A stretch of 64,000 nt of DNA from Acidobacteriaceae bacterium. GTDB lineage: Bacteria; Acidobacteriota; Terriglobia; Terriglobales; Acidobacteriaceae. Numbering within the stretch: the first letter of the stretch is position 1; each line of letters opens with the position of its first letter. The stretch lies in NCBI GenBank assembly GCA_003131585.1, contig PKVW01000027.1, forward strand, positions 16,549 through 80,548, given 5' to 3'. The notes under the pieces were generated by a model. The model was not told the origin of the DNA. It searched no databases and saw only the letters and a program-made list of their open reading frames with translations. Shown piece after piece: positions 1 to 64,000 of this stretch. The translations under genes and the position numbers were made by a program.

Positions 1-1350
1 CTGCCGATTCAAAAGCTGCCGCCCGGACACTTGCTCGAGTTCGAGGCAGGCCAGGTGCGCGTTCGGCAGTATTGGGACTTGCCGGAATATGGCACGCACC
101 AGCCCCGCAGCGAGGAGGAGTGTTTGGAGGAGCTGGAGTGGCGGCTGGCCGAAGCGGTGCGGATCCGGTTGATTTCCGATGTTCCCCTGGGCGCGTTGCT
201 GAGCGGAGGAACCGACTCTTCCACGATCGTCGCCTTGATGGCGAGGGCAAGCTCCAAACCGGTGAAGACTTTCTCGATTGGTTTCACGCACGATGATTTC
301 AATGAAGCTCACTATGCCCGGCTTGTCGCGAGACACTTCGGCACCGAGCACCACGAACTGGTGCTGGAGCCCGACGTTCTGGAAACGGTCGAGACGCTCA
401 CCAGTTCGCTCGAGGAACCGTTTGGAGACTCCTCGATGTTGCCGACCTACTACGTCTCCTGTATGGCGCGGAAGCATGTGACGGTGGCCTTGTCGGGCGA
501 CGGCGGGGATGAGATATTCGCGGGATACGACCGCTATGGAATTCATCTTCGCCGGCAGGCCTTCGAGCGAATTCCGTCTTGGGCGTGGCGTTTGTATCGG
601 GAGCAAGTTTATCCCCGGTTGCCGCGGAACATGCGCGGGAGGAAATTCTCGTACAACGTTTCCTTGCCCTGGCGGGAGCGTTATGTGGATGGTATTTCGT
701 TCGTCCCCTCGTTTGAACGAGACATGCCGCTCTTGTCCAACGAGTTCCGGGACGTTCTGCGGACGGGGGGCGACCCGGAGAACGTGATGTACCGGTATTT
801 CGATCGTGCCCCGGCGAAGGACTCGGTCAGCCAAATGTTGTATGTGGATACGAAAACCTACATGGTTGCCGACATCCTGACCAAGGTCGATCGCATGAGT
901 ATGGCGGCGTCGCTGGAGGTGCGAGTTCCCATTCTCGATCACTTGTTTGTGGAATGGGCCACCGGACTGCCCGCGGAGTGGAAACTGCGCGGCGGACAAC
1001 AGAAATACATTCTCCGCAAGCTGGCTGAGCGAGTCGGAGTACCACGCGAAGCGTTGTACCGGCCGAAGCAGGGCTTCGCCATGCCGTTGGTGCACTGGAT
1101 TCGCAATGAATTGAAGGACCTGATCATGACGGTTCTGCTGGAGCCTCGAACTCTGCAACGCGGGTACTTCAATCCAGAGGGCGTAAGGCGATTGCTCGAC
1201 GAGCACTTTCGGGAGCGCCGCGACCATTCTGGCCGAATCTGGCGCTTGCTGATCTTCGAACTGTGGCATCGCAACTTTCTGGAGAGAATCCGGACGAGTT
1301 GGGGCGCCGAGCCGTATCGCGTCACCGGTGCGGCTGGGAACCTCGGATGA
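1..1350 (+). CDS. Asparagine synthase (glutamine-hydrolysing) family amidotransferase, 5'-truncated by window edge
   Basis: Frame 1 is open from nt 1 (LPIQKLPPGH...). PP-loop motif LSGGTDSS. Collinear with the full-length paralog at 3692-5626 (YVDTKTYMVADILTKVDRMSMAASLEVRVPILDH vs YTDIKTYLVELLMKQDNMSMAASIESRVPFLDH). Stop TGA at 1348-1350. Confidence 0.9.
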   Translation: MPIQKLPPGHLLEFEAGQVRVRQYWDLPEYGTHQPRSEEECLEELEWRLAEAVRIRLISDVPLGALLSGGTDSSTIVALMARASSKPVKTFSIGFTHDDFNEAHYARLVARHFGTEHHELVLEPDVLETVETLTSSLEEPFGDSSMLPTYYVSCMARKHVTVALSGDGGDEIFAGYDRYGIHLRRQAFERIPSWAWRLYREQVYPRLPRNMRGRKFSYNVSLPWRERYVDGISFVPSFERDMPLLSNEFRDVLRTGGDPENVMYRYFDRAPAKDSVSQMLYVDTKTYMVADILTKVDRMSMAASLEVRVPILDHLFVEWATGLPAEWKLRGGQQKYILRKLAERVGVPREALYRPKQGFAMPLVHWIRNELKDLIMTVLLEPRTLQRGYFNPEGVRRLLDEHFRERRDHSGRIWRLLIFELWHRNFLERIRTSWGAEPYRVTGAAGNLG

Positions 1351-3695
1351 GTTCGCCGACAGACAGCGGAACCAAGCCGGAACCGGATCAACCAGCAGCC
1401 ACGCAAACAAACGGTCCATCCCCTTCCGGTTCTCCTGGCGCCATCTTTCTCCTGATCAACAGCCTGGAGACGGGAGGCACGGAACGTCAATTCGTAGAAA
1501 TTGCGCGGTCGTTGAAGGCCGCTGGTTTTGAAGTACATCTGGGTTGTTTACAAAAAAAAGGTCCCTTCCTGGAGGGTCTGGGCGATCTCCATCTGTCCGA
1601 ACTCGGGGGGAGCCTCTACGGCCTGCAGTCGGTGCGAAGCCGCTGGCAGTTGATGCGCCATTTGCGAGAAAAGAACGTCGCGGTGGCTCATGCATTCGAC
1701 TTCTACACGAATTTGATGTTGATCCCGGCCGCGAAACTAGCTCGGATTCCGGTGCTGATCGGCAGTCATCGTCAACTCGGGGATCTGCTTACTCCCGCCC
1801 AGTTCCGCGCCCAGTTGGCGATGTTTCGCTGGTGCGATCGAGTGGTGTGCAACTCCCGTGCGGCGGCGAATCGACTCCGGCAGGCCGGCCTGCCGGAACG
1901 CAAATTAGTTGTCGTGGGCAACGGCTTGCCGCCGCAGGCCTTTGCGGAAACGGCCCCTGCGCTCCCTCGACTGGAGGGCATTCTTCGAGTCGGAATAATC
2001 GCTCGCATGAATGCGGCCTATAAAAACCACCGCACGTTTCTCCGAGCGGCAGCACTCCTGTACCGGAGATTCTCCAAAGTGGAATTCGTTCTTGTGGGTG
2101 ATGGTGCTCTACGCCAGGAGCTTGAACGCGACGCTGCAGAACTTGGTCTGCAAGATCACGTTCGTTTCCTGGGGGATCGCCGCGACATACCCGCGATCCT
2201 GGCCAGCATCGATGTGTCGGTGGTACCGTCCGCTTCCGAAAGCCTGTCGAATGTCATTCTGGAATCCATGGCTGCCGGCGTCGCTGTCGTGGCCTCTGCG
2301 GTTGGGGGAAACAGTGAACTCGGCGGCGACGGACGAGCGCTGCTGGTTCCCCCGAACGACGAAGAGGCTCTCGCGGCCGGTTTGGAGCGGCTGCTGACGG
2401 ATGCGGAGTTTCGATCCGCAATGTCTCGGAAAGCACGGAAATTCGCGCAGTCGAACTTCAGCATGGAGCGAGTGCGCCGGCAATATAGCGAACTCTATGC
2501 CGAGGTGCTTGCCAGCCGAGGCAAGAGCGCCGGACTAAGGCGCAAGGCGGGGTCGGAGTCCGATACAGGTTCCCGCATTCGCGTTGCTTTAGTCGCTCCC
2601 AGTTTGCGATACGTCGGCGGCCAGGCGGTACAAGCTGACCTGTTAATGCGAAATTGGAAAGAGGATTCGGACGTGGAAGTTAGTTTCGTTCCCGTGGATC
2701 CCAGCCCGCCTCACGGGCTCGGTTGGGTGGAGCGAGTTCCTCTATTGCGCACAATTCTCCGCGAGCCGCGGTACATTCTGGCGCTTTGGCAGGCCTTGAA
2801 AGGCGTGGATGTGGTCCACATATTTTCCGCCTCTTACTCCTCCTTTCTGCTGGCGCCGCTTCCGGCGTGGTTGATTGCACGTCTATGCGGGAAGAGGATG
2901 CTGATCAACTACCGAAGCGGAGAATGCCGGGACCATCTGCGCCGGTCCTACGTTGCGCGCCGCGTGCTGAAGGCAACCGATCGATTGGTGGTTCCGTCTG
3001 GATATCTGGTCGACGTCCTTGGGGAGTTCGGGCTGGCGGCCCAAGCGATCCCAAACATCGTGGATGGATCGCAATTCTCGTTTCGAGTGCGGCGGCCACT
3101 GCGTCCTCACCTGCTATGCACGCGAGGCTTTCATCCCTACTATTGCGTTGACGTGGTGGTACGGGCGTTTGCTGAAGTACAAAAGACGTTTCCCGAGGCG
3201 CGCCTCGACGTGGTCGGCGGCGGGCCGCTCGAGGGAGAGATTCGAAATCTGGTGCGGGCGATGAAGCTGACGGGAATCGACTTCAAAGGTGTTGCCGCGC
3301 GCAGTGAGATTGGGCGCTTCTACGACCAAGCCGACATCTTCATCAATGCCTCCCGCCTCGACAACATGCCAGTCTCAGTGTTGGAGGCGTTCGCTTCAGG
3401 AATGCCTGTTGTCAGCACGGAGCCGGAAGGGATGCGTTACCTCGTTGAGCACGGACGTACCGGCTTGCTTTCGGCGCCGGGAGACGTGGCAGCACTGGCG
3501 CAGAATGTAATTCGGCTTTTGCAAGAACCCGAGTTGGCGGACCGCCTGGTTGCGAACGCCCGGCAGGAGTTCCAGCGCTACGCCTGGTCCGTCGTGCGGG
3601 CACAGTGGTTGGAGGTCTATCGAGCCTTGGCCTCCGGCGAGACGAAAGCGGCGCGGGAGTTTGCTTCCGGCGGTACGGATTCCTCCGAACGTTAA
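1347..3695 (+). CDS. Fused tandem glycosyltransferase (two complete GT4/GT-B modules in one 782-aa protein)
   Basis: ATG 1347 overlaps the upstream stop (ATGA). The first module ends around ...YSELYAEVL and carries the EX7E-type motif ESLSNVILESMAAG. The second module starts after the linker RGKSAGLRRKAGSESDTGS and carries DNMPVSVLEAFASGMP. There is no in-frame stop between the halves. The ORF-track start at 1263 is an upstream extension lying inside the previous gene. Confidence 0.85.
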   Translation: MSSPTDSGTKPEPDQPAATQTNGPSPSGSPGAIFLLINSLETGGTERQFVEIARSLKAAGFEVHLGCLQKKGPFLEGLGDLHLSELGGSLYGLQSVRSRWQLMRHLREKNVAVAHAFDFYTNLMLIPAAKLARIPVLIGSHRQLGDLLTPAQFRAQLAMFRWCDRVVCNSRAAANRLRQAGLPERKLVVVGNGLPPQAFAETAPALPRLEGILRVGIIARMNAAYKNHRTFLRAAALLYRRFSKVEFVLVGDGALRQELERDAAELGLQDHVRFLGDRRDIPAILASIDVSVVPSASESLSNVILESMAAGVAVVASAVGGNSELGGDGRALLVPPNDEEALAAGLERLLTDAEFRSAMSRKARKFAQSNFSMERVRRQYSELYAEVLASRGKSAGLRRKAGSESDTGSRIRVALVAPSLRYVGGQAVQADLLMRNWKEDSDVEVSFVPVDPSPPHGLGWVERVPLLRTILREPRYILALWQALKGVDVVHIFSASYSSFLLAPLPAWLIARLCGKRMLINYRSGECRDHLRRSYVARRVLKATDRLVVPSGYLVDVLGEFGLAAQAIPNIVDGSQFSFRVRRPLRPHLLCTRGFHPYYCVDVVVRAFAEVQKTFPEARLDVVGGGPLEGEIRNLVRAMKLTGIDFKGVAARSEIGRFYDQADIFINASRLDNMPVSVLEAFASGMPVVSTEPEGMRYLVEHGRTGLLSAPGDVAALAQNVIRLLQEPELADRLVANARQEFQRYAWSVVRAQWLEVYRALASGETKAAREFASGGTDSSER

Positions 3696-5626
3696 TCCGC
3701 TGTGGCAAGAACCGGCTTGTGATCTTCCTGTTCCAGGCAGACTCTGTGCCACAACTCCAGATTCAGCAGGCGCCAGATGCGGTCGTAATGATCGCGATAC
3801 CCTGACCGATGCTCCTGGAATAAGCGTTCCACGGCGGAACGCTGGAACAACTCCCGCTCCATGCTCCGCGGTTCCAGAAGCAGCTTGCGAATCGCGTCCA
3901 ACTGCGGTCCCGCCAGCCAGCGGCTCCAGGGCGTGGGGAAGCCCAATTTCGGGCGGTAAAGGATGGAATGAGGCAGCAGATCTTCGACGGCTTTTTTCAG
4001 AATGCGCTTGCCCGCGAATCCGCCGAGCTGCAGATTCTGCGGGATATTCGTGGCAAATTCCACCAGGGGATGGTCGAGGAAGGGAACCCGGCTCTCGATC
4101 GAGGCGGCCATGCTCATGTTGTCCTGCTTCATCAGCAGTTCCACCAGATAAGTCTTGATGTCGGTGTAGAGAAGACGCTGTAGCATCTCGCCAGAGGAAT
4201 GTTCCCAGTATTCCAGTACGTGGCGATAGGCCGCTCCCGCTGCGCAATCCTTGAGGACTTCGTCGGTGAGTAATCCGGCTTGATCGCCCTCGCTGAATGC
4301 GGAGAAAAAATTATCGAAATAGAAAGAAGCCCACGAGCTGCCGTTGCGGGCCAGGAAGGTGTGGGACAGCTTGCGCCGGACCGTGGCGTTGATCCAAGTG
4401 GAATCGGCGATGGAGCCCCGAATGGCGCCGCGAACCGCACCGGGGATCATGCGCCGATAGACGCGGTCCCAGGCCGCATTCTTCAGAGTGAAGGCATATC
4501 GAGTATAACCGGCCAGCGTTTCGTCGGCTCCTTCGCCGGTCAGCACGACTTTCACCCGCTGGTGTGCCAGTTGAGCCACGAAATAGAGAGGCACGCTGGA
4601 GGGCCAGACAATGGGCTCGTCCTCGTGCCAGATAAGATGCGGCAGGCTCTCGAAGAAATCCTGCTGGCTGACGAGAACTTCATGATGAACCGAGTTGAGA
4701 TGCTTGGCGACAATGCGGGCGTAGGGCAGCTCGCTGTATGCGTCTTCGGCGTAGCCCACCGAAAAAGTCTCGACCGGTGCGCGGCGGATCTTTGTCATTA
4801 ACGCGGCCACCGCGCTGGAATCCACTCCGCCGCTGAGAAAGACGCCGAGCGGCACATCGCTCATCAAGTGACTGCTCACCGCTTGCTCCAGCATTCCCCG
4901 ATAAGTGTGGACGTAGTAACTCTCAGGCTGGGCGCGCTCCCTTTGCGTTACGGGCAGATCCCAGTAGCGCTCGATCCTGACTTGTCCGCCCGGGTCAACC
5001 TCCATCCAGTGACCCGGCATCAGCTTGCGAATTCCGCTATAGAAGGTTTGCTCGCCGGAGAGATATCCGAACGCCAGATATTCGGGAAGGACGGCGCGGT
5101 CAAGCCGCGCGCCGGTTCCGAGGCCGGCGAGAATCACTTTGATCTCTGAGCCGAAAACTATTTGCTGGGATGTTAAGTGGTAATAAAGGGGCTTGATTCC
5201 CAGCCGGTCGCGCGCGATGAAGAGGCGTTGACGGCGGGCGTCCCAGATGGCGAAGGCAAACATGCCGCGCAGGTGTTGCACGCAGTCCGGCCCATATTCT
5301 TCGTAAAGATGAACGATGGTTTCCGTGTCGCTTTGGGTACGGTATTGGTGACCAAGCGACTGCAACTTCTCGCGCAAGGCGGCATGGTTATAGATTTCAC
5401 CGTTGAAAACAATCCAGACTGTACCGTCTTCGTTGCTGAGGGGCTGGTGTCCGGTTGCCAGATCCACGATGCTGAGGCGCCGCATGCCGAGCCCGACGGA
5501 ACCGGCGGTGTAGATTCCCTCGTCGTCCGGCCCGCGATGGACCATGGCAGCGCACATCTGCCGGAGAGTCTCAGGCTCAACCCTCGCACCGTCCTTGAAC
5601 TGCATGATTCCGGTGATGCCGCACAT
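3692..5626 (-). CDS. Asparagine synthase (glutamine-hydrolysing) family amidotransferase, full length
   Basis: N-terminal MCGI (Cys2 Ntn-glutaminase nucleophile), PP-loop FLSGGVDSS, 644 aa. Its 3' end overlaps the convergent GT gene by 4 nt. Confidence 0.9.
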   Translation of the reverse strand: MCGITGIMQFKDGARVEPETLRQMCAAMVHRGPDDEGIYTAGSVGLGMRRLSIVDLATGHQPLSNEDGTVWIVFNGEIYNHAALREKLQSLGHQYRTQSDTETIVHLYEEYGPDCVQHLRGMFAFAIWDARRQRLFIARDRLGIKPLYYHLTSQQIVFGSEIKVILAGLGTGARLDRAVLPEYLAFGYLSGEQTFYSGIRKLMPGHWMEVDPGGQVRIERYWDLPVTQRERAQPESYYVHTYRGMLEQAVSSHLMSDVPLGVFLSGGVDSSAVAALMTKIRRAPVETFSVGYAEDAYSELPYARIVAKHLNSVHHEVLVSQQDFFESLPHLIWHEDEPIVWPSSVPLYFVAQLAHQRVKVVLTGEGADETLAGYTRYAFTLKNAAWDRVYRRMIPGAVRGAIRGSIADSTWINATVRRKLSHTFLARNGSSWASFYFDNFFSAFSEGDQAGLLTDEVLKDCAAGAAYRHVLEYWEHSSGEMLQRLLYTDIKTYLVELLMKQDNMSMAASIESRVPFLDHPLVEFATNIPQNLQLGGFAGKRILKKAVEDLLPHSILYRPKLGFPTPWSRWLAGPQLDAIRKLLLEPRSMERELFQRSAVERLFQEHRSGYRDHYDRIWRLLNLELWHRVCLEQEDHKPVLATAD

Positions 5627-5673
5627 TTGCTTTGGCTTCCTCTATTCGGCGAAATTCGTCCTGCCACGCGAGC

Positions 5674-8061
5674 TCAAAACACGATGTCTGAAGCGAGTGC
5701 ACTGCTGGAAAAAAAACGGGCGGGCGCCTCATCGGAGCCGGCCAGTTGAGGCTCACCCTCCCGGTGTGTCCACTCCAACCATTGCAGAGTGGCGTCGTGC
5801 GAGATCAGGGGCTCGCCCCGGAGTTGTGCGAAACTTCCCTCGCAAAACACTACATGGTCCACTCGCCGATCCTTAACACGAAAATAGAGGAACGTCGCGT
5901 CACTCGTCCAGGGGCCAAAATTCCATACCGCTTTCTGCGCTTGACGAAAAATCATGCCGTGCGTGGCACGGCCGTGCTCGTACCGGTAAGCCGCTTCCGG
6001 CGCGGCAGCATCGCCGCGTCGGCGGTCGTCGCGGAAGAACTCACCAGCTTCTTCCATGCCGCCGACCGCGGGGATTAGCAGCACAGCATGTTCTGCCGGA
6101 AGTCCAACCCGAGCGCTGCAGCGCACGACGGGCGCACTCAGCTTTGCACCGTAGGCTGGAGACACAGGCTCCGAGAGCAGTTCGGATTTCCATCGCGGAT
6201 CGGCGGCTGGAAGAAGGGTGAGATGATTCGATCCATCAGGGCGGTCCGGTTGGTCTTGTACCGGAGCGGCAACAAAACCGTTCCCACGATTGGAGACTTT
6301 AAGGTCCGGCGCAAAGTGCCAGGAGGTCTCGAGAAGATGCGAGCCGTCTCCCTCGGCCGCATCGCGGACCAGCCAGAAGCTGCCATGCAAGTGAAACACA
6401 AAACGCCGGTGGCGCACGGGTTCGGGGAGCCGTTCGTATCCGGAATGCGATCCTGCAAACAGGGTAAAAGTCGCGCCCGGGATCCACAGGTCTGTCTGAG
6501 TCTCGGGGATCGAACTCCAGGCGAACGGTCCCGCGGGCTGTGCCTGATCGAGGCCGTCAACCGCCAGCGTATTGTGAGCGCGCGTACCGCGAAATGTATT
6601 CCGCTCGTCGCCGGGACCGATGTAGCAGAAGGTTCCTGCATCGACCAGCCAGGAGCGGCCGCAGAAGGCTAGTTTGACGCTCAATGCGTCGGCGTGGCCA
6701 TGGCCGCTCCGTCCAGTCCCTTGAGGCCCGGCATCGATGACCATTTGTTGAGGAAAGGGCTCGGAACTTCCCGCGATGTAAATTCCGCCATCTCGGAAGG
6801 CCTGAGATTCCGGCTTGGGACGTGGGTCGGATGTTTGGGTGGCGCAAGACAACGCCTGTTCGCCGAACAACCAGATCGCTTCCTCGGTCAAGGGCGCGCT
6901 GGCGTGGAGGCTTTCGTCGTGAAAAAGCGCAGCTCCGATCGCCAGCGGATCCGTCATGTGTTCGGCGCGGTTGCGTCCGGGGTTGAAGACTCTTCCTCCA
7001 TCGTCATCGCCGAAGCCGTCGGGCGTGCCGGTTTGAGCTAGAGCTTGGATGACAGCCAGCATCTTTCTGATGACCAGATCGAATCCAGATGGAATCTTCA
7101 CCGCATTTCGCGAGGCGAGCAAGCGCGTGTGCAGGAAGAAATCAACGGCGTAGACGTGGTAATACAACGATTGCTCGAAATATACGCCGTCGGGCCGCAC
7201 CTGCCGCCGGACTTCTTCCTGGACGATTCTCCAGCCGTTCTTCTTCCAGTCGCCGGCCGAGGAAATTTGAGGACAAAGCGTTCCGATAAAGAAAAGCGCG
7301 ACCGCCTCCCCCAGCAGATGCGTGTTGGGAGAGAAGTAAGTGGATAGATATCGTTCGATATGGCGGCCGCTCAACGCCAATGCGCGCACCAGATCCTGCT
7401 GGAAGCTGGCGGGGACAAGGGGACACTCCGCCAACAGGTGGCGCAGCCAAATCCAGGAAAGACTGCGGAATGCGACCTCGAGGCTGCTGGCCCAGTTCGC
7501 GCCCAGCGGATAAGGATTCGCACGTTGCCACGAATACCATTGCGCGAGAAGTTCCCGCGCATAGGCTTCTTCGTTGGTGAGCAGCCAGGCCTTCGCCAGA
7601 GTGACTAGGTGCTGATGACGGCTCAACTCCCATATGACCTTGTGATCGCCGACCTCGGCAAAATCGAGAAAGTCGATCTTGAACCACGGTATGAGAGGGG
7701 AGCGCGAACCATGTACGGCGTCGAGATGCCAGTCGATTTCGGCGCCGTAGTCGAGGTCCCGGTATCCCAGGAGTCGAAAACTGTGGCGGCAAATCTCGTT
7801 CGCTTCCGTCACTATTGCCTGCGCCTCGTGAGGCAGATGTTCTCGCAGGAGGCTAACGCGCTTGGGAAGTTCATCCGTTGAGAAGAAAAATGTCCCTGGA
7901 GATCCGGAGGAGTTACGCAGTCCGTTCCGGCCCGGTTGCAGCCCGATTCCGCACAAAGTGGCGTCCAGCCGCTTGGAAACTTCCTGGCGCACGCGAGTCT
8001 CAAGTTCGTCCCAACTTATGTGGGACAAACGAGACCAGAGTCTTCGTCCGGTGAGAGGCAC
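5674..8061 (-). CDS. Heparinase II/III-like family protein (alginate-lyase-like N-domain plus Hepar_II_III C-domain)
   Basis: 795 aa. Signature-like stretch GHGHADALSVKLAFCGRSWLVDAGTFCY...FRGTRAHNTLAVDG. Helical N-terminal part (HKVIWELSRHQHLVTLAKAW). Only 47 nt upstream of the asnB-like gene on the same strand. Confidence 0.8.
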   Translation of the reverse strand: MPLTGRRLWSRLSHISWDELETRVRQEVSKRLDATLCGIGLQPGRNGLRNSSGSPGTFFFSTDELPKRVSLLREHLPHEAQAIVTEANEICRHSFRLLGYRDLDYGAEIDWHLDAVHGSRSPLIPWFKIDFLDFAEVGDHKVIWELSRHQHLVTLAKAWLLTNEEAYARELLAQWYSWQRANPYPLGANWASSLEVAFRSLSWIWLRHLLAECPLVPASFQQDLVRALALSGRHIERYLSTYFSPNTHLLGEAVALFFIGTLCPQISSAGDWKKNGWRIVQEEVRRQVRPDGVYFEQSLYYHVYAVDFFLHTRLLASRNAVKIPSGFDLVIRKMLAVIQALAQTGTPDGFGDDDGGRVFNPGRNRAEHMTDPLAIGAALFHDESLHASAPLTEEAIWLFGEQALSCATQTSDPRPKPESQAFRDGGIYIAGSSEPFPQQMVIDAGPQGTGRSGHGHADALSVKLAFCGRSWLVDAGTFCYIGPGDERNTFRGTRAHNTLAVDGLDQAQPAGPFAWSSIPETQTDLWIPGATFTLFAGSHSGYERLPEPVRHRRFVFHLHGSFWLVRDAAEGDGSHLLETSWHFAPDLKVSNRGNGFVAAPVQDQPDRPDGSNHLTLLPAADPRWKSELLSEPVSPAYGAKLSAPVVRCSARVGLPAEHAVLLIPAVGGMEEAGEFFRDDRRRGDAAAPEAAYRYEHGRATHGMIFRQAQKAVWNFGPWTSDATFLYFRVKDRRVDHVVFCEGSFAQLRGEPLISHDATLQWLEWTHREGEPQLAGSDEAPARFFSSSALASDIVF

Positions 8062-8194
8062 AACCAGAGTTTATCCTCAAGTTCTCGGTATACTCCAATC
8101 TGAGTAGAAGAAGATTGTCGATGAGCGAAAACTTAGGTCACCTTCGAAGCGGTTAAAGAACTGGCATACTAGAAGGTAGCCTTCCTAGGGAGCG

Positions 8195-9532
8195 TTGAGG
8201 AGCCAGAGAGTGAGTCTGTCGATCAGTGTGTTTGGCATGGGCTATGTGGGATCGGTCACAGCCGCATGCTTCGCTCACGTGGGCCACCGGGTAACCGGGG
8301 TAGACGTTAGCCCCGCCAAAGTGGAGATGTTGACGGCAGGGCGCAGTCCTATCGTAGAAGCCCGCATGAGCGAGCTGGTGGAAGCGGGGCATCGGGCCGG
8401 GATGCTTCATGCCACTACCGACGCGGTGGAGGCGGTTCGCAATTCGGAGATTTCCTTTGTCTGCGTGGGCACTCCGAGTTTGCGCAGCGGAAAGCTCGAT
8501 CTGGGCTATGTGGAGCGGGTGGTTCATGAAATCGGCGCCGCTCTCAGGCAGAAGAACTCCCATCACGTGATTGTGCTGCGGAGTACGGTTTTGCCTGGCA
8601 CGACGGAGTCGTTGGTCATTCCGACTCTGGAGAAGGCCAGCGGCCGTCGCGCGGGGACGGACTTCGCTGTGTGCTATAACCCCGAATTTATGCGTGAAGG
8701 CAGCGCCGTCGCTGATTTTCTTCAGCCCCCTTACACCGTGCTCGGCGCGCCGGACCCGAAACATCTCGCCGTGGCGCGGCAGCTATATGCAACCATTCCC
8801 GGCCTCGTCTTCGAAACCAGCATTCCCGTGGCGGAAATGGTGAAATACGTATGCAACGCATTCCACGCAGTGAAGGTCGGTTTCGCGAACGAGGTGGGGA
8901 CGCTGTGCAAGACTCTTGGAGTCGACACGGAGGCGGTCACGAAGATCTACACCTCGGATACGAAGCTAAATATTTCTCCTGCCTACCTCTCGCCGGGTTT
9001 CGCTTTTGGCGGATCTTGCCTGCCGAAGGATTTGCGTGCGCTCGGTCATCGCGCGAAAGAACTCGATCTGGGCCTGCCTCTTCTGGAGTCGGTTTTACCC
9101 AGCAACGCGCTGCATATCGATCGGGCGGTTGAGGCCGTACTGCGGACAAACAAAAAGAAGATTGCGTTTCTGGGGTTAAGCTTCAAGTCCGGGACCGACG
9201 ACCTCCGGGAGAGTCCCCAAGTGCAGATGATAAAACGGCTCTTGGGGGAAGGCAGGCTGGTGCGGGTGTGGGATCGAGACGTGTCACTGGGGAGGTTGGC
9301 TGGCTCGAACCGCCAGTATATTGAGGAAGTCATTCCCCATATTGGTTCTTTGCTTTCCGCCGATCTTGAAGAAGTGGTGCGAAGCGGAGAGGTTGTCGTC
9401 ATCGCCACCAAGATCGAGAAAGACCACCTGGCCCGCTGCCTGGGTCATGAGCAGATTGTGATCGATCTCATCAATCTGGAATCGGCTTCCCGCCCCCGCA
9501 CGACCGCGTCCTATCAGGGGATTTGCTGGTAG
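8195..9532 (+). CDS. algD: GDP-mannose 6-dehydrogenase-like (UDP-glucose/GDP-mannose dehydrogenase family)
   Basis: Rossmann N-terminus FGMGYVGSVTAACF, catalytic-Cys motif GFAFGGSCLPKDLRAL, GLSFKSGTDDLRESP. By recollection it is collinear with P. aeruginosa AlgD end to end, including the C-terminal ...GICW. The ORF-track start is TTG 8195. GTG 8210 (VSLSISVFG) is equally plausible. Confidence 0.75.
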   Translation: MRSQRVSLSISVFGMGYVGSVTAACFAHVGHRVTGVDVSPAKVEMLTAGRSPIVEARMSELVEAGHRAGMLHATTDAVEAVRNSEISFVCVGTPSLRSGKLDLGYVERVVHEIGAALRQKNSHHVIVLRSTVLPGTTESLVIPTLEKASGRRAGTDFAVCYNPEFMREGSAVADFLQPPYTVLGAPDPKHLAVARQLYATIPGLVFETSIPVAEMVKYVCNAFHAVKVGFANEVGTLCKTLGVDTEAVTKIYTSDTKLNISPAYLSPGFAFGGSCLPKDLRALGHRAKELDLGLPLLESVLPSNALHIDRAVEAVLRTNKKKIAFLGLSFKSGTDDLRESPQVQMIKRLLGEGRLVRVWDRDVSLGRLAGSNRQYIEEVIPHIGSLLSADLEEVVRSGEVVVIATKIEKDHLARCLGHEQIVIDLINLESASRPRTTASYQGICW

Positions 9533-9604
9533 GAATGATTTCCGTGCGGCTTTCAGAGGGAAGTTTACCGCAAACGATCGACGAATGATCACCATCTGGA
9601 ATCC

Positions 9605-10651
9605 TTGCGAATGAAAGCGAACATCATCGATCCGGGAGCGGCCGACTGGGCACGGTTGGACGGTTTTGCGGACCGCACCGTTTTCCAGACTCGCGAATGG
9701 CTCCAGTTTGTGCGCGAGACCCAACGCGCCAGGATCGTCCTCTGCGAATTGGCCGACGGCGGGGAAACGGTTGGCTACTTCACGGGACTCGTATTCTCTC
9801 GCTTCGGCATCCGGATGCTAGGGAGTTCGTTCCCGGGGTGGACCACGCCTTACATGGGATTTAATCTCGTGCCGGGAGCCTCGCGCGCGACGGCTTTGGC
9901 GGCCATCGAGCTTACGGCCTGGGACACGCTGAAGTGCTTGCACATGGAAGTGTCCGATCCGTTTTTCACCGTCGACGACGGAAAGGAAATTGGATTTACT
10001 TGTGAATCCTACGCGTCGTATCGCAGCGATCTTACCCAAACGGAAGACAAACTCTTCGGCAATATGGATAGCGCCTGCCGCCGCTGCGTGCGAAAGGCGG
10101 AAAAGAGCGGCGTCACCCTCGAGGAGGCCCACGATCTCGATTTCGCGGACGAATACTATGAGCAGTTGAAGGACGTATTCGCGAAGCAAGGTCTGGTTCC
10201 CACCTATACCGTCGAGCGGGTGCGTGCGCTGGTTAGAAATCTCGAACCCACCGGACGCATTTTGCTGGCGCGGGCGCGCGACCTCGAAGGGAAGTGCATT
10301 GCCACGGGGATCTTTCCCGGCTTCAACAAGATTGCCGAATTCTGGGGCAATGCAAGTTTCCGTTCCAGCCAGGGCCTGCGGCCGAATGAGGCCATTCACT
10401 GGTACGCCATGAGGTACTGGAAACGCCGGGGGGCCGAAATCTACGATTGGGGCGGGGAAGGGACCTACAAAGAGAAATATGGCTGTGTTCCGCACCGCGT
10501 ACCCTGGTTTACCAAGTCCCGCTTTGGCTTCATCTCGAAGCTGCGTGGGCAAGCCAAGGCCATGTTCGAGAGAAAACAACGAATTCAGGGATGGTTGCAG
10601 AGCCGGCGAAAGTTGCCGGAGAGCGATGAAACCGGTTCAGCGGAAGCTTAA
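9605..10651 (+). CDS. FemAB/BioF2-like (GNAT-fold) acyl- or aminoacyl-transferase
   Basis: About 346 aa with the family-typical layout: TVFQTREWLQFV near the N-terminus, CRRCVRKAEKSGVTLEE in the middle, and a C-terminal GAEIYDWGGEG. The likely true start is ATG 9611 (MKANIID). TTG 9605 is the ORF-track start. Confidence 0.6.
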   Translation: MRMKANIIDPGAADWARLDGFADRTVFQTREWLQFVRETQRARIVLCELADGGETVGYFTGLVFSRFGIRMLGSSFPGWTTPYMGFNLVPGASRATALAAIELTAWDTLKCLHMEVSDPFFTVDDGKEIGFTCESYASYRSDLTQTEDKLFGNMDSACRRCVRKAEKSGVTLEEAHDLDFADEYYEQLKDVFAKQGLVPTYTVERVRALVRNLEPTGRILLARARDLEGKCIATGIFPGFNKIAEFWGNASFRSSQGLRPNEAIHWYAMRYWKRRGAEIYDWGGEGTYKEKYGCVPHRVPWFTKSRFGFISKLRGQAKAMFERKQRIQGWLQSRRKLPESDETGSAEA

Positions 10652-10852
10652 TGGTTGCTGCGCACGAGCAACCGCCAGCATTGGTCGGGCGGACTGGCTT
10701 TGCTCTTTACCTTTTCTTGCGGCGAGATCCAGACAAAATCCTTGGTAACCATGGGCACGCGCTCGCCCCCAAATCCCTTGGTAAAATAAGAATTACGCCT
10801 GCGGCTGCGGGATCCGATTCATGAAAACGGCTGCAAAATCCGAGGCAAGGGA

Positions 10853-11716
10853 ATGCTGAAAAGGGGATTCAAGCACCTTTCGCGCGTCAGCGACGTATTT
10901 TTTCGCAAGCTCAGAATCGAGCGGGACATCACAATCTTTCCCAATGACGCGTTTCTTACCTCCTATCCGCGATCGGGCAATACATGGACGCGCTTCCTGA
11001 TTGGCAATCTGGTTCATCAGAACGAGGCGGTCACCTTCCTTAGCGTCGAACGGTTAGTTCCCGACATGTACAAGCATTCGGACCGCACGCTGCGCAACCT
11101 TCCGCGGCCGCGCATCTTGAAGAGCCATGAATGCTTCGATCCCCGATACAGGAAGGTCATCTACATCGTGCGCGACCCGCGAGATGTCGCGGTGTCCAAC
11201 TATCACTGGGAACTCAAGTTGCGATCCGTAAGGGAAGGGCATGCAATCGACGATTTCGTGCGGCGCTGGATGTCGCCGCAATTCTGGCCCCGCATCGGCT
11301 CCTGGGGTGATCACGTAGGCAGTTGGTTAGGCACCCGGCAGGGGCACGAGGGTTTCCTGCTGTTGCGCTATGAAGATCTGAAAGAAAACCCGCAGCGTGA
11401 GCTGGCGCGGGTCGCGGAGTTCCTGGGAATCTCGGCCACACGGGAGCGTATAACCCGGGCTGTCGAGTTGAGTTCCGCCGAAAACATGCGAAAGCTGGAA
11501 AGCGAGGAGAGTGGAAAATGGGTGGCGACCACGCTCACGCGCCAGGACAAGCCCTTTGTCCGCAACGCCATCTCTGGCGGTTGGAAAACTGTACTGCCGG
11601 AAAAAACCGTCGCATACATCGAAACGCATTGGGGCCACCTGATGCAAGATCTTGGGTACGAATTAGCGACGCCAGTTCTCAACCCTGCCGCAGCAGCCTT
11701 CCACCAGAAGAAGTAA
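10853..11716 (+). CDS. PAPS-dependent sulfotransferase
   Basis: 5'-PSB-like loop YPRSGNTWTRF and 3'-PB-like IYIVRDPRDVAVS. Strong paralog of 27588-28427, with shared blocks PRPRI(L/V)KSHECFDPRY, FLLLRYEDL and RQDKPFVRNA.SGGWK. Confidence 0.85.
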   Translation: MLKRGFKHLSRVSDVFFRKLRIERDITIFPNDAFLTSYPRSGNTWTRFLIGNLVHQNEAVTFLSVERLVPDMYKHSDRTLRNLPRPRILKSHECFDPRYRKVIYIVRDPRDVAVSNYHWELKLRSVREGHAIDDFVRRWMSPQFWPRIGSWGDHVGSWLGTRQGHEGFLLLRYEDLKENPQRELARVAEFLGISATRERITRAVELSSAENMRKLESEESGKWVATTLTRQDKPFVRNAISGGWKTVLPEKTVAYIETHWGHLMQDLGYELATPVLNPAAAAFHQKK

Positions 11717-11734
11717 AGTTTGGAATATGACCAC

Positions 11735-12856
11735 TTAGAAGTTGCGGGGCAATCCGTCGCCATCCGCGCGGGTGAAGTGGATCCGAGACTGGGTCTCCGC
11801 AAACGGTTGCAGCAGAGCGCTCAACTTCTTCCCGGCGGCAAAAATGAAGTTAGACGGCGAGTGCAAGAAGCCGGCATGCTCAAGAGCGCGAGCCCACAGA
11901 CGATGGCTCTGATTGGAGACGATCAGATCCACTCCGTTATCCACTAGGGCTGCCGAAGCCGCCTGCATTACTGGCAAGGCGTCGTCCGGCGAAGCCCAGC
12001 AATCCACAATCGAACCCACGCGCATGGCGCCGTATTTTTCGTCCTTGCGGCGCTCTCCTACCACCGCCCACCCAATATCCCGCCCACTCCGGCGCACTCG
12101 CAGGCGGGTAAAATGTGTGTCGCTTGCGGGGTAGAGCGTGCGCAGGGTTTGACAATCCCGCACTGCCGTCATCGCATAGTGATTCTTCGCTTGCTCCCAC
12201 AGCGGATCGACCCAATCCGAAAAATCCTCGATTTTCTCCACCGTAAACGGTGTGAGTTTCGGGGCGCGCAGCTTTCGCAGACCCTGGATCGTCTTCACTC
12301 CAGCCCAACCCGTCCCTGTGAAGGCGGCCAGATTCAGCAGCAACCTGCGGGAGGGAGACGTGTGCAGGGCCTGCATTTCCTTGAAGAAACGGTTGGGGCG
12401 CGCAACATGGAAATAGAAAGGAACCAGAAAGTGGGCCCAGCCCAGGCGTGCCAGCATCTTCGGCAGGGGGCGGTCATAGCCACCCATGCCGAGGCAGTAG
12501 AGCAGCGGGGACCGGTTCATAGCATCTTTCAGCAACATGCTTCCCACTGCCGCATAAGACTTGTTGACAATACCCTCCGAAAGCGGATGGTGATAGTAGG
12601 CAACAGTGCGTGTGATGCCGTCTGCGAAGAAGAAGTCTTGTTGTTTCAGGGCATAGCCGCCGCGGACGACGCCATTCTCCAGGGCGACGAAATACCGCTG
12701 ATACAGTTTGGCTCCCTCGGCAGGGGGTAGCCAGCGCGGTTGAGCGAAGCGAAAAAATATGAGGTCGAGTTCCGCGCCACCGGATTGCAGCCGTCGATTG
12801 AATTCCTGCACCGCCGGCTGGTGCTCTTCACGATATGGCTGGATGACGATAGGCAT
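11735..12856 (-). CDS. Putative GNAT-type acyltransferase (function uncertain)
   Basis: 373-aa ORF that ends the long minus-strand operon, 41 nt downstream of the ACP gene. The N-terminus IQPYREEHQPAVQEFNRRL and GVVRGGYALK resemble GNAT motifs. The assignment is weak. Confidence 0.45.
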   Translation of the reverse strand: MPIVIQPYREEHQPAVQEFNRRLQSGGAELDLIFFRFAQPRWLPPAEGAKLYQRYFVALENGVVRGGYALKQQDFFFADGITRTVAYYHHPLSEGIVNKSYAAVGSMLLKDAMNRSPLLYCLGMGGYDRPLPKMLARLGWAHFLVPFYFHVARPNRFFKEMQALHTSPSRRLLLNLAAFTGTGWAGVKTIQGLRKLRAPKLTPFTVEKIEDFSDWVDPLWEQAKNHYAMTAVRDCQTLRTLYPASDTHFTRLRVRRSGRDIGWAVVGERRKDEKYGAMRVGSIVDCWASPDDALPVMQAASAALVDNGVDLIVSNQSHRLWARALEHAGFLHSPSNFIFAAGKKLSALLQPFAETQSRIHFTRADGDGLPRNF

Positions 12857-12897
12857 GGCAACCGGCGGGCAAGTTGCGAAAGATTGACGGGTCGTGG

Positions 12898-13149
12898 CTA
12901 GCGCGAAGCTTTCTGTAGTTTGGTCTCGACCAGCCTGGCAGCTTCGCCAACGTTTCGCATTTGCTCCATTTCTTCCGGAGACAACTGAAGGCCAAATTTT
13001 TCTTCCAGCGCAAGCACAAAGTTCAAGTGCTGAGTGGAATCCCAGGCTTCGATCATTTCGGGCGAAGACTCAGCCACGATTCGATCCACAGGAACACCGA
13101 AAAGATCGGACGCTATGCTTCGCACCTGGTCCAGAATGGATGACGTCAA
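12898..13149 (-). CDS. Acyl carrier protein (stand-alone, 83 aa)
   Basis: TTG 13149 overlaps the FkbH stop (TTGA). Phosphopantetheine-site-like EAWDSTQHLNFVLALEEKFG, with the Ser at about residue 38. The 170-aa ORF-track version (to 13410) is an in-frame extension lying inside the FkbH gene. Confidence 0.75.
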   Translation of the reverse strand: MTSSILDQVRSIASDLFGVPVDRIVAESSPEMIEAWDSTQHLNFVLALEEKFGLQLSPEEMEQMRNVGEAARLVETKLQKASR

Positions 13150-15038
13150 TTGTGCTCTCCCTCGGCAGTCTTCAACCGGATCCACGCCGGAGTGGCGATT
13201 GTATGATGCCGCAAGTCCAAGGTCCAAACCGAGCCGTCGCGATTCTCCTCGAGAAGTTGAAAGCCATGCCGGGCATAAAAGTCGCGCGCGGGGGCATTCT
13301 TCCTGGTGGGCGAGAAACGTCCGGCGAGACGCTGGCGGCCGCGAGCCACGGCGCCCTGAGCGACATGCGAGAGAAGTGCGGTTTCCACGGTTCTGCCAAT
13401 GACGCGGCAACTGAGCAGGAAGGTTTCAATCTCGCAGGTTTCGGCCTGGTCGCGGGTAATGGCCACGCCAACCAAACCGTGGTCCCCAAACCGGTCCCGC
13501 ACCTTGATGGAGAGGACTTGCCATCCAGGACGAGCGGCCATGTCCGCGATCTGTTGCTCGGTGTGGCGCTGGGTGGTCAGATTGAATTGATTCGTCTTTT
13601 GCGTGAGTTGCGCAACCCGGGCCAGCGTCGCCGGTGACACCGGGAGGACTTCCGCCTCCTGCTCGAGGTAACGAAAGAAGTCCTCCTTGCTTTGGAAGGC
13701 CTGTTCCGTCTGTGAGCGCTTCCGCCGCACCGCATAGAGGGTGGTACGCTGCGAATCTTCGCTGGAAAGCGAAAGGCGTTCGAATACCGGGCAATCTCGA
13801 ACCGCGGCAGCGTAGGCCTGCGGATCTTCGGGCAGATCGACGATCGTGACCTCTGGGAGGGCACTGCGAACTTGTTGCCGCTCTACCGGGTTGTCGTCGA
13901 GAAAAGCGAGGGCCTCCATTCCGACGTTCAATTCGGCGGCGATTTCGCGCAGATTCTGCGCTTTGTCGTTCCAATCGATGCGCACGGCTGCGAAATGCTT
14001 CGGCGTTAGCAACATTCCCGGGTGATTCTCCAGCGCTTCCATCGCATCTTCAAGATTATTCTTGCTGCAGATGGCCAGCAGAATTCCTCGCCGCGCCAGA
14101 TCCAACATGGCCCGCTGCAAATTTTGATACGCCGCGCCGGGGTACTCCGGGCCGAGTTTGATTCCGGTCATGCCATCTTCACCGATCACGCCTCCCCACA
14201 GCGTATTGTCGAGGTCGGTTACGAGCACCTTGGCAGTCTTGCCGGCAAGAGGAACCAGAAAGCGCAACCATTCGCGAGCGAGGTAAACGAGGTGGTCCGC
14301 GGCAATGGGCATTCTGGCAATCAGCCATTTTCGTTCGTCATGCCAGTGCAAGCGGCCATAGCGGGCGACGAGTCCATCGTAATCGAGCGCGTAAACACCG
14401 CAATGTTCACTCGCGATCTGCCTGAGTTCCTGGTTGATCTGCTGGATCGCGGCGGATTGACCTTTATTTTCCTGCGCATCAAGAAGTCCCATGCCCGGAC
14501 GCGCGGGGAGTTCGAGGGAATGCACCACCAGCGCGGCTGAACTGCGTTCCCGAAATGCCCGGACCCACTGGCGGAAGCTGTTGGAGACGCGCCGCACTAC
14601 CGCAGGGACCGCTTCCAGCGCGAGGTCCGGATACTCGTGCCACAGGTCGGGCGCGAGGTCCGCTGTCCTCGCCGCAAGAATTACGGCGTCGGGGGCAAAA
14701 CGGTAAAGGGAACTGTCCGGGTCGAGGATTTCTTGCGCGTAGGCGTTAAAGTCGCCGAGTTGGACGGTCAAATCGATTCCATGTACAAAGGCATCGGCCC
14801 TGAGCAACGGAAGTACCGGCTCCACGGTGAAGGATCGTAAAATTGCGAGGCGATAGCAGACCAGAGGGAGTTTGCCACGTAGTTGTTCGTAGCGAGACAC
14901 CAGGAAGGCTGCGGCGCTGGCGCTCGCTTCGTTGCGCCAGAGTTCGGCGAGGCGCAGAGAAGCCAACTCCTCCGACCCAGCCGAGATCAGACGGTCAGCT
15001 TCGCTCCGCAGGTCCAAACCGCTAGGCTCCGAGATCAT
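13146..15038 (-). CDS. FkbH-like HAD-IIIC phosphatase/acyl-loading protein
   Basis: 630 aa. HAD-IIIC motif I VLVTDLDNTLWGGVIGEDG, motif II ICSKNN, and a C-terminal FkbH-type region with FLLSCRVIGR followed by a GNAT-like end (ARDFYARHGF). ATGA overlap with the upstream VOC gene. Confidence 0.85.
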   Translation of the reverse strand: MISEPSGLDLRSEADRLISAGSEELASLRLAELWRNEASASAAAFLVSRYEQLRGKLPLVCYRLAILRSFTVEPVLPLLRADAFVHGIDLTVQLGDFNAYAQEILDPDSSLYRFAPDAVILAARTADLAPDLWHEYPDLALEAVPAVVRRVSNSFRQWVRAFRERSSAALVVHSLELPARPGMGLLDAQENKGQSAAIQQINQELRQIASEHCGVYALDYDGLVARYGRLHWHDERKWLIARMPIAADHLVYLAREWLRFLVPLAGKTAKVLVTDLDNTLWGGVIGEDGMTGIKLGPEYPGAAYQNLQRAMLDLARRGILLAICSKNNLEDAMEALENHPGMLLTPKHFAAVRIDWNDKAQNLREIAAELNVGMEALAFLDDNPVERQQVRSALPEVTIVDLPEDPQAYAAAVRDCPVFERLSLSSEDSQRTTLYAVRRKRSQTEQAFQSKEDFFRYLEQEAEVLPVSPATLARVAQLTQKTNQFNLTTQRHTEQQIADMAARPGWQVLSIKVRDRFGDHGLVGVAITRDQAETCEIETFLLSCRVIGRTVETALLSHVAQGAVARGRQRLAGRFSPTRKNAPARDFYARHGFQLLEENRDGSVWTLDLRHHTIATPAWIRLKTAEGEHN

Positions 15039-15490
15039 TGCTCAGCGGACCTTCCTTGGCGCTCCAGATATTCCAGAAGGAGCTTGTTCTTGGTGTAGAC
15101 CCAGGCGATGCGGCGCCCTCCAAAGGCTACGGCAGGAAGCGGCGGCCTAACTACAAGTCCGCCTTGAGCGCGGCTCAATGCCAGTTGGTCTTCTAGATGG
15201 TCGATCTCATAGCATAAGTGGTGCAGGCCGCCACCGCGCTTCAAGAATGGGATGACCGGTGAATTCTCTCCCGCCGGTTCCACCAGTTCCAGCAGGGGAT
15301 TTGCGGTATGCCTGCCGCGCAGAAAAGTCACCCGGACTGCTTGATTGGGATCATGAAAGATTGTTCCATCCCACTCAGCCTGCAGCGAGTCGAGAAATCC
15401 CTGTACGGAGTTCTGGATGGAAGCGACCACGAAGCCTATGTGATGAAACGAGCCTTGTGGAAGGGCGATTGCACCCGTGGACGATTCCAT
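15035..15490 (-). CDS. VOC (glyoxalase / methylmalonyl-CoA-epimerase-like) family protein
   Basis: 151 aa. HHIGFVV metal-ligand motif near the N-terminus and a second half with LHHLCYEI. Translationally coupled to FkbH. Confidence 0.7.
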   Translation of the reverse strand: MESSTGAIALPQGSFHHIGFVVASIQNSVQGFLDSLQAEWDGTIFHDPNQAVRVTFLRGRHTANPLLELVEPAGENSPVIPFLKRGGGLHHLCYEIDHLEDQLALSRAQGGLVVRPPLPAVAFGGRRIAWVYTKNKLLLEYLERQGRSAEQ

Positions 15491-15534
15491 CTAGGCCGGG
15501 CGCCCCACCGGAAATGAGTTTTGTATCCACCGCA

Positions 15535-16920
15535 TCATTTCAGCTCGACAATAAAAACATCGGTCCGGTATTTGTCGCCGTTCGGTGTTTTTCCAAGCTG
15601 GTCTTCCCAGTCGGAAGTGAACATGAAGAAGCGTCCATCCTGCGAAACATTCCCCCGCGGGGTCGACCAGAAGCCGTTTCTGGCGGTGCTGTAGGTGTGG
15701 GCAAACCGCCAAACCTTGGAAGCCTTCCCATCCGTTTCCGCACAGTCGATCTCATTCTGCCAGGGCCCGGTCACAAGGGGCGCGGCTCCGGCCGTATCCG
15801 GATTCGTTGGTCGGTAAGTCGAAAAGCAGACCGGAGCGGAATCATTCGGATCCACATTGTTCCACGAGAAGTGAGAGTCGAACCAAAAATCTTTGGCAGG
15901 TTCCAAGCCGCCGATGATCGGAGTGGAGTTTTCCAGATGGTTCAGCGGCCTCATCCAGACATCCATGGGATGGATCCTGCCGGACGACCCGAGAATGTGG
16001 GAGTAGCCCAGCACATGATGTCCATTACAACCGCGGGAACAGACGTTGACATTCATGCCGTCGACCTCCCAAACTACCCAGCCATGGCCGATGCCGCCAC
16101 CCCCCCGCGTCATATACAGGAACTTTCCAGACTTCGCCATTCGGGCGTTATGAAGAAGAAAGCGATCGGCAATGGAAATCGTGCCCTTGGGTCCCCATTG
16201 GCCGCCGATTTCGCCGGTCTGCGTGTTATACCAGCGGCAGCCCTGCGTTCGGTCGTAGACATAGACCATGTAATTTTTGTCTTGCTCCGGCCCTAATGTA
16301 GTCATGAACCGGCTGTCATCGGCGCTGACGGTCACCGAGTGTCCCGAGTCGCGAGATCCGAGTTTGACGCATTTCGTGGCGTCGTTTATCTCGGTTACTC
16401 GCCCGCTTGAGGTGTCGTACTGCTCAAAGATCGGTTCCCGGTGATTCATGCCATAGAGGATGTTGGCCTGCCGGAAGCTAAACTGTGGTTCCGCTCCCCA
16501 GTTTAGACTCGGGTTCCTAGCCGGCCGTGCGGTCATGGTCGCGGGATCGAAATCGTAGGGCAGGAACGAGCCCCCGGAAGTAGTCACGTAGAACATCGTG
16601 GAGTCTTTGTTCCATGAATTTTGTTCCGCGGAGGAGGGTGTGAAGAGCGGGCGGCCGGCGTACTTTGGGTCCGATCTGCTATCGGTAACGCGCAGTATGC
16701 GAGATCCGAAACTCGGATCGTTGATAATCGATCCCGAGGGTCCGATCGCCGGCGGCTTTTCCGGGTAGGGTTCGACCCGCCGGTCCGTGCGTGCGCAGTA
16801 TTCCTGCGGTCCACAAGTGCCGCTCTGGGGTACATCATGGCGGACGGTGGCAGGGGTCTGCCCCGCCCAAGCGGCTGCGCTCAGTCCCAGTACCGTGAAC
16901 CGTCGAAGAAAGTGTTTCAT
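15535..16920 (-). CDS. Secreted beta-propeller-like protein of unknown function (paralog of the C-terminal domain of 34212-36527)
   Basis: ATG 16920 gives MKHFLRRFTVLGLSAAAWA-GQ (a Sec signal). Blocks shared with the paralog: GSRILRVTD, NTQTGEIGGQWGPKGTI, HFSWNNVDPND, WQNEI, VWRFAHT, VSQDGRFFMFTSDW, DVFIVELK. The ORF track extends it to 16950. Confidence 0.7.
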   Translation of the reverse strand: MKHFLRRFTVLGLSAAAWAGQTPATVRHDVPQSGTCGPQEYCARTDRRVEPYPEKPPAIGPSGSIINDPSFGSRILRVTDSRSDPKYAGRPLFTPSSAEQNSWNKDSTMFYVTTSGGSFLPYDFDPATMTARPARNPSLNWGAEPQFSFRQANILYGMNHREPIFEQYDTSSGRVTEINDATKCVKLGSRDSGHSVTVSADDSRFMTTLGPEQDKNYMVYVYDRTQGCRWYNTQTGEIGGQWGPKGTISIADRFLLHNARMAKSGKFLYMTRGGGGIGHGWVVWEVDGMNVNVCSRGCNGHHVLGYSHILGSSGRIHPMDVWMRPLNHLENSTPIIGGLEPAKDFWFDSHFSWNNVDPNDSAPVCFSTYRPTNPDTAGAAPLVTGPWQNEIDCAETDGKASKVWRFAHTYSTARNGFWSTPRGNVSQDGRFFMFTSDWEDQLGKTPNGDKYRTDVFIVELK

Positions 16921-17062
16921 TGCAAAGCTTAATAACGGTCGCGTTCCCATCGACCTGCTATGTAACCCTATTCTAATTAGTTATCGGAAGGCTGCCAACA
17001 CAGAGGAGTGCGTGCCAGAGCAGTTCCGGCGAGAATCGAGCTGCCGGAAGTTTGTGATCCGA

Positions 17063-18154
17063 TCAGTCCATGTCGCAGGTTGGGTCGGGGAGTTCCAGAG
17101 CGGCGAGATTGGCGAGACGGCCCACCGGGGTATTCAATTTGAGCCAAAGCTTGGTACTAAGAAAGTGCGGATAGACCGACGCGATACACTTCCACCGAAG
17201 CGCGACTCGCCGCTGTTCGGTGTCCAGGGTCAGCGGATAGCCGAATTCCTGAAGGCTCGGTCCGATGAGGGCTTCGAGCGCCGCCACCTGCCGATGAGAT
17301 AGGTTTTCTTTCCAGCGATTGACCGGGTTTTGCGTTTCTTTTCCGTCGCTCCGGAACGAGGAATTGGATTCGCGGAGCCGTCCTAAACCTGTTCTCTGGA
17401 TACGATCGAAGTCCAGGTCATGATCGAGAAAGTCTCCCAGCCGAGCCAAAGCGGGACGAGGCTGGGTCACGAGTTCTTCGTAGTGGATTTCAATGTAGTC
17501 GCTGGGAATCTGGCGGCCGTATTGCCGGCCCTTGTGCACCATCCAATCCCAATAAAGCGCCGTCTCCAACAAGCCGCGCGATTGCCGGCTCCAGGGGAAG
17601 GGCCGGAATTCCCCCATCTTCATGAGCGACAGGGCAACGTCACGTCCGTCCCGGATGATGTGCACGAACAGCGCATCCGGTATGTCCCTCTTGATTCGAG
17701 GCACGTGGAGGACACTGTCGGGATCGTAAACCGCCCATCTTTGTACGCCCTGGCTCTGTGCGATTTCGTCCATGACGATACGCATGAAGTCGCCCCCGTT
17801 GCGGCATTCCGCCAGCAATTTGGCGGAGAGTTGCCCTGCCTCCACTCCGGCGCGCGCGAATCCCTTGCTCTTCATCCATGTGCCGACGATCTTTTCCCGG
17901 TTACGAGGGTTCTCGAGAGAGCCGAAACGAGGTATCAGGATTTTGTAGATGGGGAGATAGCCACGATAGACGGCAAAATCGCCCGCGGACAGCAACGTGT
18001 CGTAAAGAAGATTCGTCCCGGAGCGATGGCAGCCCATTACGAAGACCGGGCGCCGCCTCCGCTCAGTGTCCGCAGGATTCTTGCTGCCTTGTGCGGAGGC
18101 GCCGCTCTCAGCGGTTCCAGTCATGAGCTTAATGCTTGAAGACGATTGTAGCAT
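17063..18154 (-). CDS. Sulfotransferase family protein (second type)
   Basis: VFVMGCHRSGTNLLYDTL (P-loop-like 5'-PSB) and VHIIRDGRDVALS (3'-PB-like). 363 aa with no signal peptide. Confidence 0.75.
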   Translation of the reverse strand: MLQSSSSIKLMTGTAESGASAQGSKNPADTERRRRPVFVMGCHRSGTNLLYDTLLSAGDFAVYRGYLPIYKILIPRFGSLENPRNREKIVGTWMKSKGFARAGVEAGQLSAKLLAECRNGGDFMRIVMDEIAQSQGVQRWAVYDPDSVLHVPRIKRDIPDALFVHIIRDGRDVALSLMKMGEFRPFPWSRQSRGLLETALYWDWMVHKGRQYGRQIPSDYIEIHYEELVTQPRPALARLGDFLDHDLDFDRIQRTGLGRLRESNSSFRSDGKETQNPVNRWKENLSHRQVAALEALIGPSLQEFGYPLTLDTEQRRVALRWKCIASVYPHFLSTKLWLKLNTPVGRLANLAALELPDPTCDMD

Positions 18155-18191
18155 CCGCGTAATTCTCTACTCCCCATTAGACGTTCTCTAT

Positions 18192-18983
18192 CTACGGGAG
18201 CGGGCTTGCGCGATGTAGCAAAGTGGAGCGCACACGATCATAGAAGGAGTTGCCCAGAATCCGCCTGGCAGTCTCGCGCAAGGTGCTCTGTGCGCGCATG
18301 CGCGACAATGAGCCGCCCTCGCAGATCGCGGCAAACGCGCTCAAGGGAACATCTCGCAACATCGCCACTCGGCCCAACGCAAAAACGTCTGTGTTTCTGG
18401 AATTCGCCTGAATGCGGCTGGTGGCCACCGTCCGGTAGCCGGCGGCGCGTGCCACGGTCACGACCCGCCGATCACAGCGACCTCCCGGGCACGAGAAGTG
18501 GTCCACTGGCTGGCCGACGATCTGTTCCAGTTGCGACTTGGCGTCGGAGATTTCGTGCCGCAGGCCGCTCTCGTCCAGATCGGTGAGATAGGGGTGAGTC
18601 ATCGAGTGGCAGCCGATTTCGAAACCCTGTCCGGCGAGTTCTTTGAGCTGAGCGGGTGAAAGATAGCCGGGCTTTCCCAATCTCCCGCAAGTGACGAAGA
18701 ACGTTGCGCTGAAGCCGGCTTGCCGCAGGATCGGAGCCGCTGCCACGAAGTCGGTTTCACAGCCATCGTCGAAAGTGATGGTCACGTTACGTCCCTCCGG
18801 AAATGCGAGAGATTGGCCCACGTTCAGCCCCCGCCATCCATTCCCCTTCAACTGATCCATTTGCGCGCGAAACCCGGCCTCCGGCAAGACATAACGAGCG
18901 TACCCGGGTTCGGGCTGGCAAAGACGCCGTCCCGGGATCTCCAACTCGTGATACATCAGAAAGACGATGGCATGTTTGGGCAT
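18192..18983 (-). CDS. Polysaccharide deacetylase (NodB homology domain)
   Basis: TITFDDGCETD (motif 1, Asp-Asp), FSATFFV, GCHSMTHPYL (His-His metal motif). Confidence 0.85.
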   Translation of the reverse strand: MPKHAIVFLMYHELEIPGRRLCQPEPGYARYVLPEAGFRAQMDQLKGNGWRGLNVGQSLAFPEGRNVTITFDDGCETDFVAAAPILRQAGFSATFFVTCGRLGKPGYLSPAQLKELAGQGFEIGCHSMTHPYLTDLDESGLRHEISDAKSQLEQIVGQPVDHFSCPGGRCDRRVVTVARAAGYRTVATSRIQANSRNTDVFALGRVAMLRDVPLSAFAAICEGGSLSRMRAQSTLRETARRILGNSFYDRVRSTLLHRASPLP

Positions 18984-19005
18984 CGAACAATCGCTTTGTC
19001 GAAAT

Positions 19006-20052
19006 TCAAAAGCCGGTAGTCTTGCCAGGCTCTTTCAACGCCGGTTCTACCGAGCTGCCTTCCGCCGCAGGGACGGGAAGCAGACTGAATACAATCCCAA
19101 TCCCGTGTGGTTCCAGTTCAATTTCCTGTTCGCATGTCTTGCGCTCAAGATCATAGAGCGCGACGTGAGAGGGCTTGTGCCGAGGGGAATGGCCATTTGT
19201 AACCCATGCTACATTCTCGATGAACTTGGTAGGACGTACTCGAGTGAACCCTACCCATAGCCGGCGTTCGTCCAGCGGAAGCACGCCGCGGCACCAGCCC
19301 AGAACCTGTCCGGACTGTCCGCTCATCTGGTTCAGGTCGACTGTCTCTTCGACCTGCAGGGTCTTCCGGTTGGCGATGACGACATGGCCGTCGACCGTTG
19401 TGAAATAGATTCTATCTCCGAAAATGTAGCCATCGTGAGGGCTCTGCACCGCGATATCGATGCGTGGACCGGGGAGGGTCAGGCAGATGGCGTCGCGTTG
19501 CTGGAAGCGCGTGACCCAGACTTCCTGGTCGAGCTCAAACACGTGATTCGGGTGCGACCGGTGAGGCTTGGTCGTGGGGACCTTGCGATAGTCTGTCTGC
19601 CGCGAGAATCTTGCCCAGGGATCTTCCCCTAGCACATTCCATTCCCTGACCAGGCTTCCCGCCGTCGTGACCTCCACCACCATATCGAGTCCGGTCACTA
19701 CGACCAGAATCGTCCCGCGCTGCGTGGGACTAACGTGATGGAGATCGTTAAAGCAGGGCAGGGAAATGTAGTGCTGGAGGCGAAAGCCCGGAAGCTCGTA
19801 GACCAATACTTCGGTGGAGGTGCAGGTGTAAAGCTTATTTCCCTGGATCGTGGCCGACTTGAACAGAAAGGCCGGCAACTCATCCGCACAGACTTCAGGC
19901 GGGGAAACGTACTCCACACACACACGGGACTGATTCTTTTTCGGATCGAGTTCGATCAGGAGGGCTTGTTCGCTCGATTGCCATTCTTCGAGCTTGCGGA
20001 AAACCGTGCTTCTGAGCCGTCCTCCAACCACGTAGAAGCTATTTATCGACAA
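19006..20052 (-). CDS. Conserved hypothetical cytoplasmic protein (possibly beta-propeller fold)
   Basis: 348-aa ORF with no signal peptide, tightly packed between the cysQ-like and deacetylase genes. I recognise no motif with confidence. Confidence 0.55.
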   Translation of the reverse strand: MSINSFYVVGGRLRSTVFRKLEEWQSSEQALLIELDPKKNQSRVCVEYVSPPEVCADELPAFLFKSATIQGNKLYTCTSTEVLVYELPGFRLQHYISLPCFNDLHHVSPTQRGTILVVVTGLDMVVEVTTAGSLVREWNVLGEDPWARFSRQTDYRKVPTTKPHRSHPNHVFELDQEVWVTRFQQRDAICLTLPGPRIDIAVQSPHDGYIFGDRIYFTTVDGHVVIANRKTLQVEETVDLNQMSGQSGQVLGWCRGVLPLDERRLWVGFTRVRPTKFIENVAWVTNGHSPRHKPSHVALYDLERKTCEQEIELEPHGIGIVFSLLPVPAAEGSSVEPALKEPGKTTGF

Positions 20053-20142
20053 GGCAGAACTCTTTTCCTTCGTCTCGCTAATCGATTTTTCCTAGTCGCT
20101 GGAGTCCGGATGCGACGCACAGTCATAAACGAGCAAACCTCC

Positions 20143-20964
20143 TCAACCACGCTGGGCAGACTTCAGAATCGCAGGTTCGATGTGCTGGCCAATCGCGGCG
20201 AGAAGTTCTTCTCGCAAGTATGGCCCGGAGGCCAGCAGGCCAGAAAGTAACGGATTCTTATTGTTGCAACGTAAGGGCGTTTTCTCGAGAGTGCTGACAA
20301 AGCCTCCAGCACTCAGCACCAAAGCCGCTCCCGCGGCAACATCCCATTCGTTCTTGGGAGTCAGGGTAAAGGTTACGTCTGCCAGTCCGGCCGAGACCAG
20401 GGCAAGCTTGTAGGCCACCGAGCCCATGGGGCGGATCTTAAAGGCAGCATTCTCAAATGGTTTCCATTCACCTCGCTTGACCTCGCTACGGCTGGCGAGA
20501 ACCAAGGCGCCGTCCAGACTCGTGCGCGGGCTGGGCTGAGAAGGTTTGCCGTTGTAGGTAACGCCGGATTCGATTGATCCCAGAAAGGCTTCGTTGGTCG
20601 CTGGATTGTAGATTCCGCCAGCCACGGGACGGCCGTTCTCGACGAACCCAATCGAAGCACAAAACTCCGGAATCCCCTTGACGAATTCGCGGGTGCCGTC
20701 GAGCGGATCGACAACCCAAACGCGCGAATGCTGCAAGCGGATGGGGTCGTCCACGCTCTCTTCCGAAAGCCAGCCTTCTCCATCGCGCAGCAGTTCCTTG
20801 CGCAGAACGGCGTCGAGGGCGCGGTCCGCTTCCGTCACGGGATCGTGTCCCGCTTTGTATTCTGTGTCAATCGCTCCAGGCGTGAAGCGGGCAAAGACCG
20901 TACGAGAGGCTTCCAACGCTGAGTGAATCCTTTCCAGTATTTCAGCGTAAGAGTGTGAGGGCAT
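20143..20964 (-). CDS. cysQ: 3'(2'),5'-bisphosphate nucleotidase (CysQ / inositol-monophosphatase family)
   Basis: WLSEESVDD ... VWVVDPLDGTREF ... GSVAYKLALVSAG. The DGT(R/K)EF variant and the sulfation context favour CysQ over SuhB. Confidence 0.75.
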   Translation of the reverse strand: MPSHSYAEILERIHSALEASRTVFARFTPGAIDTEYKAGHDPVTEADRALDAVLRKELLRDGEGWLSEESVDDPIRLQHSRVWVVDPLDGTREFVKGIPEFCASIGFVENGRPVAGGIYNPATNEAFLGSIESGVTYNGKPSQPSPRTSLDGALVLASRSEVKRGEWKPFENAAFKIRPMGSVAYKLALVSAGLADVTFTLTPKNEWDVAAGAALVLSAGGFVSTLEKTPLRCNNKNPLLSGLLASGPYLREELLAAIGQHIEPAILKSAQRG

Positions 20965-21008
20965 ATTTCCTCAATCTTCCTGTTGGTGTGACGATCAACC
21001 TGTGATGA

Positions 21009-21785
21009 TCACGCCATCAACATGCGCGCGCCCGTGGCTAGCAGCACCGCGCAAAGTATGCGGCGCAGCCAGGGAACGGGAACCCGCGTACTCAAGTAGG
21101 AACCGAGCAGCCCGCCTGGAACCGAGCCGATCAAAAGCGCGCCGACGAGGTGAACGTCAACATTGTGCATCCGAAAATGGAGCAGACTGGTGACGCCGGT
21201 GAGAATCAGGGCGTGCACAATGTCGGTGCCCACCATGACCTTCGGTTGGAAGCTGTAGAACAGCAAAAGCATCATCATGACGATGCTGCCTGAGCCGACG
21301 GAGGTGATGCCTACCAGGAAGCCCGCCACCAAGCCGATGACGGACATTCCGAGAAACGACTTCGTGGTTGGAGGCCGCACGGCCGCCCCAGCGGCACGGT
21401 CCTCGATTTTCTTCTGAAAGAACAAGAAAGTCGGAATGCAAATCAGCAGAAATCCAACCGCAACCGTGATGAAGTGGTTGACGCCATTGCCGTAGACATT
21501 CCGCAGGTGGATCAGGAAACTTACGCCCAGATAGGATCCCGGAGCACTGCCGGCGGCCAGCGCCAAGACTACTTTGCGCCGGACCGTGCCCTTGCGCAGG
21601 TGAACGGCGCTGGCGCCGATCTTGGTGAGAAAGTTGAAAAGCGCGTCCGAGCCCACGGCTCGAAGGGGGGGCACGCCCAAACCGAAAATGAGGATCGGGA
21701 GCAGCAGAACGCCGCCCCCGACTCCCGTCATTCCAATGAGGGTCCCGACTCCAAAACCAATCAGGCTCTTGATCAGCAGATCCAT
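21009..21785 (-). CDS. TauE/SafE (DUF81) family anion permease
   Basis: 258-aa polytopic membrane protein. N-terminal GFGVGTLIGMTGVGGGVLLLPIL, with a repeat of the same motif type in the second half (GFLVGITSVGSGSIVMMML). Confidence 0.8.
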   Translation of the reverse strand: MDLLIKSLIGFGVGTLIGMTGVGGGVLLLPILIFGLGVPPLRAVGSDALFNFLTKIGASAVHLRKGTVRRKVVLALAAGSAPGSYLGVSFLIHLRNVYGNGVNHFITVAVGFLLICIPTFLFFQKKIEDRAAGAAVRPPTTKSFLGMSVIGLVAGFLVGITSVGSGSIVMMMLLLFYSFQPKVMVGTDIVHALILTGVTSLLHFRMHNVDVHLVGALLIGSVPGGLLGSYLSTRVPVPWLRRILCAVLLATGARMLMA

Positions 21786-21836
21786 GACCGTACCGGCTTC
21801 AGCCTCTCGTCATTTTCTGGCCTTATCAGAGCGCGT

Positions 21837-23582
21837 TTACAGCGACTCCGCAGCCGTTCCGATGAAGCCTTCCCTCTCCAGGTGCAGGATAATCTCCTGC
21901 GCCGCCTCTTCGGAGGACAAGTCACCGGTATTGATGGTGACTTCGGCATCGGCCGGAACTTCATAAGGATCCGAGATGCCCGTGAATTCTTTGAGAATTC
22001 CCGCGCGCGCCTTGGCGTACAGGCCTTTGCGATCGCGTTGTTCGCAGACTTCCACGGAGGTGGCGATGTGCACCAGAATGAATCCTCCGTAGGGCTCAAT
22101 CGTCTGCCGGACATGTTTGCGGGTCGCATCATAAGGCGCGATGGGAGCGCAAATGGCGATACCGCCATTCTTGGTGATTTCCGACGCAACGTAGCCGATG
22201 CGCCGGATGTTAATGTCGCGGTGCTCCTTGGAAAAGCCGAGTTCGGAAGACAGATTTTTGCGGACCAAATCGCCATCCAGCAAGGTGACGGGACGTCCAC
22301 CGGTTTCGAGAAACTTCGTCAGCAATACGTTGGCAATGGTCGACTTGCCGGAACCGGAAAGTCCGGTGAAGAAGATGGTCACGCCTTGCTTGTGACGGGG
22401 CGGGAAACTGCGGCGCAATTCAGCCACGACTTCGGGATAGGTGAACCAGGCGGGAATCTCGCGGCCTTCGTTCAGGCGTTGGCGAAGTTCAGTGCCGGAG
22501 ATATTCAGCACACGATCCCCCTTCTTGACTTCGTCGTCGGGAACGTATTTGTCCTGATCCTCGAGGTACACCATCATGTTGAAGGGCACCATGGTGACGC
22601 CGATGTCGGCTTCGTGTTTTTTGAACACTTCCTGGGCTTCGTAGGGCCCGTAGAAGGGTTTGCCGTCGGTGTCCTTGCCGGGACCGGCGTGATCGCGGCC
22701 CACGATGAAGTGGGTGCAGCCGTGGTTCTTGCGAATCAGCGCGTGCCAAATGGCCTCGCGCGGTCCACCCATGCGCATGGCGAGCGGCAGTAGGGAAAGT
22801 TTTACCGTTCCCTGAGGGAACTTCGGCAGCAGCAACTGGTAGCAGCGAACCCGGGTAAAGTAGTCGACATCCCCCGGCTTGGTCATGCCCACGCTGGGGT
22901 TGATGAGCAGGTTGGCTTCGACCTGCTTGGCGGCGCGGAACGCGAGTTCGACGTGGGCGCGGTGCATGGGGTTGCGAGTCTGGAAGGCGACCACACGGCG
23001 CCAGCCCGCCCGTGCGAACTCGGCGCGCACCTCGGCCGGAGTCAAACGCAGGTTGCGAAAATCATAGTGGGACGGGATCTGAGTTCCCTCTAGCTTGCCT
23101 CCGACGTACCAGGGATTCGCCTTGTTGATGGCGTAATCGGCGCCCGGATGGGCAGCGCTGGTGCTGGCGAAAACGGCCTTGGCCTCCGCCTTACGGTCTG
23201 GTTGCCAAACTTCTTCCACATGCAACACCGCCAACATCACGCCTTCCGGATCGCGCAGCGCGATTTTGCTCGTGCCGGGGATTAGCTTCCTGGCAAATTC
23301 CTCAGTCACATCCAGCGTGATAGGCATGGGCCAGAGCGTCCCGCTGGCCAGTCGCATGTTGTGGCATACGCCATCGTAGTCGGCGCGTGTCATGAAGCCC
23401 CGCAGTGGAGAAAACCCGCCGGTAAGCAGCAACTCAAGATCACAAAGCTGGCGGCCGGTCAGGTCCCATGAAGGCCACTCTTTCGAATGGGATTTCAATT
23501 CGGCAATTCTCTCGGGTTGAGCGATGAGTTGAACAAGTTCTCCGCCGTGGGGCGGAATGAGATGGCTGGTCGAAGCGGTCAA
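21837..23582 (-). CDS. sat/cysC: Bifunctional sulfate adenylyltransferase / adenylylsulfate kinase (PAPS synthase)
   Basis: ATP-sulfurylase motifs VAFQTRNPMHRAHVEL and FIVGRDHAG. The C-terminal APS-kinase domain has an intact P-loop FFTGLSGSGKSTIA and LLDGDLVR. Confidence 0.92.
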   Translation of the reverse strand: MTASTSHLIPPHGGELVQLIAQPERIAELKSHSKEWPSWDLTGRQLCDLELLLTGGFSPLRGFMTRADYDGVCHNMRLASGTLWPMPITLDVTEEFARKLIPGTSKIALRDPEGVMLAVLHVEEVWQPDRKAEAKAVFASTSAAHPGADYAINKANPWYVGGKLEGTQIPSHYDFRNLRLTPAEVRAEFARAGWRRVVAFQTRNPMHRAHVELAFRAAKQVEANLLINPSVGMTKPGDVDYFTRVRCYQLLLPKFPQGTVKLSLLPLAMRMGGPREAIWHALIRKNHGCTHFIVGRDHAGPGKDTDGKPFYGPYEAQEVFKKHEADIGVTMVPFNMMVYLEDQDKYVPDDEVKKGDRVLNISGTELRQRLNEGREIPAWFTYPEVVAELRRSFPPRHKQGVTIFFTGLSGSGKSTIANVLLTKFLETGGRPVTLLDGDLVRKNLSSELGFSKEHRDINIRRIGYVASEITKNGGIAICAPIAPYDATRKHVRQTIEPYGGFILVHIATSVEVCEQRDRKGLYAKARAGILKEFTGISDPYEVPADAEVTINTGDLSSEEAAQEIILHLEREGFIGTAAESL

Positions 23583-23903
23583 GTCCTAAGCCTCCTGGAT
23601 TCTTACGTTTGTCTTGTCTACTACGTTTATTGTATTTGCTTGGATTGCTTCCCCAAACTTCATCAAGGCCGAGCAAAACCGGTTTGCAGATTCTTTAAGG
23701 GAGAGGGAAACCCCGATACGTTACCCCCCAGAATAACACTTCCAGGCGGCGGTAAGAAAGCTGGACTTGCGCGCTGCAATGACCAAAGAGTGAAAAACGC
23801 AAGGGCCTTCACCAATGGCAGTAGCCGTTTAAGTATTTGAAGCTAAACACGTTACCGGATGGCCGGCGGTGCCGTGCGGCCTTTTTGGGCGGGTTACATT
23901 GGT

Positions 23904-25439
23904 TCACAACTCGGAGGACTCGCCCGTCGGTCTGAAATAACGGGACATTCTGGTTTTGAATTGGATCCCCAGGGGTTCCCGCGTCAGGACAAACCAGAGA
24001 ACGCCAACGCCATAGGTCGCGATGCCGGCGAACAGATTCAGAACAAGCTGCGGATAGCGGTGGGCGTAGAAAGAGCGCTGCATCAAGAGCAGGACAAAAA
24101 TCATGGGCACACAAAAGACGACCGGGTAAAAGTAGGCTTCCATAAGGAATTTGCGGACGGGAATACCAAGCTGGCGGCACATGTGGCGTGGCAAAAAGAA
24201 CAGCGAGGTGCATAGCAATGGGATTGCGGTGCCGATCGCATCGCCAACGATTCCCAAGGGCCGAACCAGCACGATGCTGAGAATCACGTTGGCAATGCCT
24301 TCCATGAGAACGATATACGCCAGGGTTTTATGCCGGCTCATGCCGAATAAGATCCGGTTCGAAGTCGACTGAGCTTGGTAGAACGTAGAAGGAATCAAAA
24401 CAATCAGAAGGACGACGTAACTCGACACATAGCGCGGCCCTACCCAAGCTTCGATCACCGATTTGCCCATCACCACCAGAGCTACTGTCATGGGGAACAT
24501 GACCAGAGCGCAAGCCCGGTTTCCGGAAACGAAGATTTTCCGGAGCTGGTTGTAGTCCCCGATCGCATGAAAGTGACTGGACATGGGGGTGAAAATTTGC
24601 GCCAGGCTGCTCACCGTTTCCCCGGCGTAATCGACCAAGCGTGCTCCAATGGTGAAATGGGTGATTGCCGCCGCCGAAAGGAAGGTTCCAATGATGACTG
24701 CGTCCGTCTTAAACCGCAAACGGGCGGCCACAATAATCATAAAAGTGACCGAGCCGTAGTTGGCGACCTGCCGGAGAGACTCCCGGTCCACGTATTTCCA
24801 TCCGTACGGAATGGCCAGCAACCGTTGCGCGATCACCGCCCGAACCGCGGAGGTGATCAAGGGCAGGGACACGGTGATCAGAGCCACGCTGAGAAGTCCA
24901 AAACCGTGCTGGAGAACGTAGATGATCAGAACGGCCCGCACCAACATCGCGACGACGTTGGTCCAGTTCATCAGGTAGAACCTTTGCAGTCCCTCCAGGA
25001 TGCCTCCCGAGATGCCCAAGGGGAAACCAAGAGCTAAAGCGCATCCCACCATCAGAAACAGAATCCGGGCGTCTTTGAGAAAAGCGGCTGGAATGTGGAA
25101 AAGCCGATCCACATAGAAGCTGCCCAACACAGTCGGCACTACCAAGATCAGTCCGAGACAACTGTAGGTGAAAAGGCTGGTATTTATGAGCCGCGCGAGT
25201 TGGTCTTTGTCGCCGGTCGCCTGGAACTTTGAAACGTAGCGAACCAGGGAGGAGCGGATTCCGAAGTCGAAGATCCCGTAGTAGCCGGTCAAGGAGAAGA
25301 TCAGAACCCACAAGCCAAAGGCTTCGTCCCCGAGATGATGCAAGATAAATGGAGAGAGGAAAAAGCCGACAGCGATGTTCACCGCCAAGCCTCCCCAGCT
25401 CGACGCAACATTCTTCAGAGCCCGGGTCTTTAAACTCAT
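23904..25439 (-). CDS. wzx: Polysaccharide flippase (Wzx / MOP superfamily)
   Basis: 511-aa multi-pass hydrophobic protein. The N-terminus KNVASSWGGLAVNIAVGFFLSPFILHHLGDEAFGLW is typical of Wzx/RfbX-type transporters. It heads the long minus-strand operon. Confidence 0.8.
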   Translation of the reverse strand: MSLKTRALKNVASSWGGLAVNIAVGFFLSPFILHHLGDEAFGLWVLIFSLTGYYGIFDFGIRSSLVRYVSKFQATGDKDQLARLINTSLFTYSCLGLILVVPTVLGSFYVDRLFHIPAAFLKDARILFLMVGCALALGFPLGISGGILEGLQRFYLMNWTNVVAMLVRAVLIIYVLQHGFGLLSVALITVSLPLITSAVRAVIAQRLLAIPYGWKYVDRESLRQVANYGSVTFMIIVAARLRFKTDAVIIGTFLSAAAITHFTIGARLVDYAGETVSSLAQIFTPMSSHFHAIGDYNQLRKIFVSGNRACALVMFPMTVALVVMGKSVIEAWVGPRYVSSYVVLLIVLIPSTFYQAQSTSNRILFGMSRHKTLAYIVLMEGIANVILSIVLVRPLGIVGDAIGTAIPLLCTSLFFLPRHMCRQLGIPVRKFLMEAYFYPVVFCVPMIFVLLLMQRSFYAHRYPQLVLNLFAGIATYGVGVLWFVLTREPLGIQFKTRMSRYFRPTGESSEL

Positions 25440-25655
25440 TTCACCAAACTCATTTCACTTCGGCCCGATCTGTAGCAGGACGGCGCAAAAGACGGCTGGA
25501 TCGCTCGTTGGCGCTTGCTCCAAGGGTATTCGTTTCAGGTTGGCATAAAGTGCAGCCGATGTCCAGATAACCACGCATGCTAGAATCGGGGCGCTTTCGC
25601 TCAATACTAGCCGCGCGGATCGCCCAGCCCGGATCGGTATTGCGGAGCCATTCGG

Positions 25656-26279
25656 ATGCCCTCACCGGCCAGGTCCTTGTTCCGCGCACTACGGTGGCTG
25701 CTCGCCGCAGCAGTCGTGCTCGCTTTTTGTTTGCTGCGCTGGGGCGGCGACCTCTTGATCGCCAGCGACCCGGAGCCAGGGCACGTGGATGCGGCTATCG
25801 TGCTTCAGGGATCGATCACCGCCGAAAAAGTGCGCATCGCCGGAGCCATCAACTTGTTGCAGCGGGGTTTTGCCGACCGAGCCTTGCTTAGCGTTCCGAA
25901 GGAATCTTACTGGGGCCAGTCTATCCCACCGGTTGCCCGTTCCTATCTTGAACGGAACTACGGCAGCGCCCTGGCTGGCCGGGTCGACTTTTGCGAGACC
26001 AGCGGGGACGTGAACTCCACTGCGCAGGAGGCGCAGGCGCTAAACTCTTGCATCCGCGAGCGCCACTGGCAGTCGATCATGATCGTGACCTCGAATTATC
26101 ACACGCGTCGGGCAGGGATTCTCTGGAGACGGATGACCAGCCAGGACCCGAAGACTCACATCTGGATCGAAGGCGTGACGGACCCGGAGTTTCAGCAGCC
26201 CTGGTGGCGCCACCGTCAGTCTGCCAAGGTCTGGGTTATGGAAGCTGCGAAGTTGGTTTGGGTGGCGCTCGGAGGATGA
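25656..26279 (+). CDS. YdcF/SanA-like DUF218 family protein
   Basis: N-terminal TM segment, then AIVLQGS ... NSTAQEAQAL ... IMIVTSNYHTRRA, the characteristic DUF218 pattern. Confidence 0.75.
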   Translation: MPSPARSLFRALRWLLAAAVVLAFCLLRWGGDLLIASDPEPGHVDAAIVLQGSITAEKVRIAGAINLLQRGFADRALLSVPKESYWGQSIPPVARSYLERNYGSALAGRVDFCETSGDVNSTAQEAQALNSCIRERHWQSIMIVTSNYHTRRAGILWRRMTSQDPKTHIWIEGVTDPEFQQPWWRHRQSAKVWVMEAAKLVWVALGG

Positions 26280-26371
26280 TAGGATTTTTTTGACCCGCTT
26301 GGGCAGGAAAAGCTGCGCGAGTCTCGCGGCTCCCAGGTTCTTGCGGCCCAGCCCAGCAAGCAGAAAAAACC

Positions 26372-27547
26372 ATGAAGATGGCTTCGGACCAGAACCTCAC
26401 ACTAAGCGTTCACGAGAGTCTGGAGAGTCTGGAGCTCTTGCGGCCAGAGTGGGATACGCTGCTGGGAGAGTACCCATACTCCACCATATTTTCCACCTAT
26501 GAGTGGCTCGTGCCCTGGTGGCGAGCCTTCGGGGGCAAGGAGCGGCTAATGGTACTTGCCTTTCGCGACGCCGCTTCGGCGCTCGTGGGTCTGGCGCCGA
26601 TGGCTTTGACCACCCGCGGAGCGTTTCCGGCTCCGTTGCGCTCGTTGCGGCTGATGGGCGACGGCAGCCACGACTCCGACAACCTGGACCTACCGGTGCG
26701 ACCCGGCTGGGAGACGGCGTTTAGCCAGGCCCTGCTCGGCTGGATGCAGCAGAACGCAGAGCTTTGGGACGTTTGCGAGTTGAACACTCTTCCTTCCCAC
26801 TCTGCGTTGGGGGGAAAGCTCTTGGACGATCTGAGACAGCGCAAGTGGAAGTGTTTCGCTTCGACGAGGCCTCAGACCGTCGTGGAGTTGGCCGAGAGCT
26901 GGGAGTCCTACCTTAGGAGAATTTCAAGCAAGGAGCGGGGCAAGATTGGGCTGCGAACCCGGCGCCTGGAAAAGAAGTACGAGGTGCGAATTCGCAGGTG
27001 TGAAGAAGACGCTGAGATCGACTGTCTCCTGCGAGCCCTCTACGAACTGCACGGCAAGCACTGGCAACTGCGAGGTCTGCCGGGAACTCTGCATTCGTCG
27101 GGCCGCCGCCAGTTTTATGAGGAACTGGCCCGGCTCCTGTTGGCGCGCCGCCGGCTGGAGTTCTGGGTGCTCGAACTGAAGGGAAAAGTGGTGGCCGCAC
27201 AGTTTGGATTAAGGCACGGGACTACTGTCTTCTCGCTACAGGAAGGATTTGACCCGGACTATGCCGCCGACAGCGTGGGCTACGTTCTGCGCAGCCAAGT
27301 GCTGAAGCAACTGATCGCCGACGGAGTTCGCCGCTACGACTTCCTGGGCGGTACCGACGAATCGAAGATGCGCTGGGGCGCTGAGGTACAGAGCTATCTC
27401 AATCTCCACTTCGCGCGTCCACTCAGCCGGGGAAGTCTGCACCTTACTCTCAAGAACAAGAGTGCGCAGACCAAGGATTGGTTGCGACATCATTTGCCGG
27501 CGGGAATGTGGGGAAGCCTCAAAGGGGCAGTGGGGAAGGGGCGTTAG
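26372..27547 (+). CDS. CelD/BcsL-like GNAT-fold acyltransferase (Acetyltransf_6-like)
   Basis: LELLRPEWDTLL ... STIFSTYEWLVPWWRAFG ... FWVLELKGKVVAAQFGLRHG ... RRYDFLGGTDESKMRWGA, a layout typical of CelD-like proteins. Confidence 0.65.
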   Translation: MKMASDQNLTLSVHESLESLELLRPEWDTLLGEYPYSTIFSTYEWLVPWWRAFGGKERLMVLAFRDAASALVGLAPMALTTRGAFPAPLRSLRLMGDGSHDSDNLDLPVRPGWETAFSQALLGWMQQNAELWDVCELNTLPSHSALGGKLLDDLRQRKWKCFASTRPQTVVELAESWESYLRRISSKERGKIGLRTRRLEKKYEVRIRRCEEDAEIDCLLRALYELHGKHWQLRGLPGTLHSSGRRQFYEELARLLLARRRLEFWVLELKGKVVAAQFGLRHGTTVFSLQEGFDPDYAADSVGYVLRSQVLKQLIADGVRRYDFLGGTDESKMRWGAEVQSYLNLHFARPLSRGSLHLTLKNKSAQTKDWLRHHLPAGMWGSLKGAVGKGR

Positions 27548-27587
27548 CGCAGTGGGTTGCGGCCGCCGGTGGTGATCGACCTGGCGG

Positions 27588-28427
27588 TCAGCGGGTCACT
27601 GCTTCGTTTGCGGTCACCGGTTCGTAGCCCACGGAGCGCATCACGTCTCCCCATGCCGACTCGATCTGGGCGACACACCGCTCCGGCACGGTGGATTTCC
27701 AGCCGCCCGATGCCGCGTTGCGAACGAACGGCTTATCCTGCCGAGTCTTTCTGGTCTCCTTCCATTGGCGCGATTGTTCTTTTTCGAGCTGGCGCATGCG
27801 ATCCGCCGAGCTCAGGGCCACAGCACGTGCGATGCGCTCGAGGTTGGTATCGAGGCCAAGAAACGAGGCGATCTTCGTACTCTCCTTCTCGGTGTTGGCC
27901 AGCAGGTCTTCGTAGCGCAGCAGCAGGAAGCTCTTCTGGCCGCCGCGCGTGGCGGTCCAACTGACGACGTGATCTCGCCAGGAGCCAGTCTTGGGCTCGA
28001 ACTCGGATGCCATGAAACGCGGGAGGAATTCCTCCAAGCTGCACTCGTCGGAAATGACTCGGCGCTTAAGCTGAAATTCGTAATAGGAGATCAAGACGTC
28101 GCGGGGATCGCGCACGATGTATATGATTTTTTTGTACCGGGGGTCAAAGCATTCGTGGCTTTTGACGATACGGGGCCGCGGGAAAGCGCGCAGACTCCGG
28201 TCTGTGACGTCGTAAATTTCGGGGATGCGCGACTCCAGTCGAGCGAAATCAACCGGATCATCCGGATTCATCAGGTTGCAGACCAGGAAGCGGGTCCAAG
28301 TATTTCCAGATCTGGGGAAGGAAACCAGGAACGTGTCGTCGGGATAGACCGTGAGACCTCTCGCCGCGGGTTGCCGCTTCGTGACCACCCGGGCATAGGC
28401 CACCAGCTGTTTCTTCAGGTTCGACAT
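27588..28427 (-). CDS. PAPS-dependent sulfotransferase (paralog of 10853-11716)
   Basis: FPRSGNTWTRF, IYIVRDPRDVLIS, FLLLRYEDL, RQDKPFVRNAASGGWK. Confidence 0.85.
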   Translation of the reverse strand: MSNLKKQLVAYARVVTKRQPAARGLTVYPDDTFLVSFPRSGNTWTRFLVCNLMNPDDPVDFARLESRIPEIYDVTDRSLRAFPRPRIVKSHECFDPRYKKIIYIVRDPRDVLISYYEFQLKRRVISDECSLEEFLPRFMASEFEPKTGSWRDHVVSWTATRGGQKSFLLLRYEDLLANTEKESTKIASFLGLDTNLERIARAVALSSADRMRQLEKEQSRQWKETRKTRQDKPFVRNAASGGWKSTVPERCVAQIESAWGDVMRSVGYEPVTANEAVTR

Positions 28428-28554
28428 CGATTCCAGTTCCCTTAACGTTCAAGATGAGTTTTCAACCCGGACCATAGCATTTCAGCTTTCTGCAAGGCAA
28501 GTTGCGGTAGCGGAATGCGGGCGGCATTTCCCGCACACGCAATCTGCCGGATCT

Positions 28555-29532
28555 CTATGACCGTGCATTCCCCAACGGCTTTCTGCCCCTGACGCCCACC
28601 GCGACGTCGCCGACACTCAGCCCTTCCAGTCCGCAACTTTCAAACCAGCGGAACACCTGCTCATACGTGTGTTTGGACTGATACTGAGGGGAATACCAGT
28701 CCAGTGTATCCAGGACTCGGACTTCCGGATCGGAATGGCGGTTGACCGGAAAGACGTGATGAACCATGCCTGCCACCGGTTTGCCGACAATCGGAACCAC
28801 GCGAAGTCCACGATCCAGCCAATAAAAAAAAGGCACGGCCACGCGAAAAAAACTATGTAAGGTGCGGGGGGACATGCGGTGAGTAATCTTCCGGTATTGG
28901 TCGCTGAAGCGATACCACTTGTTGTAACCGCTATACAGCCAAACCGCGAGCGTGCCGCCTGGCTTCAAATACTGCGGCAGCGCCTTAACGGCGTTCTCGC
29001 AGTCGGGAGTGTGATGGAGCACGCCCATGCTGTAAATGCAATCGAAGGTGTCGGGGGCGAAGGGGAGCGAGAATACGTCGGCCTGGAATGCGACGAACTC
29101 GCGGTCGGACAGATTCCTGGCCGCAACCTCGGCGGCTGCGCTGAGGTCGATGCCAATCACGCGGGCACCCCATCGGGTCACCACCTCGGCGAACCGGCCC
29201 ATGCCGCATCCCACGTCCAGCACTAGCTTTCCCTTCAAGTCTTGCGGTTTCAGGCCTGTTTTCCGGGCAAAATCGAGCTCCGAGAGATCCCTGTCCGCGC
29301 GGTCCAATTGAGTCCGCTCAAATCGCCGCCACTGATATCCGAAGCTATCGGCGTAGTTGCCCTCATCCACAAAGCGCAGGACCCCGCGAACCTCGGGGAA
29401 GCGCCGGCCGCAGGAGGGACAACTAAGACCGTGGTCCAAACTGGCGAGCGACCCCCTGCAGATCGGGCAGCGCAGCAGCGTGAACAGATCGGGGGGGATC
29501 GAGAGGTGAGTCAATTCGGGTCTTCCAGACAA
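28555..29532 (-). CDS. Class I SAM-dependent methyltransferase with N-terminal Trm112-like zinc ribbon
   Basis: LLRCPICRGSL...CPSCGRRFPEVRGVLRF, SAM motif I VLDVGCGMGRF, and FDCIYSMGVLHH. Confidence 0.85.
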   Translation of the reverse strand: MSGRPELTHLSIPPDLFTLLRCPICRGSLASLDHGLSCPSCGRRFPEVRGVLRFVDEGNYADSFGYQWRRFERTQLDRADRDLSELDFARKTGLKPQDLKGKLVLDVGCGMGRFAEVVTRWGARVIGIDLSAAAEVAARNLSDREFVAFQADVFSLPFAPDTFDCIYSMGVLHHTPDCENAVKALPQYLKPGGTLAVWLYSGYNKWYRFSDQYRKITHRMSPRTLHSFFRVAVPFFYWLDRGLRVVPIVGKPVAGMVHHVFPVNRHSDPEVRVLDTLDWYSPQYQSKHTYEQVFRWFESCGLEGLSVGDVAVGVRGRKPLGNARS

Positions 29533-29819
29533 CGAAGTGCTCCTTGGCGAGTTGTCAGTTGTGAACCTGATCCCACATGGTTAGGTTACCGCAAAACCGG
29601 AGCAGTTGGGATGCAACGGAAAAATCGAGAGTCATCAGGCTTACCGTGTAATGGCGCTTTGCTAAGTTACTCTGGTGCGGTTCTCGCAGCCGGTGATATT
29701 ATGGCGTCGAATGCGTCAATCTGCCGTGGAGATTCCCATCGAAGCGGCCGGGTCTCGGTCCGCCATCCGTTTGCACCATCGCCCCATGAGCGCGTGGGCG
29801 TGCGCCTTCTGGGTGCTGC

Positions 29820-30791
29820 ATGAGTAAGCTGGCACTCCGTGTTCTGCAAAGCTGCGGAGTGTTCTCCGTGACACGAGCGATGTCAGCGGGAATGGCCCGG
29901 ATCCTCATGTATCACAACTTCTCCGGCGCAAATGGAACCGATCCCGATGCGCTGAATGTGGAAGGGATACGCCGCCAGTTCACCCACCTGCGGCGGCACT
30001 TTCGGGTGGTGCCTTTGTTGCATCTGGTTGAGCAACTGGCCTCCGGGCGCAAGCTGGACCGGCACATGGTGGCGTTGACGATTGATGATGGCCGGCGCAG
30101 CTGTTATGAGTTCTTTTTTCCGTTGCTGAAGGAATTTGGACTGCCGGCAACCTTCTTTGTGGTGAGTTCGTTCGTGCGGGGGGAAGACTGGATTTGGACG
30201 GACAAGGTGATCTGGCTGAGTGAGCAGTCCAAGCCCCCGGAAGAGCTTGTGCCCGGCAAGCTAGAGGGCGTCTTTCGGGCTCTGAATCGGGTGCGACCGG
30301 AAGAGCGCAACGCGTGGATCGAAGCCAGGGCCAAGCGCATGGGCATAACCGTTCCAAGCACGGTTCCAGCGAAATACACGCCCTGTTCCTGGAGCGAACT
30401 TCGGGAAATGGCGGATTCCGGTTTGATGGAGATAGGCTCGCATACGGTGACCCATCCGATTCTGTCGAGTGTCACGGATGAGGAATCCTGGGATGAGCTG
30501 ACCCGGTCTCGGGCTCAAATCGAAGAAGGAGTCGGACGAACGGTGAATTGCTTCTGTTATCCCAACGGCATGCCCGGCGATTACCGGCCGAGTCAGGTCC
30601 GGCAGGTGGAGCAGGCGGGATACGCTTGCTCTGTGAGTGCGCAGTTCGGCATGGTCAACCCCGCCAGCGACCGATACCAGCTGCCGCGCATCGGCGTGGC
30701 GCGCAAATCCACGATCCCTGAGTTCTCCAAGTACCTGGATGGATTTGCCCATTACCAGCAAAAGCTGGAAGCAGGGCGACGCAAAGGGTGA
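29820..30791 (+). CDS. Polysaccharide deacetylase (NodB homology domain), second copy
   Basis: ALTIDDGRRSCYE, LPATFFV, GSHTVTHPIL. 323 aa. Confidence 0.85.
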   Translation: MSKLALRVLQSCGVFSVTRAMSAGMARILMYHNFSGANGTDPDALNVEGIRRQFTHLRRHFRVVPLLHLVEQLASGRKLDRHMVALTIDDGRRSCYEFFFPLLKEFGLPATFFVVSSFVRGEDWIWTDKVIWLSEQSKPPEELVPGKLEGVFRALNRVRPEERNAWIEARAKRMGITVPSTVPAKYTPCSWSELREMADSGLMEIGSHTVTHPILSSVTDEESWDELTRSRAQIEEGVGRTVNCFCYPNGMPGDYRPSQVRQVEQAGYACSVSAQFGMVNPASDRYQLPRIGVARKSTIPEFSKYLDGFAHYQQKLEAGRRKG

Positions 30792-31102
30792 CTAGTCACC
30801 ACTGTTCTTTGAGCCCCCTCAAAGCCATGAGTCTTCGCCGGTGACGTCCGTTGCGGCTGGTTTTTAGCGGAAAACGGGCGTTTTTCTTGTATCATGCACT
30901 GCATGCTGAGTGAGATGCAGTATCGCCTCCTCCGCTTGGTTGCTCCGCGGCTGCCTTCCACGATGGGCGGCGGAGCTTACGCGGGAAAAAGCAAGCTGCG
31001 GATTCTGTTGCCCGGGATCGAAACTGAGATCAAAGAACTTTCCTTCGTGCGGTTCGGAGACGCGGAACCTTAGGACTCTCTGACGGGTAGGATGATCGGA
31101 CC

Positions 31103-31912
31103 ATGACTCTGAGTTACTCCAGAATTCTGGGCAGGAAAGCGTCGCGGGCGGCGCAGAATCTTATTTGTCCTCACTTGGGCTGGAATCAGGAGCGCTACGG
31201 AAACGTGCTTCATCAACACCTGCAACCTGGCGGGAATACTCGCTGGCTGGAGGCTGGCTGCGGCCACCGTATTCTTCCCAATGGTCTGGAGTCGATTGAG
31301 AAGTTGGCTGTCAAGCAAGCCAGATTCGTGGTCGGAATGGACATGGATTGGAGCAGTTTGCGCACCCACCGCAGCATAGGGCGGCGAGTAAAGGCCTCGA
31401 TGAGCGGGGTGCCGTTTGCCGACGAAAGCTTCGACCTTGTGGGTTGCAACATGGTGGCGGAGCATCTTGAGGATCCCGGCCAATGCTTGGCAGAATTGAC
31501 TCGGGTCCTGGCCCCGAACGGCGTTTTGCTCATCCACACGCCGAATATCAGGAATTACATGGTGTTCTTGAACCATGCCGTCTCGCGACTTCTTCCGCGG
31601 CACTGGATGGCGTCGTTCGTGCATTCCGCCGAACAACGCGCCCAAGAAGATGTTTTTCCCGCGCTCTATCGGATGAATTCCGCCGAGAAGCTCCGGCAGG
31701 CAGCTCGCGATCTGGGCTTGCAAATCGAATCGGAGGAATTCCTCACGGGACCACGGCCGTTCTTCGCTTTTTTTCTGCCCCTCGCATTGATCCAGTTGAT
31801 TATCTTGCGGCTGTTGGCGCTGCCTCGACTGAGCAAATTTCAGACCACCATCCTGGTAGTGATGCGCAAACCGGTCCATCCGGCCGTGATCGCTGCGCGA
31901 GCAGTTGCATAG
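31103..31912 (+). CDS. Class I SAM-dependent methyltransferase
   Basis: WLEAGCGHRIL (motif I variant), FADESFDLVGCNMVAEHLEDP, LAPNGVLLIHTPN. Confidence 0.8.
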   Translation: MTLSYSRILGRKASRAAQNLICPHLGWNQERYGNVLHQHLQPGGNTRWLEAGCGHRILPNGLESIEKLAVKQARFVVGMDMDWSSLRTHRSIGRRVKASMSGVPFADESFDLVGCNMVAEHLEDPGQCLAELTRVLAPNGVLLIHTPNIRNYMVFLNHAVSRLLPRHWMASFVHSAEQRAQEDVFPALYRMNSAEKLRQAARDLGLQIESEEFLTGPRPFFAFFLPLALIQLIILRLLALPRLSKFQTTILVVMRKPVHPAVIAARAVA

Positions 31913-31962
31913 GCCGCATCAGCCTGAGGGTGAATGTATCGCCGGGTAATGGTAATGGAGCT

Positions 31963-34131
31963 ATGCCCCGCGAATTCCGCTGTAGCTGTGAAACGAAAGA
32001 AACCATGAGCCTGCTCGAATGTCTGAAATGCAGTGAGAAGCTTGATTGTGGCCCGGAACAATGTGTCTGCCGCGGGTGCGGGACCACGTGGCCAGTGCGC
32101 GACGGAATTCCGCGTTTCTTTCAGGTGCCCGATCACTACTGGGGCGAAGTGGACCGCAATCAGGCTTTGGAACTCATTGAGGCGGCGCGGCAAGGGTCAT
32201 GGGTGGAAGCGGTGCGTGCCCGCTTTCCCGAGAAAGACAACATGATATTTGGTTTGCTCGATCTTCAACGCGCGTCCTGGGCACCTATGCTGGGGCTTGA
32301 CGAGCAATCTACCGTTCTGGACATCGGTTCCGGCTACGGTTGCATTACCCATTCCCTTTCTCGTTTTGCAGGAGAGGTCTATTCGGTTGAAGCTGTAACC
32401 GAGCGGATCGAGTTTACAAGGGAAAGATTGCGGCAGGAGCGGATCCTCAATGTGCATCTCGTTCAAGCATCGGCTACCGAGCTGCCACTCGCGGAGAACA
32501 GCTTTGACCTGGTGGTGGTGAATGGTGTCCTCGAATGGGTTGGAGAATGGGACCTTGCGGTCGATCCTCGCACTGTCCAGATCAATTTTCTAAAGAAGAT
32601 TTGCCGCCTGCTCAAGAATGACGGCGTTTTGCTGATTGGTATCGAAAACCGGATCGGGCTGGGCTTATTCCTGGGGAATAACGACCACTCGGGGATTCCG
32701 TACACTAGCCTCGTCCCCCGCGCGGTGGCGAGCTTTATGTTAAGGCACACTTCCAAACGCCACCACCGCACCCAATTGAACCCGCGAAAGCAGTATCGCA
32801 CCTACACGTATTCGGAGCGCGGATACCGCAAGCTGCTGGCGGAGGCTGGATTCGCGGCGGTGTCTTCCTACTGGGCTGACCCGGGCTACAACCAGCCCTA
32901 CCATCTCGTCCCGCTAGCGGCCGCAGGCTGGGTACGACAACACTTCGTGGAATTACTCGACCACCCCAGCCCTGCGCCTCGGCGGAGCTGGCGTCGCAGG
33001 TTGAAGAGAATCGCAATGCCCTTCGCTGACTCGTTCGTGGCGGATTTCGTGCTGCTGGCTTCGAAGCAGCCCGGCCGCAGAACCAAACTGCAAACATGGG
33101 TCGAAGAGCGCCTAGCGGAATCCAGCGGAAAACGTCGAGATCTCGCGGCGAACCCCCGATCAGTGACCTGGGCACTCCATACAGGACCGTTCAAAGAAAC
33201 GTCCATCGTCCGGCTCGGGGACGCGAGAACGGGTTCCGGCCTCGCCTATCTCAAGGTGTTCACTGGGAACCAAGAAGCCGGGGCGTGCTTTGAAAGAGAG
33301 GTTACGAACCGCGCGAAGGTACAAGAAAGCCTGAATGCTTCGGCTACTCCATTGGTGCGGGTCCCTCGCTTCTGCGGTACGTTGCGAATCCGCAATACGG
33401 CTTATTATCTAGAGTCAGCGTCGCAAGGAACCAAAATAAGCGACATCGTTCGCGAGTGGGGTTATTTTGACAACGCAGGAAGAGTCGAGCGGGATTTCTC
33501 TCAGATCTGCGACCGCATCATCGAGCTTACCTCGGTCCTGCAGAATATGTCGGGTGTGCCGACGATCAGTCCAACCTGGCGTGAGATTCCCCAAGAACTT
33601 CGGAGTCGTCCTGACCTGACTCGCGGGCTTGCTGAGAGACGATATTTTCAAGAGGCGTTTCCCGAGTCTCCTGCGACCTGGATTCAGCATGGAGATCTTT
33701 CGGTTGAGAATACTCATATCGACCGGACCACCGGAGGGTTCGAAGTATTCGACTGGAGCGACCTGGCCGGCGGTCTGCCGCCACTCTACGACTTCTTTCA
33801 ATTTTTCTATTCGACCGGGTATCTTGCGCCCGCGGAGGAAACCGTGAGGTTTGCATCCGAAGAAGACCGGTGGACTGCCAGCTTCAAGGCTGTATTCCTT
33901 TCGGAGTCAGCGTTTGGGCGAGTGACTCGACGTCTTATCCTGCAAGCCTGTGAACGACTGAATGTCTCGCCACAAAAGGCCCCGTCGCTTTTATTGGAGT
34001 TCCTGATCATCCGATGCAACTATTATCAGGCGCGATCCGCCGTGCAACATCGCGTGCACTTGCGCTTGCTCGAAGCAGGTATCGCGGCATTTGAGCGGCT
34101 GCAATCGGACTGGGGCAACCCAAATGGATAA
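31963..34131 (+). CDS. Fusion protein: zinc-ribbon + SAM methyltransferase + C-terminal APH/choline-kinase-like phosphotransferase domain
   Basis: ATG 31963 (alternative 32005) follows the upstream stop at 31912. The ORF-track start at 31483 lies inside the previous gene. Motifs: CLKC...CRGCG...DGIPRFF, VLDIGSGYGC, DLVVVNGVLEWV. The C-terminal catalytic-loop-like IQHGDLSVENTHI and FEVFDWSDL match the kinase-fold HGDxxxxN...D pattern. Confidence 0.7.
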   Translation: MPREFRCSCETKETMSLLECLKCSEKLDCGPEQCVCRGCGTTWPVRDGIPRFFQVPDHYWGEVDRNQALELIEAARQGSWVEAVRARFPEKDNMIFGLLDLQRASWAPMLGLDEQSTVLDIGSGYGCITHSLSRFAGEVYSVEAVTERIEFTRERLRQERILNVHLVQASATELPLAENSFDLVVVNGVLEWVGEWDLAVDPRTVQINFLKKICRLLKNDGVLLIGIENRIGLGLFLGNNDHSGIPYTSLVPRAVASFMLRHTSKRHHRTQLNPRKQYRTYTYSERGYRKLLAEAGFAAVSSYWADPGYNQPYHLVPLAAAGWVRQHFVELLDHPSPAPRRSWRRRLKRIAMPFADSFVADFVLLASKQPGRRTKLQTWVEERLAESSGKRRDLAANPRSVTWALHTGPFKETSIVRLGDARTGSGLAYLKVFTGNQEAGACFEREVTNRAKVQESLNASATPLVRVPRFCGTLRIRNTAYYLESASQGTKISDIVREWGYFDNAGRVERDFSQICDRIIELTSVLQNMSGVPTISPTWREIPQELRSRPDLTRGLAERRYFQEAFPESPATWIQHGDLSVENTHIDRTTGGFEVFDWSDLAGGLPPLYDFFQFFYSTGYLAPAEETVRFASEEDRWTASFKAVFLSESAFGRVTRRLILQACERLNVSPQKAPSLLLEFLIIRCNYYQARSAVQHRVHLRLLEAGIAAFERLQSDWGNPNG

Positions 34132-34211
34132 GGTCTTCTTGCCACTGCTCGCGCCGCCTTCAGCCAGGGCGACCACCGTTTTCGTCAATTAAATGGTTCG
34201 CAGACCGCCAT

Positions 34212-36527
34212 CTACCTCAGTTCGACGACAAATACATCTCCGCGACAGTCGCTAGCGATGGTGCAGGTTGTCGCTCCCGATTCCGAGCCCAGCCCACCCA
34301 TCCAGTCGGAAGAAAAGATGAAGAACTTTCCATCTTGCGAAACACTGCCAATCGCGTACTCCGTGCTGAACCTCTGGGAGCGGGCAGTAATGAAACTGTG
34401 AGCGAATCGCCAGGTCTTTCCGCTGCCGTCCGCCGCGACCGCAATGATTTCGTTATACCAGGGGGCGGGGAAGGGGCTAATCGTGCTCCAGGTGGAGGAG
34501 AGGAACGGCAGGGTATCAGCCGGATCGACATTATTCCACGACTGGTGCTGGTCAAACGGAGAAGTGATGCTTGGAGGAAAACTGTTGGTGAGGTTGCTCA
34601 CGGAAGTGGGGTCGCCAAATGAGCGGATTACCTGGTTGGACATCGGCGAGTTGTTGTTGTTCACCCAATGCGTATAGCCTTCGGTAAAATGGCCGCTGCA
34701 GTGTTTGCCGTCCCCGCATGAGATTACGTTCGTGGTTCCGATCTGCCAGAAGTAAGGTCCGTTCGAGCAACTGGACGACGTACAGGTCTGGAGAGAGACG
34801 ATCAGCCAGTTTCCATCCTTCGACAGCTTCACGTTGTGGACTGTCCAGCGATCCGCTCTGTTGATCGTGCCTTTGGCTCCCCAATCGCCACCCACCTGGC
34901 CGGTCTGTGTATTCAGCACGCTGCAACCGCTCCCGACCTTGTAGGCGACTGCATAGATGCCGGTTCCCTGGTCTCCGCTGTTGGAATAACCCATGCCAAA
35001 GACAGTATCGTCGCCGCTTACACCACCCTTGGTTTTCCACGTCTCCGTGAATCCCGCCGGAAGACAATTGGCACTGCTCGTGAAATCATAGACTGGTTGC
35101 GGGGATGGCGGATTGCTGCGGTCGGTAAAGTCGTACTTGCTGATGGTGGTTCCATCGTAGGTATAAAGAACGTCCGGGTTCACACGACTCCAGTTGCCGC
35201 TATCCGACAGCCTGAACCCATTCGTCGTAGGAAAGCTTGAAACATACATTCGAGCCGCCTGCAGCGTGGCCGGATTGAAGGTAAAGGGAAAAGCTTGTGT
35301 CCCGGTATCCTGCACAATCAGAAGAGTCGAATCGATGTTCCAGAGATTGTCGTCGGCGCTTCCGCTTGAAGCTGTCACGTAGGTACGGTTCTTAAAGGTT
35401 GGGTCGGAATTAGTATTCGCATCCGTAATTCGCACGATGCGGTTGCCAAAATCGGGGTCGGTGACAATCGCGTTGGCGCCCGAAAGGTTGCCCACACTGG
35501 GCGGAACTGAGGGTACCTGAACGATGGTAGTGTCGGTTCGGGAGCAGTCGTAAGCAGGAGGCCCGCAAGTCCCCCCGGAAACCGACACCAGAAGAGAGAG
35601 GCCCTCCTGTGCGCTGTGCGAGGCCGCATCCGTCGCACGCACGCTGAAGGTAAAGGTTCCGGCTTGGGTGGCTGACCCAGATAGCGTTCCAGTACTTGCA
35701 CCGAGCTGCAGGCCCGCCGGCAGGGAGCCCGAGACGATGCTCCACCCATAGGGAGGTTGTCCGCCACTCGCGGTCAGCGAGGCTGAATAGGGTGTGGTCT
35801 CCACGGCCGGCGGCACACTGGAAGTAGTAATTGCGAATACGGTGCTGGCGATCGAGACGGCAGTGCTGCCGCGCGCGGTGGATTCGGCCACGCTAGTAGC
35901 AGTCACTGTGATCAACGCTGCGCCGGTGTTGGCTGGGGCCGTGAATAAGCCATTGCTAGAGATGCTCCCTGCGCTGGCCGACCAGGTAACCGCCGTGTTG
36001 CTTGTATTACTCACCACTGCGGCGAACTGCACCTTCCCGCCTGCTGCAACCGATGGATCTGCGGGAGAAATCTGAACGGTGACACACTTGACACAGGGAG
36101 TAACCGTCACCGTGTAGGAACGCACGCCCGAGGCGCCGATGGGATCGCCCGTAACCGCGATCGTGAATGCAAAGTTACCCGGCTGGGTCGGAATTCCGGA
36201 AATGCTTCCGGTCTGCGGGTTGAGAACCAGTCCCGGCGGCAACTCGCCCTGACTAACCACGAAGCGGTAGGGTGCGAGCCCTCCGCTGACGGACAGTACC
36301 TCAAGATAGCTGCTACCGACACTGGCATTGGGCAGTGCGGTTTGAATAGAAATGCGTTCCGCCGATTGCGCCGATGCTTGCGAGGAAGGCGGAGCGCCCT
36401 GCGCCATTGTATTGCAGCCCGTCCACAAGAAAGAACAAGCAGCCACCAGGACCAGAGGCAGGGCGAGCTTGAGGCTTCGCTTCGGATTACCTTCCTCGAA
36501 AATAAAGGCCGGGTTCACGTGCCACAT
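34212..36527 (-). CDS. Secreted (possibly lipoprotein) Ig-like-repeat protein with C-terminal beta-propeller-like domain paralogous to 15535-16920
   Basis: Signal/lipobox-like KRSLKLALPLVLVAACSFLWTGC. Two putative-Ig-type repeats (GGLAPYRFVVSQGELPPGLVLNPQTGSISGIPT; GGQPPYGWSIVSGSLPAGLQLGASTGTLSGSAT) flank a Big_2-like segment (VTVQISPADPSVAAGGKVQFAAVV). The C-terminal approx 430 aa share blocks with the paralog (NTQTGQVGGDWGAKGTI, HQSWNNVDPAD, TWRFAHS, VSQDGKFFIFSSDW, DVFVVELR). Confidence 0.75.
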   Translation of the reverse strand: MWHVNPAFIFEEGNPKRSLKLALPLVLVAACSFLWTGCNTMAQGAPPSSQASAQSAERISIQTALPNASVGSSYLEVLSVSGGLAPYRFVVSQGELPPGLVLNPQTGSISGIPTQPGNFAFTIAVTGDPIGASGVRSYTVTVTPCVKCVTVQISPADPSVAAGGKVQFAAVVSNTSNTAVTWSASAGSISSNGLFTAPANTGAALITVTATSVAESTARGSTAVSIASTVFAITTSSVPPAVETTPYSASLTASGGQPPYGWSIVSGSLPAGLQLGASTGTLSGSATQAGTFTFSVRATDAASHSAQEGLSLLVSVSGGTCGPPAYDCSRTDTTIVQVPSVPPSVGNLSGANAIVTDPDFGNRIVRITDANTNSDPTFKNRTYVTASSGSADDNLWNIDSTLLIVQDTGTQAFPFTFNPATLQAARMYVSSFPTTNGFRLSDSGNWSRVNPDVLYTYDGTTISKYDFTDRSNPPSPQPVYDFTSSANCLPAGFTETWKTKGGVSGDDTVFGMGYSNSGDQGTGIYAVAYKVGSGCSVLNTQTGQVGGDWGAKGTINRADRWTVHNVKLSKDGNWLIVSLQTCTSSSCSNGPYFWQIGTTNVISCGDGKHCSGHFTEGYTHWVNNNNSPMSNQVIRSFGDPTSVSNLTNSFPPSITSPFDQHQSWNNVDPADTLPFLSSTWSTISPFPAPWYNEIIAVAADGSGKTWRFAHSFITARSQRFSTEYAIGSVSQDGKFFIFSSDWMGGLGSESGATTCTIASDCRGDVFVVELR

Positions 36528-36753
36528 GGGTATCCCTCGGAAACAGATTTGGCGGGGACCAAGGGTTCAAGTCCGTAAAAGGACTCTAATGAGAGGATGA
36601 ACACGGCGACAGATATCTGAAGGCCGTGCCCTTTTAGAAACACGAAGGTACAAGTCAGCCTGGGCAAAAGGCCAGGGCCCGAGGCTGTCAAGCGAGACTA
36701 GGCCGAAGTTTCCTGGCGCTGTGAACCGGAGTCTCGGAGTGAAGCGATGGGGT

Positions 36754-37569
36754 TCAGTCTGCCGCCGGGCCAGACCAATTCTTCAGGTGCCACTCGCGGC
36801 CGCGGACACACAAAGCCGCAACATACCCGGGGCCAGCCGGTATTTCCCGCAGGGACCAGAGCGCGGCTTCAGAATCGTCAGGCCGGGTTGAAAGCAGCGC
36901 ATTCCTATCCTGCGCTGCGATGGAAACATCGAATTGATGCAGAGGAAGCGATAAGCCTTCGCCGGTCGCTTTAATGTAGGCCTCTTTGCGGGTCCAGCAG
37001 CGGAAGAAAGCCTCAAATCGCTTCTCGTCCGGCGCCGCGGCAAGTTGTCTCTGCTCGTGCGCCGAAAAGAATCGGCGGGCGATGGCCTCGAGGTCGAAAT
37101 CGCGGCGAACTCGTTCCACATCGACACCGATCTCTCGCCGGCGTGTAAAGGCAAACAACGCGATTCCGCCGGAATGAGAAACATTGAAGGTAACATCGCT
37201 GTCCGCACGCGCCGTCTCCAGAGAAGGCTTTTCCTTCTTCGAGTAGCAGAAGCTCAAGCTGGCCGGATCCGTTGCCAGGTAGCTTGCCAGGATTGTCCTC
37301 AACAGGGCTCGCGATGCCACAAAGCGCTGCCGATCGCCCGGAAAATGAAAGCGGGAAGCACGCGTCGATTCGTCGGAGGAAAGCACTTTTTGCCAACGGG
37401 ATTCGTCAGGTCGCATCGCTTCCAGATCGACTCGCCAAAGGTGCACTTCGTCCGCGGGCAACTCGATGGACGCCTCGATGTGGAAGTCCGAGTCGGTGAT
37501 GTTCATGCTATGGCTCATGCGTCTCGCTCGCCCGGCCTTGCAGCAGCCCCCGATTGCCACTTCGTCCAT
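36754..37569 (-). CDS. 4'-phosphopantetheinyl transferase, Sfp type
   Basis: FNVSHSGGIALFAF, EIGVDVERV, FFRCWTRKEAYIKATGEGLS. An alternative start at ATG 37518 (MSHSMNI) is possible. Confidence 0.85.
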   Translation of the reverse strand: MDEVAIGGCCKAGRARRMSHSMNITDSDFHIEASIELPADEVHLWRVDLEAMRPDESRWQKVLSSDESTRASRFHFPGDRQRFVASRALLRTILASYLATDPASLSFCYSKKEKPSLETARADSDVTFNVSHSGGIALFAFTRRREIGVDVERVRRDFDLEAIARRFFSAHEQRQLAAAPDEKRFEAFFRCWTRKEAYIKATGEGLSLPLHQFDVSIAAQDRNALLSTRPDDSEAALWSLREIPAGPGYVAALCVRGREWHLKNWSGPAAD

Positions 37570-37774
37570 AATATCGGGCGCGCGAAATCAGCTAAAGCGG
37601 GATCCGCAATCCAGGTCACCACGCTGTGCATGCATCCTCCTTTCCGGCGGTCGCAGCCCCGACGCTCGGCACAGACGTAACCTGTTCAGATTACCCTTTG
37701 GGCAGCCCCTTGCCCGAAAACGTGCTCTAATTAGAAGAGCTACCTGGGCGGTATGGCCGATCGGGAGATTTCCC

Positions 37775-38212
37775 ATGATGAAGTATAGGGTCGTCTGTTT
37801 GTTCATAACCGTCGCAGCCTTGGTCGCCTTGGGGACAGCCCAGAACACGCAAACTCGCTCATCTTCCGCAAAGTCGGGTCCGGATCCGCTTCAGACCGCC
37901 ACCAAGCCACTGACTCCGAAATCCGCAATTACGCCCCACCGCAAGTCCTCGGTCGCGTTGCCGGCGACCAACGGTCGAAACACGACCGCGGAACTTACTC
38001 GCATGGAGCGGCAGAACGTCAAAGCCGGAGATTCGAAGAGCGTCAGTGTCTCATCGGCGCAACGCGTTTCTCCAGTAAAGTCCGCTGACACCTCTGCCGG
38101 GAATGGCTCGGGAATTGACTTTAAGTATAAAAAGCCGGCGGGCGGTCTGCGGGCTTCGACGCCAGACGCTCAGTCTGCGAACTCGGGCAGGCCGGTTACG
38201 AAGAAAAATTAG
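37775..38212 (+). CDS. Small secreted Ser/Thr/Lys-rich low-complexity protein, unknown function
   Basis: ATG 37775 is preceded by GGGAGA. Signal peptide [23 protein letters not shown]. The ORF-track start at 37466 overlaps the PPTase gene. The 3' end overlaps the convergent GT2 gene by 4 nt. Confidence 0.5.
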
Positions 38213-39009
38213 GCGATGGTGTTCGACGCCTTGTCCGCGGGCGGTAGTTTGCCCGATGTCGTGCCCGCCGCCGGCGCGGTTGTCTCGACCGGCGACGACG
38301 CTTTCTGGCGTGCAACCGCGGGTTCGGTGATGCAATACTTCACCAGGCACCAGAGTGCGCGCACTCCATCCTTCCATTGGATTTTCTTGCCTTCCTCATA
38401 AGTTCGGCCCCAGTAGCTGATGCCAACTTCGTAGATGCGCAACTTCCGCTTGGCGATCTTCACCGTTATTTCGGGCTCGAATCCGAAACGCTTTTCCTTC
38501 AGAGGAATCGATTGAATGACTTCGCGCCGGAAGGCTTTGTAACAAGTCTCCATGTCGCTGAGGTTGATGTTGGTAAGGGCGTTGGAAAGCAGAGTAAGAA
38601 TCCAGTTGCCCACGGAATGCCAGAAGTAAAGCACGCGATGCGGGCGGCTGGAAAGAAAGCGCGAGCCGTATACGACGTCGGCGCGCCCTTCGATCAGAGG
38701 CTCCAGCAGCACCGTGTACTCGGCCGGATCGTACTCGAGATCGGCGTCCTGGATGATGACGAAGTCCCCCGTAGCTTCCCCGATGCCGCGGTGCAGGGCC
38801 GCGCCTTTCCCCATGTTCTTGGGCTGAAACAGGATTCGAATCTGGGGACGCTCTGCCTGCAATTGCGCAAGGATCTCGTGGGAGCCGTCGCTGGATCCGT
38901 CGTCGACGCAAATCAATTCAATCTCCAACGGAACCGCAAGCACTCTTTCCACCACTTGCCGCAGCGTGGCGCGCTCGTTGTATACCGGCATGACGACGGA
39001 AAGTCTCAT
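38209..39009 (-). CDS. Family 2 glycosyltransferase (DPM1/polyprenyl-phosphate glycosyltransferase-like)
   Basis: [32 protein letters not shown] (DxD). 266 aa. Confidence 0.85.
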
Positions 39010-39132
39010 TTGAACCTCAGTGTAGTGGAAAAGTGTAGTGCAAATCCAAGCGCGAAGTCCTGCTTTCGTGAGTCAGGCGTAACTATCCGGTGGCGTCCTC
39101 CGGCGTCCTTCTCGCCGCATTGCGGCCGGTTC

Positions 39133-39173
39133 GGAAGAAGAGGGAAAGGAAGAAGAGGGAAAGAAAGAAGAGG
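39133..39173. repeat. 41-nt pure polypurine/polypyrimidine tract built from a 15-nt unit (ggaagaagagggaaa x2 plus a partial copy)
   Basis: Read directly: ggaagaagagggaaa ggaagaagagggaaa gaaagaagagg on the + strand, in the wecB-GT2 spacer. Coordinates were cross-checked against the frame of the shadow ORF at 38377 (GRRGKGRRGKERRG). Confidence 0.9.
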
Positions 39174-39181
39174 CATGAGCA

Positions 39182-40351
39182 TTAAGCAAGACCATTACGC
39201 TGGAGATGTTCGCGGAGAATCGCCACAATGCGTGGCGCCGCTTTGCCATCCCAGAGTGGAGGACGCTGGGGAGGACGCTGAGAGGATCGCGCGGGTTCCC
39301 CGAGGATGGATCGAGCGGCCGCGAGAACGCGATCCGGATCCACTCCGACTACTTGATTCGAGCCGTGATCAACCGTCGCAGGCCGTTCTGTGTTCTCACG
39401 CAGCGTAAGGCAGGGCACGCCGAGGACAGTAGTTTCCTCCTGTACTCCGCCGGAGTCTGTGAGGACGATGCGTGCCCCGTCGTTGAGCGAAAGAAAATCG
39501 AGATACCCGAGCGGATCGAGAGGCACGACTCCAACGCGGTTTGCACCTTCTGCGTGGGCCAGATATCGCACCAAACCAAAACTCTCGATATTTTTTCGAG
39601 TTCGAGGATGAATGGGGAAGAAGACTGGAAGCTCGACAGCCAGAGCGCTCACTGCGCTGAGAATACCTTGCAGCGTCTTGGGATCGTCCACATTGGATGG
39701 CCGGTGCAGAGTGAGGACTCCGTAGGGTCGGCAGCCAGACCCATTCAGACGCACTCCCAGCCGGTCGAGAATCGGCGATTTCGCGGCCAGCTCGCGGTGC
39801 CGGAGCAGGCAGTCGATCATGACGTTGCCGACCAGGAAGATTTTCTCATCCGGCACGCCTTCGTGCTTTAGATTCTCGACCCCACTTTGCTCGGTCACAA
39901 ACAGCAGGCTGGAGACCGCGTCCGTGAGTTTCCGGTTGATCTCCTCCGGCATCGTCATGTCGAAGCTGCGCAATCCGGCTTCGATGTGGGCGACGGAGAT
40001 TCCCAGTTTGACGGCAGTAAGCGCGGTGGCGAGCGTAGAATTCACGTCGCCCACAAGCAGAACCATTTGTGGCTTGTAGTCGAGCAGGACCGGTTCGATG
40101 CGCTTCATGATTTCAGCGGTCTGCCTCGCGTGACTGCCGGAACCGGCCTGAAGGTTCACGTCCGGTTTGGGCAGACCCAGATCCGCGAAAAACTTTCCGG
40201 ACAGGAGTTCGTCGTAGTGCTGCCCGGAGTGCACCAGGCAGTGTTCGACAGCGGGGAGTTTCTTCAGTTCATCTTTGTTCAGTTCATCGATGATGGGCGC
40301 GATTTTCATGAAGTTGGGGCGCGCCCCAACCACGCTCAGAAGCCTGATCAT
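39182..40351 (-). CDS. wecB: UDP-N-acetylglucosamine 2-epimerase (non-hydrolysing)
   Basis: ATG 40351 with AGGAG 7 nt upstream. MIRLLSVVGARPNFMKIAPI, HSGQHYD, DSGGVQEE, family-typical length (389 aa). The ORF track extends it to 40399. Confidence 0.88.
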   Translation of the reverse strand: MIRLLSVVGARPNFMKIAPIIDELNKDELKKLPAVEHCLVHSGQHYDELLSGKFFADLGLPKPDVNLQAGSGSHARQTAEIMKRIEPVLLDYKPQMVLLVGDVNSTLATALTAVKLGISVAHIEAGLRSFDMTMPEEINRKLTDAVSSLLFVTEQSGVENLKHEGVPDEKIFLVGNVMIDCLLRHRELAAKSPILDRLGVRLNGSGCRPYGVLTLHRPSNVDDPKTLQGILSAVSALAVELPVFFPIHPRTRKNIESFGLVRYLAHAEGANRVGVVPLDPLGYLDFLSLNDGARIVLTDSGGVQEETTVLGVPCLTLRENTERPATVDHGSNQVVGVDPDRVLAAARSILGEPARSSQRPPQRPPLWDGKAAPRIVAILREHLQRNGLA

Positions 40352-41041
40352 GGGGAGACTCCTGCCGCGATCACCCAGGCGTTGGAGGATATTCTCCAAA
40401 ACACAGGACCGCTGCGAGTTCCGAGAATGGGATCTTGAGGGCGTGACGAGGAAGGTTTCATCGCTCAGCCAACAGTGTAAAGCACCTTCAGGTGTTCAGT
40501 CCCGAGGACCCTGAGACTCTAGAACTTGAGGAAATTGGCTGCCCAGATGCACTCATCTGGAATACTCCTGTTTCGATCAGGTAGATCATGTAAATTGTTC
40601 AGGGCTCTTGCATAGGCCCGGCAATTTCCACCTAGGGCGTTCACCTGAGCCCCAGCCTTCCGGGTCCGCCTACCGCTCCGGCCGGAGAGAAATTCTTCCC
40701 CTTTTGGGGTTGGGTTCTCGCAAGTGATCGACCGGAGGTGCGGGGGTTCAATTCCTTCTTTTGTCCCGGTCTCCGGATCAAGTCACGCTGACTTTACGCA
40801 CCTTTCGCTTGCCCAGGGTCATTCCAGATGCACATGCCACAGTCTGCCTGTACTGAGGTTCGGGGGGCGGATATGCATTCTGGAAGGCCGCCGCAATCCT
40901 CGCAAGTGCCTGTGGAAATGGCTGTTCTTTAGTCACAGCCAGACTCGTCTCAAAATGGCATTGTGGATGCTATGTAATGTGGAAATATCCCAACTGTACA
41001 CAGGTTTTATGGCGGGGGCGAATCCAAACCAGGGGGTAGTG

Positions 41042-41320
41042 ATGATGGAGCAGTCCGTTCGGCTAGGACCGCGCGAGCAGCAAATCGTCGAATTGCTTTT
41101 GCAAGGCTGTGACAATGCCGAGATTGCCAGCCAGCTAAAGATGGCGCGTAGAACCGTAAAGGCTCATTTCAACCGGCTGTTCCTCCGTTTCGGAATCACC
41201 GGCGGAATCAAGCGAGTGAAACTCGCGACCCTGTTATATCGGAGGCAATTATGTTTGCAAACGAACGTTATGGACCCCGTACTCCCAGTCAGCGTGAAAA
41301 CCGCGTCATCGAGCTTGTAG
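41042..41320 (+). CDS. Stand-alone LuxR/GerE-type HTH protein (pair A, first gene)
   Basis: ATG 41042 follows AGGGGG (41031-41036). HTH core REQQIVELLLQGCDNAEIASQLKMARRTVKAHFNRLF. The N-terminus MME... matches the paralog at 46770 (MMD...). No receiver or ligand domain. The 3' end overlaps the next gene by 70 nt. Confidence 0.75.
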   Translation: MMEQSVRLGPREQQIVELLLQGCDNAEIASQLKMARRTVKAHFNRLFLRFGITGGIKRVKLATLLYRRQLCLQTNVMDPVLPVSVKTASSSL

Positions 41321-41484
41321 CCCAGGGCTTGAAAAACCGCGATGTAGCCCATGCCATCGGCACGACGGAACATGTGGTGAAGAATTATCTTCGCGTGATT
41401 TACGATAAGCTCGGACTCTGGAACCGGGTGGAACTTGCCCTGTGGTATGAATCGCGCAGGCACGAGCCAGAACTCCCGGCGTGA
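41251..41484 (+). CDS. Stand-alone LuxR/GerE-type HTH protein (pair A, second gene)
   Basis: ATG 41251 follows GGAGG (41241-41245). RENRVIELVAQGLKNRDVAHAIGTTEHVVKNYLRVIYDKLGLWNRVELALW. Paralog of 46991-47251. Confidence 0.8.
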   Translation: MFANERYGPRTPSQRENRVIELVAQGLKNRDVAHAIGTTEHVVKNYLRVIYDKLGLWNRVELALWYESRRHEPELPA

Positions 41485-41564
41485 ATCGCGCGGGGGGCAG
41501 GCCTTCGCGTCGAGTTGGGCGGGGAGGGCTTTGAGGGCTGCAGCCCGATTTCCTGCGCCACCCT

Positions 41565-42764
41565 TCACTCACAACCGAACGCGCGCAAGTTACGGAGCCG
41601 CTCCGCGGCAGCCGTCCCGCCCTTTCGGGCGGCCGCATCGAGCAGCAAGCGCGCCTGGTCGCAACTCTTAGGTACGCCCTCGCCCCGCAGGTACAAATCA
41701 GACAGAGTCATCATTGCCGTGAGGTTGCCCTTTCCCACGGCCTTCCACAACCAATGGGCAGCTTCTTCACTGTCGCGAGTCACGCCCGGGTTGCCGTTCA
41801 AGCGCTTCTCTGCCATGGCCAACTCTTCCGCGCCCGTTTGCGCAGTCGCGAGGGCGGGCGAATTTGCAGGCACGGGGCTGATCGGAAGCGCAGGTCGTGC
41901 GCCGGCACCTTGACCTTTTCGGGGATTCGCATCTAGTTGCCTTTTTCCATGAATCGGAGAAGCAGGCGGATTGCCTTCCGGCAAGGCAGCCGTCATCGTG
42001 CTCGGCTGCTCCGCGGAGGTTACTGGCTTAGGTCGCGTCGGCGGAATGGCGCTTGAGGTTGCGGACCGCGGCGGCGCGGTGCTCGAACGAGTCTCCCTTC
42101 CCCGCCACGCCAGGTAACCCAGTACCGCGAGAAAGATCGCCACCACGATACCGACGTAGGGCCGGTAACGATGGGGAACAGGTTCGGATTCCACACCGAG
42201 ACTCGGAAGATCTTTTTCCGGCAGCGGCCAGGTCGGATCCAGGGCGTCATGACTTCCGCTGGCGGCCGTGGGATTAACCGCGGGCTCAATCGCGTATTCG
42301 CCAAAGTCAAAACTGCGAGAAGGTGCGGGTTCACTCCAACTTGTTCCAGCAATCGGCACCGCTTCCGCGACTTGCGGTACGTGTACTGCCGGCGAGATTT
42401 GCAACTGGGCGCCGCACATCCCGCAAAATCTTTGCGCTGCTGAATTCTGGTGCGCGCACACACTGCAAGTGAGGGCAGGCTCCGCTGCGGCTGGCGACGA
42501 ATCCGGCGGTTCCGCCGCCTCAATTTCTATTTCCCGACTCTCGTCGTGAACGACTTGAACAGAGGCAGGCGGCAGAGGAGAAATATTTTCCAGTTCTCGA
42601 AGCAGTTCCGCAATAGCTTGTCCACGCTTCTCGGGCGGATTAGTAAAATACACCTCCGCCCATCGCCCCATGTGAGCCGCTAGTAGCGGATTCAGAAGTG
42701 GATTCAACTCGGGATCCGGCAATATATTTGCGTCGAACTCGTCCGTGGGGTGCGGCACTGGCAT
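41565..42764 (-). CDS. Zinc-ribbon / single-TM / Sel1-repeat protein
   Basis: Double zinc ribbon CSVCAHQNSAAQRFCGMCGAQL, TM segment YVGIVVAIFLAVLGYLAW, and a C-terminal Sel1-like repeat AAHWLWKAVGKGNLTAMMTLSDLYLRGEGVPKSCDQARLLLDAAARKG. Confidence 0.6.
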   Translation of the reverse strand: MPVPHPTDEFDANILPDPELNPLLNPLLAAHMGRWAEVYFTNPPEKRGQAIAELLRELENISPLPPASVQVVHDESREIEIEAAEPPDSSPAAAEPALTCSVCAHQNSAAQRFCGMCGAQLQISPAVHVPQVAEAVPIAGTSWSEPAPSRSFDFGEYAIEPAVNPTAASGSHDALDPTWPLPEKDLPSLGVESEPVPHRYRPYVGIVVAIFLAVLGYLAWRGRETRSSTAPPRSATSSAIPPTRPKPVTSAEQPSTMTAALPEGNPPASPIHGKRQLDANPRKGQGAGARPALPISPVPANSPALATAQTGAEELAMAEKRLNGNPGVTRDSEEAAHWLWKAVGKGNLTAMMTLSDLYLRGEGVPKSCDQARLLLDAAARKGGTAAAERLRNLRAFGCE

Positions 42765-42856
42765 GCTCCGGAGAAGCGGCGATACTTATGATTGCACTAC
42801 CGGGAAAGAAGGTTGTCAAATCGGGGCGGGACTTGACTATGCTCGGGACCGCGAAG

Positions 42857-44623
42857 TCAGTCACAGGCCTTGCGGTTGGCGGGTTCGAACTGGTCTAACT
42901 GCGCGTCGCGCTGGCTGGTGAGCTTGCCTTTCGGTGTCTTGCCATAAAGATCAGAACCTGGGCAGTAGTACAGAGCGGTGTGCAGGTCGACCCAGACCTG
43001 GGTATCGGGATTGCCTTTGTATTCCGGAGTCTCCGGAGCTTCGGCCAGCCCGAGACCGATGAGTAGTTTGTCGAACACGGAGAGATCTGCGTCCGGTGCG
43101 GGCTGTTTACCCCGATTCAGGCTCCCGGAAACTGCCGTTCCACGACCTGTGGCGCCCACCGAGTGGTTGGACCAGATCCCCCAGCGAATCACCACCACTA
43201 CCAGAATGACCGCCACCGCGAGATAGAAATCACCGCGACGGGAATGCCAGAAGCGGGCCAATGCGCCGGGCGTCCGCGTCCCGGACAGCGATTCCAGAAA
43301 ATCCCGGGCCTGGGCTGCGGAACTCCAGGCAATATCCTCCCGCTGCGGCCTTACGAGCGCGGTTAAGGGAACTTCGACATTGTCTTCGCCGGGCTTCGAT
43401 GCGGACGACAGGGACGCCGCCATCGCATCCTCGTTCGCGGTCGCGGTGAAGGATCGCGCGGACAGAGGGTCGTTGCCTTCCAGCGCCGGCAGAGAGAACG
43501 GTTCCGACAGGTCATCGCCGGCATGGTCGTCCTCAAGGTGCGCCTCGTTCTTATGCTTGTGCGCCGCAACCGGGCGCGTCGTCTGCTTGGAAGGCGAGGC
43601 TCCGTTGGAAGGTGCGGCCGCCAAAGTCTCCTGGCCCGTCTGCTGCAGGTGCCACGCCGATGCCAGCTTGCTCTGTAGGCCGGATGCTTCGCCGGCTTCA
43701 CTGGCACGCTGAGCGCCGCACTTTCCGCAAAACTGCTCCTCCGCCACCAGCTTGCTTCCGCACTTCCAGCACGGGGACTTCGCGGTAGTGGCCGTGCTCG
43801 CGCCCATATTCGTGGCGGCGGTCGCGGCGGATTGATCCTCTGCCCAAGCTGCCAGATTCGGTTGGAGCCTTTCGATTGCCGCCAGCATCGTGGATCGTTC
43901 CGCGGCCATGGACTTCTTTAAAGTCAACTCGGCATCTCGGCCAATCGCTTCAGTCACCAGACCGGCCATCAATTGGCAAGTGTGGATATCCTGGTCGGCG
44001 AAGCCGTGAATCCTGTCGAAATAGAGTTCCAGCGCTCCTACAATGTCGTCGTCGTGATAGATCGGTACCGCGACCAGCGATTGGATTCCCCGCTGGCGGC
44101 ACACTTCTGGGTCGAAAAGAAATTCGGAATCCACGTCCTCGCTGCGAATCACCTGCCCGGTGCGCACGCTGGCAGCGCAAATTGCCTTATCCAGAGGGAC
44201 TTCGCTTCCCAAAGGCAAAGAGGGAGCGCCTGCTCCGGCACGATAACGCACCATCTTTCCCTCTAAAATTCCAATGGCCGCGCCGCTCGCGCTCGTGATT
44301 CGTGCAACTCTCTCGGCGACCACTGCCATCGCCTTATCCAATTCGAGATGGCGCATCTGAATCTGGTGCTGCGCTTCGACGATCTCCGCCAGCGTGAGCG
44401 TGTAGTCGCTGTCCGAGCGTGAAGTCTCGTCCGATTCCGGTTTATTTCTTTCTCGCAGAGTTCGATTAGAGTGCTCTTGCTCGCGGAGTTGCTCGCTCTG
44501 GGACTCCAGGCGTTCTTCCAGTTCCCGCATTGTGCGGTTGTGCTCCTGGAGCACATGAGCCGCTTCCAGCAGCTTTTCAAAAGTCTGCTCGTCGAGAACC
44601 GGTTTGTTCTTTTGGTCGGTCAC
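42857..44623 (-). CDS. Coiled-coil / GAF domain / zinc-ribbon / single-TM protein
   Basis: Charged N-terminal coiled-coil region. GAF-like core (AICAASVRTGQVIRSEDV...SLVAVPIYHDDDIVGALELYFDR), ribbon CWKCGSKLVAEEQFCGKCGAQ, TM FYLAVAVILVVVVIRWGIW, and a Cys-containing C-terminal extracytoplasmic tail. Confidence 0.7.
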   Translation of the reverse strand: MTDQKNKPVLDEQTFEKLLEAAHVLQEHNRTMRELEERLESQSEQLREQEHSNRTLRERNKPESDETSRSDSDYTLTLAEIVEAQHQIQMRHLELDKAMAVVAERVARITSASGAAIGILEGKMVRYRAGAGAPSLPLGSEVPLDKAICAASVRTGQVIRSEDVDSEFLFDPEVCRQRGIQSLVAVPIYHDDDIVGALELYFDRIHGFADQDIHTCQLMAGLVTEAIGRDAELTLKKSMAAERSTMLAAIERLQPNLAAWAEDQSAATAATNMGASTATTAKSPCWKCGSKLVAEEQFCGKCGAQRASEAGEASGLQSKLASAWHLQQTGQETLAAAPSNGASPSKQTTRPVAAHKHKNEAHLEDDHAGDDLSEPFSLPALEGNDPLSARSFTATANEDAMAASLSSASKPGEDNVEVPLTALVRPQREDIAWSSAAQARDFLESLSGTRTPGALARFWHSRRGDFYLAVAVILVVVVIRWGIWSNHSVGATGRGTAVSGSLNRGKQPAPDADLSVFDKLLIGLGLAEAPETPEYKGNPDTQVWVDLHTALYYCPGSDLYGKTPKGKLTSQRDAQLDQFEPANRKACD

Positions 44624-44974
44624 GATCTTTCCTGCCCGCCCTTGTGTCCGGCCGGTGTGGGCCGGGATAGCTCCCGGAGACCGAACCCCATTTTAGTGCA
44701 ATTCCTCCACCAAACAACTGACGTTATGAAGTCGACCCTCGCTGCGACCGATGGACAGGAGGTCGAGCAGTGCTGGAACGGGTAGCAGATGATAAAGGCA
44801 CAACCGCATGGAATTCAAGCGGTTACAGGGGACCGAACGCGCGGAGATCTCGCCAGCGCTCTGAATTTGCGGGAGCCGGGCGAAGGTTACTCTCGTAAGC
44901 TGCAAGTGTATGCACACTTGCTCCGGCAAACTCCCTCTGTTCTCCCAGCGGGCCCATATCGATTCGGTGCGATT

Positions 44975-45208
44975 TCATGGAGTGTACCTTTCGCGGGCGA
45001 GATAAAAATGCACGGCCGGCGTGATGATCAGCGACAGCACCATCGAGATTGAGACTCCGCCGATCACTGCGATAGCCAGCGGTTGGAGCATCTGCGATAC
45101 AGCGCCGAGGGCAAAAGCGAGCGGCAGCATGCCCGCGACGGTCGCCAGTGCCGTCATCACGATAGGCCGCAGACGCCGGTCCTCGTTTCGAGCCAAACGG
45201 GAGAACAA
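44975..45208 (-). pseudogene. C-terminal remnant of an RND (AcrB/CzcA-type) efflux transporter
   Basis: The 77-aa ORF RLRPIVMTALATVAGMLPLAFALGAVSQMLQPLAIAVIGGVSISMVLSLIITPAVHFYL matches the last TM helices of RND pumps, which are about 1000 aa. No upstream RND coding sequence is present. Confidence 0.6.
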
Positions 45209-45218
45209 TCCGGCGCGG

Positions 45219-46019
45219 TCAATCGGATTTGTCGGACTTGGGGGGCAGCAGGAATTGAATGCCGAAATAGCCGACGAAATAGGACTGATTGCTGCGCGTG
45301 GGTTCGAGACTGCGTCCGGCCATGAAGAGAAGGATCACCGGTCGATGGATTTTGTAGCGAGCGCCAAAGTCTATAGTGGGCTGGTTCTCGGAAGGATGGA
45401 AGGTGCCTTGGGAATAGAGTTCCATGTCCATTTCGAGTTTTGGAGTGAAATCGTGGCCAACGACGAGGCCGGTGAGCCAGCCGTTCGGTCCTTTGCGGGC
45501 AAACTGATAACCGACTTCGTAGTTCACATCGACGAGGCCAAATTTCTTGGAGAATTGGAAGGGCAGAAGGAAGGCATCGCTGGCGGGGGTGATCCCACGG
45601 CGGACGGCATCGTTGGGGTTGTTGAGGAAGACTTGGGGAAAAACCGAGATGGAGAGGCCAGACTCACCGGCGTCGTAGAAACGCCACTTGACGCCGAGAT
45701 TGGATTGACCCAGGCCAAATTTAGCCGCGGAAGAGGGATTTTGCACGCGTAACCAGGCATTTTCGTAAGTGAGCTGGATGCGATCACCGACGCCGAAATT
45801 GATGTCCACGTCGGGGGTGTGGGAAACGGACTGATTGCGGTAGAAAAATGGCATGTAGCCGAGATTGATTTCCCAATTGAGATGGCCGGGAGTGCCCGGA
45901 TCATTGGTGTAGTAGGGCGGGCCGCCTTGGGCAAATGCGGAGGTAGCGGCAAAGATGAGCACGATGATTAGGCTCCGCAACACCGCTACGGGGCCAAGGG
46001 TGGAGAGCAGAAAGGGCAC
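45219..46019 (-). CDS. Putative outer-membrane beta-barrel protein (MetA/phenol-degradation-like 'transporter' family)
   Basis: Signal peptide ...IFAATSAFAQG, alternating amphipathic beta-strand pattern, aromatic-rich C-terminus (YFGIQFLL). The family call is from recollection only. Confidence 0.5.
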   Translation of the reverse strand: MPFLLSTLGPVAVLRSLIIVLIFAATSAFAQGGPPYYTNDPGTPGHLNWEINLGYMPFFYRNQSVSHTPDVDINFGVGDRIQLTYENAWLRVQNPSSAAKFGLGQSNLGVKWRFYDAGESGLSISVFPQVFLNNPNDAVRRGITPASDAFLLPFQFSKKFGLVDVNYEVGYQFARKGPNGWLTGLVVGHDFTPKLEMDMELYSQGTFHPSENQPTIDFGARYKIHRPVILLFMAGRSLEPTRSNQSYFVGYFGIQFLLPPKSDKSD

Positions 46020-46541
46020 AAAGGATCAAGGGGGAACTCCACTCGCCTCAAGCTTCGAGATGGCGTGGAAGTAATTCTTATACCACAGGGAATCGGGATA
46101 AGGAAGGAAGGGACAGCAAAAATTAAAGATATTGGTACAGAACCCAGGGCGGTGCCCAGGAAGACGGTTGCAATAATGGTGAGGTATTAGTGGGAGTGAA
46201 ATGCCCGCGTGAAAGCCGGGCGACTGCGTTGCGAAAAGAGCGAAGATGAAGAGAGAGAAGGCCACGATTGAGCAGGCGGAACTGATTCTGAAACTATAGA
46301 GTCATTGAGACAGTCGGACCGAAAGGCCTGAGTTTTCTTACCACGGGAATGAATCCTCGCAGTTTTCATCACCTCGGGAGCCAATCCATCGGGTTGGGAA
46401 CCTGCTCAAAATTCTGAAGGGAAAAGGCTTGTCTTGACCGATTCGGGCGCTAGGATCGCAAGCCTCGTCTTGCGGCATTTACCTCACGGGGAACCCGGCA
46501 CGGGCGATGTCTAGGTTGCGGCGCAGTATCTGTTCTTCCGT

Positions 46542-46585
46542 CCTCGGCCCAGTTTGGGACGGACCTCGGTCCAATTTGGGACGAA
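46542..46585. repeat. Tandem 22-bp direct repeat (2 copies, 19/22 identical)
   Basis: cctcggcccagtttgggacgga / cctcggtccaatttgggacgaa, read directly. It lies about 185 nt upstream of LuxR pair B. Confidence 0.85.
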
Positions 46586-46769
46586 CTAGCCTAGCACGGA
46601 GTTTCTGAACTTCTTCTGAAAGCCTTGGTCCTTGTCCCCAAGTGCAAGCACACGCTGATCTTAGGACGGCCGGGGCTGGCAGCGAAGGTTTGGCGAAGGA
46701 TGTGCTTAACAAACAATGCGGATCGCAATCGGAAGAGTGAAAAAGGCGCGATACCGGAGGAATTGCCTA

Positions 46770-46994
46770 ATGATGGACCTCGACAGAATGAAAGTTACGC
46801 CCCGGGATCAGCAAGTGCTGGACTTGCTGGTCCAAGGTTGCAGCAACAAGGAAATCGCGGGGCAGTTAAGCATTAGCCCGCGCACCGTAAAGCAGCACTT
46901 GAGAACGCTTTTTCTACGCGCCGGAATTCGGGAGGGGCGCAAGCGCGTGCGCCTGGCTACGGCCGCATTCGAGAAGGCGGAGGTGAAATCATGA
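46770..46994 (+). CDS. Stand-alone LuxR/GerE-type HTH protein (pair B, first gene)
   Basis: ATG 46770 follows GGAGG (46756-46760). PRDQQVLDLLVQGCSNKEIAGQLSISPRTVKQHLRTLF. Paralog of 41042-41320. Its stop overlaps the next start (ATGA). Confidence 0.8.
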   Translation: MMDLDRMKVTPRDQQVLDLLVQGCSNKEIAGQLSISPRTVKQHLRTLFLRAGIREGRKRVRLATAAFEKAEVKS

Positions 46995-47251
46995 TGCCGC
47001 GCGACCGCTTAACCCCAAAGGAAATTCAGGTGGCTACTCTCGTCTGGGAGGGAATGACCAATCGTGAGATTGGCAAGCTCATGAGCACCACGGAGCAGGT
47101 CATCAAGAATCACCTGCGCAGCACCTTCGACAAAGTGGGAGTCTGGAGCCGGCTCGAGTTGGCCATGTACGTCGCCAGTCACGGTGGCAAGAATTGGCTG
47201 GAAGAGCCGGAACGGCCGGTTTTCGCACCGGCTCGTGCCGCCGCGAGTTAA
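46991..47251 (+). CDS. Stand-alone LuxR/GerE-type HTH protein (pair B, second gene)
   Basis: LTPKEIQVATLVWEGMTNREIGKLMSTTEQVIKNHLRSTFDKVGVWSRLELAMY. Paralog of 41251-41484. Confidence 0.8.
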   Translation: MMPRDRLTPKEIQVATLVWEGMTNREIGKLMSTTEQVIKNHLRSTFDKVGVWSRLELAMYVASHGGKNWLEEPERPVFAPARAAAS

Positions 47252-47492
47252 CGGTGAAAGAAATGTCGGGCTTGCCTGCAAGATCTTGCGTAGTGCTCAT
47301 CGCGAGCAGACCGCTGCGGCAAAAGGTTTGCACTCCGATGCTCCGGCCCCGTTCGAAAGGTCGAGTACGGCATTGAAAAGAAAGAACTTGTTTTTCTTAC
47401 AGTCGGTCTGCAAATTGCAGCGGCAGACCCGACCCAACAGAGCGGGCTCACGCAGCCTCGAGCCAGCTCCGCAATCCCTGGGCGGGGCGGGA

Positions 47493-47891
47493 ATGGACTA
47501 CAAAGAGATCTTCTGGATGGCTTGCGACTCTACCGAGCGATTGCGGGCGGAATATGGCCCGTTTCACACTCGTGCGGAGGCGGAAGCCGAAGCCCGCAAG
47601 CTGGGGTTCAGTTACCTGCTGCGTTACGAACACCTGCTCGATGAAAACCAGGAGATTCAGGAGGTCCGGTGCATTTTCCTCGAGTTACCTGGCGCGGTTG
47701 CGGTGGAGGCTTCTTCCATCAGCCTGCACACCCGTTGCGCCACCTGTGGCGAGTCCGCTGCCCACGACAAGGCGTGGCAGGCTGAAGTGTGGGCGGACAT
47801 CCACGAGTTTGAACGCTCCCGCCATCGCGTGCGGCTTTTCGAGCACGCACGCGGCAAGGGCCTGAAGGAAATCGGTGGCTGGCGCGGATAA
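47493..47891 (+). CDS. Hypothetical protein (132 aa)
   Basis: ATG 47493 lies within a longer ORF (47184). No recognisable motif beyond CATCGES. Coding status is inferred from length and position only. Confidence 0.4.
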   Translation: MDYKEIFWMACDSTERLRAEYGPFHTRAEAEAEARKLGFSYLLRYEHLLDENQEIQEVRCIFLELPGAVAVEASSISLHTRCATCGESAAHDKAWQAEVWADIHEFERSRHRVRLFEHARGKGLKEIGGWRG

Positions 47892-47917
47892 TCCACAGCG
47901 GGGGGTTGGAACCCTCT

Positions 47918-48670
47918 TCACCCAGCCGTTGACAGTTCACTGGCGGCAGCGCGATCGACGAACCAGATTACCTGTCCGTCACTGGGTTGCACCAGTTTGG
48001 ATGGGTATTTCTCACCTGAGGAGTTGCCTTCCAGAGCTTCATGCAGAACCTCCGCCTTGTCAATTCCACTCACCAGGAACGCGATACAACGGGCTGCATT
48101 CAGCACCGGCAGCGTGAAAGTAATCCGGCTGGTTTTCAGTTTCTCCACCCAATTGGCCACCACCAGTCGCGATTTCTCCTGCAACGCCGCAGTTTCCGGG
48201 AACAAGGATGCGGTATGTCCGTCCGGTCCCAGGCCCAGCAGGATTAGATCGAAGCGGGGAAATTCGCCCGGCGCCAAAACGAAAAATTTCCTCAGAGTCT
48301 GCTCGTAGGCTGCCGCCGCGGCGGAGGCATCCGGATTCTCGGCGAGGATGGGGAAGATGTTGGCCGGAGGAATGGGAATCTTCGACAGCAGGGTTTCTTT
48401 CGCCATGCGGTAGTTGCTGTCGGGATCGTCCGGAGGAACATGGCGCTCATCGCCCCAGAAAAAAAACATTCGGTCCCAAGGCAGGCTGGCGCTGGCGTTG
48501 GCCGCGATCAGGGTGTACAAGTTCTTGGGAGTCGACCCGCCGGAGAGCGCAATCGCAAAGCGCCCACGCTGCGCGATTGCGTCGGCAGCGCCACGCAGGA
48601 CTTCCTCCGCGGCCGCCTGAAAAAGATCCTGCGGAGTGGTCAGTCTACGCAGGTCGGCGGGCGCACTCAC
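47918..48670 (-). CDS. pgl: 6-phosphogluconolactonase
   Basis: FAIALSGGSTP and FFFWGDERHVPPDDPDSNY. GTG 48670 overlaps the glk stop (GTGA). The ORF-track ATG at 48712 would overlap glk by 46 nt. Confidence 0.85.
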   Translation of the reverse strand: MSAPADLRRLTTPQDLFQAAAEEVLRGAADAIAQRGRFAIALSGGSTPKNLYTLIAANASASLPWDRMFFFWGDERHVPPDDPDSNYRMAKETLLSKIPIPPANIFPILAENPDASAAAAAYEQTLRKFFVLAPGEFPRFDLILLGLGPDGHTASLFPETAALQEKSRLVVANWVEKLKTSRITFTLPVLNAARCIAFLVSGIDKAEVLHEALEGNSSGEKYPSKLVQPSDGQVIWFVDRAAASELSTAG

Positions 48671-49665
48671 GACACTCCCGCCCGGCCGTTGCTGGACTTT
48701 GTGGCCGCACACCGGGCCGCCCCCAGCAGGCCTGCTTTGTCGTTGGTAATGACCTTTACGGGAATGCTCTCCAGAAGCGCGCGCAATCGGCCCTTCTCCA
48801 GAAAAGCACGCATAAACAGCGGGCCCGTGAGCTTGGGAAGAATCTTCGGCGAGATTCCGCCGCCGAGAAAAATTCCGCCGGTGGCCATCGCTTTGAGAGC
48901 CAGATTGCCCGCTTCCGCGCCGTACACGGAGATCCAGAGATCCAACGCTCGTTCCGCCAACCGATTTGTGCCGTTCAGAGCAGCATGGGAAATGGCTGCG
49001 GCGGCGTCTCCCTGGGCAAGTTGCCCGGCAAATCCGGCGGGTTCGTCCGCGCGGTCCGTTCCGCGCAGAAATTCATACACGCTAACCAGACCGGGTCCGG
49101 AGACGACGCGCTCGCAGCTGACGTGTCCGTAGCGGCTGGCCAGGAACCGCAACAGCTCGACCTGCAGATCTCCTTGGGGTGCGAAATCCGCATGTCCGCC
49201 CTCGCAAGCGAAAATCTCGTGTTGGCTGCCGTTCCAGCACAATCCGGCTTCTCCCAAGCCGGTTCCCGGCGCGATGACCGCCTGATTGCCAACCGACGGC
49301 TCCGCCCGGTTGAGAGGAATCAGATCCTGCGGGCTGAGGGCCGCAATGCCCCACGCGCTCGCTTCCAGATCGTTGATCAACAAAGTGGCGGGCAGTTGAA
49401 TCTGTTTCGCCAGGCGCGACTGTTCGACGACCCAGGGCAGGTTGGAGGTCTCGACCCGCCCATGGTGGACCGGCCCCGCAATTCCGAAGCAGGCAACCTC
49501 GGGCCGGGTATCGGAGTCTTGCAGGAACTTGGAGACAATCTCACCCAGTTCGCCGTATTCGCGGCTGGGGAACACGCGCTCGGTAATCAGCTGGAGATTG
49601 CCATTCTGGGGCTGAAAATAGGCTAGTCGAGCGTTGGTTCCCCCAATATCGCCAGCCAGGATCAT
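48667..49665 (-). CDS. glk: Glucokinase
   Basis: ATG 49665 overlaps the zwf stop (ATGA). [17 protein letters not shown] is the ATP-binding motif. 332 aa. The ORF-track start at 49863 lies inside zwf. Confidence 0.88.
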
Positions 49666-51203
49666 TTCTCGAAGTTCCTCCAGCGCCGGCCGTCGCGCTC
49701 GAGCAGATCGTTGGCCTCCTTCGGTCCCCACGTGCCCGAAGGGTAGTTGGGGAAGTTGCGCGGCGGCAGCGCCTTCCACAGATCGAGGACCGGATTGACT
49801 ACGCTCCAGCCCGCCTCCACCATGTCGGCGCGCTGGAATAATGTTTGATCGCCGATCATGCAATCATGCAACAGCCGCTCGTAGCCGGTGCTGGACTGCT
49901 TTCCAAAGTATTTCTGATATTCGAAGTTCATGTCCACCGTTCCCAGGCGCATCACCGGGCCGGGCACCTTCGCCGCGAATTGCAGCGAGATGCCTTCTTC
50001 CGGCTGGATGTGCAGCACCAACTGGTTCGGCATCAGGTGTTCCACGGACGTATCCCGGAACAGCACAAACGGGGCCTGGCGGAACTGGATCACGATGTGG
50101 GTGTGGCGTGCCGGCATGCGTTTTCCCGTACGCAGGTAGAAAGGAACGTCGGCCCAGCGCCAGTTGTCGATGAGCAACTTCATGGCGACGAAGGTCTCGG
50201 TGCGCGAGTCCGGCGCAACATCGCTTTCGCTCCGGTACGCTGGAACGCGTTCTCCCCCCAAGGTTCCTTCGCCGTACTGGCCGCGCACGGTCCGGCTCAG
50301 CACTTCTTCATCGCTCATCGGCTGAATGGCATGCAGGATCTTGGCCTGCTCATCGCGCACCGCATCGGGGTCAAACGAGATCGGAGGTTCCATGGTGGTG
50401 AGGCTGATGAGCTGCATGATGTGGTTCGGCACCATATCGCGCAGCGAACCCGCATGATCGAAGTAGCTGCCACGTTGTTCCACGCCTACGGTCTCAGCCA
50501 CGGAAATCTGGACGTGATCGATGTAGCGGCGGTTCCAGATAGGTTCAAAGATTCCGTTGGCGAAACGGAATGCCATGATGTTCTGCACGGTCTCTTTACC
50601 CAGGTAGTGATCGATGCGGTAGATCTGCTTTTCCTCAGCAACCTTCCGCAGTTGCTGGTTGAGGGCTTTGGCCGATGCCAGGTCGTGTCCGAAAGGTTTC
50701 TCGATCACCACCCGGCGCCAGTGGTCGGCGCCCTGCTCCATCAGTCCAGCGCTGGCCAGCTTCTCCACTAGTGGGCCAAAGTAGCTGGGGGCGGTCGCCA
50801 GATAGTAAAAATAGTTTTGCTGGGCGGAGTGGTCGCGGTCGATCTTACCCAGATACTCTTTCAGTTTGGCGCAGAGGTCTGGAGCATTGAAATCTCCAGC
50901 GAAGTAATAAAAGCGGCGAATGAAATTGTCCCATAGCGTAGGGTCGATATCTTCGGCGCCAGACTCTTTGATCTCGTCAGTAACTTTCTTCCGGAAATCA
51001 TCGTTGGACATCTGAGACCGGGCCACGCCCAACACGGCGAATTCTTTGGAGAGCAGATCGGCTCGCGCCAGGTTGTAAAGCGCGGGAATCAACTTGCGTC
51101 CGGTCAGATCGCCGGCGGCGCCGAAGATCACCATCACACACGGATCCCCTTGTTTACCGATGCGCGGTGTGGTCGTTGTGGGTTGCTCCGTCAATTGCGC
51201 CAT
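49662..51203 (-). CDS. zwf: Glucose-6-phosphate 1-dehydrogenase
   Basis: [21 protein letters not shown] and [15 protein letters not shown], the canonical Zwf motifs. 513 aa. Confidence 0.95.
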
Positions 51204-51243
51204 GGATCGGGTGTCCTCGGGATTCCGCTGGAAGAACTTGTGG

Positions 51244-52236
51244 TTACGCGCCTTTCTTGGCGGCGCCGCCCTCGATGTGTCCGCCGAATTTCTGCCGCAT
51301 GGCGGAAAGCATTTTCTCCGCGAATGTGTGTTCCTGCCGCGAGCGGAAGCGCACGTACAACGCCGCGGTCAGCACATCCGCCGGCACCGCTTCTTCCAGA
51401 GCTGCCTGGATCGTCCAGCGCCCTTCGCCGGAATCCGCCACATACCCCTCGTATTCCGAGAGCGTCGGATTCTCGGTCAAAGCCATGGCGGTAAGATCCA
51501 GCAGCCACGAACTGATTACGCTGCCCCGCCGCCATACCTCGGCGACATCCGGCAAATTCAGATCGTAGCGGATATTTTCCGGCAAATCTTTGCTGGTGGC
51601 GTTCTTGAAGATGTCGAAGCCCTCCGCATACGCCTGCATAATGCCGTATTCGATACCGTTGTGCACCATTTTCACGAAATGCCCTGCACCCGAAGGACCG
51701 CAGTGAATATAGCCTTCCTCCGCCGTGCCGCCGAGTTTTTCCCGGCCGGGAGTGCGCGGGATATCGCCCCTGCCCGGGGCCAGGGTCTTGAAAATGGGAT
51801 TGAGCCGCTGCACCGCTTCGTCGGGTCCGCCAATCATCATGCAGTAACCCCGCTCGAGACCCCAGACGCCGCCGCTGGTTCCCACGTCCACATAGTGGAT
51901 GCCTTTACTCTTGACCTGACCGGCCCGGCGCACGTCGTCTTTGAAATAGGAATTGCCGCCGTCGATGATGATGTCGCCGGCCTGCATGTGCTGCGCGAGC
52001 TTCTGCACAGTCTGTTCGGTGGGACCGCCCGATGGCACCATGACCCACGCCGCACGCGGGGGCGTCAGTTTGCCGACCAGATCTTCCAGCGACGACGAAC
52101 CGCCGGCCCCTTCGCCCGCAAGCCGCTTCACCGCGTCCGCGCTCAGATCCGAGACTACGAGTTGATGTCCGCCACGCATCAGGCGGCGCGTCATGTTCGC
52201 GCCCATGCGGCCCAGACCCACCATTCCCAATTGCAT
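51244..52236 (-). CDS. gnd: 6-phosphogluconate dehydrogenase (decarboxylating), short approx 330-aa type
   Basis: ATG 52236 with AAGGAG upstream. [19 protein letters not shown] Rossmann motif and [14 protein letters not shown]. The ORF-track start at 52488 is an upstream extension. Confidence 0.9.
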
Positions 52237-52295
52237 GTGTTGCTCCTTAAACCGTATCCGTAGCGCCGGCGTCCCGCCGGCTGGCGCTGCGAAAA

Positions 52296-54017
52296 CTATC
52301 CCAGTGCTTCTCGAATGGCTGCCTCTAGCGTCGCCAGACCTGCGCCAACATCTCGTCCTAGATGCGCGCGGAGCGCACGTCGCCCGCGCTCGGCAAGTAT
52401 CTGGAAATCGCCGCGCGCCTGCGCCGCTTTGACCACGCCGAAGGTGTACTTCTGTCCCGGCACCGGCAGGTCCAGGGCATCGTCGCAAGTGATCTGCAGA
52501 AACACTCCGGAATTCGGGCCGCCTTTGTACGCCTGTCCCGTCGAATGCAGAAAACGAGGTCCAAAGCCCAGGCAGGTTGCCACATGTTTATGGTCCCGCA
52601 CCGCGTGCCGTATGGCCCGCAGGTTTTTCTCGTGCTCGGCGTTCCGCTGGATGAATCCCAGCACGGCAAAGTAATCGCCGGTCTTGATGCGGCCCAGGTG
52701 AGCCTTCAAATATCCGGCTAGAGACTTGTCTGCGCCCGCGGTTCGCGCCAGATCCGCGGCGTTCTTCTCGTCGGTGAACAGCTTGATGCCGTCGTCTTCC
52801 AGTACAGGTTTTTCCGCCGGCAGGGAACCGGTCTTTTCGTACGCAGACGTCAGGTTCCGGGTGGCAATCTTGCTGGCTTCGACGTCGGGCTGGTTGAACG
52901 CGTTAATCCCGATGATGGAACCGGCAACGGCGGTGGCAATCTCCCAGCGGAAAAATTCCGCGCCCAGGTCATAGATGTCGGCCATCGAGATCCGCAGCAC
53001 CGGATGTCCGGCCTTTTCGAGCGCCGCCAGCTTCGAGTCCCGGCCCGCATCGGCCGCAGCTTCAGTGTGGATGTAGACAAATACGCGATCATGGCCGTAA
53101 ACCTCAGGCGCCGCCAGTTCTTCGCGGTCCACTGGGATCATGCCTTTTCCAACTTTCCCCGTGGACTCGGCCAGCAATTGCTCGAGCCATGCGCCCAGGT
53201 CGGCGATCTCTGGAGAAGTGAGGATCGTGACTTTATCGCGGCCGCTCCGTGCCGCGGCGCCCAAAATGATTCCCAGCACTGCGCCGGGATTTTCCTCGAC
53301 GGGCGCGGCTGGGCCGCAGGCGCGCACCATTTCTTGTGTGCGGTCGAGAAACTTCTTCGTGTCCACTCCAATCACGGCGGCGGGCACCATGCCGAAGTTC
53401 GACAGCGCCGAATAGCGGCCGCCGATCGATGGCCGGCCAAAAAAGATATGCCGGAAACGGTCTGTTTCCGCTACCTGCTGCATCTTCGACCCGGGATCGG
53501 TGATGGCCATGAAGTGGCTGCCGGCCTGATCCGCGCCCACAACCTGCTTCGTACGTTCAAAGAAATATTGCTTGAAGATGTTGGGTTCGAGGGTGCTGCC
53601 CGACTTGCTGGAAACAATGAAGAGCGTCCGGGCAATATCGATCTTGTTTTCAAACGCCTTCACCTGCGCCGGATCGGTGGAGTCGAGAACGTGCAGATTA
53701 GGATAGCCGGCCATCGTGCCGAACGTCATGCGCAGAACTTCCGGGCAGAGACTCGATCCTCCCATGCCCAGCAGAAGAACGTCCTTGAACCCCGCGCTCC
53801 AGACCTCCTTGGCGATGTTCCGCAACTCGATGGGGTGCGCAATCTGCTCTTCGGTGATGTCCAACCACCCTAGCCAACTAGCCTCATCGCTGCCGGTCCA
53901 GAGCGTTGCGTCGTGCTGCCAAAGACGCGGTACCTTGCTGCCTGACTTCCAATCGCCGATAGTGGTCTTCACCCCCGCGGCCAGGGTTTCCGGCAGCGAA
54001 GATTTCAGGCGGCTCAA
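52296..54017 (-). CDS. pgi: Glucose-6-phosphate isomerase (type found fused to transaldolase in some bacteria)
   Basis: [37 protein letters not shown] 54017 overlaps the tal stop (TTGA). Confidence 0.85.
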
Positions 54018-55183
54018 GCGGTTTTTCCTTGTTGCTGCGTGCTTTTCTCCACAGCAGCCAGCAGCTTGTGGAAGGCGTCGGCAAACAGCTTCACGCCGTC
54101 AGTCGTCAGCTTTGACGTCACTTCTTTGATCGAGATGCCGGCTTTCGCCAAATCGTCCATCACTTTCTGTGAGTTTGCCACATCCTCGGTAAGGCTGTTC
54201 CTCAATCGCCCGTGATCGCGAAATGCATCGATCGTGGCCGGCGGCATCGTATTTACCGTGTCGGGCCCGATCAATTCCTCGATGTACATCACGTCACGAT
54301 AGGCGGGATTCTTCGTGCTGGTGCTCGCCCACAGCACGCGCTGGGTCTGCCCTCCCTTGGCCGCCAGGGCTTCCCATCGCGGCGCGCCGAAGATTCGCTG
54401 ATAGCGCTGATAGGCCAGCTTCCCATTGGCGATGGCGACTTTGCCCAGAAGACTCTTCAGCAGCGCTTGCTGCTGGGCATCGGCGGCGGTCTTCAGCTTA
54501 TCTTCGATCATGGAATCCACCAGCGTGTCGATGCGGCTGATGAAGAAGCTGGCCACTCCTGCAATCTTGTTCAAATTGCCGCCGCGTTTTGCCAGATCCT
54601 CGAGTCCGGCGATGTGGGCCTCCGCAACCTTCTCGTACACTTCCTGCGCGAACAACAAGGTCACGTTGATGTTGATGCCTTCGCCAATGAGCTGGCGAAT
54701 TGCCGGAAGTCCCTCCGCCGTGCCCGGAACCTTGATCATCACGTTCTCGCGATTCACGGCCTTCCACAGGCGCCGCGCTTCCTCGATCGTCTCCTGTGTT
54801 TTTAGCGCGAGCAGGGGAGAAACTTCCAGGCTGACATATCCATCCCTGCACTTCGAACTTTCATACACCAAACGCAGCACATCGGCGGCGCCTTGAATAT
54901 CGCGGATGGCAAGCTGTTCGTACCGGCCAATCGTGTCTAGTTCACGCGAAGCCGGCGACTTCAGCATATCGTCATAGAGCGAGCTTTCCCCGATGGCCTT
55001 CTCGAAGATGGAGGGATTCGAGGTCATCCCTCGCAGACCGTCGACTTCAATCATCTTTTTGAGGCTGCCGCTCGTGATTAGATCGCGCCGAATGTAGTCG
55101 AGCCACATGGACTGTCCATAGTTGAGCAATGCCTTGAGCGGATTCGTAGCTTTTGAGGTTTCTAGAACTCCAGTGGGCTGCAT
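54014..55183 (-). CDS. tal: Transaldolase
   Basis: ATG 55183 with AGGAAGAG upstream. NPLKALLNYGQSMWLDYIRR, GMTSNPSIF, MIKVPGT (Schiff-base Lys context). The ORF-track start at 55276 is a TTG extension through the tandem repeat. Confidence 0.9.
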   Translation of the reverse strand: MQPTGVLETSKATNPLKALLNYGQSMWLDYIRRDLITSGSLKKMIEVDGLRGMTSNPSIFEKAIGESSLYDDMLKSPASRELDTIGRYEQLAIRDIQGAADVLRLVYESSKCRDGYVSLEVSPLLALKTQETIEEARRLWKAVNRENVMIKVPGTAEGLPAIRQLIGEGININVTLLFAQEVYEKVAEAHIAGLEDLAKRGGNLNKIAGVASFFISRIDTLVDSMIEDKLKTAADAQQQALLKSLLGKVAIANGKLAYQRYQRIFGAPRWEALAAKGGQTQRVLWASTSTKNPAYRDVMYIEELIGPDTVNTMPPATIDAFRDHGRLRNSLTEDVANSQKVMDDLAKAGISIKEVTSKLTTDGVKLFADAFHKLLAAVEKSTQQQGKTA

Positions 55184-55227
55184 AATGATCTCTTCCTGGG
55201 GAACTGATGGCGGACGTCGTTCCTTGA

Positions 55228-55272
55228 TCCAACAATGTCCGATCCAACAATGTCCGGTCCAACAATGTCCGG
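55228..55272. repeat. Three tandem 15-bp direct repeats (tccaacaatgtccg[a/g]) in the tkt-tal spacer
   Basis: Read directly: tccaacaatgtccga tccaacaatgtccgg tccaacaatgtccgg. Located 45-90 nt upstream of the tal ATG on the coding (minus) strand. Confidence 0.9.
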
Positions 55273-55316
55273 TCAAATCTGGTGGCCCACTTGCGAGTGG
55301 AACAGGTGAATCGCCG

Positions 55317-57398
55317 CTACTTCTCCGCTATCGCCTTGCGCGCTTCCGCAACCACCACATCTGCGGTGAAGCCAAAAAACTTCAACAAGTCTTTCAACGG
55401 CGCCGAGGCTCCGAACCGGTGCATGCCAACCTTTCGCCCCTTTAGTCCAACATACCGCTCCCAGCCAAAAGTGGCCGCCATCTCCACCGAAACCCGCGCC
55501 GTCACCGAAGAGGGAAGAACGCTTTCTTTGTAGGCCGCGTCCTGCTCGTCAAAAAGCTTCCACGAAGGCATGCTCACTACTCGTGCCTGAACGCCTTCCG
55601 CCTTGAGCTTTTCGTAGGCCTCGATGCACAGCGAAACCTCACTGCCTGTGCCCATAAGAATCACGTCAGGTTTGCCGGCCGGCGCATCGGCCAGAACATA
55701 CGCTCCTCTTGCCGTCCCGGAGGCGGCACTGTACTTCGTGCGGTCAAAGGTGGGAACCGCTTGCCGGGTCAGTACGAGTGCCACCGGCCGGTGTTGCAAC
55801 TGCGCGATGATCTTCCACGCTTCGACCACCTCGTTCGCATCGGCGGGACGAAGCACAACCAGATTTGGCATGGCGCGCAACGACGCCAGTTGCTCGATGG
55901 GCTGGTGGGTCGGCCCGTCTTCTCCCAGGCCTATCGAATCGTGCGTGAAAATGAAAATGGAGGGAATCTCCATCAGCGCCGCGAGCCGGATGCTGGGGCG
56001 CATGTAGTCGCTGAAATTAAAGAAGGTCGCGCCGAACGCCCGGATTCCAGAAACCGCGAGCCCGTTCACGCTCGCGGCCATCGCGTGTTCGCGAACGCCG
56101 AAATGCAGATTGCGTCCCGCATAGCTGCCCGCCTGAAAGTCGCCTGCTCCTTCAAACTTCAGCGTCGTCTTGTTCGAGGTCGCTAAATCCGCCGAGCCGC
56201 CGATCAGCCACGGAATGTTCTGCGCGAGCGCATTGAGTACCTTGCCGGAACTCTCTCGTGTCGCTACTCCCTTGGGGTCCGCCGGAAAGGTGGGCAGGTT
56301 CTTATCCCAGCCGCTTGGAAGTTCTCGGCGTTGCATAAGATGCAATCTCTCGGCCAGGTCCGGATACTTTTGCGAATACTCGGCGAACATCTTCGCCCAT
56401 TTTGCGCGCGCATCGCGCCCGCGCCTTCCAATTCCCTCCTGAAAGTGTTCCCGCACGCCCTCCGGCACCAGAAACTTGGCATCCTCCGGCCAGCCATAAA
56501 ACTTCTTCGTCAGCCGCACTTCTTCTTCGCCGAGCGGCTCTCCGTGGGCCGCACTGGTGTCCTGTTTGTGGGGCGATCCATAGCCAATGTGGCTGTCCAC
56601 GATGATCAGCGTGGGGCGATCCGTCGTCTTCCGGAAGGTTTCAAAAGCCCGCGCCAGCATCTCCAGATCGTTCGCATCGGCGACGCGCGTTACATTCCAG
56701 CCGTAGCCGACGAAGCGCGTGGCGACGTCTTCGCTGAACGACCAATCGGCGGGACCATCCAGCGTGATATGGTTATGGTCATACATCCAGCACAGATTCG
56801 ACAGCTTCAGATGGCCCGCCAGCGACGCGGCTTCGCCACTGATGCCTTCCATCAGGTCGCCGTCCGAACACATTGCGTAGATGTTGTAATCGAAGATCTC
56901 AAAGCCGGGCCGGTTGAAATTTGCGGCCAGCCACCGGCTGCCGATGGCCATGCCCACGCTGTTTCCCACGCCCTGGCCGAGCGGCCCCGTCGTGGTCTCC
57001 ACCCCAGTCGTGATGTGCGATTCGGGATGTCCCGGAGTCCGGCTTCCGAGTTGCCGGAAGCGCTTGATCTCCTCCATCGGAACTGACAGCCCCTTCAGAA
57101 CTTCCCCGTTCTTGCTAACTTCGCGCACGCCCGTAAGATGAAGCATGGCGTAGAGCAGCATGGAAGCGTGGCCATTCGACAGTACGAACCGGTCGCGGTT
57201 CAGCCACTTCGGATCTTCCGGGTCGTATCGCAGAAACTCCTGCCACAGGCAGTAAGTCACGGGCGCCAAGCCCATGGGCGCGCCGGGATGTCCGCTGTTG
57301 GCCTGTTCTACCGCGTCAATCGCCAAGGTACGGATCGTGTTAATGCACAGCGTGTCCAACTGCTTGCCGGTCACCAACGCCTGTTCAATGGCTACCAT
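55317..57398 (-). CDS. tkt: Transketolase
   Basis: ATG 57398 (MVAIEQ...). [19 protein letters not shown]-like [24 protein letters not shown]. 693 aa. Confidence 0.95.
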
Positions 57399-57598
57399 GC
57401 GATGCGCGCTCCTCCCAGGGGGACAACCCAACCTTTACCGGCATTGCTCCACTGGCCCTTCTTAATTAGAGTTCCCAGGACAGAAAAGGGTTTCAGCTAC
57501 GCACCGAGTGTATCAATTTCTTGCGGATCAATGTCGCCGGATCGGTGAAAACTCGAGAGAATTACAGGAAAGGAGAGAACTGAAAACAGGGATACCAG

Positions 57599-58312
57599 CT
57601 ATTTTAGCAGTTGCAAGTAACGGTTTTCGCTTTGCGCAGCCCTTGTGGTCTCTTGGACGTACTTAAGAAGCTGGCGGAGGTTCTCTTTTTCGGCGGGATC
57701 CATTGCGGCGAAGCGAATGCGCACTCCCGCGCCAACGCTGCGAGTCACCACTCCGTTCAGCGCGAGGCCCTTTACCCAGATCTTGCCACTCGCGACCCAA
57801 AGTCCGATTTCGACTTTGGCGCCGCCGCTAATGTGGTCCGCGGTTTCTATCTGACAGCCGCCCAAGCTGGTGTTGGAGAGACTGCCCCAGATGGGAGCCT
57901 CCGCGTCATTGACGCGCAGCTCCACGGCCACAAAAGATTTAATTCTGGGATGCTGCCGTCGATCTTGTCCCCAGTTGGGGCTGAAGACATCGGGCTCAAA
58001 CGGAGGAGCGGCTGAGGCCGGGGCAGGCAGCGGCCCCGCTGGAGCCTCCGTCGCTGGGGTTGAGCCGGCGGCGGTGCTGCTGGAGGCTTCTTGTTTGATC
58101 TCTCGCATGGCCGCCAGCAGAGCTTCTTCTCGGCCCTCCGGCGGCGCATCCCGATAAGTCTGCAGCAGTTTCCCAAGGTTCCGTGCCAGATCCGGATCGG
58201 CCAGCAGCCCCGTCCAGTCCGTCCCTGCCGCTGCGTTAGGCTTGGAGTTACTCATTGAAGTGATACTTCCGCTTGTGCTCGCGAACCAGTCCCCGGTTTC
58301 AGCTTGAACCAC
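57599..58312 (-). CDS. PilZ domain protein
   Basis: C-terminal PilZ signature RRQHPRIKSF ... GSLSNTSLGGCQIE. Pro/Ala-rich linker. GTG 58312 is the ORF-track start. ATG 58255 is an alternative. Confidence 0.7.
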   Translation of the reverse strand: MVQAETGDWFASTSGSITSMSNSKPNAAAGTDWTGLLADPDLARNLGKLLQTYRDAPPEGREEALLAAMREIKQEASSSTAAGSTPATEAPAGPLPAPASAAPPFEPDVFSPNWGQDRRQHPRIKSFVAVELRVNDAEAPIWGSLSNTSLGGCQIETADHISGGAKVEIGLWVASGKIWVKGLALNGVVTRSVGAGVRIRFAAMDPAEKENLRQLLKYVQETTRAAQSENRYLQLLK

Positions 58313-58411
58313 AGGTCACCCCTCCACAAGATGACGGAAGTCACCCCAGCATGCTCGCGTCAGAACCGTCCGCCATGCCGCAGCTCGCGGAGGTTTTCAA
58401 CCAAAAGCCTT

Positions 58412-58786
58412 TCAGTCAATTGATTCCAGGCCTTTGAGGTGTTTCTTCAGCGATTCTTGTTGTTCGCCCGTGAGGGACAGGAATTCAAAGCCGTAATGGT
58501 ACCCGCGGCGGTAGCGGACCACCGCTCGCACTTCCCACGGAACGGATGATCCGGCTGATCCGGGAAGCGAAAAGCTCAAGCCGGCTACCTCACCGCCATC
58601 CAGCTCCGCTGGCAGGAGTACGCCGATTCCGGCTTCGGACAAATCTCTGCCGTGTCCCGCCAGCTTCTGGTAGTGATTTCCCAGAAGATAGCTCACGGTG
58701 ACTCGGAAATCGGCGCGGTATCTAGGATGTCGTCTGCGGCGACGGTCGATCTGGTTTCTGGCGGACTTTGGGGTCGAGGCGGACAT
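58412..58786 (-). CDS. PilZ domain protein (single domain, 124 aa)
   Basis: RRRRHPRYRADFRV ... GRDLSEAGIGVLL, the canonical RxxxR / DxSxxG PilZ motifs. Confidence 0.75.
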   Translation of the reverse strand: MSASTPKSARNQIDRRRRRHPRYRADFRVTVSYLLGNHYQKLAGHGRDLSEAGIGVLLPAELDGGEVAGLSFSLPGSAGSSVPWEVRAVVRYRRGYHYGFEFLSLTGEQQESLKKHLKGLESID

Positions 58787-58851
58787 AAGACGAGTGCGTG
58801 CTTTGAGTGCGTGCTTCGAGTAAATGTTGCGTAGCGCTTACGATTGTGTTT

Positions 58852-59184
58852 TTAGTGGGGTTCGAAGGTGAGTTGAATAACCTCGGTAGTTTCTTCGGTT
58901 GCAGCTTCAAACTTCCACTTGCGGACGGCATCGGTGGCCGATCCGATCAGCACCGGATTCCCTCCGAGCGCCTTGGCAGACTTAACGTTTCCATTTGCCC
59001 GAATCACTACTTCCAGCTTGACCACACCAATGACGTGCATGCGTTTCGCGAGTTCCGGATAAACCGGAGCAATTCTGTCCAGTACCTTTCGGTCCGCGTG
59101 ACCTTGCGTCTGAGCCGTGCCGGCCGGCATGAACAGACCGGCAGACAGTGCCAGCGCAACGATCAAACTACGGCCTCGATGCAT
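58852..59184 (-). CDS. Secreted TonB C-terminal-domain-only protein
   Basis: Signal peptide MHRGRSLIVALALSAGLFMPAGTAQ, then PVYPELAKRMHVIGVVKLEVVIRANGNV...AVRKWKF, a TonB_C fold pattern. It lacks the TM anchor and Pro-rich spacer of bona fide TonB. Confidence 0.65.
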   Translation of the reverse strand: MHRGRSLIVALALSAGLFMPAGTAQTQGHADRKVLDRIAPVYPELAKRMHVIGVVKLEVVIRANGNVKSAKALGGNPVLIGSATDAVRKWKFEAATEETTEVIQLTFEPH

Positions 59185-59272
59185 GGGGGACGGAACCTCT
59201 CTTCACTTTATCGGCAGGCGCTGCGCGGTGGAAAGTGTCTAAAGTAACGGGAGAGCCAATCAAACTTCATTA

Positions 59273-59314
59273 TTGATCGCAATATGTTGATCGCAATACG
59301 TTGATCGCAATACA
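59273..59314. repeat. Three tandem 14-bp direct repeats (ttgatcgcaata[t/c][g/a]) in a divergent intergenic region
   Basis: Read directly: ttgatcgcaatatg ttgatcgcaatacg ttgatcgcaataca. Each unit contains GATC and ATTG-N4-CAAT partial dyad symmetry. Located 147 nt upstream of the OMF gene start. Confidence 0.9.
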
Positions 59315-59460
59315 AAATCCCGGCCATTTTTCGTCATTTGCCGGGCATCTTGGCGAAACGCTAAACAGCGTGGGCTCGCGGTAGTGTCCAACTTCAAACT
59401 GGCCAGCCACCGGGTTTTTGCATCGCCAGGTATCTCAAGCGAATCAATAGGGAGACAATA

Positions 59461-60963
59461 ATGAGAAAGGCCGTCCCGAAGACTCTTTTTTATAATGGGA
59501 CTTTTTCAGAACCGGAAATGCCCCGCTTTTTATCTCATCCAAGTCGCAGGCTTCTTGCGCTCGCGCTGATACTGTTGTGCGCCGTCACCGGCCTTGTGGC
59601 TCAGAATTCCGCGCCCGCGCCTTCCATCTCTCTACCCGGGTCGCAGAGTCCTTTCACCGGCAGCGAGCCTGAGGGAAAAGCTACTCCGGAAGTCTTGCAA
59701 CTGGGATTCCCGGAGGCCATTGAACGCGGGCTGCGCAATAACCTCGGTCTGCTGCTCTCCGGCGATCAAACCGTCATGGCGCGGGGTGAGAGATGGAAAG
59801 AACTCAGCAGCCTCCTGCCCACCCTCTCGGCCCGCGTGCAGGAAGACGTACAGACCCAGAGCCTCACTGCGCTTGGCCTCAAGAACAACGTTTTCCCCTT
59901 CCCGATTCCCCGGGTGATAGGTCCGTTCAACTACTTCGACGCGCGCGCCTCGGTCAGTCAGTCCCTGTTCAACTTCAAGGACCTCGAGCGGGAACGCGCC
60001 GCTTCCGAGCGCCTGAAATCCGCGCAGTACAGCTATAAAGACGCCAGGCAACTGGTAGTGCTTGCTGTCGGCAACGCCTACTTAATGGCCATTGCCACCG
60101 CCGCTCGCATCGAAACCACCGATGCCCAGATCAAGAACGCTTCGGCCCTGTACAACAAAGCGGTCGACCAGCAAAAGGCCGGGCTGAGTCCAGCCATCGA
60201 TACCCTGCGCTCTCAAGTGGAGTTACAGACGCGCCGGCAGCAGCTCATCGCCGCGCGCAACGACTTCGCCAGGCAGAAGCTGTCGTTGGCCCGGATAATC
60301 GGACTGCCAGCGGGTCAGGAGTTTTTCTTGACCGAGAAAGCTCCTTACCAGGCGTTGACCCCTTTGCCCCTCGAGGCTTACCTGGAGCGCGCCTATGCCT
60401 CGCGGTCGGACTACCGGGCGGCGCAAGCCCAGGTTCGTTCGGCGGAACTTTCGCGTCGGGCCGCTGCCGCCGGGCACTATCCATCCCTGGATGTCGACGC
60501 AAACTACGGCGACATCGGAGTCACTCCGGCCCATTCCAACGGAACCTGGCAGGTAAATGGGGGTCTGAACATCCCCATCTTTGCGGGAGGGAAAGTTCAC
60601 AGTGATGTTCTCGAAGCCGACGCCCAGTTGAAGCAGGCGCGCTCTCAACTCGGTGATCTGCGTGGCCGCATCGATTATGAAGTCCGCGCCTCATTGCTGG
60701 ACTTGACCTCTGCCGCCGAGCAGGTCGAGGTTGCCCGCAGCTCCGTCGAGTTGGCGGAAGAGACCCTGAATCAGTCGAAGGACCGCTTTTCGGCCGGAGT
60801 GGCCGACAACCTGGAAGTGATTCAGGCGCAGGAGTCTGTTGCCAGCGCTCACGAGAGTTATATTCAGAGCCTTTATGCGGACAGTCTGGCCAAAGTGGAA
60901 CTGGCATACGCCATCGGAGATGCGGAACAGGGAGTCAAACGATATTTGAAAGGCGAACACTAA
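59461..60963 (+). CDS. TolC-family outer-membrane efflux protein (OMF)
   Basis: GGGAGA SD before ATG 59461. Signal peptide. Two-fold repeated coiled-coil/beta layout with family-typical segments (LSLPEAIERGLRNNLGL-like N-terminus, ...SYIQSLYADSLAKVELAYAIG near the C-terminus). Confidence 0.85.
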   Translation: MRKAVPKTLFYNGTFSEPEMPRFLSHPSRRLLALALILLCAVTGLVAQNSAPAPSISLPGSQSPFTGSEPEGKATPEVLQLGFPEAIERGLRNNLGLLLSGDQTVMARGERWKELSSLLPTLSARVQEDVQTQSLTALGLKNNVFPFPIPRVIGPFNYFDARASVSQSLFNFKDLERERAASERLKSAQYSYKDARQLVVLAVGNAYLMAIATAARIETTDAQIKNASALYNKAVDQQKAGLSPAIDTLRSQVELQTRRQQLIAARNDFARQKLSLARIIGLPAGQEFFLTEKAPYQALTPLPLEAYLERAYASRSDYRAAQAQVRSAELSRRAAAAGHYPSLDVDANYGDIGVTPAHSNGTWQVNGGLNIPIFAGGKVHSDVLEADAQLKQARSQLGDLRGRIDYEVRASLLDLTSAAEQVEVARSSVELAEETLNQSKDRFSAGVADNLEVIQAQESVASAHESYIQSLYADSLAKVELAYAIGDAEQGVKRYLKGEH

Positions 60964-60972
60964 CTCAAATCC

Positions 60973-62247
60973 ATGGAACCGCCGACGCAAAGCCCGCCCG
61001 CCGCTCCGCCGGATCAATCCGAAAGCCGCACCAAGCCATTGCCTTCTACGGAACGAGACTTCCATACTCGTCCTTCGCGTACCGCCAGTCCCGGCTTTCG
61101 CGTCGCCGTCGTCGTCGCCCTGATCGTCCTGCTGGTGGCGGGATTCTTCGTCTACCGCTACGTCTCCAGTTACGAATCCACCGATGATGCCGAGGTGGAC
61201 GGCCACATCAATTCCATCAGCGCCCGCATTTCAGGCCACGTGGTGAAGCTGAACGTCGAGGACAACCAGAATGTGCAGGCGAATACGGTACTGGTGGAGA
61301 TCGATCCCGCCGACTACCAGGTCGCCTACGACCGCGCCAAAGCGGATTTCGACGAGGCGCAGGCAGCGGCCGCCGGAGCCGGCGTCAATGTCCCCATCGC
61401 TTCGGTCAACACCAGCAGCCAGGTGTCCGCGACGGAAGCCGATGTGGTCGGCGCCCGCGCCGGAATCTCCGCTGCCCGGCAGCAGGTCGAAGCGGCCGAA
61501 GCCCAGCGCGACCAGGCCGAGGCGAATAGTGTCAAGGCGCAGAACGATCTGGTCCGCTACAAGCAGCTCGTGGACAAGCAGGAGATCTCGCAGCAGCAAT
61601 ACGACCAGGCCGTGGCTGCCGCCAAAGCCAATGCGGCTGCGGTCGAGGCTGCCCACGCCAACGCCGATGCTGTCCAGTCGCAGGTGACCCAAGCCCAGGC
61701 AAAACTGATGCAGGCGGAAGCCAACCGGCGCAACGCTCAAACCGCTCCTCAACAAGTCCAGGTCATTCGTTCCAAGGCTGCCTCGGCCCTGGCACAAGCA
61801 CAGCAAAAGGAAGCCGACCTCGACCAGGCGCAGCTGAATCTGCAGTACACCAAAATCGTCGCACCGGTTTCGGGGATCGTCAGCGATCGCACCGTCGAAG
61901 TCGGACAGAACGTCGCCCCGGGCCAGGAACTGCTGAAGATCGTTCCTCTCAACGATGTCTGGATCACCGCGAACTTCAAGGAAACCCAGCTTCGCCAGAT
62001 GAAAGTGGGCCAACCGGTCACCCTGGAAGTCGATGCCAACGGAAGGAAGTACAACGGCAAGATTGATAGCATCGCCGGCGCCAGTGGCGCCCGTTTCAGC
62101 CTGCTGCCTCCCGAGAATGCCACCGGTAACTATGTGAAAGTCGTGCAGCGGATTCCGGTTAAGATCGTGCTCGATCCCGGAGAAAACAAGGATCAGTCCC
62201 TGCGGCCCGGCATGTCGGTCGCCCCCAAAGTATGGATTAAGCGATGA
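60973..62247 (+). CDS. emrA: HlyD/EmrA-family periplasmic adaptor
   Basis: N-terminal TM anchor, YESTDDAEVDGHINSISARISGHV, long Ala/Gln coiled coil, LQYTKIVAPVSGIV, NYVKVVQRIPVKI. The stop overlaps the next start (ATGA). Confidence 0.88.
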   Translation: MEPPTQSPPAAPPDQSESRTKPLPSTERDFHTRPSRTASPGFRVAVVVALIVLLVAGFFVYRYVSSYESTDDAEVDGHINSISARISGHVVKLNVEDNQNVQANTVLVEIDPADYQVAYDRAKADFDEAQAAAAGAGVNVPIASVNTSSQVSATEADVVGARAGISAARQQVEAAEAQRDQAEANSVKAQNDLVRYKQLVDKQEISQQQYDQAVAAAKANAAAVEAAHANADAVQSQVTQAQAKLMQAEANRRNAQTAPQQVQVIRSKAASALAQAQQKEADLDQAQLNLQYTKIVAPVSGIVSDRTVEVGQNVAPGQELLKIVPLNDVWITANFKETQLRQMKVGQPVTLEVDANGRKYNGKIDSIAGASGARFSLLPPENATGNYVKVVQRIPVKIVLDPGENKDQSLRPGMSVAPKVWIKR

Positions 62248-63827
62248 GCGTTGCCGCTCCGTTCGATAACGCCGATGCCTGGCGTCCGGCAATCAATCCC
62301 TGGATCATCGCCATAACGGTTACGTTGGCGACTTTCATGGAAGTGCTCGACACTTCCATCGCCAACGTCGCCCTGCCGCACATCGCCGGCAGCCTCTCCG
62401 CTGGGCAGGATGAGAGCACCTGGGTCCTGACCTCCTACCTTGTCTCCAACGCCATCGTGCTTCCCCTAAGCGGCTGGCTCTCTTCCATTATGGGCCGCAA
62501 GAACTTTTACATGAGCTGCGTGGCTCTGTTCACCGTCAGTTCTTTCTTGTGTGGACTGGCGCCGAACTTGGCGACACTCATCATCTGCCGTGTGCTGCAA
62601 GGCGCTGGCGGAGGTGGACTGCAGCCGAGCGAACAGGCCATACTCGCCGATACCTTTCCTCCCGCCAAGCGCGGCATGGCCTTCGCCGTGTACGGCGTCG
62701 CCGTAGTTACCGCGCCCGCGATCGGGCCTACCCTCGGCGGATGGATCACCGACAACTTCACCTGGCGCTGGATTTTTTTCATCAATATCCCGGTCGGCAT
62801 CATTTCCATCCTGCTTACCTCGCGGCTCATTCAAGATCCGCCCTATCTCAAACGCCGCAAGCTTAGCGAAACCACCATCGACTACGTCGGCCTCGGCTTC
62901 GTGGCGCTGGGCCTGGGCGCTCTCCAGATTGTCCTCGACAAGGGGCAGCGCGACGACTGGTTTGAATCTCACTTCATTCTGGTGCTCTCGCTGATCGCCG
63001 CGGCCTCCTTGATCTTCGTGGTTATATGGGAGTGGAGGCACAAGGATCCCATCATCGATCTGCATTTGTTCCGCGATCGCACCTTCGCCGTCTCCAACTT
63101 GTTGATGTTCATGCTGGGCTTTGCTCTGTTGGGCAGTACGTTGCTCTTGCCTCTGTTCATGCAGACTTTGCTCGGATACACCGCGGAGCAATCGGGCCTT
63201 GCGCTCATGCCCGGCGGATTCGCCATCATGTTTTTGCTGCCCCTGGTGGGATTCTTGCTCTCCCGCTACAGCCCGCGCTGGCTGCTGGTGTTCGGTTTGG
63301 TCGTGCTTTCCGGCTCGCTGTTCTACATGACTGGGTTCGATCTTCAAATCGATTTCCGCACTGCGGCCACGGCTCGCGTGTTTCAAGCCGTGGGAATGGC
63401 TTTTCTTTTCGTTCCCATCAATACCGCCGCGTACGCCTTTCTGCCGCGGGACAAAAACAATGCCGCATCAGGCTTGATGAATCTGGCGCGCAATATTGGC
63501 GGGAGTGTCGGAATTTCCCTGGTCACCACCATGCTGGACCGGCGCACGCAGGTTCACTTGCACGATCTGTCCCGCAATCTCAGCGCTTCCAACCCCGCGC
63601 TCCAGTCGATGCTGCAAGGCGCTGCCCAAGCCCTGCGAGCGCACGGCGTGAGTGCCGCGGGCGCGACCCTGCGGGCGTATGCTCTGATCGAAGGCACAGT
63701 CCAGCGGCAAGCCGCGATGCTGGCCTATATTGACGACTTCCGGCTTCTCGCTCTGGCCATCCTGGCGATGGTTCCGCTGGTGTTCCTGATGAAAAAGGGC
63801 AAGCCCGGCGCCATCGCGGTACACTAA
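62244..63827 (+). CDS. emrB: MFS DHA2-family (EmrB/QacA, 14-TM) drug efflux transporter
   Basis: LATFMEVLDTSIANVALPHIAGSL, GWLSSIMGRKNFY, RVLQGAGGGGLQP. 527 aa. Confidence 0.9.
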   Translation: MSVAAPFDNADAWRPAINPWIIAITVTLATFMEVLDTSIANVALPHIAGSLSAGQDESTWVLTSYLVSNAIVLPLSGWLSSIMGRKNFYMSCVALFTVSSFLCGLAPNLATLIICRVLQGAGGGGLQPSEQAILADTFPPAKRGMAFAVYGVAVVTAPAIGPTLGGWITDNFTWRWIFFINIPVGIISILLTSRLIQDPPYLKRRKLSETTIDYVGLGFVALGLGALQIVLDKGQRDDWFESHFILVLSLIAAASLIFVVIWEWRHKDPIIDLHLFRDRTFAVSNLLMFMLGFALLGSTLLLPLFMQTLLGYTAEQSGLALMPGGFAIMFLLPLVGFLLSRYSPRWLLVFGLVVLSGSLFYMTGFDLQIDFRTAATARVFQAVGMAFLFVPINTAAYAFLPRDKNNAASGLMNLARNIGGSVGISLVTTMLDRRTQVHLHDLSRNLSASNPALQSMLQGAAQALRAHGVSAAGATLRAYALIEGTVQRQAAMLAYIDDFRLLALAILAMVPLVFLMKKGKPGAIAVH

Positions 63828-63851
63828 TTCGCGATACACTAAATGGCAGCC

Positions 63852-64000
63852 ATGTTTCGGCTCGTCACCATTGAGCGAGAGTACGGCTGCGGCGGCGGTT
63901 CCATCGCCGCTGAACTGGCCAACCGTCTGGATTGGAAGCTCTGGGACCACTTGCTTACCGAGGAAATTGCGCGCCTCGCCCATGTCGATCCCTCCGCTGT
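63852..64000 (+). CDS. Cytidylate-kinase-like family protein, 3'-truncated by window edge
   Basis: ATG 63852. My own translation is MFRLVTIEREYGCGGGSIAAELANRLDWKLWDHLLTEEIARLAHVDPSA, with the P-loop-like REYGCGGGSIA typical of the Cytidylate_kin2-type family. Only 49 codons are visible. Confidence 0.5.
   Translation, partial: MFRLVTIEREYGCGGGSIAAELANRLDWKLWDHLLTEEIARLAHVDPSA

Follow-up and report, generated by a model that had tools for sequence, protein, structure and literature searches.

To our knowledge, experimental proof of sulfated polysaccharides in bacteria has so far come almost only from cyanobacteria. The synechan xss cluster, a Wzx/Wzy locus with sulfotransferases, XssE among them, is a known precedent for the logic described here and has experimental support (PMC8205485). 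Actinoplanes wps-1 is a predicted Wzx/Wzy locus bearing a sulfotransferase, and NodPQ/NodH is a precedent in which NodPQ is a dedicated PAPS supply. Here, we analyzed a 64-kb stretch of DNA (the window) from the genome of an uncultured Acidobacteriaceae or “Ca. Sulfotelmatobacter”-like bacterium, an acidobacterium of peat or soil. Given that three intact sulfotransferases (ST1–ST3) and a sulfate-activation cassette lie in a surface-polysaccharide cluster (Table 1), a sulfated polysaccharide is probably made. None of the three sulfotransferases has a close characterized relative, in line with the original prediction of probably undescribed enzymes, but the novelty is lower than was claimed, because sulfotransferase-bearing Wzx/Wzy loci and dedicated PAPS supply are already known.

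The window is best explained as part of a large Wzx/Wzy-dependent heteropolysaccharide locus of the surface type (EPS or capsule). As proposed originally, it holds the genes of a polysaccharide locus (Wzx, glycosyltransferases, a sugar dehydrogenase, WecB and deacetylases), and just upstream of it the contig carries Wzy_C (polymerase), Bac_transf (initiating transferase), GT4 and GT2 genes. The double GT4 of the window corresponds to a 782-aa double-GT4 gene call in L086, the GT2 at 38209..39009 is 86–90% identical in L003–L008, and orthologous polysaccharide backbones in L083–L085 are also accompanied by sulfotransferases. Every gene from 25439 down to 11735 is minus-strand, and adjacent genes overlap by 4 bp or are at most 142 bp apart; the string was described as one long run, but Wzx and Sat-CysC, the single exception, are 321 bp apart. 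Gene identities, motif integrity and synteny patterns are direct observations, and the profile E-values for the sulfotransferases, the PAPS genes and Wzx are far outside chance.

Table 1 Features of the window, in order of position
Feature	Position	Strand	Evidence or context
Double GT4 glycosyltransferase, conserved polysaccharide backbone	1263..3695	+	Two-stretch NCBIfam GT4 matches
Asparagine-synthase-type amidotransferase	3692..5626	-	TIGR01536 525 bits, above cut-off
Heparinase II/III-like protein	5674..8061	-	Pfam Hepar_II_III_N 7.6e-32, Hepar_II_III_C 4.6e-37
NDP-sugar (UDP-glucose-type) dehydrogenase	8195..9532	+	TIGR03026 387 bits (above cut-off); Pfam UDPG_MGDP_dh domains
FemAB-like Acetyltransf_6 acyltransferase, upstream of ST1	9605..10651	+	PF13480 1.3e-12
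ST1, cytosolic SULT-like PAPS sulfotransferase	10853..11716	+	Pfam Sulfotransfer_1
Tandem-GNAT acyltransferase, undescribed family	11735..12856	-	Foldseek, AF2 model
Acyl carrier protein (ACP)	12898..13149	-	PP-binding 1.2e-5, 25.9 bits vs 20.8 cut-off
FkbH-type glyceryl-ACP loading enzyme (GDSL-like N-terminal domain + HAD-IIIC)	13146..15038	-	TIGR01686, FkbH_N
Glyoxalase/VOC-fold protein	15035..15490	-	Glyoxalase_4 5.9e-15
471-aa protein, hydrophobic, signal-peptide-like N-terminus	15535..16950	-	Immediately downstream of ST3
ST3, Sulfotransfer_3-family PAPS sulfotransferase	17063..18154	-	PF13469
Polysaccharide (N-)deacetylase, directly upstream of ST3	18192..18983	-	Polysacc_deac_1 5.4e-28
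unk348, conserved protein between CysQ-like gene and deacetylase	19006..20052	-	Conserved position
CysQ-like IMPase-superfamily phosphatase	20143..20964	-	Inositol_P 1.4e-46
TauE/SafE (TSUP) anion permease	21009..21785	-	PF01925 9.3e-46
Sat-CysC, bifunctional ATP sulfurylase/APS kinase (PAPS synthase)	21837..23582	-	Pfam PUA_2, ATP-sulfurylase, APS_kinase
PAPS-cassette upstream region	23583..23903	-	AGGAGG ribosome-binding site, TACAAT-containing A-rich box
Wzx-type MOP flippase	23904..25439	-	Polysacc_synt_3 1.1e-12, MatE 4.4e-5
DUF218 protein	25656..26279	+	PF02698 9e-10
Second Acetyltransf_6 (FemAB-like) acyltransferase, convergent with ST2	26372..27547	+	PF13480 3.1e-30
ST2, ST1 paralog	27588..28427	-	Pfam Sulfotransfer_1
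SAM-dependent methyltransferase, upstream of ST2	28555..29532	-	Methyltransf_11 9.5e-22
Second polysaccharide deacetylase	29820..30791	+	Polysacc_deac_1 4.2e-25
882-aa protein, methyltransferase domain + weak kinase-like (APH) stretch	31483..34131	+	Methyltransf_11 3.5e-17
He_PIG/PKD Ig-domain protein	34212..36527	-	He_PIG 9.3e-22
Sfp/HetI-type phosphopantetheinyl transferase (PPTase)	36754..37569	-	TIGR00556 47.9 bits, just above 45.35 cut-off
GT2 glycosyltransferase, conserved block	38209..39009	-	NCBIfam GT2 matches
UDP-GlcNAc 2-epimerase WecB	39182..40399	-	TIGR00236 324 bits, above 210 cut-off

The sulfotransferase, Sat-CysC, TauE and Wzx genes all lie where they were placed originally and have strong profile matches, and every motif then quoted is present in the translations: PRSGNTW and RDPRDV in both ST1 and ST2, HRSGTNL and RDGRDV in ST3, QTRNPMHRAH and GLSGSGKST in Sat-CysC, and WVVDPLDGTREF in the CysQ-like protein. 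In the profile-HMM searches all three sulfotransferases match sulfotransferase families, the 53% identical paralogs ST1 (E 2.4e-41, model positions 1–254 of 255) and ST2 (E 3.1e-38) matching Sulfotransfer_1, and ST3 matching Sulfotransfer_3 (E 1e-23). Their cofactor motifs are intact: aligned to human SULT1A3 (1CJM), ST1 retains both the PSB loop and the R...S 3'-phosphate motif, together with the catalytic His and, at the C-terminus, GxxGxWK, and the PSB and 3'PB residues of ST3 are invariant among 44 homologs. All three enzymes look catalytically competent from their sequences, and the absence of an N-terminal hydrophobic segment from each fits the use of PAPS in the cytoplasm. The AF2 model of ST3 (pLDDT 80) adopts a sulfotransferase fold, with TPST1/2, the CurM ST domain and Stf9/Stf1 found by Foldseek at probability 1.0; the structures closest to it are those of protein-tyrosine sulfotransferases and of sulfotransferase domains from PKSs, rather than those of enzymes that sulfate carbohydrates. 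XssE, encoded on pSYSM, is a distant homolog of ST3 (26.7% identical).

Sat-CysC contains PUA_2, ATP-sulfurylase (6e-88) and APS_kinase (3e-57) domains; its sulfurylase motif is the same as in the active P. chrysogenum enzyme, and the kinase domain, near 3CR8 and 2GKS, also retains LDGD. We compared 80 species loci, with a neighborhood radius of 10 kb for sulfotransferases. The permease, which adjoins Sat-CysC in 25 of them, is presumed to supply sulfate, and its transport direction is likewise presumed. The original assignment of a CysQ-type PAP phosphatase stands as to gene, motif and Inositol_P match, but the top NCBIfam match, CysQ TIGR01331, is below its cut-off (125 versus 228.8 bits), and the best solved relatives are inositol monophosphatases. 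Its putative PAP phosphatase role is drawn from conserved adjacency rather than a curated family threshold: in 47/80 loci Sat-CysC is followed directly by a CysQ-like homolog, and the pairing is also found in other phyla.

The locus had been credited with “its own PAPS factory”. Genes of the PAPS pathway are indeed intact, but the cassette is lineage-conserved and has its own 5' region, of which about 230 nt are conserved with L003–L012 independently of the upstream gene (Wzx or PPTase); an RNA structure and an Rfam match were looked for in this region and neither was found. Amino-acid identity across the lineage is 84–94% for Sat-CysC–TauE–CysQ versus 55–59% for the adjoining Wzx, with the neighboring glycan genes swapped. 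The cassette is better described as a vertically conserved unit at the edge of a hypervariable glycan-modification island, serving the island and not this variant alone.

The closest relatives (L003, L004, L007 and L012) also carry the cassette, but a sulfotransferase is missing from a 10-kb radius around it; next to it are an amino-acid permease and amine oxidases in L003 and mobile-element genes in L007, so the cassette may be the cell's general sulfate-activation module. Such a module, possibly the only one, would feed PAPS-dependent assimilation too and would be no more than a conserved neighbor of the variable glycan island, comparable to gnd and galF at O-antigen loci; the glycan would still be sulfated, with no dedicated “factory”; we regard this as a serious possibility, if a little short of an even chance. 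The identity contrast with Wzx, the upstream region kept under either gene, the lack of nearby sulfotransferases in L003 and L004 and the reach of the Sat-CysC–CysQ pairing into other phyla all favor it. However, no cysH, sir or cysDN was seen beside the cassette in the 80 loci (nor, in a weak motif test, a CysH-like ORF in any fetched locus), and a separate dissimilatory sat has been reported in some “Ca. Sulfotelmatobacter” MAGs (PMC6018796). Sulfotransferases are also recurrently adjacent: they adjoin the cassette in about a third of related species, and 18 of the 80 loci have sulfotransferase-like ORFs no more than 10 kb from the Sat-CysC homolog, even loci of distant Acidobacteriota (L055 and L042, Vicinamibacteria and Marinacidobacterales loci), in which Sat-CysC is only 70–72% identical. 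There, a small ORF just after CysQ is marked by narrow-HMM matches (E ~9e-4), and that of L042 matches Pfam Sulfotransfer_3 at 7e-17.

Judging from the sequences, we consider it fairly probable that a lipid-linked repeat unit is sulfated in the cytoplasm with PAPS from the cassette and that the CysQ-like enzyme clears PAP. Sulfate, by inference taken up through the TauE/TSUP permease, would be converted by the bifunctional enzyme to APS and then PAPS; ST1, ST2 and ST3 would place sulfate on the repeat unit carried by undecaprenyl diphosphate, or on substituents of that unit; Wzx would flip the unit over the membrane, Wzy would polymerize it, and the inhibitory by-product PAP would be hydrolyzed. 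We infer the acceptors and sulfate positions, and likewise a polysaccharide rather than another glycoconjugate as the target; up to three chemically distinct positions on the glycan might be sulfated.

Sulfation would be one decoration among several, alongside N-deacetylation, amidation, methylation and N-acylation, the last via the FemAB-like and tandem-GNAT enzymes, for which FkbH-ACP possibly supplies a glyceryl unit. The deacetylase beside ST3 has NodB, PdaB and HfsH as sub-threshold NCBIfam matches, the amidotransferase scores 605 bits against TIGR03108 (XrtA type), below the 817 cut-off, and the APH stretch of the 882-aa protein is also below cut-off (2.4e-4; 21.4 versus 23.2 bits). By BLASTP the two Acetyltransf_6 genes have no detectable similarity (best E 0.37). 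The tandem-GNAT protein has 1595 homologs and no Pfam, NCBIfam or PDB sequence match; the Foldseek matches of its AF2 model (pLDDT 89) are N-myristoyltransferase, FemX and Eis-like GNAT pairs (E ~3e-9). It is invariably paired with ST1 orthologs (adjacent in L025, L052, L088 and L089). The FkbH-type enzyme scores 300 bits against the TIGR01686 FkbH domain (cut-off 146.65), and the ACP, for which L001 has an 83-aa gene call, could be activated by the PPTase, which directly adjoins Sat-CysC in L003–L005 and L009–L010 and has sub-threshold equivalog matches (NF042922, 221 versus 370 bits; NF007676, 75.7 versus 174). The 471-aa protein has no Pfam or PDB match and is conserved beside ST3 or PD genes in L031, L052 and L089; unk348 has no significant match in either database and its orthologs hold the equivalent position in L005, L011, L088 and L089. 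The block AcT6–ST1 / tandem-GNAT–ACP–FkbH–VOC–ST3–deacetylase–unk348–CysQ is found again in another species, on a 1.66-Mb contig.

It is unlikely that the sulfated product is an LPS O-antigen/core or other lipid-linked glycoconjugate (cf. LpsS, NodH) and not a released exopolysaccharide. O-antigens are made by Wzx/Wzy loci too, WecB and GT2 are nearby, and no PCP/OPX export genes were seen on the reachable part of this contig; yet the homologous backbone in L085 has a BY-kinase-like AAA_31/ParA gene beside Bac_transf, typical of EPS/capsule loci, and the name “LPS sulfotransferase NodH” given to ST3 homologs by JGI is a COG label of no evidential weight. More improbable still is a tyrosine/peptide sulfotransferase role (TPST/RaxST-like) for ST3 on a secreted protein, for example the adjacent 471-aa or the He_PIG protein. 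TPST1/2 are the top structural neighbors (E 5e-8 to 1e-6), PF13469 is the family of ST3, its RDGRD 3'PB motif resembles that of TPST, and the gene immediately downstream encodes a signal-peptide-like N-terminus. However, some EPS loci (L083–L085, L088) have an ST3 ortholog but lack the 471-aa gene, ST3 is frequently paired with a polysaccharide deacetylase gene and is homologous to XssE from a glycan cluster, and at the TPST catalytic-base position no Glu is visible (by eye against TPST2, not rigorously aligned). Least credible is that one sulfotransferase acts on FkbH-made ACP-bound glyceryl, the sulfate being a sulfoglyceroyl substituent or a CurM-like leaving group and the sugar hydroxyls unsulfated: the conserved block ST3–VOC–FkbH–ACP–tandem-GNAT / ST1 and the CurM and olefin-synthase domains among the best sequence and structure matches of ST3 would suit it, but FkbH is missing from some loci that have ST1–tandem-GNAT pairs or ST3 orthologs (L025, L052, L083–L085), and thioesterase and PKS modules are absent.

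The sulfated polysaccharide predicted here would, as a prediction, be an extension to a new, abundant soil phylum, the Acidobacteria.

A sulfated surface polysaccharide is probably the best explanation of the locus. The original prediction had arrived at the same view, and its enzymes, motifs and polysaccharide setting stand, but the locus's own "PAPS factory" is better read as a cassette conserved across the lineage. With a flippase, a polymerase, an initiating transferase and glycosyltransferases together, the locus is, judged by gene content, of the Wzx/Wzy-dependent heteropolysaccharide type. The window contributes a double GT4, an amidotransferase, a heparinase II/III-like protein and a sugar dehydrogenase, as well as a GT2, WecB, a PPTase and a He_PIG protein; polysaccharide deacetylases, FemAB-like acyltransferases and methyltransferases are each present twice. 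A second amidotransferase, Wzy_C, a GT4, a GT2 and the initiating Bac_transf lie upstream of the window, within 10 kb on the same contig; in one homologous locus (L085) an AAA_31/ParA-type gene adjoins Bac_transf. An XrtA/PEP-CTERM exosortase EPS locus was rejected as an alternative: the locus resembles one, but all curated models score under their cut-offs (TIGR03108, 605 against 817; TIGR03088, 230 against 409; TIGR03019, 46 against 260; TIGR03006, 31 against 276) and the window holds no exosortase gene. Elsewhere in the window, transaldolase and phosphoglucose isomerase genes overlap by 4 bp and match the two halves of the fused bifunctional Tal-Pgi model NF007080; both belong to a tkt-tal-pgi-gnd-zwf-glk-pgl pentose-phosphate cluster.

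Features of the window discussed in the text
Feature	Coordinates	Strand	Description
AcT6a	9605-10651		FemAB-like Acetyltransf_6 acyltransferase, by ST1
ST1	10853-11716	+	predicted PAPS sulfotransferase
373-aa protein	11735-12856	-	predicted tandem-GNAT acyltransferase
FkbH–ACP–VOC	12898-15490	-	glyceryl-ACP loading, carrier protein, VOC fold
471-aa protein	15535-16950	-	
ST3	17063-18154	-	predicted PAPS sulfotransferase
Deacetylase	18192-18983	-	
348-aa protein	19006-20052	-	
CysQ-like	20143-20964	-	IMPase family
TauE	21009-21785	-	
Sat-CysC	21837-23582	-	ATP sulfurylase–APS kinase fusion
sat-cysC 5' region	within 23583-23903		conserved, about 230 nt
Wzx	23904-25439	-	flippase
AcT6b	26372-27547		FemAB-like Acetyltransf_6 acyltransferase, by ST2
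ST2	27588-28427	-	predicted PAPS sulfotransferase
882-aa protein	31483-34131		methyltransferase, weakly kinase-like
PPTase	36754-37569		Sfp/HetI type
Zinc-ribbon proteins (two)	41565-44623		one with GAF, one with Sel1 repeat
Phosphoglucose isomerase	52296-54017		
Transaldolase	54014-55276		

The three sulfotransferases first proposed from motifs are borne out at their positions by profile searches, and the motifs quoted for them all occur in the translations. ST1 matches Pfam Sulfotransfer_1 with 142.3 bits (E 2.4e-41, model positions 1-254 of 255) and ST2 with 132.1 bits (E 3.1e-38, positions 1-252 of 255), against a gathering threshold of 22 bits; ST3 matches Sulfotransfer_3 with 85.2 bits (E 1e-23), for which the threshold is 27 bits. 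ST1 and ST2 are paralogs with 53% identity. Aligned to human SULT1A3 (1CJM, E 7e-28), ST1 keeps the 5'-phosphosulfate-binding (PSB) loop (PRSGNTW for PKSGTTW), the catalytic His (KSH in both), the Arg...Ser 3'-phosphate motif (RDPRDVAVS for RNPKDVAVS) and the C-terminal GxxGxWK (RNAISGGWKT for RKGMAGDWKT). The motifs of ST2 are those of ST1, and in both the PSB-loop Lys of SULT1A3 is replaced by Arg. ST3 diverges more, its top PDB sequence match reaching only E 0.018. Across an alignment of 44 homologs, the PSB residues R44, S45, G46, T47 and N48 and the 3'-phosphate-binding residues R168, D169, G170, R171 and D172, together with S176, are nevertheless invariant, as are the acidic or His residues H43, D146, H165, E222 and E226, candidates for the catalytic base. 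In Foldseek, the confident AF2 model of ST3 (pLDDT 80, pTM 0.81) was paired at probability 1.0 with TPST1/2, with the sulfotransferase domain of CurM and with Stf9/Stf1 of mycobacteria. More than 7,700 homologs of ST1 (E <1e-5) and more than 2,100 of ST3 were found, mostly in metagenome collections, and the few with a source name come from Acidobacteriota MAGs.

Sat-CysC, TauE, the IMPase-family CysQ-like protein and the upstream Wzx are likewise all where they had been placed. The gene string said to run from 25439 down to 11735 is tightly spaced and entirely on the minus strand, but it is interrupted by a 321-bp gap between Wzx and Sat-CysC. Sat-CysC carries PUA_2, ATP-sulfurylase (294 bits) and APS_kinase (193 bits) Pfam domains. 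Its sulfurylase half is almost colinear with the active Penicillium chrysogenum enzyme 1I2D, with QTRNPMHRAH and GRDHAG identical, and its kinase half, which most resembles those of 3CR8 (E 1e-78) and 2GKS (7e-54), retains the P-loop GLSGSGKST and LDGD. The domain order, sulfurylase then APS kinase, is that of 2GKS from Aquifex aeolicus and of the Thiobacillus denitrificans fusion 3CR8; unlike these, the window protein has an extra N-terminal PUA_2 and QTRNPMHRAH, as in the fungal 1I2D. The kinase-like domain at the C-terminus of 1I2D, however, serves regulation and its P-loop is degenerate (GYMNSGKD), whereas the P-loop of Sat-CysC is intact. The CysQ assignment rests on context, because the protein scores 125.1 bits against TIGR01331, under the equivalog cut-off of 228.8 and similar to its scores for the HisN and SuhB models (NCBIfam), and because inositol monophosphatases head its PDB matches, slightly ahead of the CysQ entries 3B8B and 5DJF. 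As for that context, 47 of 80 species-representative loci carry a CysQ-like homolog downstream of Sat-CysC, on the same strand and at most 2 kb away.

The cassette that had been called the locus's own PAPS factory is thus present, but comparison of these 80 loci places it as a lineage-conserved anchor at the variable border of the EPS locus. Sat-CysC–TauE–CysQ is 84-94% identical in close relatives, whereas its glycan-gene neighbours are either different genes or share just 55-60% identity. Ranked by Sat-CysC, the nearest genomes (88-94% identity) are MAGs bearing the names "Ca. Sulfotelmatobacter", Acidobacteriaceae or Terriglobales, with isolate labels including the MFD and SPRUCE series, and proteins identical to those of the window were found on metagenome contigs of 190-290 kb. 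The loci of the closest relatives, L003 and L004, share the order GAF protein, Sel1 protein, WecB, GT2, PPTase, Sat-CysC, TauE, CysQ, and neither has a sulfotransferase within 10 kb of the cassette as searched with narrow family HMMs. CysQ is followed in L003 by an amino-acid permease and amine oxidases and in L004 by the same pattern of unlabelled ORFs. The conserved L003-type block sits at 36.7-44.6 kb in the window, and therefore about 13 kb has been inserted between PPTase and Sat-CysC relative to L003 and L004. This insert (23600-36700) holds Wzx, DUF218, an acyltransferase, ST2, a methyltransferase, a deacetylase, the 882-aa methyltransferase protein and He_PIG. In a third locus, L007, genes for an integrase, a (serine) recombinase and the reverse transcriptase of a group II intron come after CysQ; together with the insert in the window, these mobile-element genes at the same junction suggest a hot spot at which glycan-modification genes recombine.

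About 230 nt 5' of Sat-CysC are kept in L003-L012 independently of the upstream gene. The whole-window Rfam scan gave no family at gathering score, with no riboswitch detected 5' of sat-cysC, and RNAalifold returned -1.9 kcal/mol and no supported structure for the conserved region, which we treated as promoter or operator DNA. It is probably the promoter and operator of an unnamed regulator. The region has an A-rich box, CAAATACAATAAACGTAGTAGAC, containing a TACAAT element, and relatives carry a palindrome, TGCGCAA-N4-TTGCGCA, about 300 nt upstream. Scans for sigma-70 promoters and terminators over 10.5-29.9 kb gave counts at or under the shuffled expectation and were uninformative. In all close relatives the two zinc-ribbon proteins adjoin WecB–GT2–PPTase–Sat-CysC, and they may be regulators of the region.

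Given its recurrent sulfotransferase-like neighbours, the cassette is, on gene order, still tied to sulfation. Such ORFs lie within 10 kb of it in 18 of the 80 loci, including 12 of about 34 of Acidobacteriaceae type (narrow family HMMs). In L042 (Marinacidobacterales) and L055 (Vicinamibacteria), a small opposite-strand ORF directly follows Sat-CysC–CysQ; that of L042 is a Pfam Sulfotransfer_3 protein (E 7e-17), and that of L055 gives only a weak match to the narrow HMM (E ~9e-4). Both loci (L042 8122-17434, L055 8267-15286) have a DUF4388-PilZ protein upstream of Sat-CysC–CysQ, L042 a GGDEF protein as well, and large Phosphodiest-family proteins after the small ORF (two scanned in L042, one in L055). 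On this arrangement, other parts of the phylum may hold sulfation modules linked to c-di-GMP. A motif search, a weak test, found no CysH- or CysD-like ORFs in any fetched locus, and no sulfur genes were found in the contig sequence up to 10 kb beyond the window.

A second species carries the block AcT6–ST1 / 373-aa protein–ACP–FkbH–VOC–ST3–deacetylase–348-aa protein–CysQ, there on a 1.66-Mb contig, and parts of it are present in three further loci (L089, L025, L052). MAGs labelled Verrucomicrobiae (L030, L032-L035; P0210 / L089) have a Sat-CysC that is 77-81% identical, and an ST1/tandem-GNAT/FkbH block that is about 75% identical, to those of the window; these matches stem from transfer between phyla or else from MAGs that were mis-binned or mislabelled.

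Acylation may accompany sulfation in this block. The 373-aa protein has 1595 metagenomic homologs and no Pfam, NCBIfam or PDB sequence match, and its gene is convergent with every examined ST1 ortholog of at least 62% identity. Its model (pLDDT 89) shows a tandem-GNAT fold resembling those of N-myristoyltransferase, FemX and Eis, and we predict with high confidence from this fold that it is a tandem-GNAT acyltransferase (NMT/FemX-like). FkbH scores 300 bits against TIGR01686, over the cut-off of 146.65, and the ACP gene overlaps FkbH by 4 bp at the stop codon, an arrangement of translational coupling. The occurrence of an FkbH–ACP–VOC module within a polysaccharide locus, with a Sfp/HetI-type PPTase in the same window, suggests carrier-protein-dependent acyl decoration of the glycan. 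Together, the deacetylase, tandem-GNAT and FkbH-ACP suggest N-deacetylation followed by re-acylation, to which sulfation would be a further step. Two other conserved proteins, neither of which matched a known family or a solved structure, accompany the ST3/deacetylase block in several species: the 471-aa protein starts with a signal-peptide-like stretch and is rich in invariant Cys, Trp and His residues, and the 348-aa protein has insignificant matches to beta-propeller families (E ~0.1). For these two and the 373-aa protein, neither profile nor sequence searches of PDB sequences gave a match; of the three, the 373-aa protein alone was resolved, by its predicted structure. In the 882-aa protein a SAM-methyltransferase domain occurs together with a stretch weakly resembling aminoglycoside phosphotransferases (kinases), which scores under the Pfam cut-off. 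AcT6a-ST1 and AcT6b-ST2 were rejected as duplicated modules, the two acyltransferases having no BLASTP-detectable similarity (best E 0.37).

Rhizobial Nod-factor sulfation by NodPQ and NodH, like LpsS, pairs a dedicated PAPS supply with a glycan sulfotransferase, and a NodB-type N-deacetylase acts in the same pathway. The deacetylase beside ST3 has a sub-threshold NodB match. However, PAPS synthesis in the window relies on a Sat-type homo-oligomeric sulfurylase fused to APS kinase rather than on CysD/CysN-CysC as in NodPQ, the proposed acceptor is a polysaccharide repeat unit rather than a chito-oligosaccharide signal, and the rhizobial sulfotransferases, although the closest plasmid-borne relatives of ST1, are distant (27-29% identity). 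Among the glycosyltransferases of the synechan xss cluster, a Wzx/Wzy-dependent EPS locus on plasmid pSYSM of Synechocystis sp. PCC 6803, are two sulfotransferases from different subfamilies, and the product of the cluster has been chemically shown to be sulfated (PMC8205485). ST3 is 26.7% identical to the XssE-position sulfotransferase (E 1e-9), a distant homolog and not an ortholog, and a sequence search of pSYSM gave no match to ST1 or ST2; with XssA and XssE orthologs absent, the window locus is not a synechan-type xss cluster. The xss region also has no sat, cysC, cysQ or tauE, whereas the window, from another phylum and with a sulfated product that is predicted, has the PAPS cassette and adds FkbH-ACP, tandem-GNAT, deacetylase and amidotransferase genes. 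Another predicted sulfated Wzx/Wzy EPS locus, wps-1 of Actinoplanes missouriensis, encodes a methyltransferase, a kinase-like protein and two sulfotransferases that belong to different families, with a gene of the Sat/APS-kinase family next to it (PMC13390465). Compared by description, it differs in coming from an actinomycete and in that CysQ and TauE are unreported, and its sulfated product is likewise only predicted. Its methyltransferase and kinase-like genes recall the 882-aa protein of the window.

A Wzx/Wzy locus that holds sulfotransferases, backed by PAPS supply and PAP removal, follows a logic already known from xss and NodPQ/NodH; what is new is such a system, as predicted here, in an abundant phylum, the Acidobacteria. 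Our literature searches turned up no relevant work on acidobacterial sulfotransferases or sulfated EPS, and the Sulfotelmatobacter paper mentions neither PAPS nor sulfotransferases. Papers of 2021 and 2026 describe bacterial sulfated polysaccharides as essentially limited to cyanobacteria (PMC8205485, PMC13390465); the window locus and its many relatives suggest otherwise.

A broader reading, improbable when taken as a whole, is that sulfated polysaccharides of a heavily decorated, glycosaminoglycan-like kind are a common product of Acidobacteria in acidic soils and peat. The N-deacetylase would free the sugar amine, the tandem-GNAT and FkbH-ACP would attach a new acyl group to it, glyceroyl for instance, and the paired sulfotransferases would sulfate the amine, this acyl group or nearby hydroxyls, a bacterial analogue of NDST logic. 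Such polymers would possibly be a major biological source of the soil ester-sulfate pool, because sulfotransferase homologs number in the thousands in soil metagenomes.

For the sulfated surface polysaccharide itself, the thousands of ST1 and ST3 homologs, with Acidobacteriota as their named sources, mean that a soil phylum among the most abundant may routinely sulfate its surface glycans. If chemically confirmed, the finding would provide new sulfotransferases for producing sulfated polysaccharides, would have a bearing on how acidic soils bind metals and retain water, and would link acidobacterial EPS to the organic-sulfur (ester sulfate) pool of soil and peat.

Follow-up and report, generated by a model that had tools for sequence, protein, structure and literature searches.

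A VOC, FkbH-like and acyl carrier protein gene cassette in an acidobacterial exopolysaccharide locus as a candidate module for glyceroyl decoration of glycans

What does an FkbH-like enzyme with its own acyl carrier protein (ACP) do among genes for a surface glycan? The question is raised by a 64,000-nucleotide stretch of DNA, hereafter the window, from a soil Acidobacteriaceae bacterium, a metagenome-derived Terriglobales / Candidatus Sulfotelmatobacter relative. An original prediction had placed such a pair, preceded by a VOC gene, within a glycan operon and had noted the lack of PKS, NRPS and FAS genes. Both points hold, as the cassette sits in a sulfated exopolysaccharide (EPS) locus and no PKS, NRPS or FAS gene is found among the long open reading frames of the window. 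According to the published mechanism, FkbH enzymes convert 1,3-bisphosphoglycerate (1,3-BPG) to phosphoglyceryl-S-enzyme, then to glyceryl-S-enzyme and finally to glyceryl-ACP (PMC9057759; PMC7489565). Our reading as a whole, to which we give a marginally better than even chance, is that the cassette is a soluble cytoplasmic module donating an ACP-carried glyceroyl group for glycan decoration.

In the window sequence, all four genes lie on the minus strand at the coordinates first given for them (Table 1), and domain calls support the VOC, FkbH-like and ACP identities. The overlaps between consecutive genes occur exactly where they had been placed: ATGA at 15035-15038 is common to the VOC stop and the FkbH start, and TTGA at 13146-13149 is common to the FkbH stop and the TTG start of the ACP gene (a 4-nt overlap), with a GGGAG Shine-Dalgarno-like motif located 8 nt 5' of that start. 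The spacing between the ACP gene and the candidate fourth gene was measured as 41 nt, the distance originally reported. This four-gene block is syntenic across all relatives examined which, together with FkbH-ACP adjacency across phyla, places the arrangement far beyond chance.

Table 1. Cassette genes and other features of the window relevant to the proposed pathway.
Feature	Length (aa)	Coordinates	Strand	Domain or structural assignment
VOC-superfamily protein, methylmalonyl-CoA-epimerase-like	151	15035..15490	-	Glyoxalase_4
FkbH-like protein	630	13146..15038	-	TIGR01686, TIGR01681, FkbH_N
Dedicated acyl carrier protein, TTG start	83	12898..13149	-	PP-binding
Tandem-GNAT-fold protein	373	11735..12856	-	AF2 model + Foldseek
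FemAB-like / Acetyltransf_6 protein	348	9605..10651	+	Acetyltransf_6 (E 1.3e-12), weak TIGR03019 match
Secreted beta-propeller protein	471	15535..16950	-	Signal-peptide-like N-terminus; AF2 + Foldseek
NodB-type polysaccharide deacetylase	263	18192..18983	-	Polysacc_deac_1 (E 5.4e-28)
Sfp-type 4'-phosphopantetheinyl transferase (PPTase)	271	36754..37569	-	ACPS + AASDHPPT_N domains

In the FkbH-like protein, an SGNH-like N-terminal domain is followed by the HAD-IIIC phosphatase domain and by a Cys domain at the C terminus. It scores 300 bits against TIGR01686, twice the curated cut-off (146.65 bits), also matches the HAD-IIIC model TIGR01681 and FkbH_N, and aligns over residues 62-425 with PDB 3slr (BF1531; E 1.9e-47). 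Both motifs singled out earlier, DLDNTLWGG and SCRVIGR, are present, and all four HAD motifs (I-IV) as well as S543-C544-R545 are unchanged in 34 diverse relatives (33-54% identity), the invariant residues being D275, D277, S325, K359, D381, D382, and the S543-C544-R545 triad. The same motifs are found in a PKS-embedded FkbH domain (33% identity) and in a short FkbH from an NRPS/PKS cluster (27% identity), and identity to FkbH proteins of tetronate operons of the FabH-FkbH-ACP type is 29-35%. Identity fails to separate proteins of glycan context from those of tetronate context, so that the substrate specificity of FkbH is not readable from sequence. Because of the homology and the conserved catalytic motifs, the protein is plausibly a glyceryl transferase/phosphatase loading the ACP from 1,3-BPG, as had been proposed, and we hold with good confidence that the cassette would form glyceryl-ACP.

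The cassette ACP matches PP-binding at 25.9 bits (cut-off 20.8), falls under every AcpP equivalog cut-off, and is the only carrier protein of its type in the window. The DS attachment site noticed originally belongs to a W36-D37-S38 motif in which Ser38 is the phosphopantetheine attachment site and each residue shows 90% or higher conservation across 72 FkbH-linked ACPs. Sfp-type domains were confirmed in the PPTase, encoded 21 kb from the cassette, which probably activates this ACP; in relatives, no PPTase gene was found within 10 kb of the cassette, and an AcpS-type PPTase is encoded directly 5' of FkbH in 11 unrelated loci.

The VOC protein matches Glyoxalase_4 (E 5.9e-15). Among known structures, it aligns with human MCEE (3rmu) and with small glyoxalase-like proteins, and its score against the methylmalonyl-CoA epimerase model TIGR03081 (47 bits) is far short of the cut-off of 115. 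Conservation of the candidate metal-ligand positions (H17, E68, H91, E140, and E143) is 90% or more across 25 FkbH-linked VOCs. VOC enzymes as a group catalyze many types of reactions. The likeness to methylmalonyl-CoA epimerase makes C2 epimerization of a thioester a more economical role than the lactyl route, an option raised originally that finds no support here: it would call for a dehydratase and a reductase, neither of which the cassette encodes. We propose that the VOC protein may work on the acyl thioester of the ACP as either a C2 epimerase or an isomerase, the epimerase assignment being tentative and standing somewhat under an even chance.

For the 373-aa protein, the earlier designation as a possible GNAT stands at the level of the fold and not at that of sequence: no Pfam, NCBIfam, PHROGs, or PDB sequence match was obtained, nor any sequence similarity to a characterized acyltransferase. 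Its AlphaFold (AF2) model (pLDDT 88, pTM 0.86) adopts a tandem-GNAT fold, with N-myristoyltransferases, 2hv2, the tandem GNAT 2wpw, and VipF as top Foldseek matches (E about 1e-9, TM about 0.5). The gene always adjoins VOC-FkbH-ACP in Terriglobales, and a planctomycete locus (L083) carries all four genes in another order, tGNAT-FkbH-ACP-VOC-AsnB-GT2. Judging from the predicted structure and the gene neighborhoods, it is rather probable that the tandem GNAT is the transferase that takes the acyl group off the ACP and attaches it to a sugar acceptor. The protein has no hydrophobic segment suggestive of a membrane span; with a soluble tandem GNAT, transfer would probably be cytoplasmic.

Comparison with 80 related loci in bacterial and archaeal genomes placed an ACP gene directly 3' of FkbH and co-directional with it in about 62, and linked a VOC gene to FkbH-ACP in about 22 belonging to several phyla; the latter association also occurs on S. 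meliloti pSymB and on a Rhodobacteraceae plasmid. In other loci an SDR stands in place of the VOC, with almost no co-occurrence (22 versus 24 loci, overlap 1, Fisher p = 0.002), and this near-exclusive replacement shows that there is more than one way of tailoring the unit on the ACP. The acyltransferase partner varies by lineage and is a tandem GNAT, a hexapeptide acyltransferase (27 loci), an AAC(3)-like protein (7 loci), or an MBOAT (L087, L089, and L071), the last paired with FkbH-ACP(-VOC) on pSymB, on the Rhodobacteraceae plasmid, and in Nitrosopelagicus. Glycan-type genes lie no more than 5 kb away in at least 54 of the 80 loci, and the neighborhood scan detected a ketosynthase in none and weak FabH-like matches in only four. 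Literature searches returned no biochemical study of FkbH-ACP cassettes in glycan loci and no experiment tying a glycan-locus FkbH-like protein to glyceroylation, in agreement with the original view that such genes are essentially uncharacterized.

In the window, the cassette closes a 12-gene co-directional array that starts with a Wzx-like flippase gene and continues with genes for PAPS synthesis, a deacetylase, and a sulfotransferase; sulfotransferase genes stand beside the cassette, and the locus also contains methyltransferase genes. The NodB-type deacetylase, encoded upstream on the same strand in this array, could be the enzyme that exposes a free amine for re-acylation by the cassette, and a homolog is located directly after FkbH-ACP in Tunturiibacter (L061) and related loci, and upstream in another locus (L092). 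It is uncertain whether the beta-propeller gene belongs to the cassette: it ends 44 nt 5' of the VOC gene, is kept upstream in the closest Terriglobales relatives only, and encodes a protein with no family or PDB sequence match, whose AF2 model (pLDDT 64) finds a PL22 oligogalacturonate lyase as its best Foldseek match. We regard a glycan as the likely destination of the acyl group.

Against the background of the gene identities, the conservation of catalytic residues, and the synteny and context that we observed, we infer the substrate, the nature of the acyl group, the reaction of the VOC, the acceptor, and the timing as follows. The Sfp-type PPTase of the locus would turn the ACP into its holo form at Ser38. 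The FkbH-like protein would react with 1,3-BPG through Cys544, which would then carry a 3-phosphoglyceryl thioester; the HAD domain (Asp275/Asp277) of the protein would strip the phosphate, and D-glyceryl would be handed to the ACP thiol, as in OzmB and related enzymes. The VOC protein would then act at the alpha carbon of glyceryl-S-ACP, most likely by (2R) to (2S) inversion, and the tandem GNAT would move glyceroyl from the ACP onto a sugar of the sulfated EPS, at the stage of a nucleotide-sugar or lipid-linked intermediate. The acceptor group would probably be an amine bared by one of the NodB-type deacetylases of the locus, or else a hydroxyl.

The same carrier-protein logic might deliver a group other than glyceroyl, if this FkbH clade takes another acyl phosphate or if the VOC protein remakes glyceryl-S-ACP before transfer, for example into a 2-oxo-aldehyde-type or hydroxypyruvoyl isomer, or lactyl. 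We consider this unlikely. It is favored by the identity of only 27-35% to FkbH homologs from PKS, tetronate, and NRPS/PKS-cluster settings, by the mechanistic diversity of VOCs, of which the cassette member is no bona fide methylmalonyl-CoA epimerase, and by the SDR/VOC swap, which points to varied tailoring. However, the catalytic residues of the phosphatase and Cys domains are all invariant, only an acyl donor that is phosphorylated, as 1,3-BPG is, makes sense of a conserved phosphatase domain, the lactyl variant meets the objection already given, and the characterized family members all act on 1,3-BPG (PMC9057759; PMC7489565; PMC8609519).

Alternatively, glyceryl-ACP could be made as proposed and be used by a FemAB-like Acetyltransf_6 protein, encoded at 9605-10651 or by the second such gene of the locus (26372-27547), leaving the tandem GNAT to other work such as aminoacyl-tRNA- or acetyl-CoA-dependent modification. 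Tandem-GNAT folds do include aminoacyl-tRNA users such as Fem transferases, the structural neighbors found for the cassette protein are acyl-CoA users such as N-myristoyltransferases, and the 9605-10651 gene accompanies the cassette in all Terriglobales loci examined, and in Terriglobales only. We nevertheless judge this improbable: that gene is convergent to the cassette and outside its transcription unit, it is missing from the planctomycete locus, in which the tandem GNAT still belongs to the FkbH-ACP-VOC operon, and in other lineages the slot beside FkbH-ACP is always taken by some acyltransferase. In an hhalign comparison, its product showed no similarity to the 373-aa family. An incidental position in the glycan locus, with the cassette making a polysaccharide-unrelated small molecule or lipid (an N-glyceroyl amino acid, a signal, or a butenolide-like product), seems highly improbable to us, even though natural-product pathways are the best-known home of FkbH-ACP pairs, long three-domain FkbH forms are present in tetronate-type operons, and some GNAT-fold enzymes, namely AHL synthases and N-acyl amino acid synthases, make small N-acyl products from acyl-ACP. 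The window has no FabH/KS, PKS, NRPS, or thioesterase gene and no exporter suited to a small-molecule product; cassette synteny with sulfotransferases, deacetylase, flippase, and GTs is stable over 62-100% identity; and in unrelated phyla, too, FkbH-ACP has GT, DegT, Wzx, and NAD-epimerase genes around it.

The glyceroyl-decoration module that we favor resembles several known systems in part. OzmB/OzmE (oxazolomycin), FkbH (FK520), and the methoxymalonyl-/hydroxymalonyl-ACP pathways likewise combine HAD-IIIC and C-terminal Cys domains with a dedicated stand-alone ACP, and have the motifs DxDxT, SKN, K, DD, TNQ(F/L)N, and SCRV in common with the window protein. OzmB is a two-domain protein of 366 aa, whereas the window protein has an additional SGNH-like N-terminal domain of ~260 aa; the cassette also has no acyl-ACP dehydrogenase or O-methyltransferase genes beside it, the window has no PKS, and the proposed output would go to the tandem GNAT of a glycan locus. 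Tetronate glycerate-utilization operons (e.g., Mad7/Mad8), whose chemistry has been described (PMC7489565), encode FabH-like, FkbH-like, ACP, acyltransferase, and dehydratase proteins. The two examined here (L088 and L090) share with the window a long three-domain FkbH and an ACP gene immediately 3' and overlapping, and have no VOC. Tetronate operons come with a PKS, a FabH-like condensing enzyme, and an E2-like acyltransferase, all three of which are missing from the window, where there are a VOC and a tandem GNAT instead.

Gene descriptions also liken the cassette to the flagellin glycosylation island of Campylobacter jejuni NCTC 11168, a glycan-modification locus in which a VOC gene adjoins an FkbH-domain gene. 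We take COG0346 to be the VOC/glyoxalase family and the CAL35413/CAL35414 genes to lie beside cj1301/cj1302 in the C. jejuni genome; we know of no tandem GNAT in this island. CJ1301 is listed under COG0346 (PMC1943423), cj1302 is an FkbH-domain gene (PMC7099621), and putative acyl carrier proteins (CAL35413) and a methyltransferase (CAL35414) have been reported among C. jejuni genes (PMC5554493). The pseudaminic acid of strain 11168 bears a 2,3-di-O-methylglyceroyl amide (PMC3068675; bioRxiv 10.64898/2026.04.20.719630), to which cj1301/cj1302 are tied by co-location, and the group is borne there by a nonulosonic acid on flagellin rather than by EPS. In suomilide and dysinosin, FkbH-derived glycerate has been proposed to be methylated and sulfonated afterwards (PMC8609519); the window cassette, too, has sulfotransferases at its flanks, and PAPS synthesis and methyltransferases in its locus, but the suomilide/dysinosin module sits within an NRPS and yields a peptide natural product. 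Sulfation of the glyceroyl group in the window system would be pure speculation.

In Nod factor synthesis, a NodB-type deacetylase bares a sugar amine, which is then N-acylated with an acyl group from an ACP dedicated to this purpose. NodB-type deacetylases are likewise paired with FkbH-ACP in the window and in the Tunturiibacter locus. The acyl chain on NodF, however, is that of a fatty acid and is supplied by NodE, NodA does not belong to the tandem GNATs, and the window deacetylase is linked to the cassette by co-location. DltABCD uses a small carrier protein loaded in the cytoplasm, together with an MBOAT, for D-alanylation of teichoic acids. A small carrier protein as acyl donor to a cell-surface glycopolymer is the common feature; unlike DltABCD, the window contains no MBOAT, its transferase is predicted to be soluble, and its loader would be FkbH rather than an adenylating enzyme. 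If the proposed reading is true, glyceroyl on a carrier protein would most likely be a widespread means of decorating microbial glycans.

The VOC, FkbH-like and ACP genes and the 373-aa ORF that follows them form a compact minus-strand cassette within a glycan locus of about 40 kb, the setting that the original prediction had given it, and this cassette exemplifies a modular system that is very widespread in the glycan loci of bacteria and archaea. Reading of the DNA and family scans bore out the proposed ORFs, overlaps, gap and VOC, FkbH and ACP identities: ATGA at 15035-15038 (...GAGCA-ATGA-TCTCGG) holds both the stop of the VOC gene and the start of the FkbH gene, TTGA at 13146-13149 (...CACAA-TTGA-CGTCA), with GGGAG 8 nt upstream, holds both the FkbH stop and the ACP start, and the spacing between the ACP gene and the 373-aa ORF is 41 nt. 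The observation is real, and its core interpretation as acyl decoration of a glycan is reasonable. A promoter and terminator scan performed no better than on shuffled sequence, so that the one -35/-10-like site, upstream of the 471-aa gene, is a hint at most.

Coordinates of the cassette, of other features of the window and of selected FkbH loci elsewhere
Feature	Coordinates	Strand	Length	Remark
VOC protein	15035-15490	-	151 aa	
FkbH-like protein	13146-15038	-	630 aa	
ACP	12898-13149	-	83 aa	TTG start within longer ORF
373-aa ORF	11735-12856	-	373 aa	Without family by sequence
471-aa protein	15535-16950	-	471 aa	44 nt upstream of VOC gene; signal-peptide-like N-terminus
-35/-10-like site	16998-16970			Upstream of 471-aa gene
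Sfp-type PPTase	36754-37569			Part of the glycan locus
Sulfation/glycan genes	10853-11716, 17063-18154, 20143-23582, 27588-28427			Side observation
Pfam-less ORF	19006-20052	-	348 aa	Within co-directional array, CysQ-like gene to deacetylase; gene-called in relatives too
Pfam-less ORF	37466-38212	+		In or near glycan locus
Pfam-less ORF	45021-45752	+		In or near glycan locus
Pfam-less ORF	47184-47891	+		In or near glycan locus
882-aa ORF	31483-34131	+	882 aa	Glycan locus
Tunturiibacter empetritectus M8UP27 locus (L061)	9145-15194			Hexapeptide acyltransferase, FkbH, ACP, NodB deacetylase, GT4, GT4
pSymB locus of S. meliloti (L087)	3351-9230			VOC, MBOAT, 409-aa protein, ACP, FkbH
Rhodobacteraceae plasmid locus (L089)	6491-12278			ACP, FkbH, MBOAT, 358-aa protein, VOC, hexapeptide acyltransferase
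Nitrosopelagicus SAG locus (L071)	8388-9875			MBOAT adjoins FkbH

The 630-aa protein is a member of the FkbH family on each feature open to test. In the family scan it reached 300.1 bits against TIGR01686 (cut-off 146.65) and 69.8 bits against the HAD-IIIC model TIGR01681 (cut-off 35.75), FkbH_N was also matched, and residues 62-425, spanning the SGNH-like N-domain and the HAD domain, matched PDB 3slr (BF1531, an uncharacterised Bacteroides fragilis structure) at 1.9e-47, while the C-terminal part gave faint GNAT-like matches only. In an alignment of 34 diverse relatives (33-54% identity), HAD motifs I-IV are kept, with D275, D277, S325, K359, D381 and D382 invariant in all 34 and T279 a threonine in 32; S543-C544-R545 and T482-N483-Q484 are likewise invariant. 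The exact protein also occurs on metagenomic contigs, and the nearest named relatives come from Terriglobales/Candidatus Sulfotelmatobacter MAGs. The FkbH-like family is large, with 15,601 representatives (50% clustering) at E up to 1e-3 and 7,059 at E up to 1e-30, and extends to archaea and candidate phyla.

Annotated plasmid-borne homologues served as FkbH comparators, standing in for the C. jejuni, T. forsythia, OzmB and FK520 FkbH proteins. They comprised an FkbH domain inside a trans-AT PKS (33% over 497 aa, E 3e-71) on a plasmid of Burkholderia sp. FERM BP-3421, putatively a producer strain for a polyketide primed with glycerate, long FkbH proteins of FabH-FkbH-ACP-acyltransferase operons beside PKS genes in Methylosinus and Pseudalkalibacillus (29-35%) and a 359-aa short FkbH encoded in an NRPS/PKS cluster of B. 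thuringiensis (27%, residues 266-626). S543-C544-R545 aligns with the SCRV of the PKS-embedded domain and of the short NRPS/PKS-cluster FkbH, and C544 is the putative thioester-carrying Cys of the C-terminal domain. Glycan-context and tetronate-context FkbH proteins were not separated by pairwise identity, and therefore we make no call on specificity. In the published mechanism of the family, 1,3-bisphosphoglycerate (1,3-BPG) is converted to phosphoglyceryl-S-enzyme, then to glyceryl-S-enzyme and finally to glyceryl-ACP (PMC9057759; PMC7489565). From the conserved residues we infer that the cassette enzyme would likewise use 1,3-BPG and give glyceryl-S-ACP.

The N-terminal SGNH/GDSL-like domain (residues 1-260) retains the Gly and Asn blocks (G184 and N202). 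Its possible role as an active hydrolase was rejected because Ser69, the equivalent of the SGNH nucleophile, is a serine in only 18 of 34 relatives and no His is conserved; in long FkbH proteins it probably serves as a scaffold or for docking, without hydrolytic activity.

The 83-aa ACP matched PP-binding (PF00550) at 25.9 bits (cut-off 20.8) and carries an Asp-Ser attachment site, with W36, D37 and S38 at least 90% conserved in 72 FkbH-linked ACPs. Its best score against the AcpP equivalog models was 36 bits, well under every cut-off (65-146), which marks it as a specialised carrier rather than a housekeeping AcpP, and an HMM of FkbH-linked ACPs found a single match in the window, the cassette ACP itself. 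Among 80 loci drawn from species-representative genomes, a same-strand ACP homologue lies immediately 3' of FkbH in about 62, and with five metagenomic loci added an ACP is present within the flank in 77 of 85. The Sfp-type PPTase that had been pointed out for converting this carrier to its holo form is present in the window. An AcpS-type PPTase lies immediately 5' of FkbH in 11 loci, CPR bacteria and archaea among them, which speaks for a requirement for a dedicated PPTase such as that of the window.

The VOC protein matched Glyoxalase_4 (5.9e-15), and since it widely missed the equivalog cut-off of TIGR03081, the methylmalonyl-CoA epimerase (MMCE) model (47.3 versus 114.95 bits), we file it only as MMCE-like. 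Its closest structures are small glyoxalase-like proteins and human methylmalonyl-CoA epimerase (MCEE), and residues 13-101, including H17, E68 and H91, align with MCEE 3rmu/6qh4. Among 25 FkbH-linked VOCs, H17, E68, H91, E140 and E143 each reach at least 90% conservation; the first four are what we take to be the metal-ligand positions of VOC enzymes, so that the VOC fold and four candidate ligand positions are present, E140 lying outside the MCEE-aligned stretch. A VOC gene adjoins FkbH-ACP in about 22 of the 80 loci, including planctomycetes, delta-proteobacteria and two Asgard MAGs, and S. meliloti pSymB (32% identity, E 9e-16) and the Rhodobacteraceae plasmid share this adjacency; none was found in either of the two tetronate operons examined. 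Where the VOC is missing, an SDR is often present, and the two are nearly exclusive (VOC in 22 and SDR in 24 loci, overlap 1; L006-L085, Fisher p = 0.002, without correction for phylogeny), a hint that the ACP-bound unit may be tailored by either of two routes. Because the reaction of methylmalonyl-CoA epimerase is an inversion at the alpha carbon of a thioester-bound acyl group, C2 epimerisation is the most economical role for the VOC protein; by this analogy, it might convert the D form of glyceryl-S-ACP to the L form, an assignment that we hold tentatively and at somewhat less than even confidence.

The 373-aa ORF had been proposed as a possible GNAT, which failed at the level of sequence and stood at the level of fold. 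The ORF matched nothing in Pfam, NCBIfam or PHROGs, nor anything in the PDB by phmmer or by a 30-sequence profile; hhalign found its family unlike the FemAB-like Acetyltransf_6 protein of the locus, and all of its approximately 1,600 detectable homologues are 'hypothetical' and without a Pfam domain. An AF2 model built with 30 homologues (pLDDT 88, pTM 0.86) displays two GNAT-like alpha/beta lobes, and Foldseek against the PDB returned N-myristoyltransferases, 2hv2 (from Enterococcus faecalis, function unknown), 2wpw (a clavulanate-pathway tandem GNAT) and 7wx6 VipF with probability 1.00 and E of 3e-10 to 7e-9, at TM-scores of only about 0.45-0.54. These matches identify the protein as a divergent tandem GNAT (tGNAT) and, by predicted fold, as a new tandem-GNAT family; no hydrophobic segment was found in it. 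In all Terriglobales loci examined, down to 62-65% identity, the gene follows the ACP gene, and on a planctomycete contig the four genes are rearranged as tGNAT-FkbH-ACP-VOC, with an asparagine-synthase-like gene and a GT2 next in line. This independent linkage is the best evidence for tGNAT as the transferase of the module, and it is probable that tGNAT serves the cassette in this way, with acyl transfer from a thioester donor to an amine or hydroxyl predicted.

Other genomes show which parts of the system vary. Around FkbH-ACP, a hexapeptide acyltransferase is found in 27 loci, mostly immediately upstream, and an AAC(3)-like N-acetyltransferase in 7; further neighbours are GT4, GT2, NAD-dependent sugar epimerase/dehydratase, DegT aminotransferase and Wzx, and a recognisable glycan gene lies within 5 kb in at least 54 of the 80 loci. 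Three loci (S. meliloti pSymB, the Rhodobacteraceae plasmid and Nitrosopelagicus) have a Dlt-like layout, FkbH-ACP(-VOC) with MBOAT. The survey thus indicates that the donor pair is constant and that the transferase and the tailoring enzyme are variable. The Dlt-like arrangements include an unannotated protein of about 360-410 aa; that of S. meliloti (409 aa) is annotated as a 'TonB-dependent receptor', yet has no Pfam match. The compact Tunturiibacter operon adjoins a Wzx-like flippase, and this cultured organism is tractable for testing the model. FkbH-ACP also occurs on contigs assigned to Promethearchaeota, Thorarchaeota, Nanoarchaeota, Woesearchaeota and marine Thaumarchaeota (L042, L052, L058, L060, L069, L071 and L084), and in five of these loci (L042, L052, L058, L060 and L069) an AcpS-type PPTase is immediately upstream. 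ACPs are generally regarded as rare in archaea.

The cassette probably works like the FkbH/ACP glyceryl loading of polyketide pathways, and its FkbH-like protein belongs to that enzyme family. The tetronate and methoxymalonyl-ACP pathways, of which L088, L090 (tetronate-type operons) and L091 provide genuine natural-product examples for comparison, employ FabH-like enzymes, or acyl-ACP dehydrogenases and an O-methyltransferase, together with PKS/NRPS, and these are absent in the window. In agreement with the original prediction that no PKS, NRPS or FAS gene is present, none was found among the long ORFs scanned, nor was an adenylating enzyme or an MBOAT; across the 80 loci there was no ketosynthase, and weak FabH-like matches appeared in 4. 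Dlt-like systems pair a carrier protein with an MBOAT, in contrast to the window. Since the other defining genes are missing, the cassette stands outside the tetronate, methoxymalonyl-ACP and Dlt-type systems. Lactyl, raised originally as an option for the transferred group, was rejected because the cassette has neither a dehydratase nor a reductase, and the likely product is glyceroyl rather than lactyl.

Window positions 1 to about 40,400 constitute a single large glycan locus, which encodes two asparagine-synthase-like amidotransferases, a double GT4 and a GT2, a heparinase II/III-like protein, a UDP-glucose/GDP-mannose dehydrogenase-family enzyme and a UDP-GlcNAc 2-epimerase, a Wzx-like flippase, two NodB-type deacetylases, two FemAB-like Acetyltransf_6 proteins, methyltransferases and the full machinery for sulfation (ATP sulfurylase/APS kinase, CysQ-like PAP phosphatase, TauE exporter and three sulfotransferases). 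A 12-gene co-directional array runs from the flippase (25439) to the cassette, which is last (11735). The combination of heparinase II/III-like protein, UDP-GlcNAc 2-epimerase, UDP-sugar dehydrogenase and sulfation machinery suggests that this acidobacterium makes a sulfated, glycosaminoglycan-like EPS. Base composition is uniform across the window; outside the glycan locus lie regulators, a pentose-phosphate operon and an efflux system.

Several proteins of the region are unusual in their own right. The 471-aa protein has no family match and no PDB sequence match, and the position of its gene upstream of VOC is kept in the closest relatives only. Its AF2 model is a beta-propeller with a pLDDT of only 64, whose best Foldseek match is PL22 oligogalacturonate lyase (3c5m, 3pe7; TM 0.45-0.53), a tentative resemblance at the level of the model. 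The 882-aa ORF is an unusual fusion of a class I SAM methyltransferase domain (residues ~270-390) and a weak aminoglycoside-phosphotransferase-like kinase region (residues 702-775). On the Rhodobacteraceae plasmid, which is unrelated to the window, a PAPS synthase and a sulfotransferase are joined to ACP-FkbH-MBOAT-VOC, and an AT3 acyltransferase also flanks that locus.

Glyceroyl and related C3 hydroxyacyl groups are known on several microbial glycans, and the cassette makes their origin directly testable. Gellan contains L-glycerate esters; a literature search for its glyceryl-transferase gene gave nothing relevant. COG0346 is the VOC family. Campylobacter jejuni 11168 carries 5-N-(2,3-di-O-methylglyceroyl) pseudaminic acid (PMC3068675), and in its glycosylation island the FkbH-domain gene cj1302 neighbours cj1301 (PMC7099621), whose product is listed under COG0346 (PMC1943423); putative ACP and methyltransferase genes are listed among the genes of C. 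jejuni (PMC5554493). Tannerella forsythia has 7-N-glyceroyl pseudaminic acid, the genetic basis of which was termed a "major challenge" (PMC5378307). Searches combining FkbH/HAD-IIIC with polysaccharide, O-antigen, capsule or glyceroyl returned only natural-product papers and one passing mention of cj1302. They found no functional study of cj1298-cj1304 and no paper testing the C. jejuni island genes or any FkbH-like protein from a glycan locus, in line with the initial remark that such genes are essentially uncharacterised. In suomilide/dysinosin, FkbH-loaded glycerate is proposed to be methylated and sulfonated afterwards (PMC8609519), at most a suggestive parallel to a cassette flanked by sulfotransferases.

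A joint reading, which we consider rather unlikely as a whole, would make FkbH-ACP the general, hitherto unrecognised source of glyceroyl on bacterial and archaeal glycans, in which a portable donor is combined with one of several exchangeable transferases (tandem GNAT, hexapeptide, AAC(3)-like or Dlt-like MBOAT) and, optionally, with a stereo-inverting VOC or a redox SDR; here, an epimerised L-glyceroyl amide would be O-sulfated by the flanking sulfotransferases, giving a sulfoglyceroyl, glycosaminoglycan-like EPS. If the cassette itself works as predicted, a glycolytic intermediate would be caught on a dedicated carrier, its stereochemistry perhaps edited, and a lineage-specific transferase would act last, which would be a general, testable answer to the source of glycan glyceroyl groups. 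Across loci for capsule, O-antigen, EPS and protein glycosylation, many "HAD-IIIC phosphatase" genes would then be open to re-annotation, and the system would offer a new Pfam-less tandem-GNAT acyltransferase family and engineering tools for acylated polysaccharides.

Follow-up and report, generated by a model that had tools for sequence, protein, structure and literature searches.

The usual picture of a LuxR/GerE-type HTH domain is that of a symmetric homodimer joined to a sensory domain. The window analyzed here, by which we mean the whole 64-kb stretch of DNA, contains two pairs of small adjacent genes that seem to encode such an HTH and little else. This raises the question of whether the two proteins of a pair act together, as an obligate heterodimer or as a regulator plus anti-regulator pair, which are the possibilities put forward in a sequence-only reading of this DNA. 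The four genes are the following.

41042-41320, + strand: A1, type-1 GerE/LuxR HTH-only; 92-aa ORF, functional core ~70 aa
41251-41484, + strand: A2, type-2 (canonical) GerE/LuxR HTH-only; 77 aa
46770-46994, + strand: B1, type-1 GerE/LuxR HTH-only; 74 aa, Pfam GerE 6e-14
46991-47251, + strand: B2, type-2 GerE/LuxR HTH-only; 86 aa

All four ORFs were recovered at the positions reported earlier (lengths of 92, 77, 74 and 86 aa), and their description as an HTH alone was borne out, each matching Pfam GerE (PF00196) with no second domain. Scores for this profile ranged from 42.7 to 51.8 bits (E 6e-14 to 4e-11), the gathering cut-off being 23.5 bits. Pfam detected neither an N-terminal autoinducer-binding domain nor a receiver (REC) domain in any of the four proteins, which at 74-92 aa are too short for the latter. 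Because there is no REC domain and no room for one, the database name "NarL/FixJ family response regulator" carried by these proteins is a misnomer. In agreement with the likenesses noticed before, A1 resembles B1 (52% identity over 63 aa, E 1e-22) and A2 resembles B2 (42% over 67 aa, E 1e-17); comparisons of type 1 with type 2 gave only 28-38% identity. The module is indeed duplicated, A and B being copies of the pair as one unit, and no further relatives of the four genes were found within the 64-kb window.

The two types differ in a defined region. Type-1 HTHs have a 3-residue insertion ahead of helix 4 and type-2 HTHs are canonical, resembling the output domains of full-length response regulators from the same genomes. 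Alignments to NarL and GerE end at about residue 53-59 for B1, and continue through helix 4 for B2. A NarL-like T-V/I-K-x-H-L-R recognition helix is retained in both types, is the best-conserved segment of each, and includes the residues that align with the NarL DNA-contact residues K188 and K192. The Cys of the type-1 "QGC" motif was considered as a redox sensor, an idea that was dropped because NarL (L) and other relatives have a hydrophobic residue at this position, which is buried.

Judged from the dN/dS values (0.04-0.13), purifying selection on all four genes is strong (A1 core, 0.039; A2, 0.061; B1, 0.088; B2, 0.131). B1 has 2321 homologues, the best 120 of which are 86-97% identical to it, and is 74-99% identical across 80 GTDB species. 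In relatives, A1 is preserved as an intact ORF, including in cases where gene callers left it out. Each gene has a Shine-Dalgarno (SD) sequence, as had been pointed out; it is of the GGAGG or AGGGGG type and lies 5-9 nt 5' of the start. The frames of the first and second gene overlap at all scored junctions, by 4 nt (45 loci), 22 nt (29 loci) or 14 nt (5 loci) for B1/B2, and by 82 nt (16 loci), 67 nt (4 loci) or 70 nt (2 loci) for A1/A2. In the window, B1 and B2 are coupled through an ATGA overlap and A1 runs 70 nt into A2 (41251-41320) in another reading frame, both as the sequence-only reading had described. The SD of the second gene sits within the first gene and is conserved, as are the start codons; in the case of A2, both the start and the GGAGG that serves as its SD fall within the 3' end of A1. 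The 70-nt tail of A1 has the signature of unconstrained read-on, with a dN/dS of ~2.1 for the A1 frame of the overlap vs ~0.04 for the A1 core. The overlap thus contributes no conserved residues to A1, and functional A1 would comprise ~70 aa.

We then compared this architecture in 80 species-level Terriglobales genomes, which were the top genome matches and are all MAGs. B2 directly follows B1 in 79 of the 80 loci, and when all GerE-like ORFs of these loci were typed by HMM, 107 pairs were obtained in which type 1 precedes type 2. Two different LuxR-family subunits thus co-occur, as they do in heteromeric regulators of the VisNR or RcsAB kind. The same typing revealed no HTH-only orphan of either type in any locus, the sole exception being a pair truncated at a contig end.

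The two types also occur as natural single-chain fusions, in which type 1 always forms the first and type 2 the second half and which have two Pfam GerE stretches each. This family comprises 784 proteins at E<=1e-10, mostly of 145-150 aa and with 43-97% identity; one of them, P0395, was found in 164 collection blocks. Both an A-like fusion (66% identical to A1 and 70% to A2) and a B-like fusion (73% to B1 and 61% to B2) are present. Split and fused forms share their inter-domain spacing (26 vs 27 aa and 25 vs 24 aa), and this equal spacing, together with the unconstrained A1 tail, fits interconversion of the two forms by frameshift. AlphaFold2 modeled one fused member with a pLDDT of 84 and a pTM of 0.78, values that refer to the single-chain model alone, as two 4-helix domains joined by a floppy linker. 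The best structural match of each domain is the C-terminal domain of NarL on DNA (PDB 1JE8), on which both superpose with an rmsd of 0.8 A over 59 columns (TM 0.84-0.86) and with the recognition-helix residues aligned. The NarL domain differs in being the output domain of a response regulator that binds 7-2-7 sites as a symmetric dimer. Two candidates arising from the fused loci were rejected. Fused protein P0327 has an N-terminal HTH_8 that was considered as a sign of an enhancer-binding protein, and it proved to lie in a phage, with genes for terminase and portal in its surroundings; a 133-aa gene 3' of the B-like fusion is unrelated by tblastn and Pfam to X131, the gene downstream of B2 described below.

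The pairing, the overlap, the duplication as a unit and the fusions give indirect but strong support to an obligate functional pair. Most likely, the type-1 and type-2 proteins form a 1:1 heterodimer that is the split equivalent of the Terriglobales single-chain two-HTH proteins, and the best support for such a unit comes from the large fusion family, in which A-like and B-like members are both represented; the fused-chain model (pTM 0.78) adds to this indirect support. Each factor would then be bipartite and divided over two overlapping, translationally coupled genes, its two small proteins assembling 1:1. Each subunit would set one recognition helix on the DNA, and a two-part, non-palindromic operator would therefore be read. 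The fusions leave the stoichiometry unfixed, because a fused protein could dimerize further.

The genes between the pairs and downstream of B2 are the following.

41565-42764, - strand: Sel1-repeat protein; 399 aa, zinc-ribbon, transmembrane; weak Pfam matches to Sel1, DZR and Zn_Ribbon_1
42857-44623, - strand: GAF membrane protein; 588 aa, zinc-ribbon, single-pass; Pfam GAF_2 (1.6e-16) and Zn_Ribbon_1
45219-46019, - strand: outer-membrane beta-barrel-like protein; 266 aa; weak Pfam match to Phenol_MetA_deg
47493-47891, + strand: X131; 132 aa, Cys/His-rich; conserved in 74/80 loci, always on the strand of B2 and downstream of it

The genes upstream of B1 are variable: among the 80 loci, a GAF gene is present in 48, a Sel1 gene in 26 and an outer-membrane protein gene in 15. 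We infer that the GAF single-pass membrane protein is a candidate sensor partner; at a separate locus, a gene for an analogous GAF-TM-TonB_C protein comes after a fused two-HTH gene. X131 has a dN/dS of 0.07 and 1687 homologues, named "hypothetical" apart from a few JGI names. It matched no family in Pfam, NCBIfam or PHROG, and its AlphaFold2 model (pLDDT 56) was too poor for a fold search; the name "formylmethanofuran dehydrogenase subunit E", given to a few homologues by JGI, is unsupported. The module had also been placed next to an EPS locus. This holds in the window but not as a conserved link, as wecB lies upstream in only 3 of the 80 relatives; the EPS link is positional, confined to close relatives, and not supported beyond that.

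Conserved elements were found upstream of both operons, of X131 and of the GAF gene.

40902-40940, + strand: operon A regulatory block, GCAAGTGCCTGTGGAAATGG...GTCACAGCC, including the inverted repeat CTGTG-N19-CACAG; phylogenetic footprint from 12-17 loci
40956-40970, + strand: P_A, sigma-54-type -24/-12 element TGGCATTGTGGATGC (GG-N10-GC); predicted start near 40982
44697-44712, - strand: P_GAF, TGGTGGAGGAATTGCA (GG-N10-GC) with a conserved TAnAAT directly after it; 21/32 loci; predicted start near 44686
46571-46665, + strand: operon B regulatory blocks, CCAATTTGGGAC, TTCTGAA-N4-TTCTGAAAG and CCCAAGTGCAAGC...CTTAG; footprints
46691-46705, + strand: P_B, sigma-54-type -24/-12 element TGGCGAAGGATGTGC; predicted start near 46717
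47404-47419, + strand: P_X, sigma-54-type element CGGTCTGCAAATTGCA, 5' of X131; predicted start near 47430

At P_A, TGGCA-N7-TGCTA is kept in 15 of 17 A loci with a variable spacer. P_B has GG-N10-GC in 78 of 81 loci, 52-106 nt 5' of the B1 ATG, with the consensus TTGGCGAA-N4-gTGCtt, and for P_X, 63 of 76 loci have nGGY-N7-DTGCW between -60 and -130. In the regulatory blocks, CTGTG-N18-20-CACAG is present in 9/15 A loci, at -46 as counted from the -24 element, and the repeat of operon A occurs once in the window; upstream of operon B, TGAA-N6-8-TGAA is present in 32/78 loci and TAAG-N17-19-CTTA in 17/78, vs 0/81 control regions. The conserved blocks of operons A and B do not recur elsewhere in the window, including at the polysaccharide genes, so there is no evidence that these genes are targets. 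The stretches upstream of the operons had been taken for long leaders; they are regulatory DNA and promoters, in which a conserved -24/-12-type element precedes the start codons by 52-113 nt. Scans with Rfam and for tRNAs detected no non-coding RNA or tRNA in the window.

At P_A, P_B, P_X and P_GAF the GG and GC doublets lie 10 nt apart within TGGCAC-N5-TTGCW in the orientation of the gene, as in sigma-54 promoters. Taken one sequence at a time, the -24/-12 matches do not exceed chance, as the window has 31 sites that score just as well, and the assignment is therefore based on conservation. P_GAF is ambiguous between sigma-54 and sigma-70; its TAnAAT could be a sigma-70 -10 box. Transcription of operons A and B and of X131 would thus begin at conserved sigma-54-type promoters, and that of the GAF gene probably does likewise. 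Promoters of this kind would make the HTH pairs second-tier regulators under an unlinked enhancer-binding protein, none being encoded in the window as judged by the GAFTGA motif. Could the GG-N10-GC elements instead be asymmetric operators through which the two-HTH regulators control their own genes, with halves one helical turn apart? The recognition helices of a GerE-type dimer would touch successive major grooves ~10 bp apart, each of the module's four transcription units has such an element and the loci of fused proteins lack it, and the likeness of any single site to the sigma-54 consensus is weak. We nevertheless regard this reading as doubtful: what never varies is precisely the two doublets with the flanking TGGC and TTGCW known from the sigma-54 consensus, the elements are always gene-oriented and 50-130 nt from the start codon, and no alternative sigma-70-like promoter was found upstream of A1 or B1. 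Taken as a whole, the explanation that A and B are paralogous bipartite GerE/LuxR-type factors, split over two genes and provided with -24/-12 promoters, is one that we consider probable.

The nearest solved relatives of these proteins, GerE and the C-terminal domains of NarL and DosR, are homodimers, and type 2 looks fully canonical, as noted above. Types 1 and 2 might accordingly be ordinary homodimers on separate palindromic sites, their overlap just ensuring co-expression. We hold this to be unlikely, because neither HTH-only type was seen without its partner among the 107 pairs, because repeated fusions with a fixed order and spacing are unexpected for two independent homodimers, and because the fused protein was modeled in one confident arrangement (pTM 0.78).

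Helix 4 is the usual dimer interface in GerE/LuxR-type HTHs, and it is in the loop and helix-4 region that type 1 deviates from the family. This would suit a pair in which one member is a DNA-binding regulator and the other an anti-regulator of the TrlR/TraR kind, which titrates its partner by drawing it into inactive heterodimers. This part of the original proposal is disfavored, and we judge it very unlikely, since both types keep the highly conserved NarL-like recognition helix. In addition, type 1 is the more conserved of the two partners (dN/dS 0.04-0.09), translational coupling would mean that the inhibitor is made in a fixed ratio to its target, and it makes little sense for a regulator to be tied covalently and permanently to the protein that inhibits it. 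The notion that the small ORFs are annotation noise or decayed fragments of response-regulator genes, suggested by the skipping of A1 by gene callers in relatives and by the 70-nt A1/A2 overlap, is effectively refuted by strong purifying selection, thousands of homologues of equal length, and conserved start codons and SD sequences.

The proposed heterodimeric pair is an uncharacterized relative of known LuxR/GerE-type regulators, and our literature search found nothing on this type-1/type-2 HTH-only combination. GerE of Bacillus subtilis (PDB 1FSE) is likewise ~74 aa long and consists only of the four-helix GerE HTH, to which B1 aligns with an E of 8e-7. It is the product of one gene and a homodimer, unlike the two distinct paralogues described here, which are always together, have overlapping frames and carry an insertion before helix 4 in type 1. 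PedR (Ssl0564) of Synechocystis (NF052366), a small HTH-only LuxR-type protein, is the top or near-top NCBIfam match for A1 and A2, with scores of 28-37 bits that lie far below the equivalog cut-off of 120, so that A1 and A2 are not PedR; PedR is encoded by a single gene and is thioredoxin-regulated. The best NCBIfam match for B2 is EpsA (TIGR03020), an XrtB/PEP-CTERM-associated EPS regulator with a LuxR-type HTH that associates with polysaccharide loci; the match covers only the C-terminal 50 residues (model positions 188-240 of 247) and reaches 22-33 bits against a cut-off of 170, which places the proteins outside this family. VisN/VisR of Sinorhizobium meliloti are likewise two different LuxR-family proteins encoded by adjacent genes. 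VisN and VisR are thought to act as a heteromer and are ~245 aa long, with N-terminal domains of the ligand-binding type; in the module studied here such a sensory domain is absent and the genes overlap. RcsA/RcsB and BldM/WhiI are also combinations of two FixJ/NarL-type HTH proteins, whose heterodimers read composite sites, RcsAB controlling capsule polysaccharide genes. The partners in those systems are unlinked or loosely linked, have receiver or other domains, and each works alone as well, unlike the present pairing, which appears obligate and is at times covalent.

The DNA-binding unit at this locus thus appears to be an obligate pair of different minimal HTHs that also exists as one chain, and the split and fused forms provide a natural fission/fusion series in which the reading of asymmetric operators can be studied. 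The module also exposes a systematic mis-annotation, in which its proteins go under the name of response regulators and A1 often remains uncalled. A broader reading, which we offer as tentative, is that the split pairs and their single-chain kin are an unrecognized class of bipartite GerE-type factors that reads asymmetric operators, forming a GAF-wired core envelope-signaling module of Terriglobales, which dominate in soil and peat, and that this design has been borrowed by their phages and integrative elements. The split versions in this reading are also tied to sigma-54 promoters and to the Cys/His-rich 132-aa protein. Nearly all Sulfotelmatobacter-like Terriglobales carry the module; these bacteria are abundant in peat and soil but poorly understood, and almost none of their regulators have been characterized.

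All four small ORFs described in the sequence-only reading are present, and the ATGA overlap of pair B, the 70-nt overlap of pair A and the Shine-Dalgarno sequences can be read directly in the sequence.

The paired genes (window positions)
41042-41320, A1, type 1, 92 aa
41251-41484, A2, type 2, 77 aa
46770-46994, B1, type 1, 74 aa
46991-47251, B2, type 2, 86 aa

All four proteins belong to the GerE/LuxR HTH domain family. That they consist of little else was confirmed by Pfam, which found GerE (PF00196) as the sole domain in each of them (43-52 bits; cut-off 23.5 bits). A1 and B1 are 52% identical (E 1e-22) and A2 and B2 42% (E 1e-17), as anticipated from their likeness, and cross-type pairs share 28-38% identity. 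Sequence comparison found no further look-alikes within the 64-kb window. Response regulators and quorum-sensing LuxR proteins were ruled out by the absence of a receiver and of an autoinducer-binding domain, respectively, and PedR (28-37 bits; cut-off 120) and EpsA (22-33 bits; cut-off 170) by score. VisNR, RcsAB and BldM/WhiI are heteromeric LuxR-type regulators, and GerE and PedR are single-domain proteins; these are the nearest functional analogues. The pairs differ from all of them in that two minimal, HTH-only paralogues are obligately paired, their genes overlap, and single-chain versions exist. We found no description of an obligate HTH-only GerE/LuxR pair in the literature.

B1 has 2321 homologues. 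The top 120 are 86-97% identical to it, and the named ones among these come from Candidatus Sulfotelmatobacter, Acidoferrum or Acidobacteriaceae MAGs. Over 524 matches were confirmed in a scan with one genome per GTDB species. To count neighbours, the window proteins were mapped onto the best 80 loci, all from Terriglobia or Terriglobales MAGs (B1 identity 74-99%).

Window proteins at the best 80 loci
B1: 80/80
B2 directly after B1: 79/80 (the remaining locus is truncated by a contig end)
X131, a 132-aa protein (47493-47891), downstream of the B pair on the same strand: 74/80
pgl, downstream, convergent: 54/80
GAF/zinc-ribbon membrane protein, upstream, divergent: 48/80
Sel1 protein: 26/80
A pair inside the 6-kb flank: 20/80
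Outer-membrane-like protein: 15/80
wecB, upstream: 3/80

When every GerE-like ORF in all loci was typed with one HMM per type, we obtained 107 adjacent type 1-type 2 pairs and no HTH-only orphan of either type; together with the 79 of 80 species-level loci in which B2 follows B1, this bears out the conserved pairing proposed earlier. Two seeming type-2 orphans are output domains of full-length response regulators (226 aa and 261 aa), which shows type 2 to be the canonical form and type 1 the derived one. Measured against the window, dN/dS was 0.088 for B1, 0.131 for B2, 0.039 for the A1 core, 0.061 for A2 and 0.07 for X131.

The start of the second gene lies inside the first at every scorable junction, and GGAGG is conserved within the 3' end of the first gene. 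Overlap lengths at the B junction were 4 nt (45 loci), 22 nt (29 loci) and 14 nt (5 loci), and those at the A junction 82 nt (16 loci), 67 nt (4 loci) and 70 nt (2 loci). Because the A1 stretch overlapping A2 is not conserved and has a dN/dS of about 2.1 in the A1 frame, it is a read-on tail without a function of its own. This overlapping tail is also why A1 is often missed by gene callers.

A search with B1 against 1.84 billion cluster representatives returned many hits 133-170 aa long in which two stretches matched. According to Pfam each contains two GerE stretches, and the order is type 1 followed by type 2. Sequencing artefacts were ruled out as their origin, since one of them, P0395 (150 aa), was found in 164 contig-collection blocks from NCBI, JGI, ENA and Logan and as a query retrieved 784 proteins at E<=1e-10. 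About 100 P0395-like clusters were listed, ranging from 97% down to 43% identity, mostly of 145-150 aa and with full-length coverage; the named ones are Sulfotelmatobacter or Acidiferrales. A few other hits (P0303, P0328) resemble frameshift artefacts and were set aside. Fusions are of at least two kinds, an A-like one (N-domain 66% identical to A1, C-domain 70% to A2) and a B-like one (73% to B1, 61% to B2). A third fused lineage lies in an integrase/primase/SprT element (L091 6001-6414), and a phage genome (L093 8001-8732) contains a fourth, which carries an additional Fis-type HTH at its N-terminus and neighbours terminase, portal and Mu-F-like genes. Provided that they are on the same contig, fused P0426 and the split B pair of L018 (OY970205.1) are paralogues coexisting in one genome. 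The spacing between domain cores is 26 residues in split and 27 in fused A forms, and 25 and 24 in the B forms; this equal spacing and the unconstrained A1 tail fit an interconversion of split and fused forms by linker frameshift.

By the classical 'Rosetta stone' argument, domains that have fused repeatedly and always in one order point to partners that associate physically, here types 1 and 2. We consider this the strongest support for a type 1:type 2 heterodimer, which is well supported by comparative evidence, if unproven. The suggestion that one partner is an anti-regulator found no support.

Around the fused gene lies a separate conserved gene set (L085/L094, about 600-11700), with genes for a DsbA-like protein, a 1121-aa Ig-like protein, a 226-aa protein, the fused regulator, a GAF-TM-TonB_C protein and an AMIN-domain protein. 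Some proteins from the B1 cluster search carry four tandem GerE HTH domains (~320 aa), one of 740 aa has 12 matched HTH stretches and giant ones of 2854-7703 aa have 10-19 (examples are P0275, P0341, P0245 and P0241-P0243). Multi-HTH arrays of GerE type thus exist and appear to be uncharacterised.

AlphaFold2, run on P0395 with an alignment of 29 fused proteins, predicted four-helix domains at 14-70 and 88-149, with a low-confidence linker between them (mean pLDDT 84.4, pTM 0.78). Both domains can be superposed on the C-terminal domain of NarL at 0.8 A; structure comparison found no PDB chain spanning both domains, and sequence searches no tandem-GerE structure. The pTM, which has no homodimer control, is high for two small domains on a floppy linker, and this suggests that they would hold a defined mutual arrangement. 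Alignment to NarL showed that the recognition helix T-V/I-K-x-H-L-R is kept, nearly invariant, in both types, with NarL K188 and K192 aligned to K and R. At the position of V189, type 1 has Q or A and type 2 has N, which makes different half-site preferences plausible. B2 alignments to NarL and GerE extend through helix 4. Because those of B1 stop at residue 53-59, before that helix, type 1 diverges from other family members where the dimer interface usually lies.

A polysaccharide cluster adjoins the pairs in the window, and parts of it are kept in close relatives.

Polysaccharide genes near the pairs
17063-18154, minus, sulfotransferase
21837-23582, minus, PAPS synthesis (ATP sulfurylase/APS kinase)
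23904-25439, minus, flippase-like protein
36754-37569, minus, phosphopantetheinyl transferase
38209-39009, minus, GT2 glycosyltransferase
39182-40399, minus, wecB

The cluster (13146-25439 and 36754-40399) also includes genes for an FkbH-like protein and methyltransferases. The PAPS synthesis, sulfotransferase, FkbH-like, phosphopantetheinyl transferase and methyltransferase genes suggest that its product is a sulfated, possibly acylated glycan. Of the proposed link to this EPS locus the adjacency stands; regulation of EPS by the pairs is not supported. The link is positional only, because wecB is rarely found upstream (3/80) and the conserved regulatory blocks of the pairs do not recur at the window's polysaccharide genes. 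More robust is the association with a GAF-domain single-pass membrane protein, one gene for which is sited between pairs A and B. The fused two-HTH gene, at its separate locus, is directly followed by that for the GAF-TM-TonB_C protein, which shares with the window's GAF protein the GAF domain alone, and weakly (25% identity, E 3e-5). X131 matched no family; Cys and His residues are conserved in it (C..., CxxC, several H).

The 640-750 nt before A1 and B1 are mostly unconserved, with few conserved blocks, the sharpest of which has the anatomy of a sigma-54 promoter. Similar elements precede X131 and the GAF gene.

GG-N10-GC (-24/-12-type) elements
40956-40970, P_A, before A1, TGGCA-N7-TGCTA, 15/17 loci
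44697-44712, minus strand, P_GAF, before the GAF gene, TGGTGGAGGAATTGCA, 21/32 loci
46691-46705, P_B, before B1, consensus TTGGCGAA-N4-gTGCtt, 78/81 loci
47404-47419, P_X, before X131, CGGyCTGCAAATTGCA, 63/76 loci

All four have 10 nt separating the GG from the GC doublet, with a variable spacer, and are oriented with the gene, 50-130 nt ahead of the start codon. Upstream of A1 and B1, no promoter of the sigma-70 type was detected. Taken as single sites, the -24/-12 matches do not exceed chance (the window has 31 comparable ones), no enhancer-binding protein is encoded in the window, the element is absent at fused loci, and a conserved TAnAAT right after P_GAF is a possible sigma-70 -10 box. 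Alternatively, the asymmetric 16-mers are operators of the HTH pairs themselves. We consider it probable that these elements are sigma-54 promoters. Exopolysaccharide and cell-envelope functions are common in sigma-54 regulons (PMC3162934), and such control would suit the neighbourhood.

Further conserved blocks are CTGTG-N19-CACAG upstream of P_A, and CCAATTTGGGAC, TGAA-N6-8-TGAA and TAAG-N17-19-CTTA upstream of P_B; AAGTGC is found at -52 relative to the -24 element of both. These blocks are candidate activator or autoregulatory sites. The X131 leader contains conserved near-palindromic elements (47440-47469), GAGCGGGCTC ... GAGCC(A/G)GCTC, after the -24/-12-like site and before the start codon. 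An extra GG-N10-GC element, CGGCAAAAGGTTTGCA, at 47317-47332, 67 nt past the B2 stop, is conserved only among close relatives. Upstream of P_B, a direct repeat (46549-46582) consists of CCAGTTTGGGAC and CCAATTTGGGAC, 22 nt apart, the second copy being the conserved one; its TTGGGAC resembles a DosR-type half-site. Finally, a tRNA T-arm-like stem-loop, GGGGGTTCAATTCCTTC, lies upstream of operon A at 40740-40760; ARAGORN called no tRNA there, and it could be what remains of a tRNA or attachment site.
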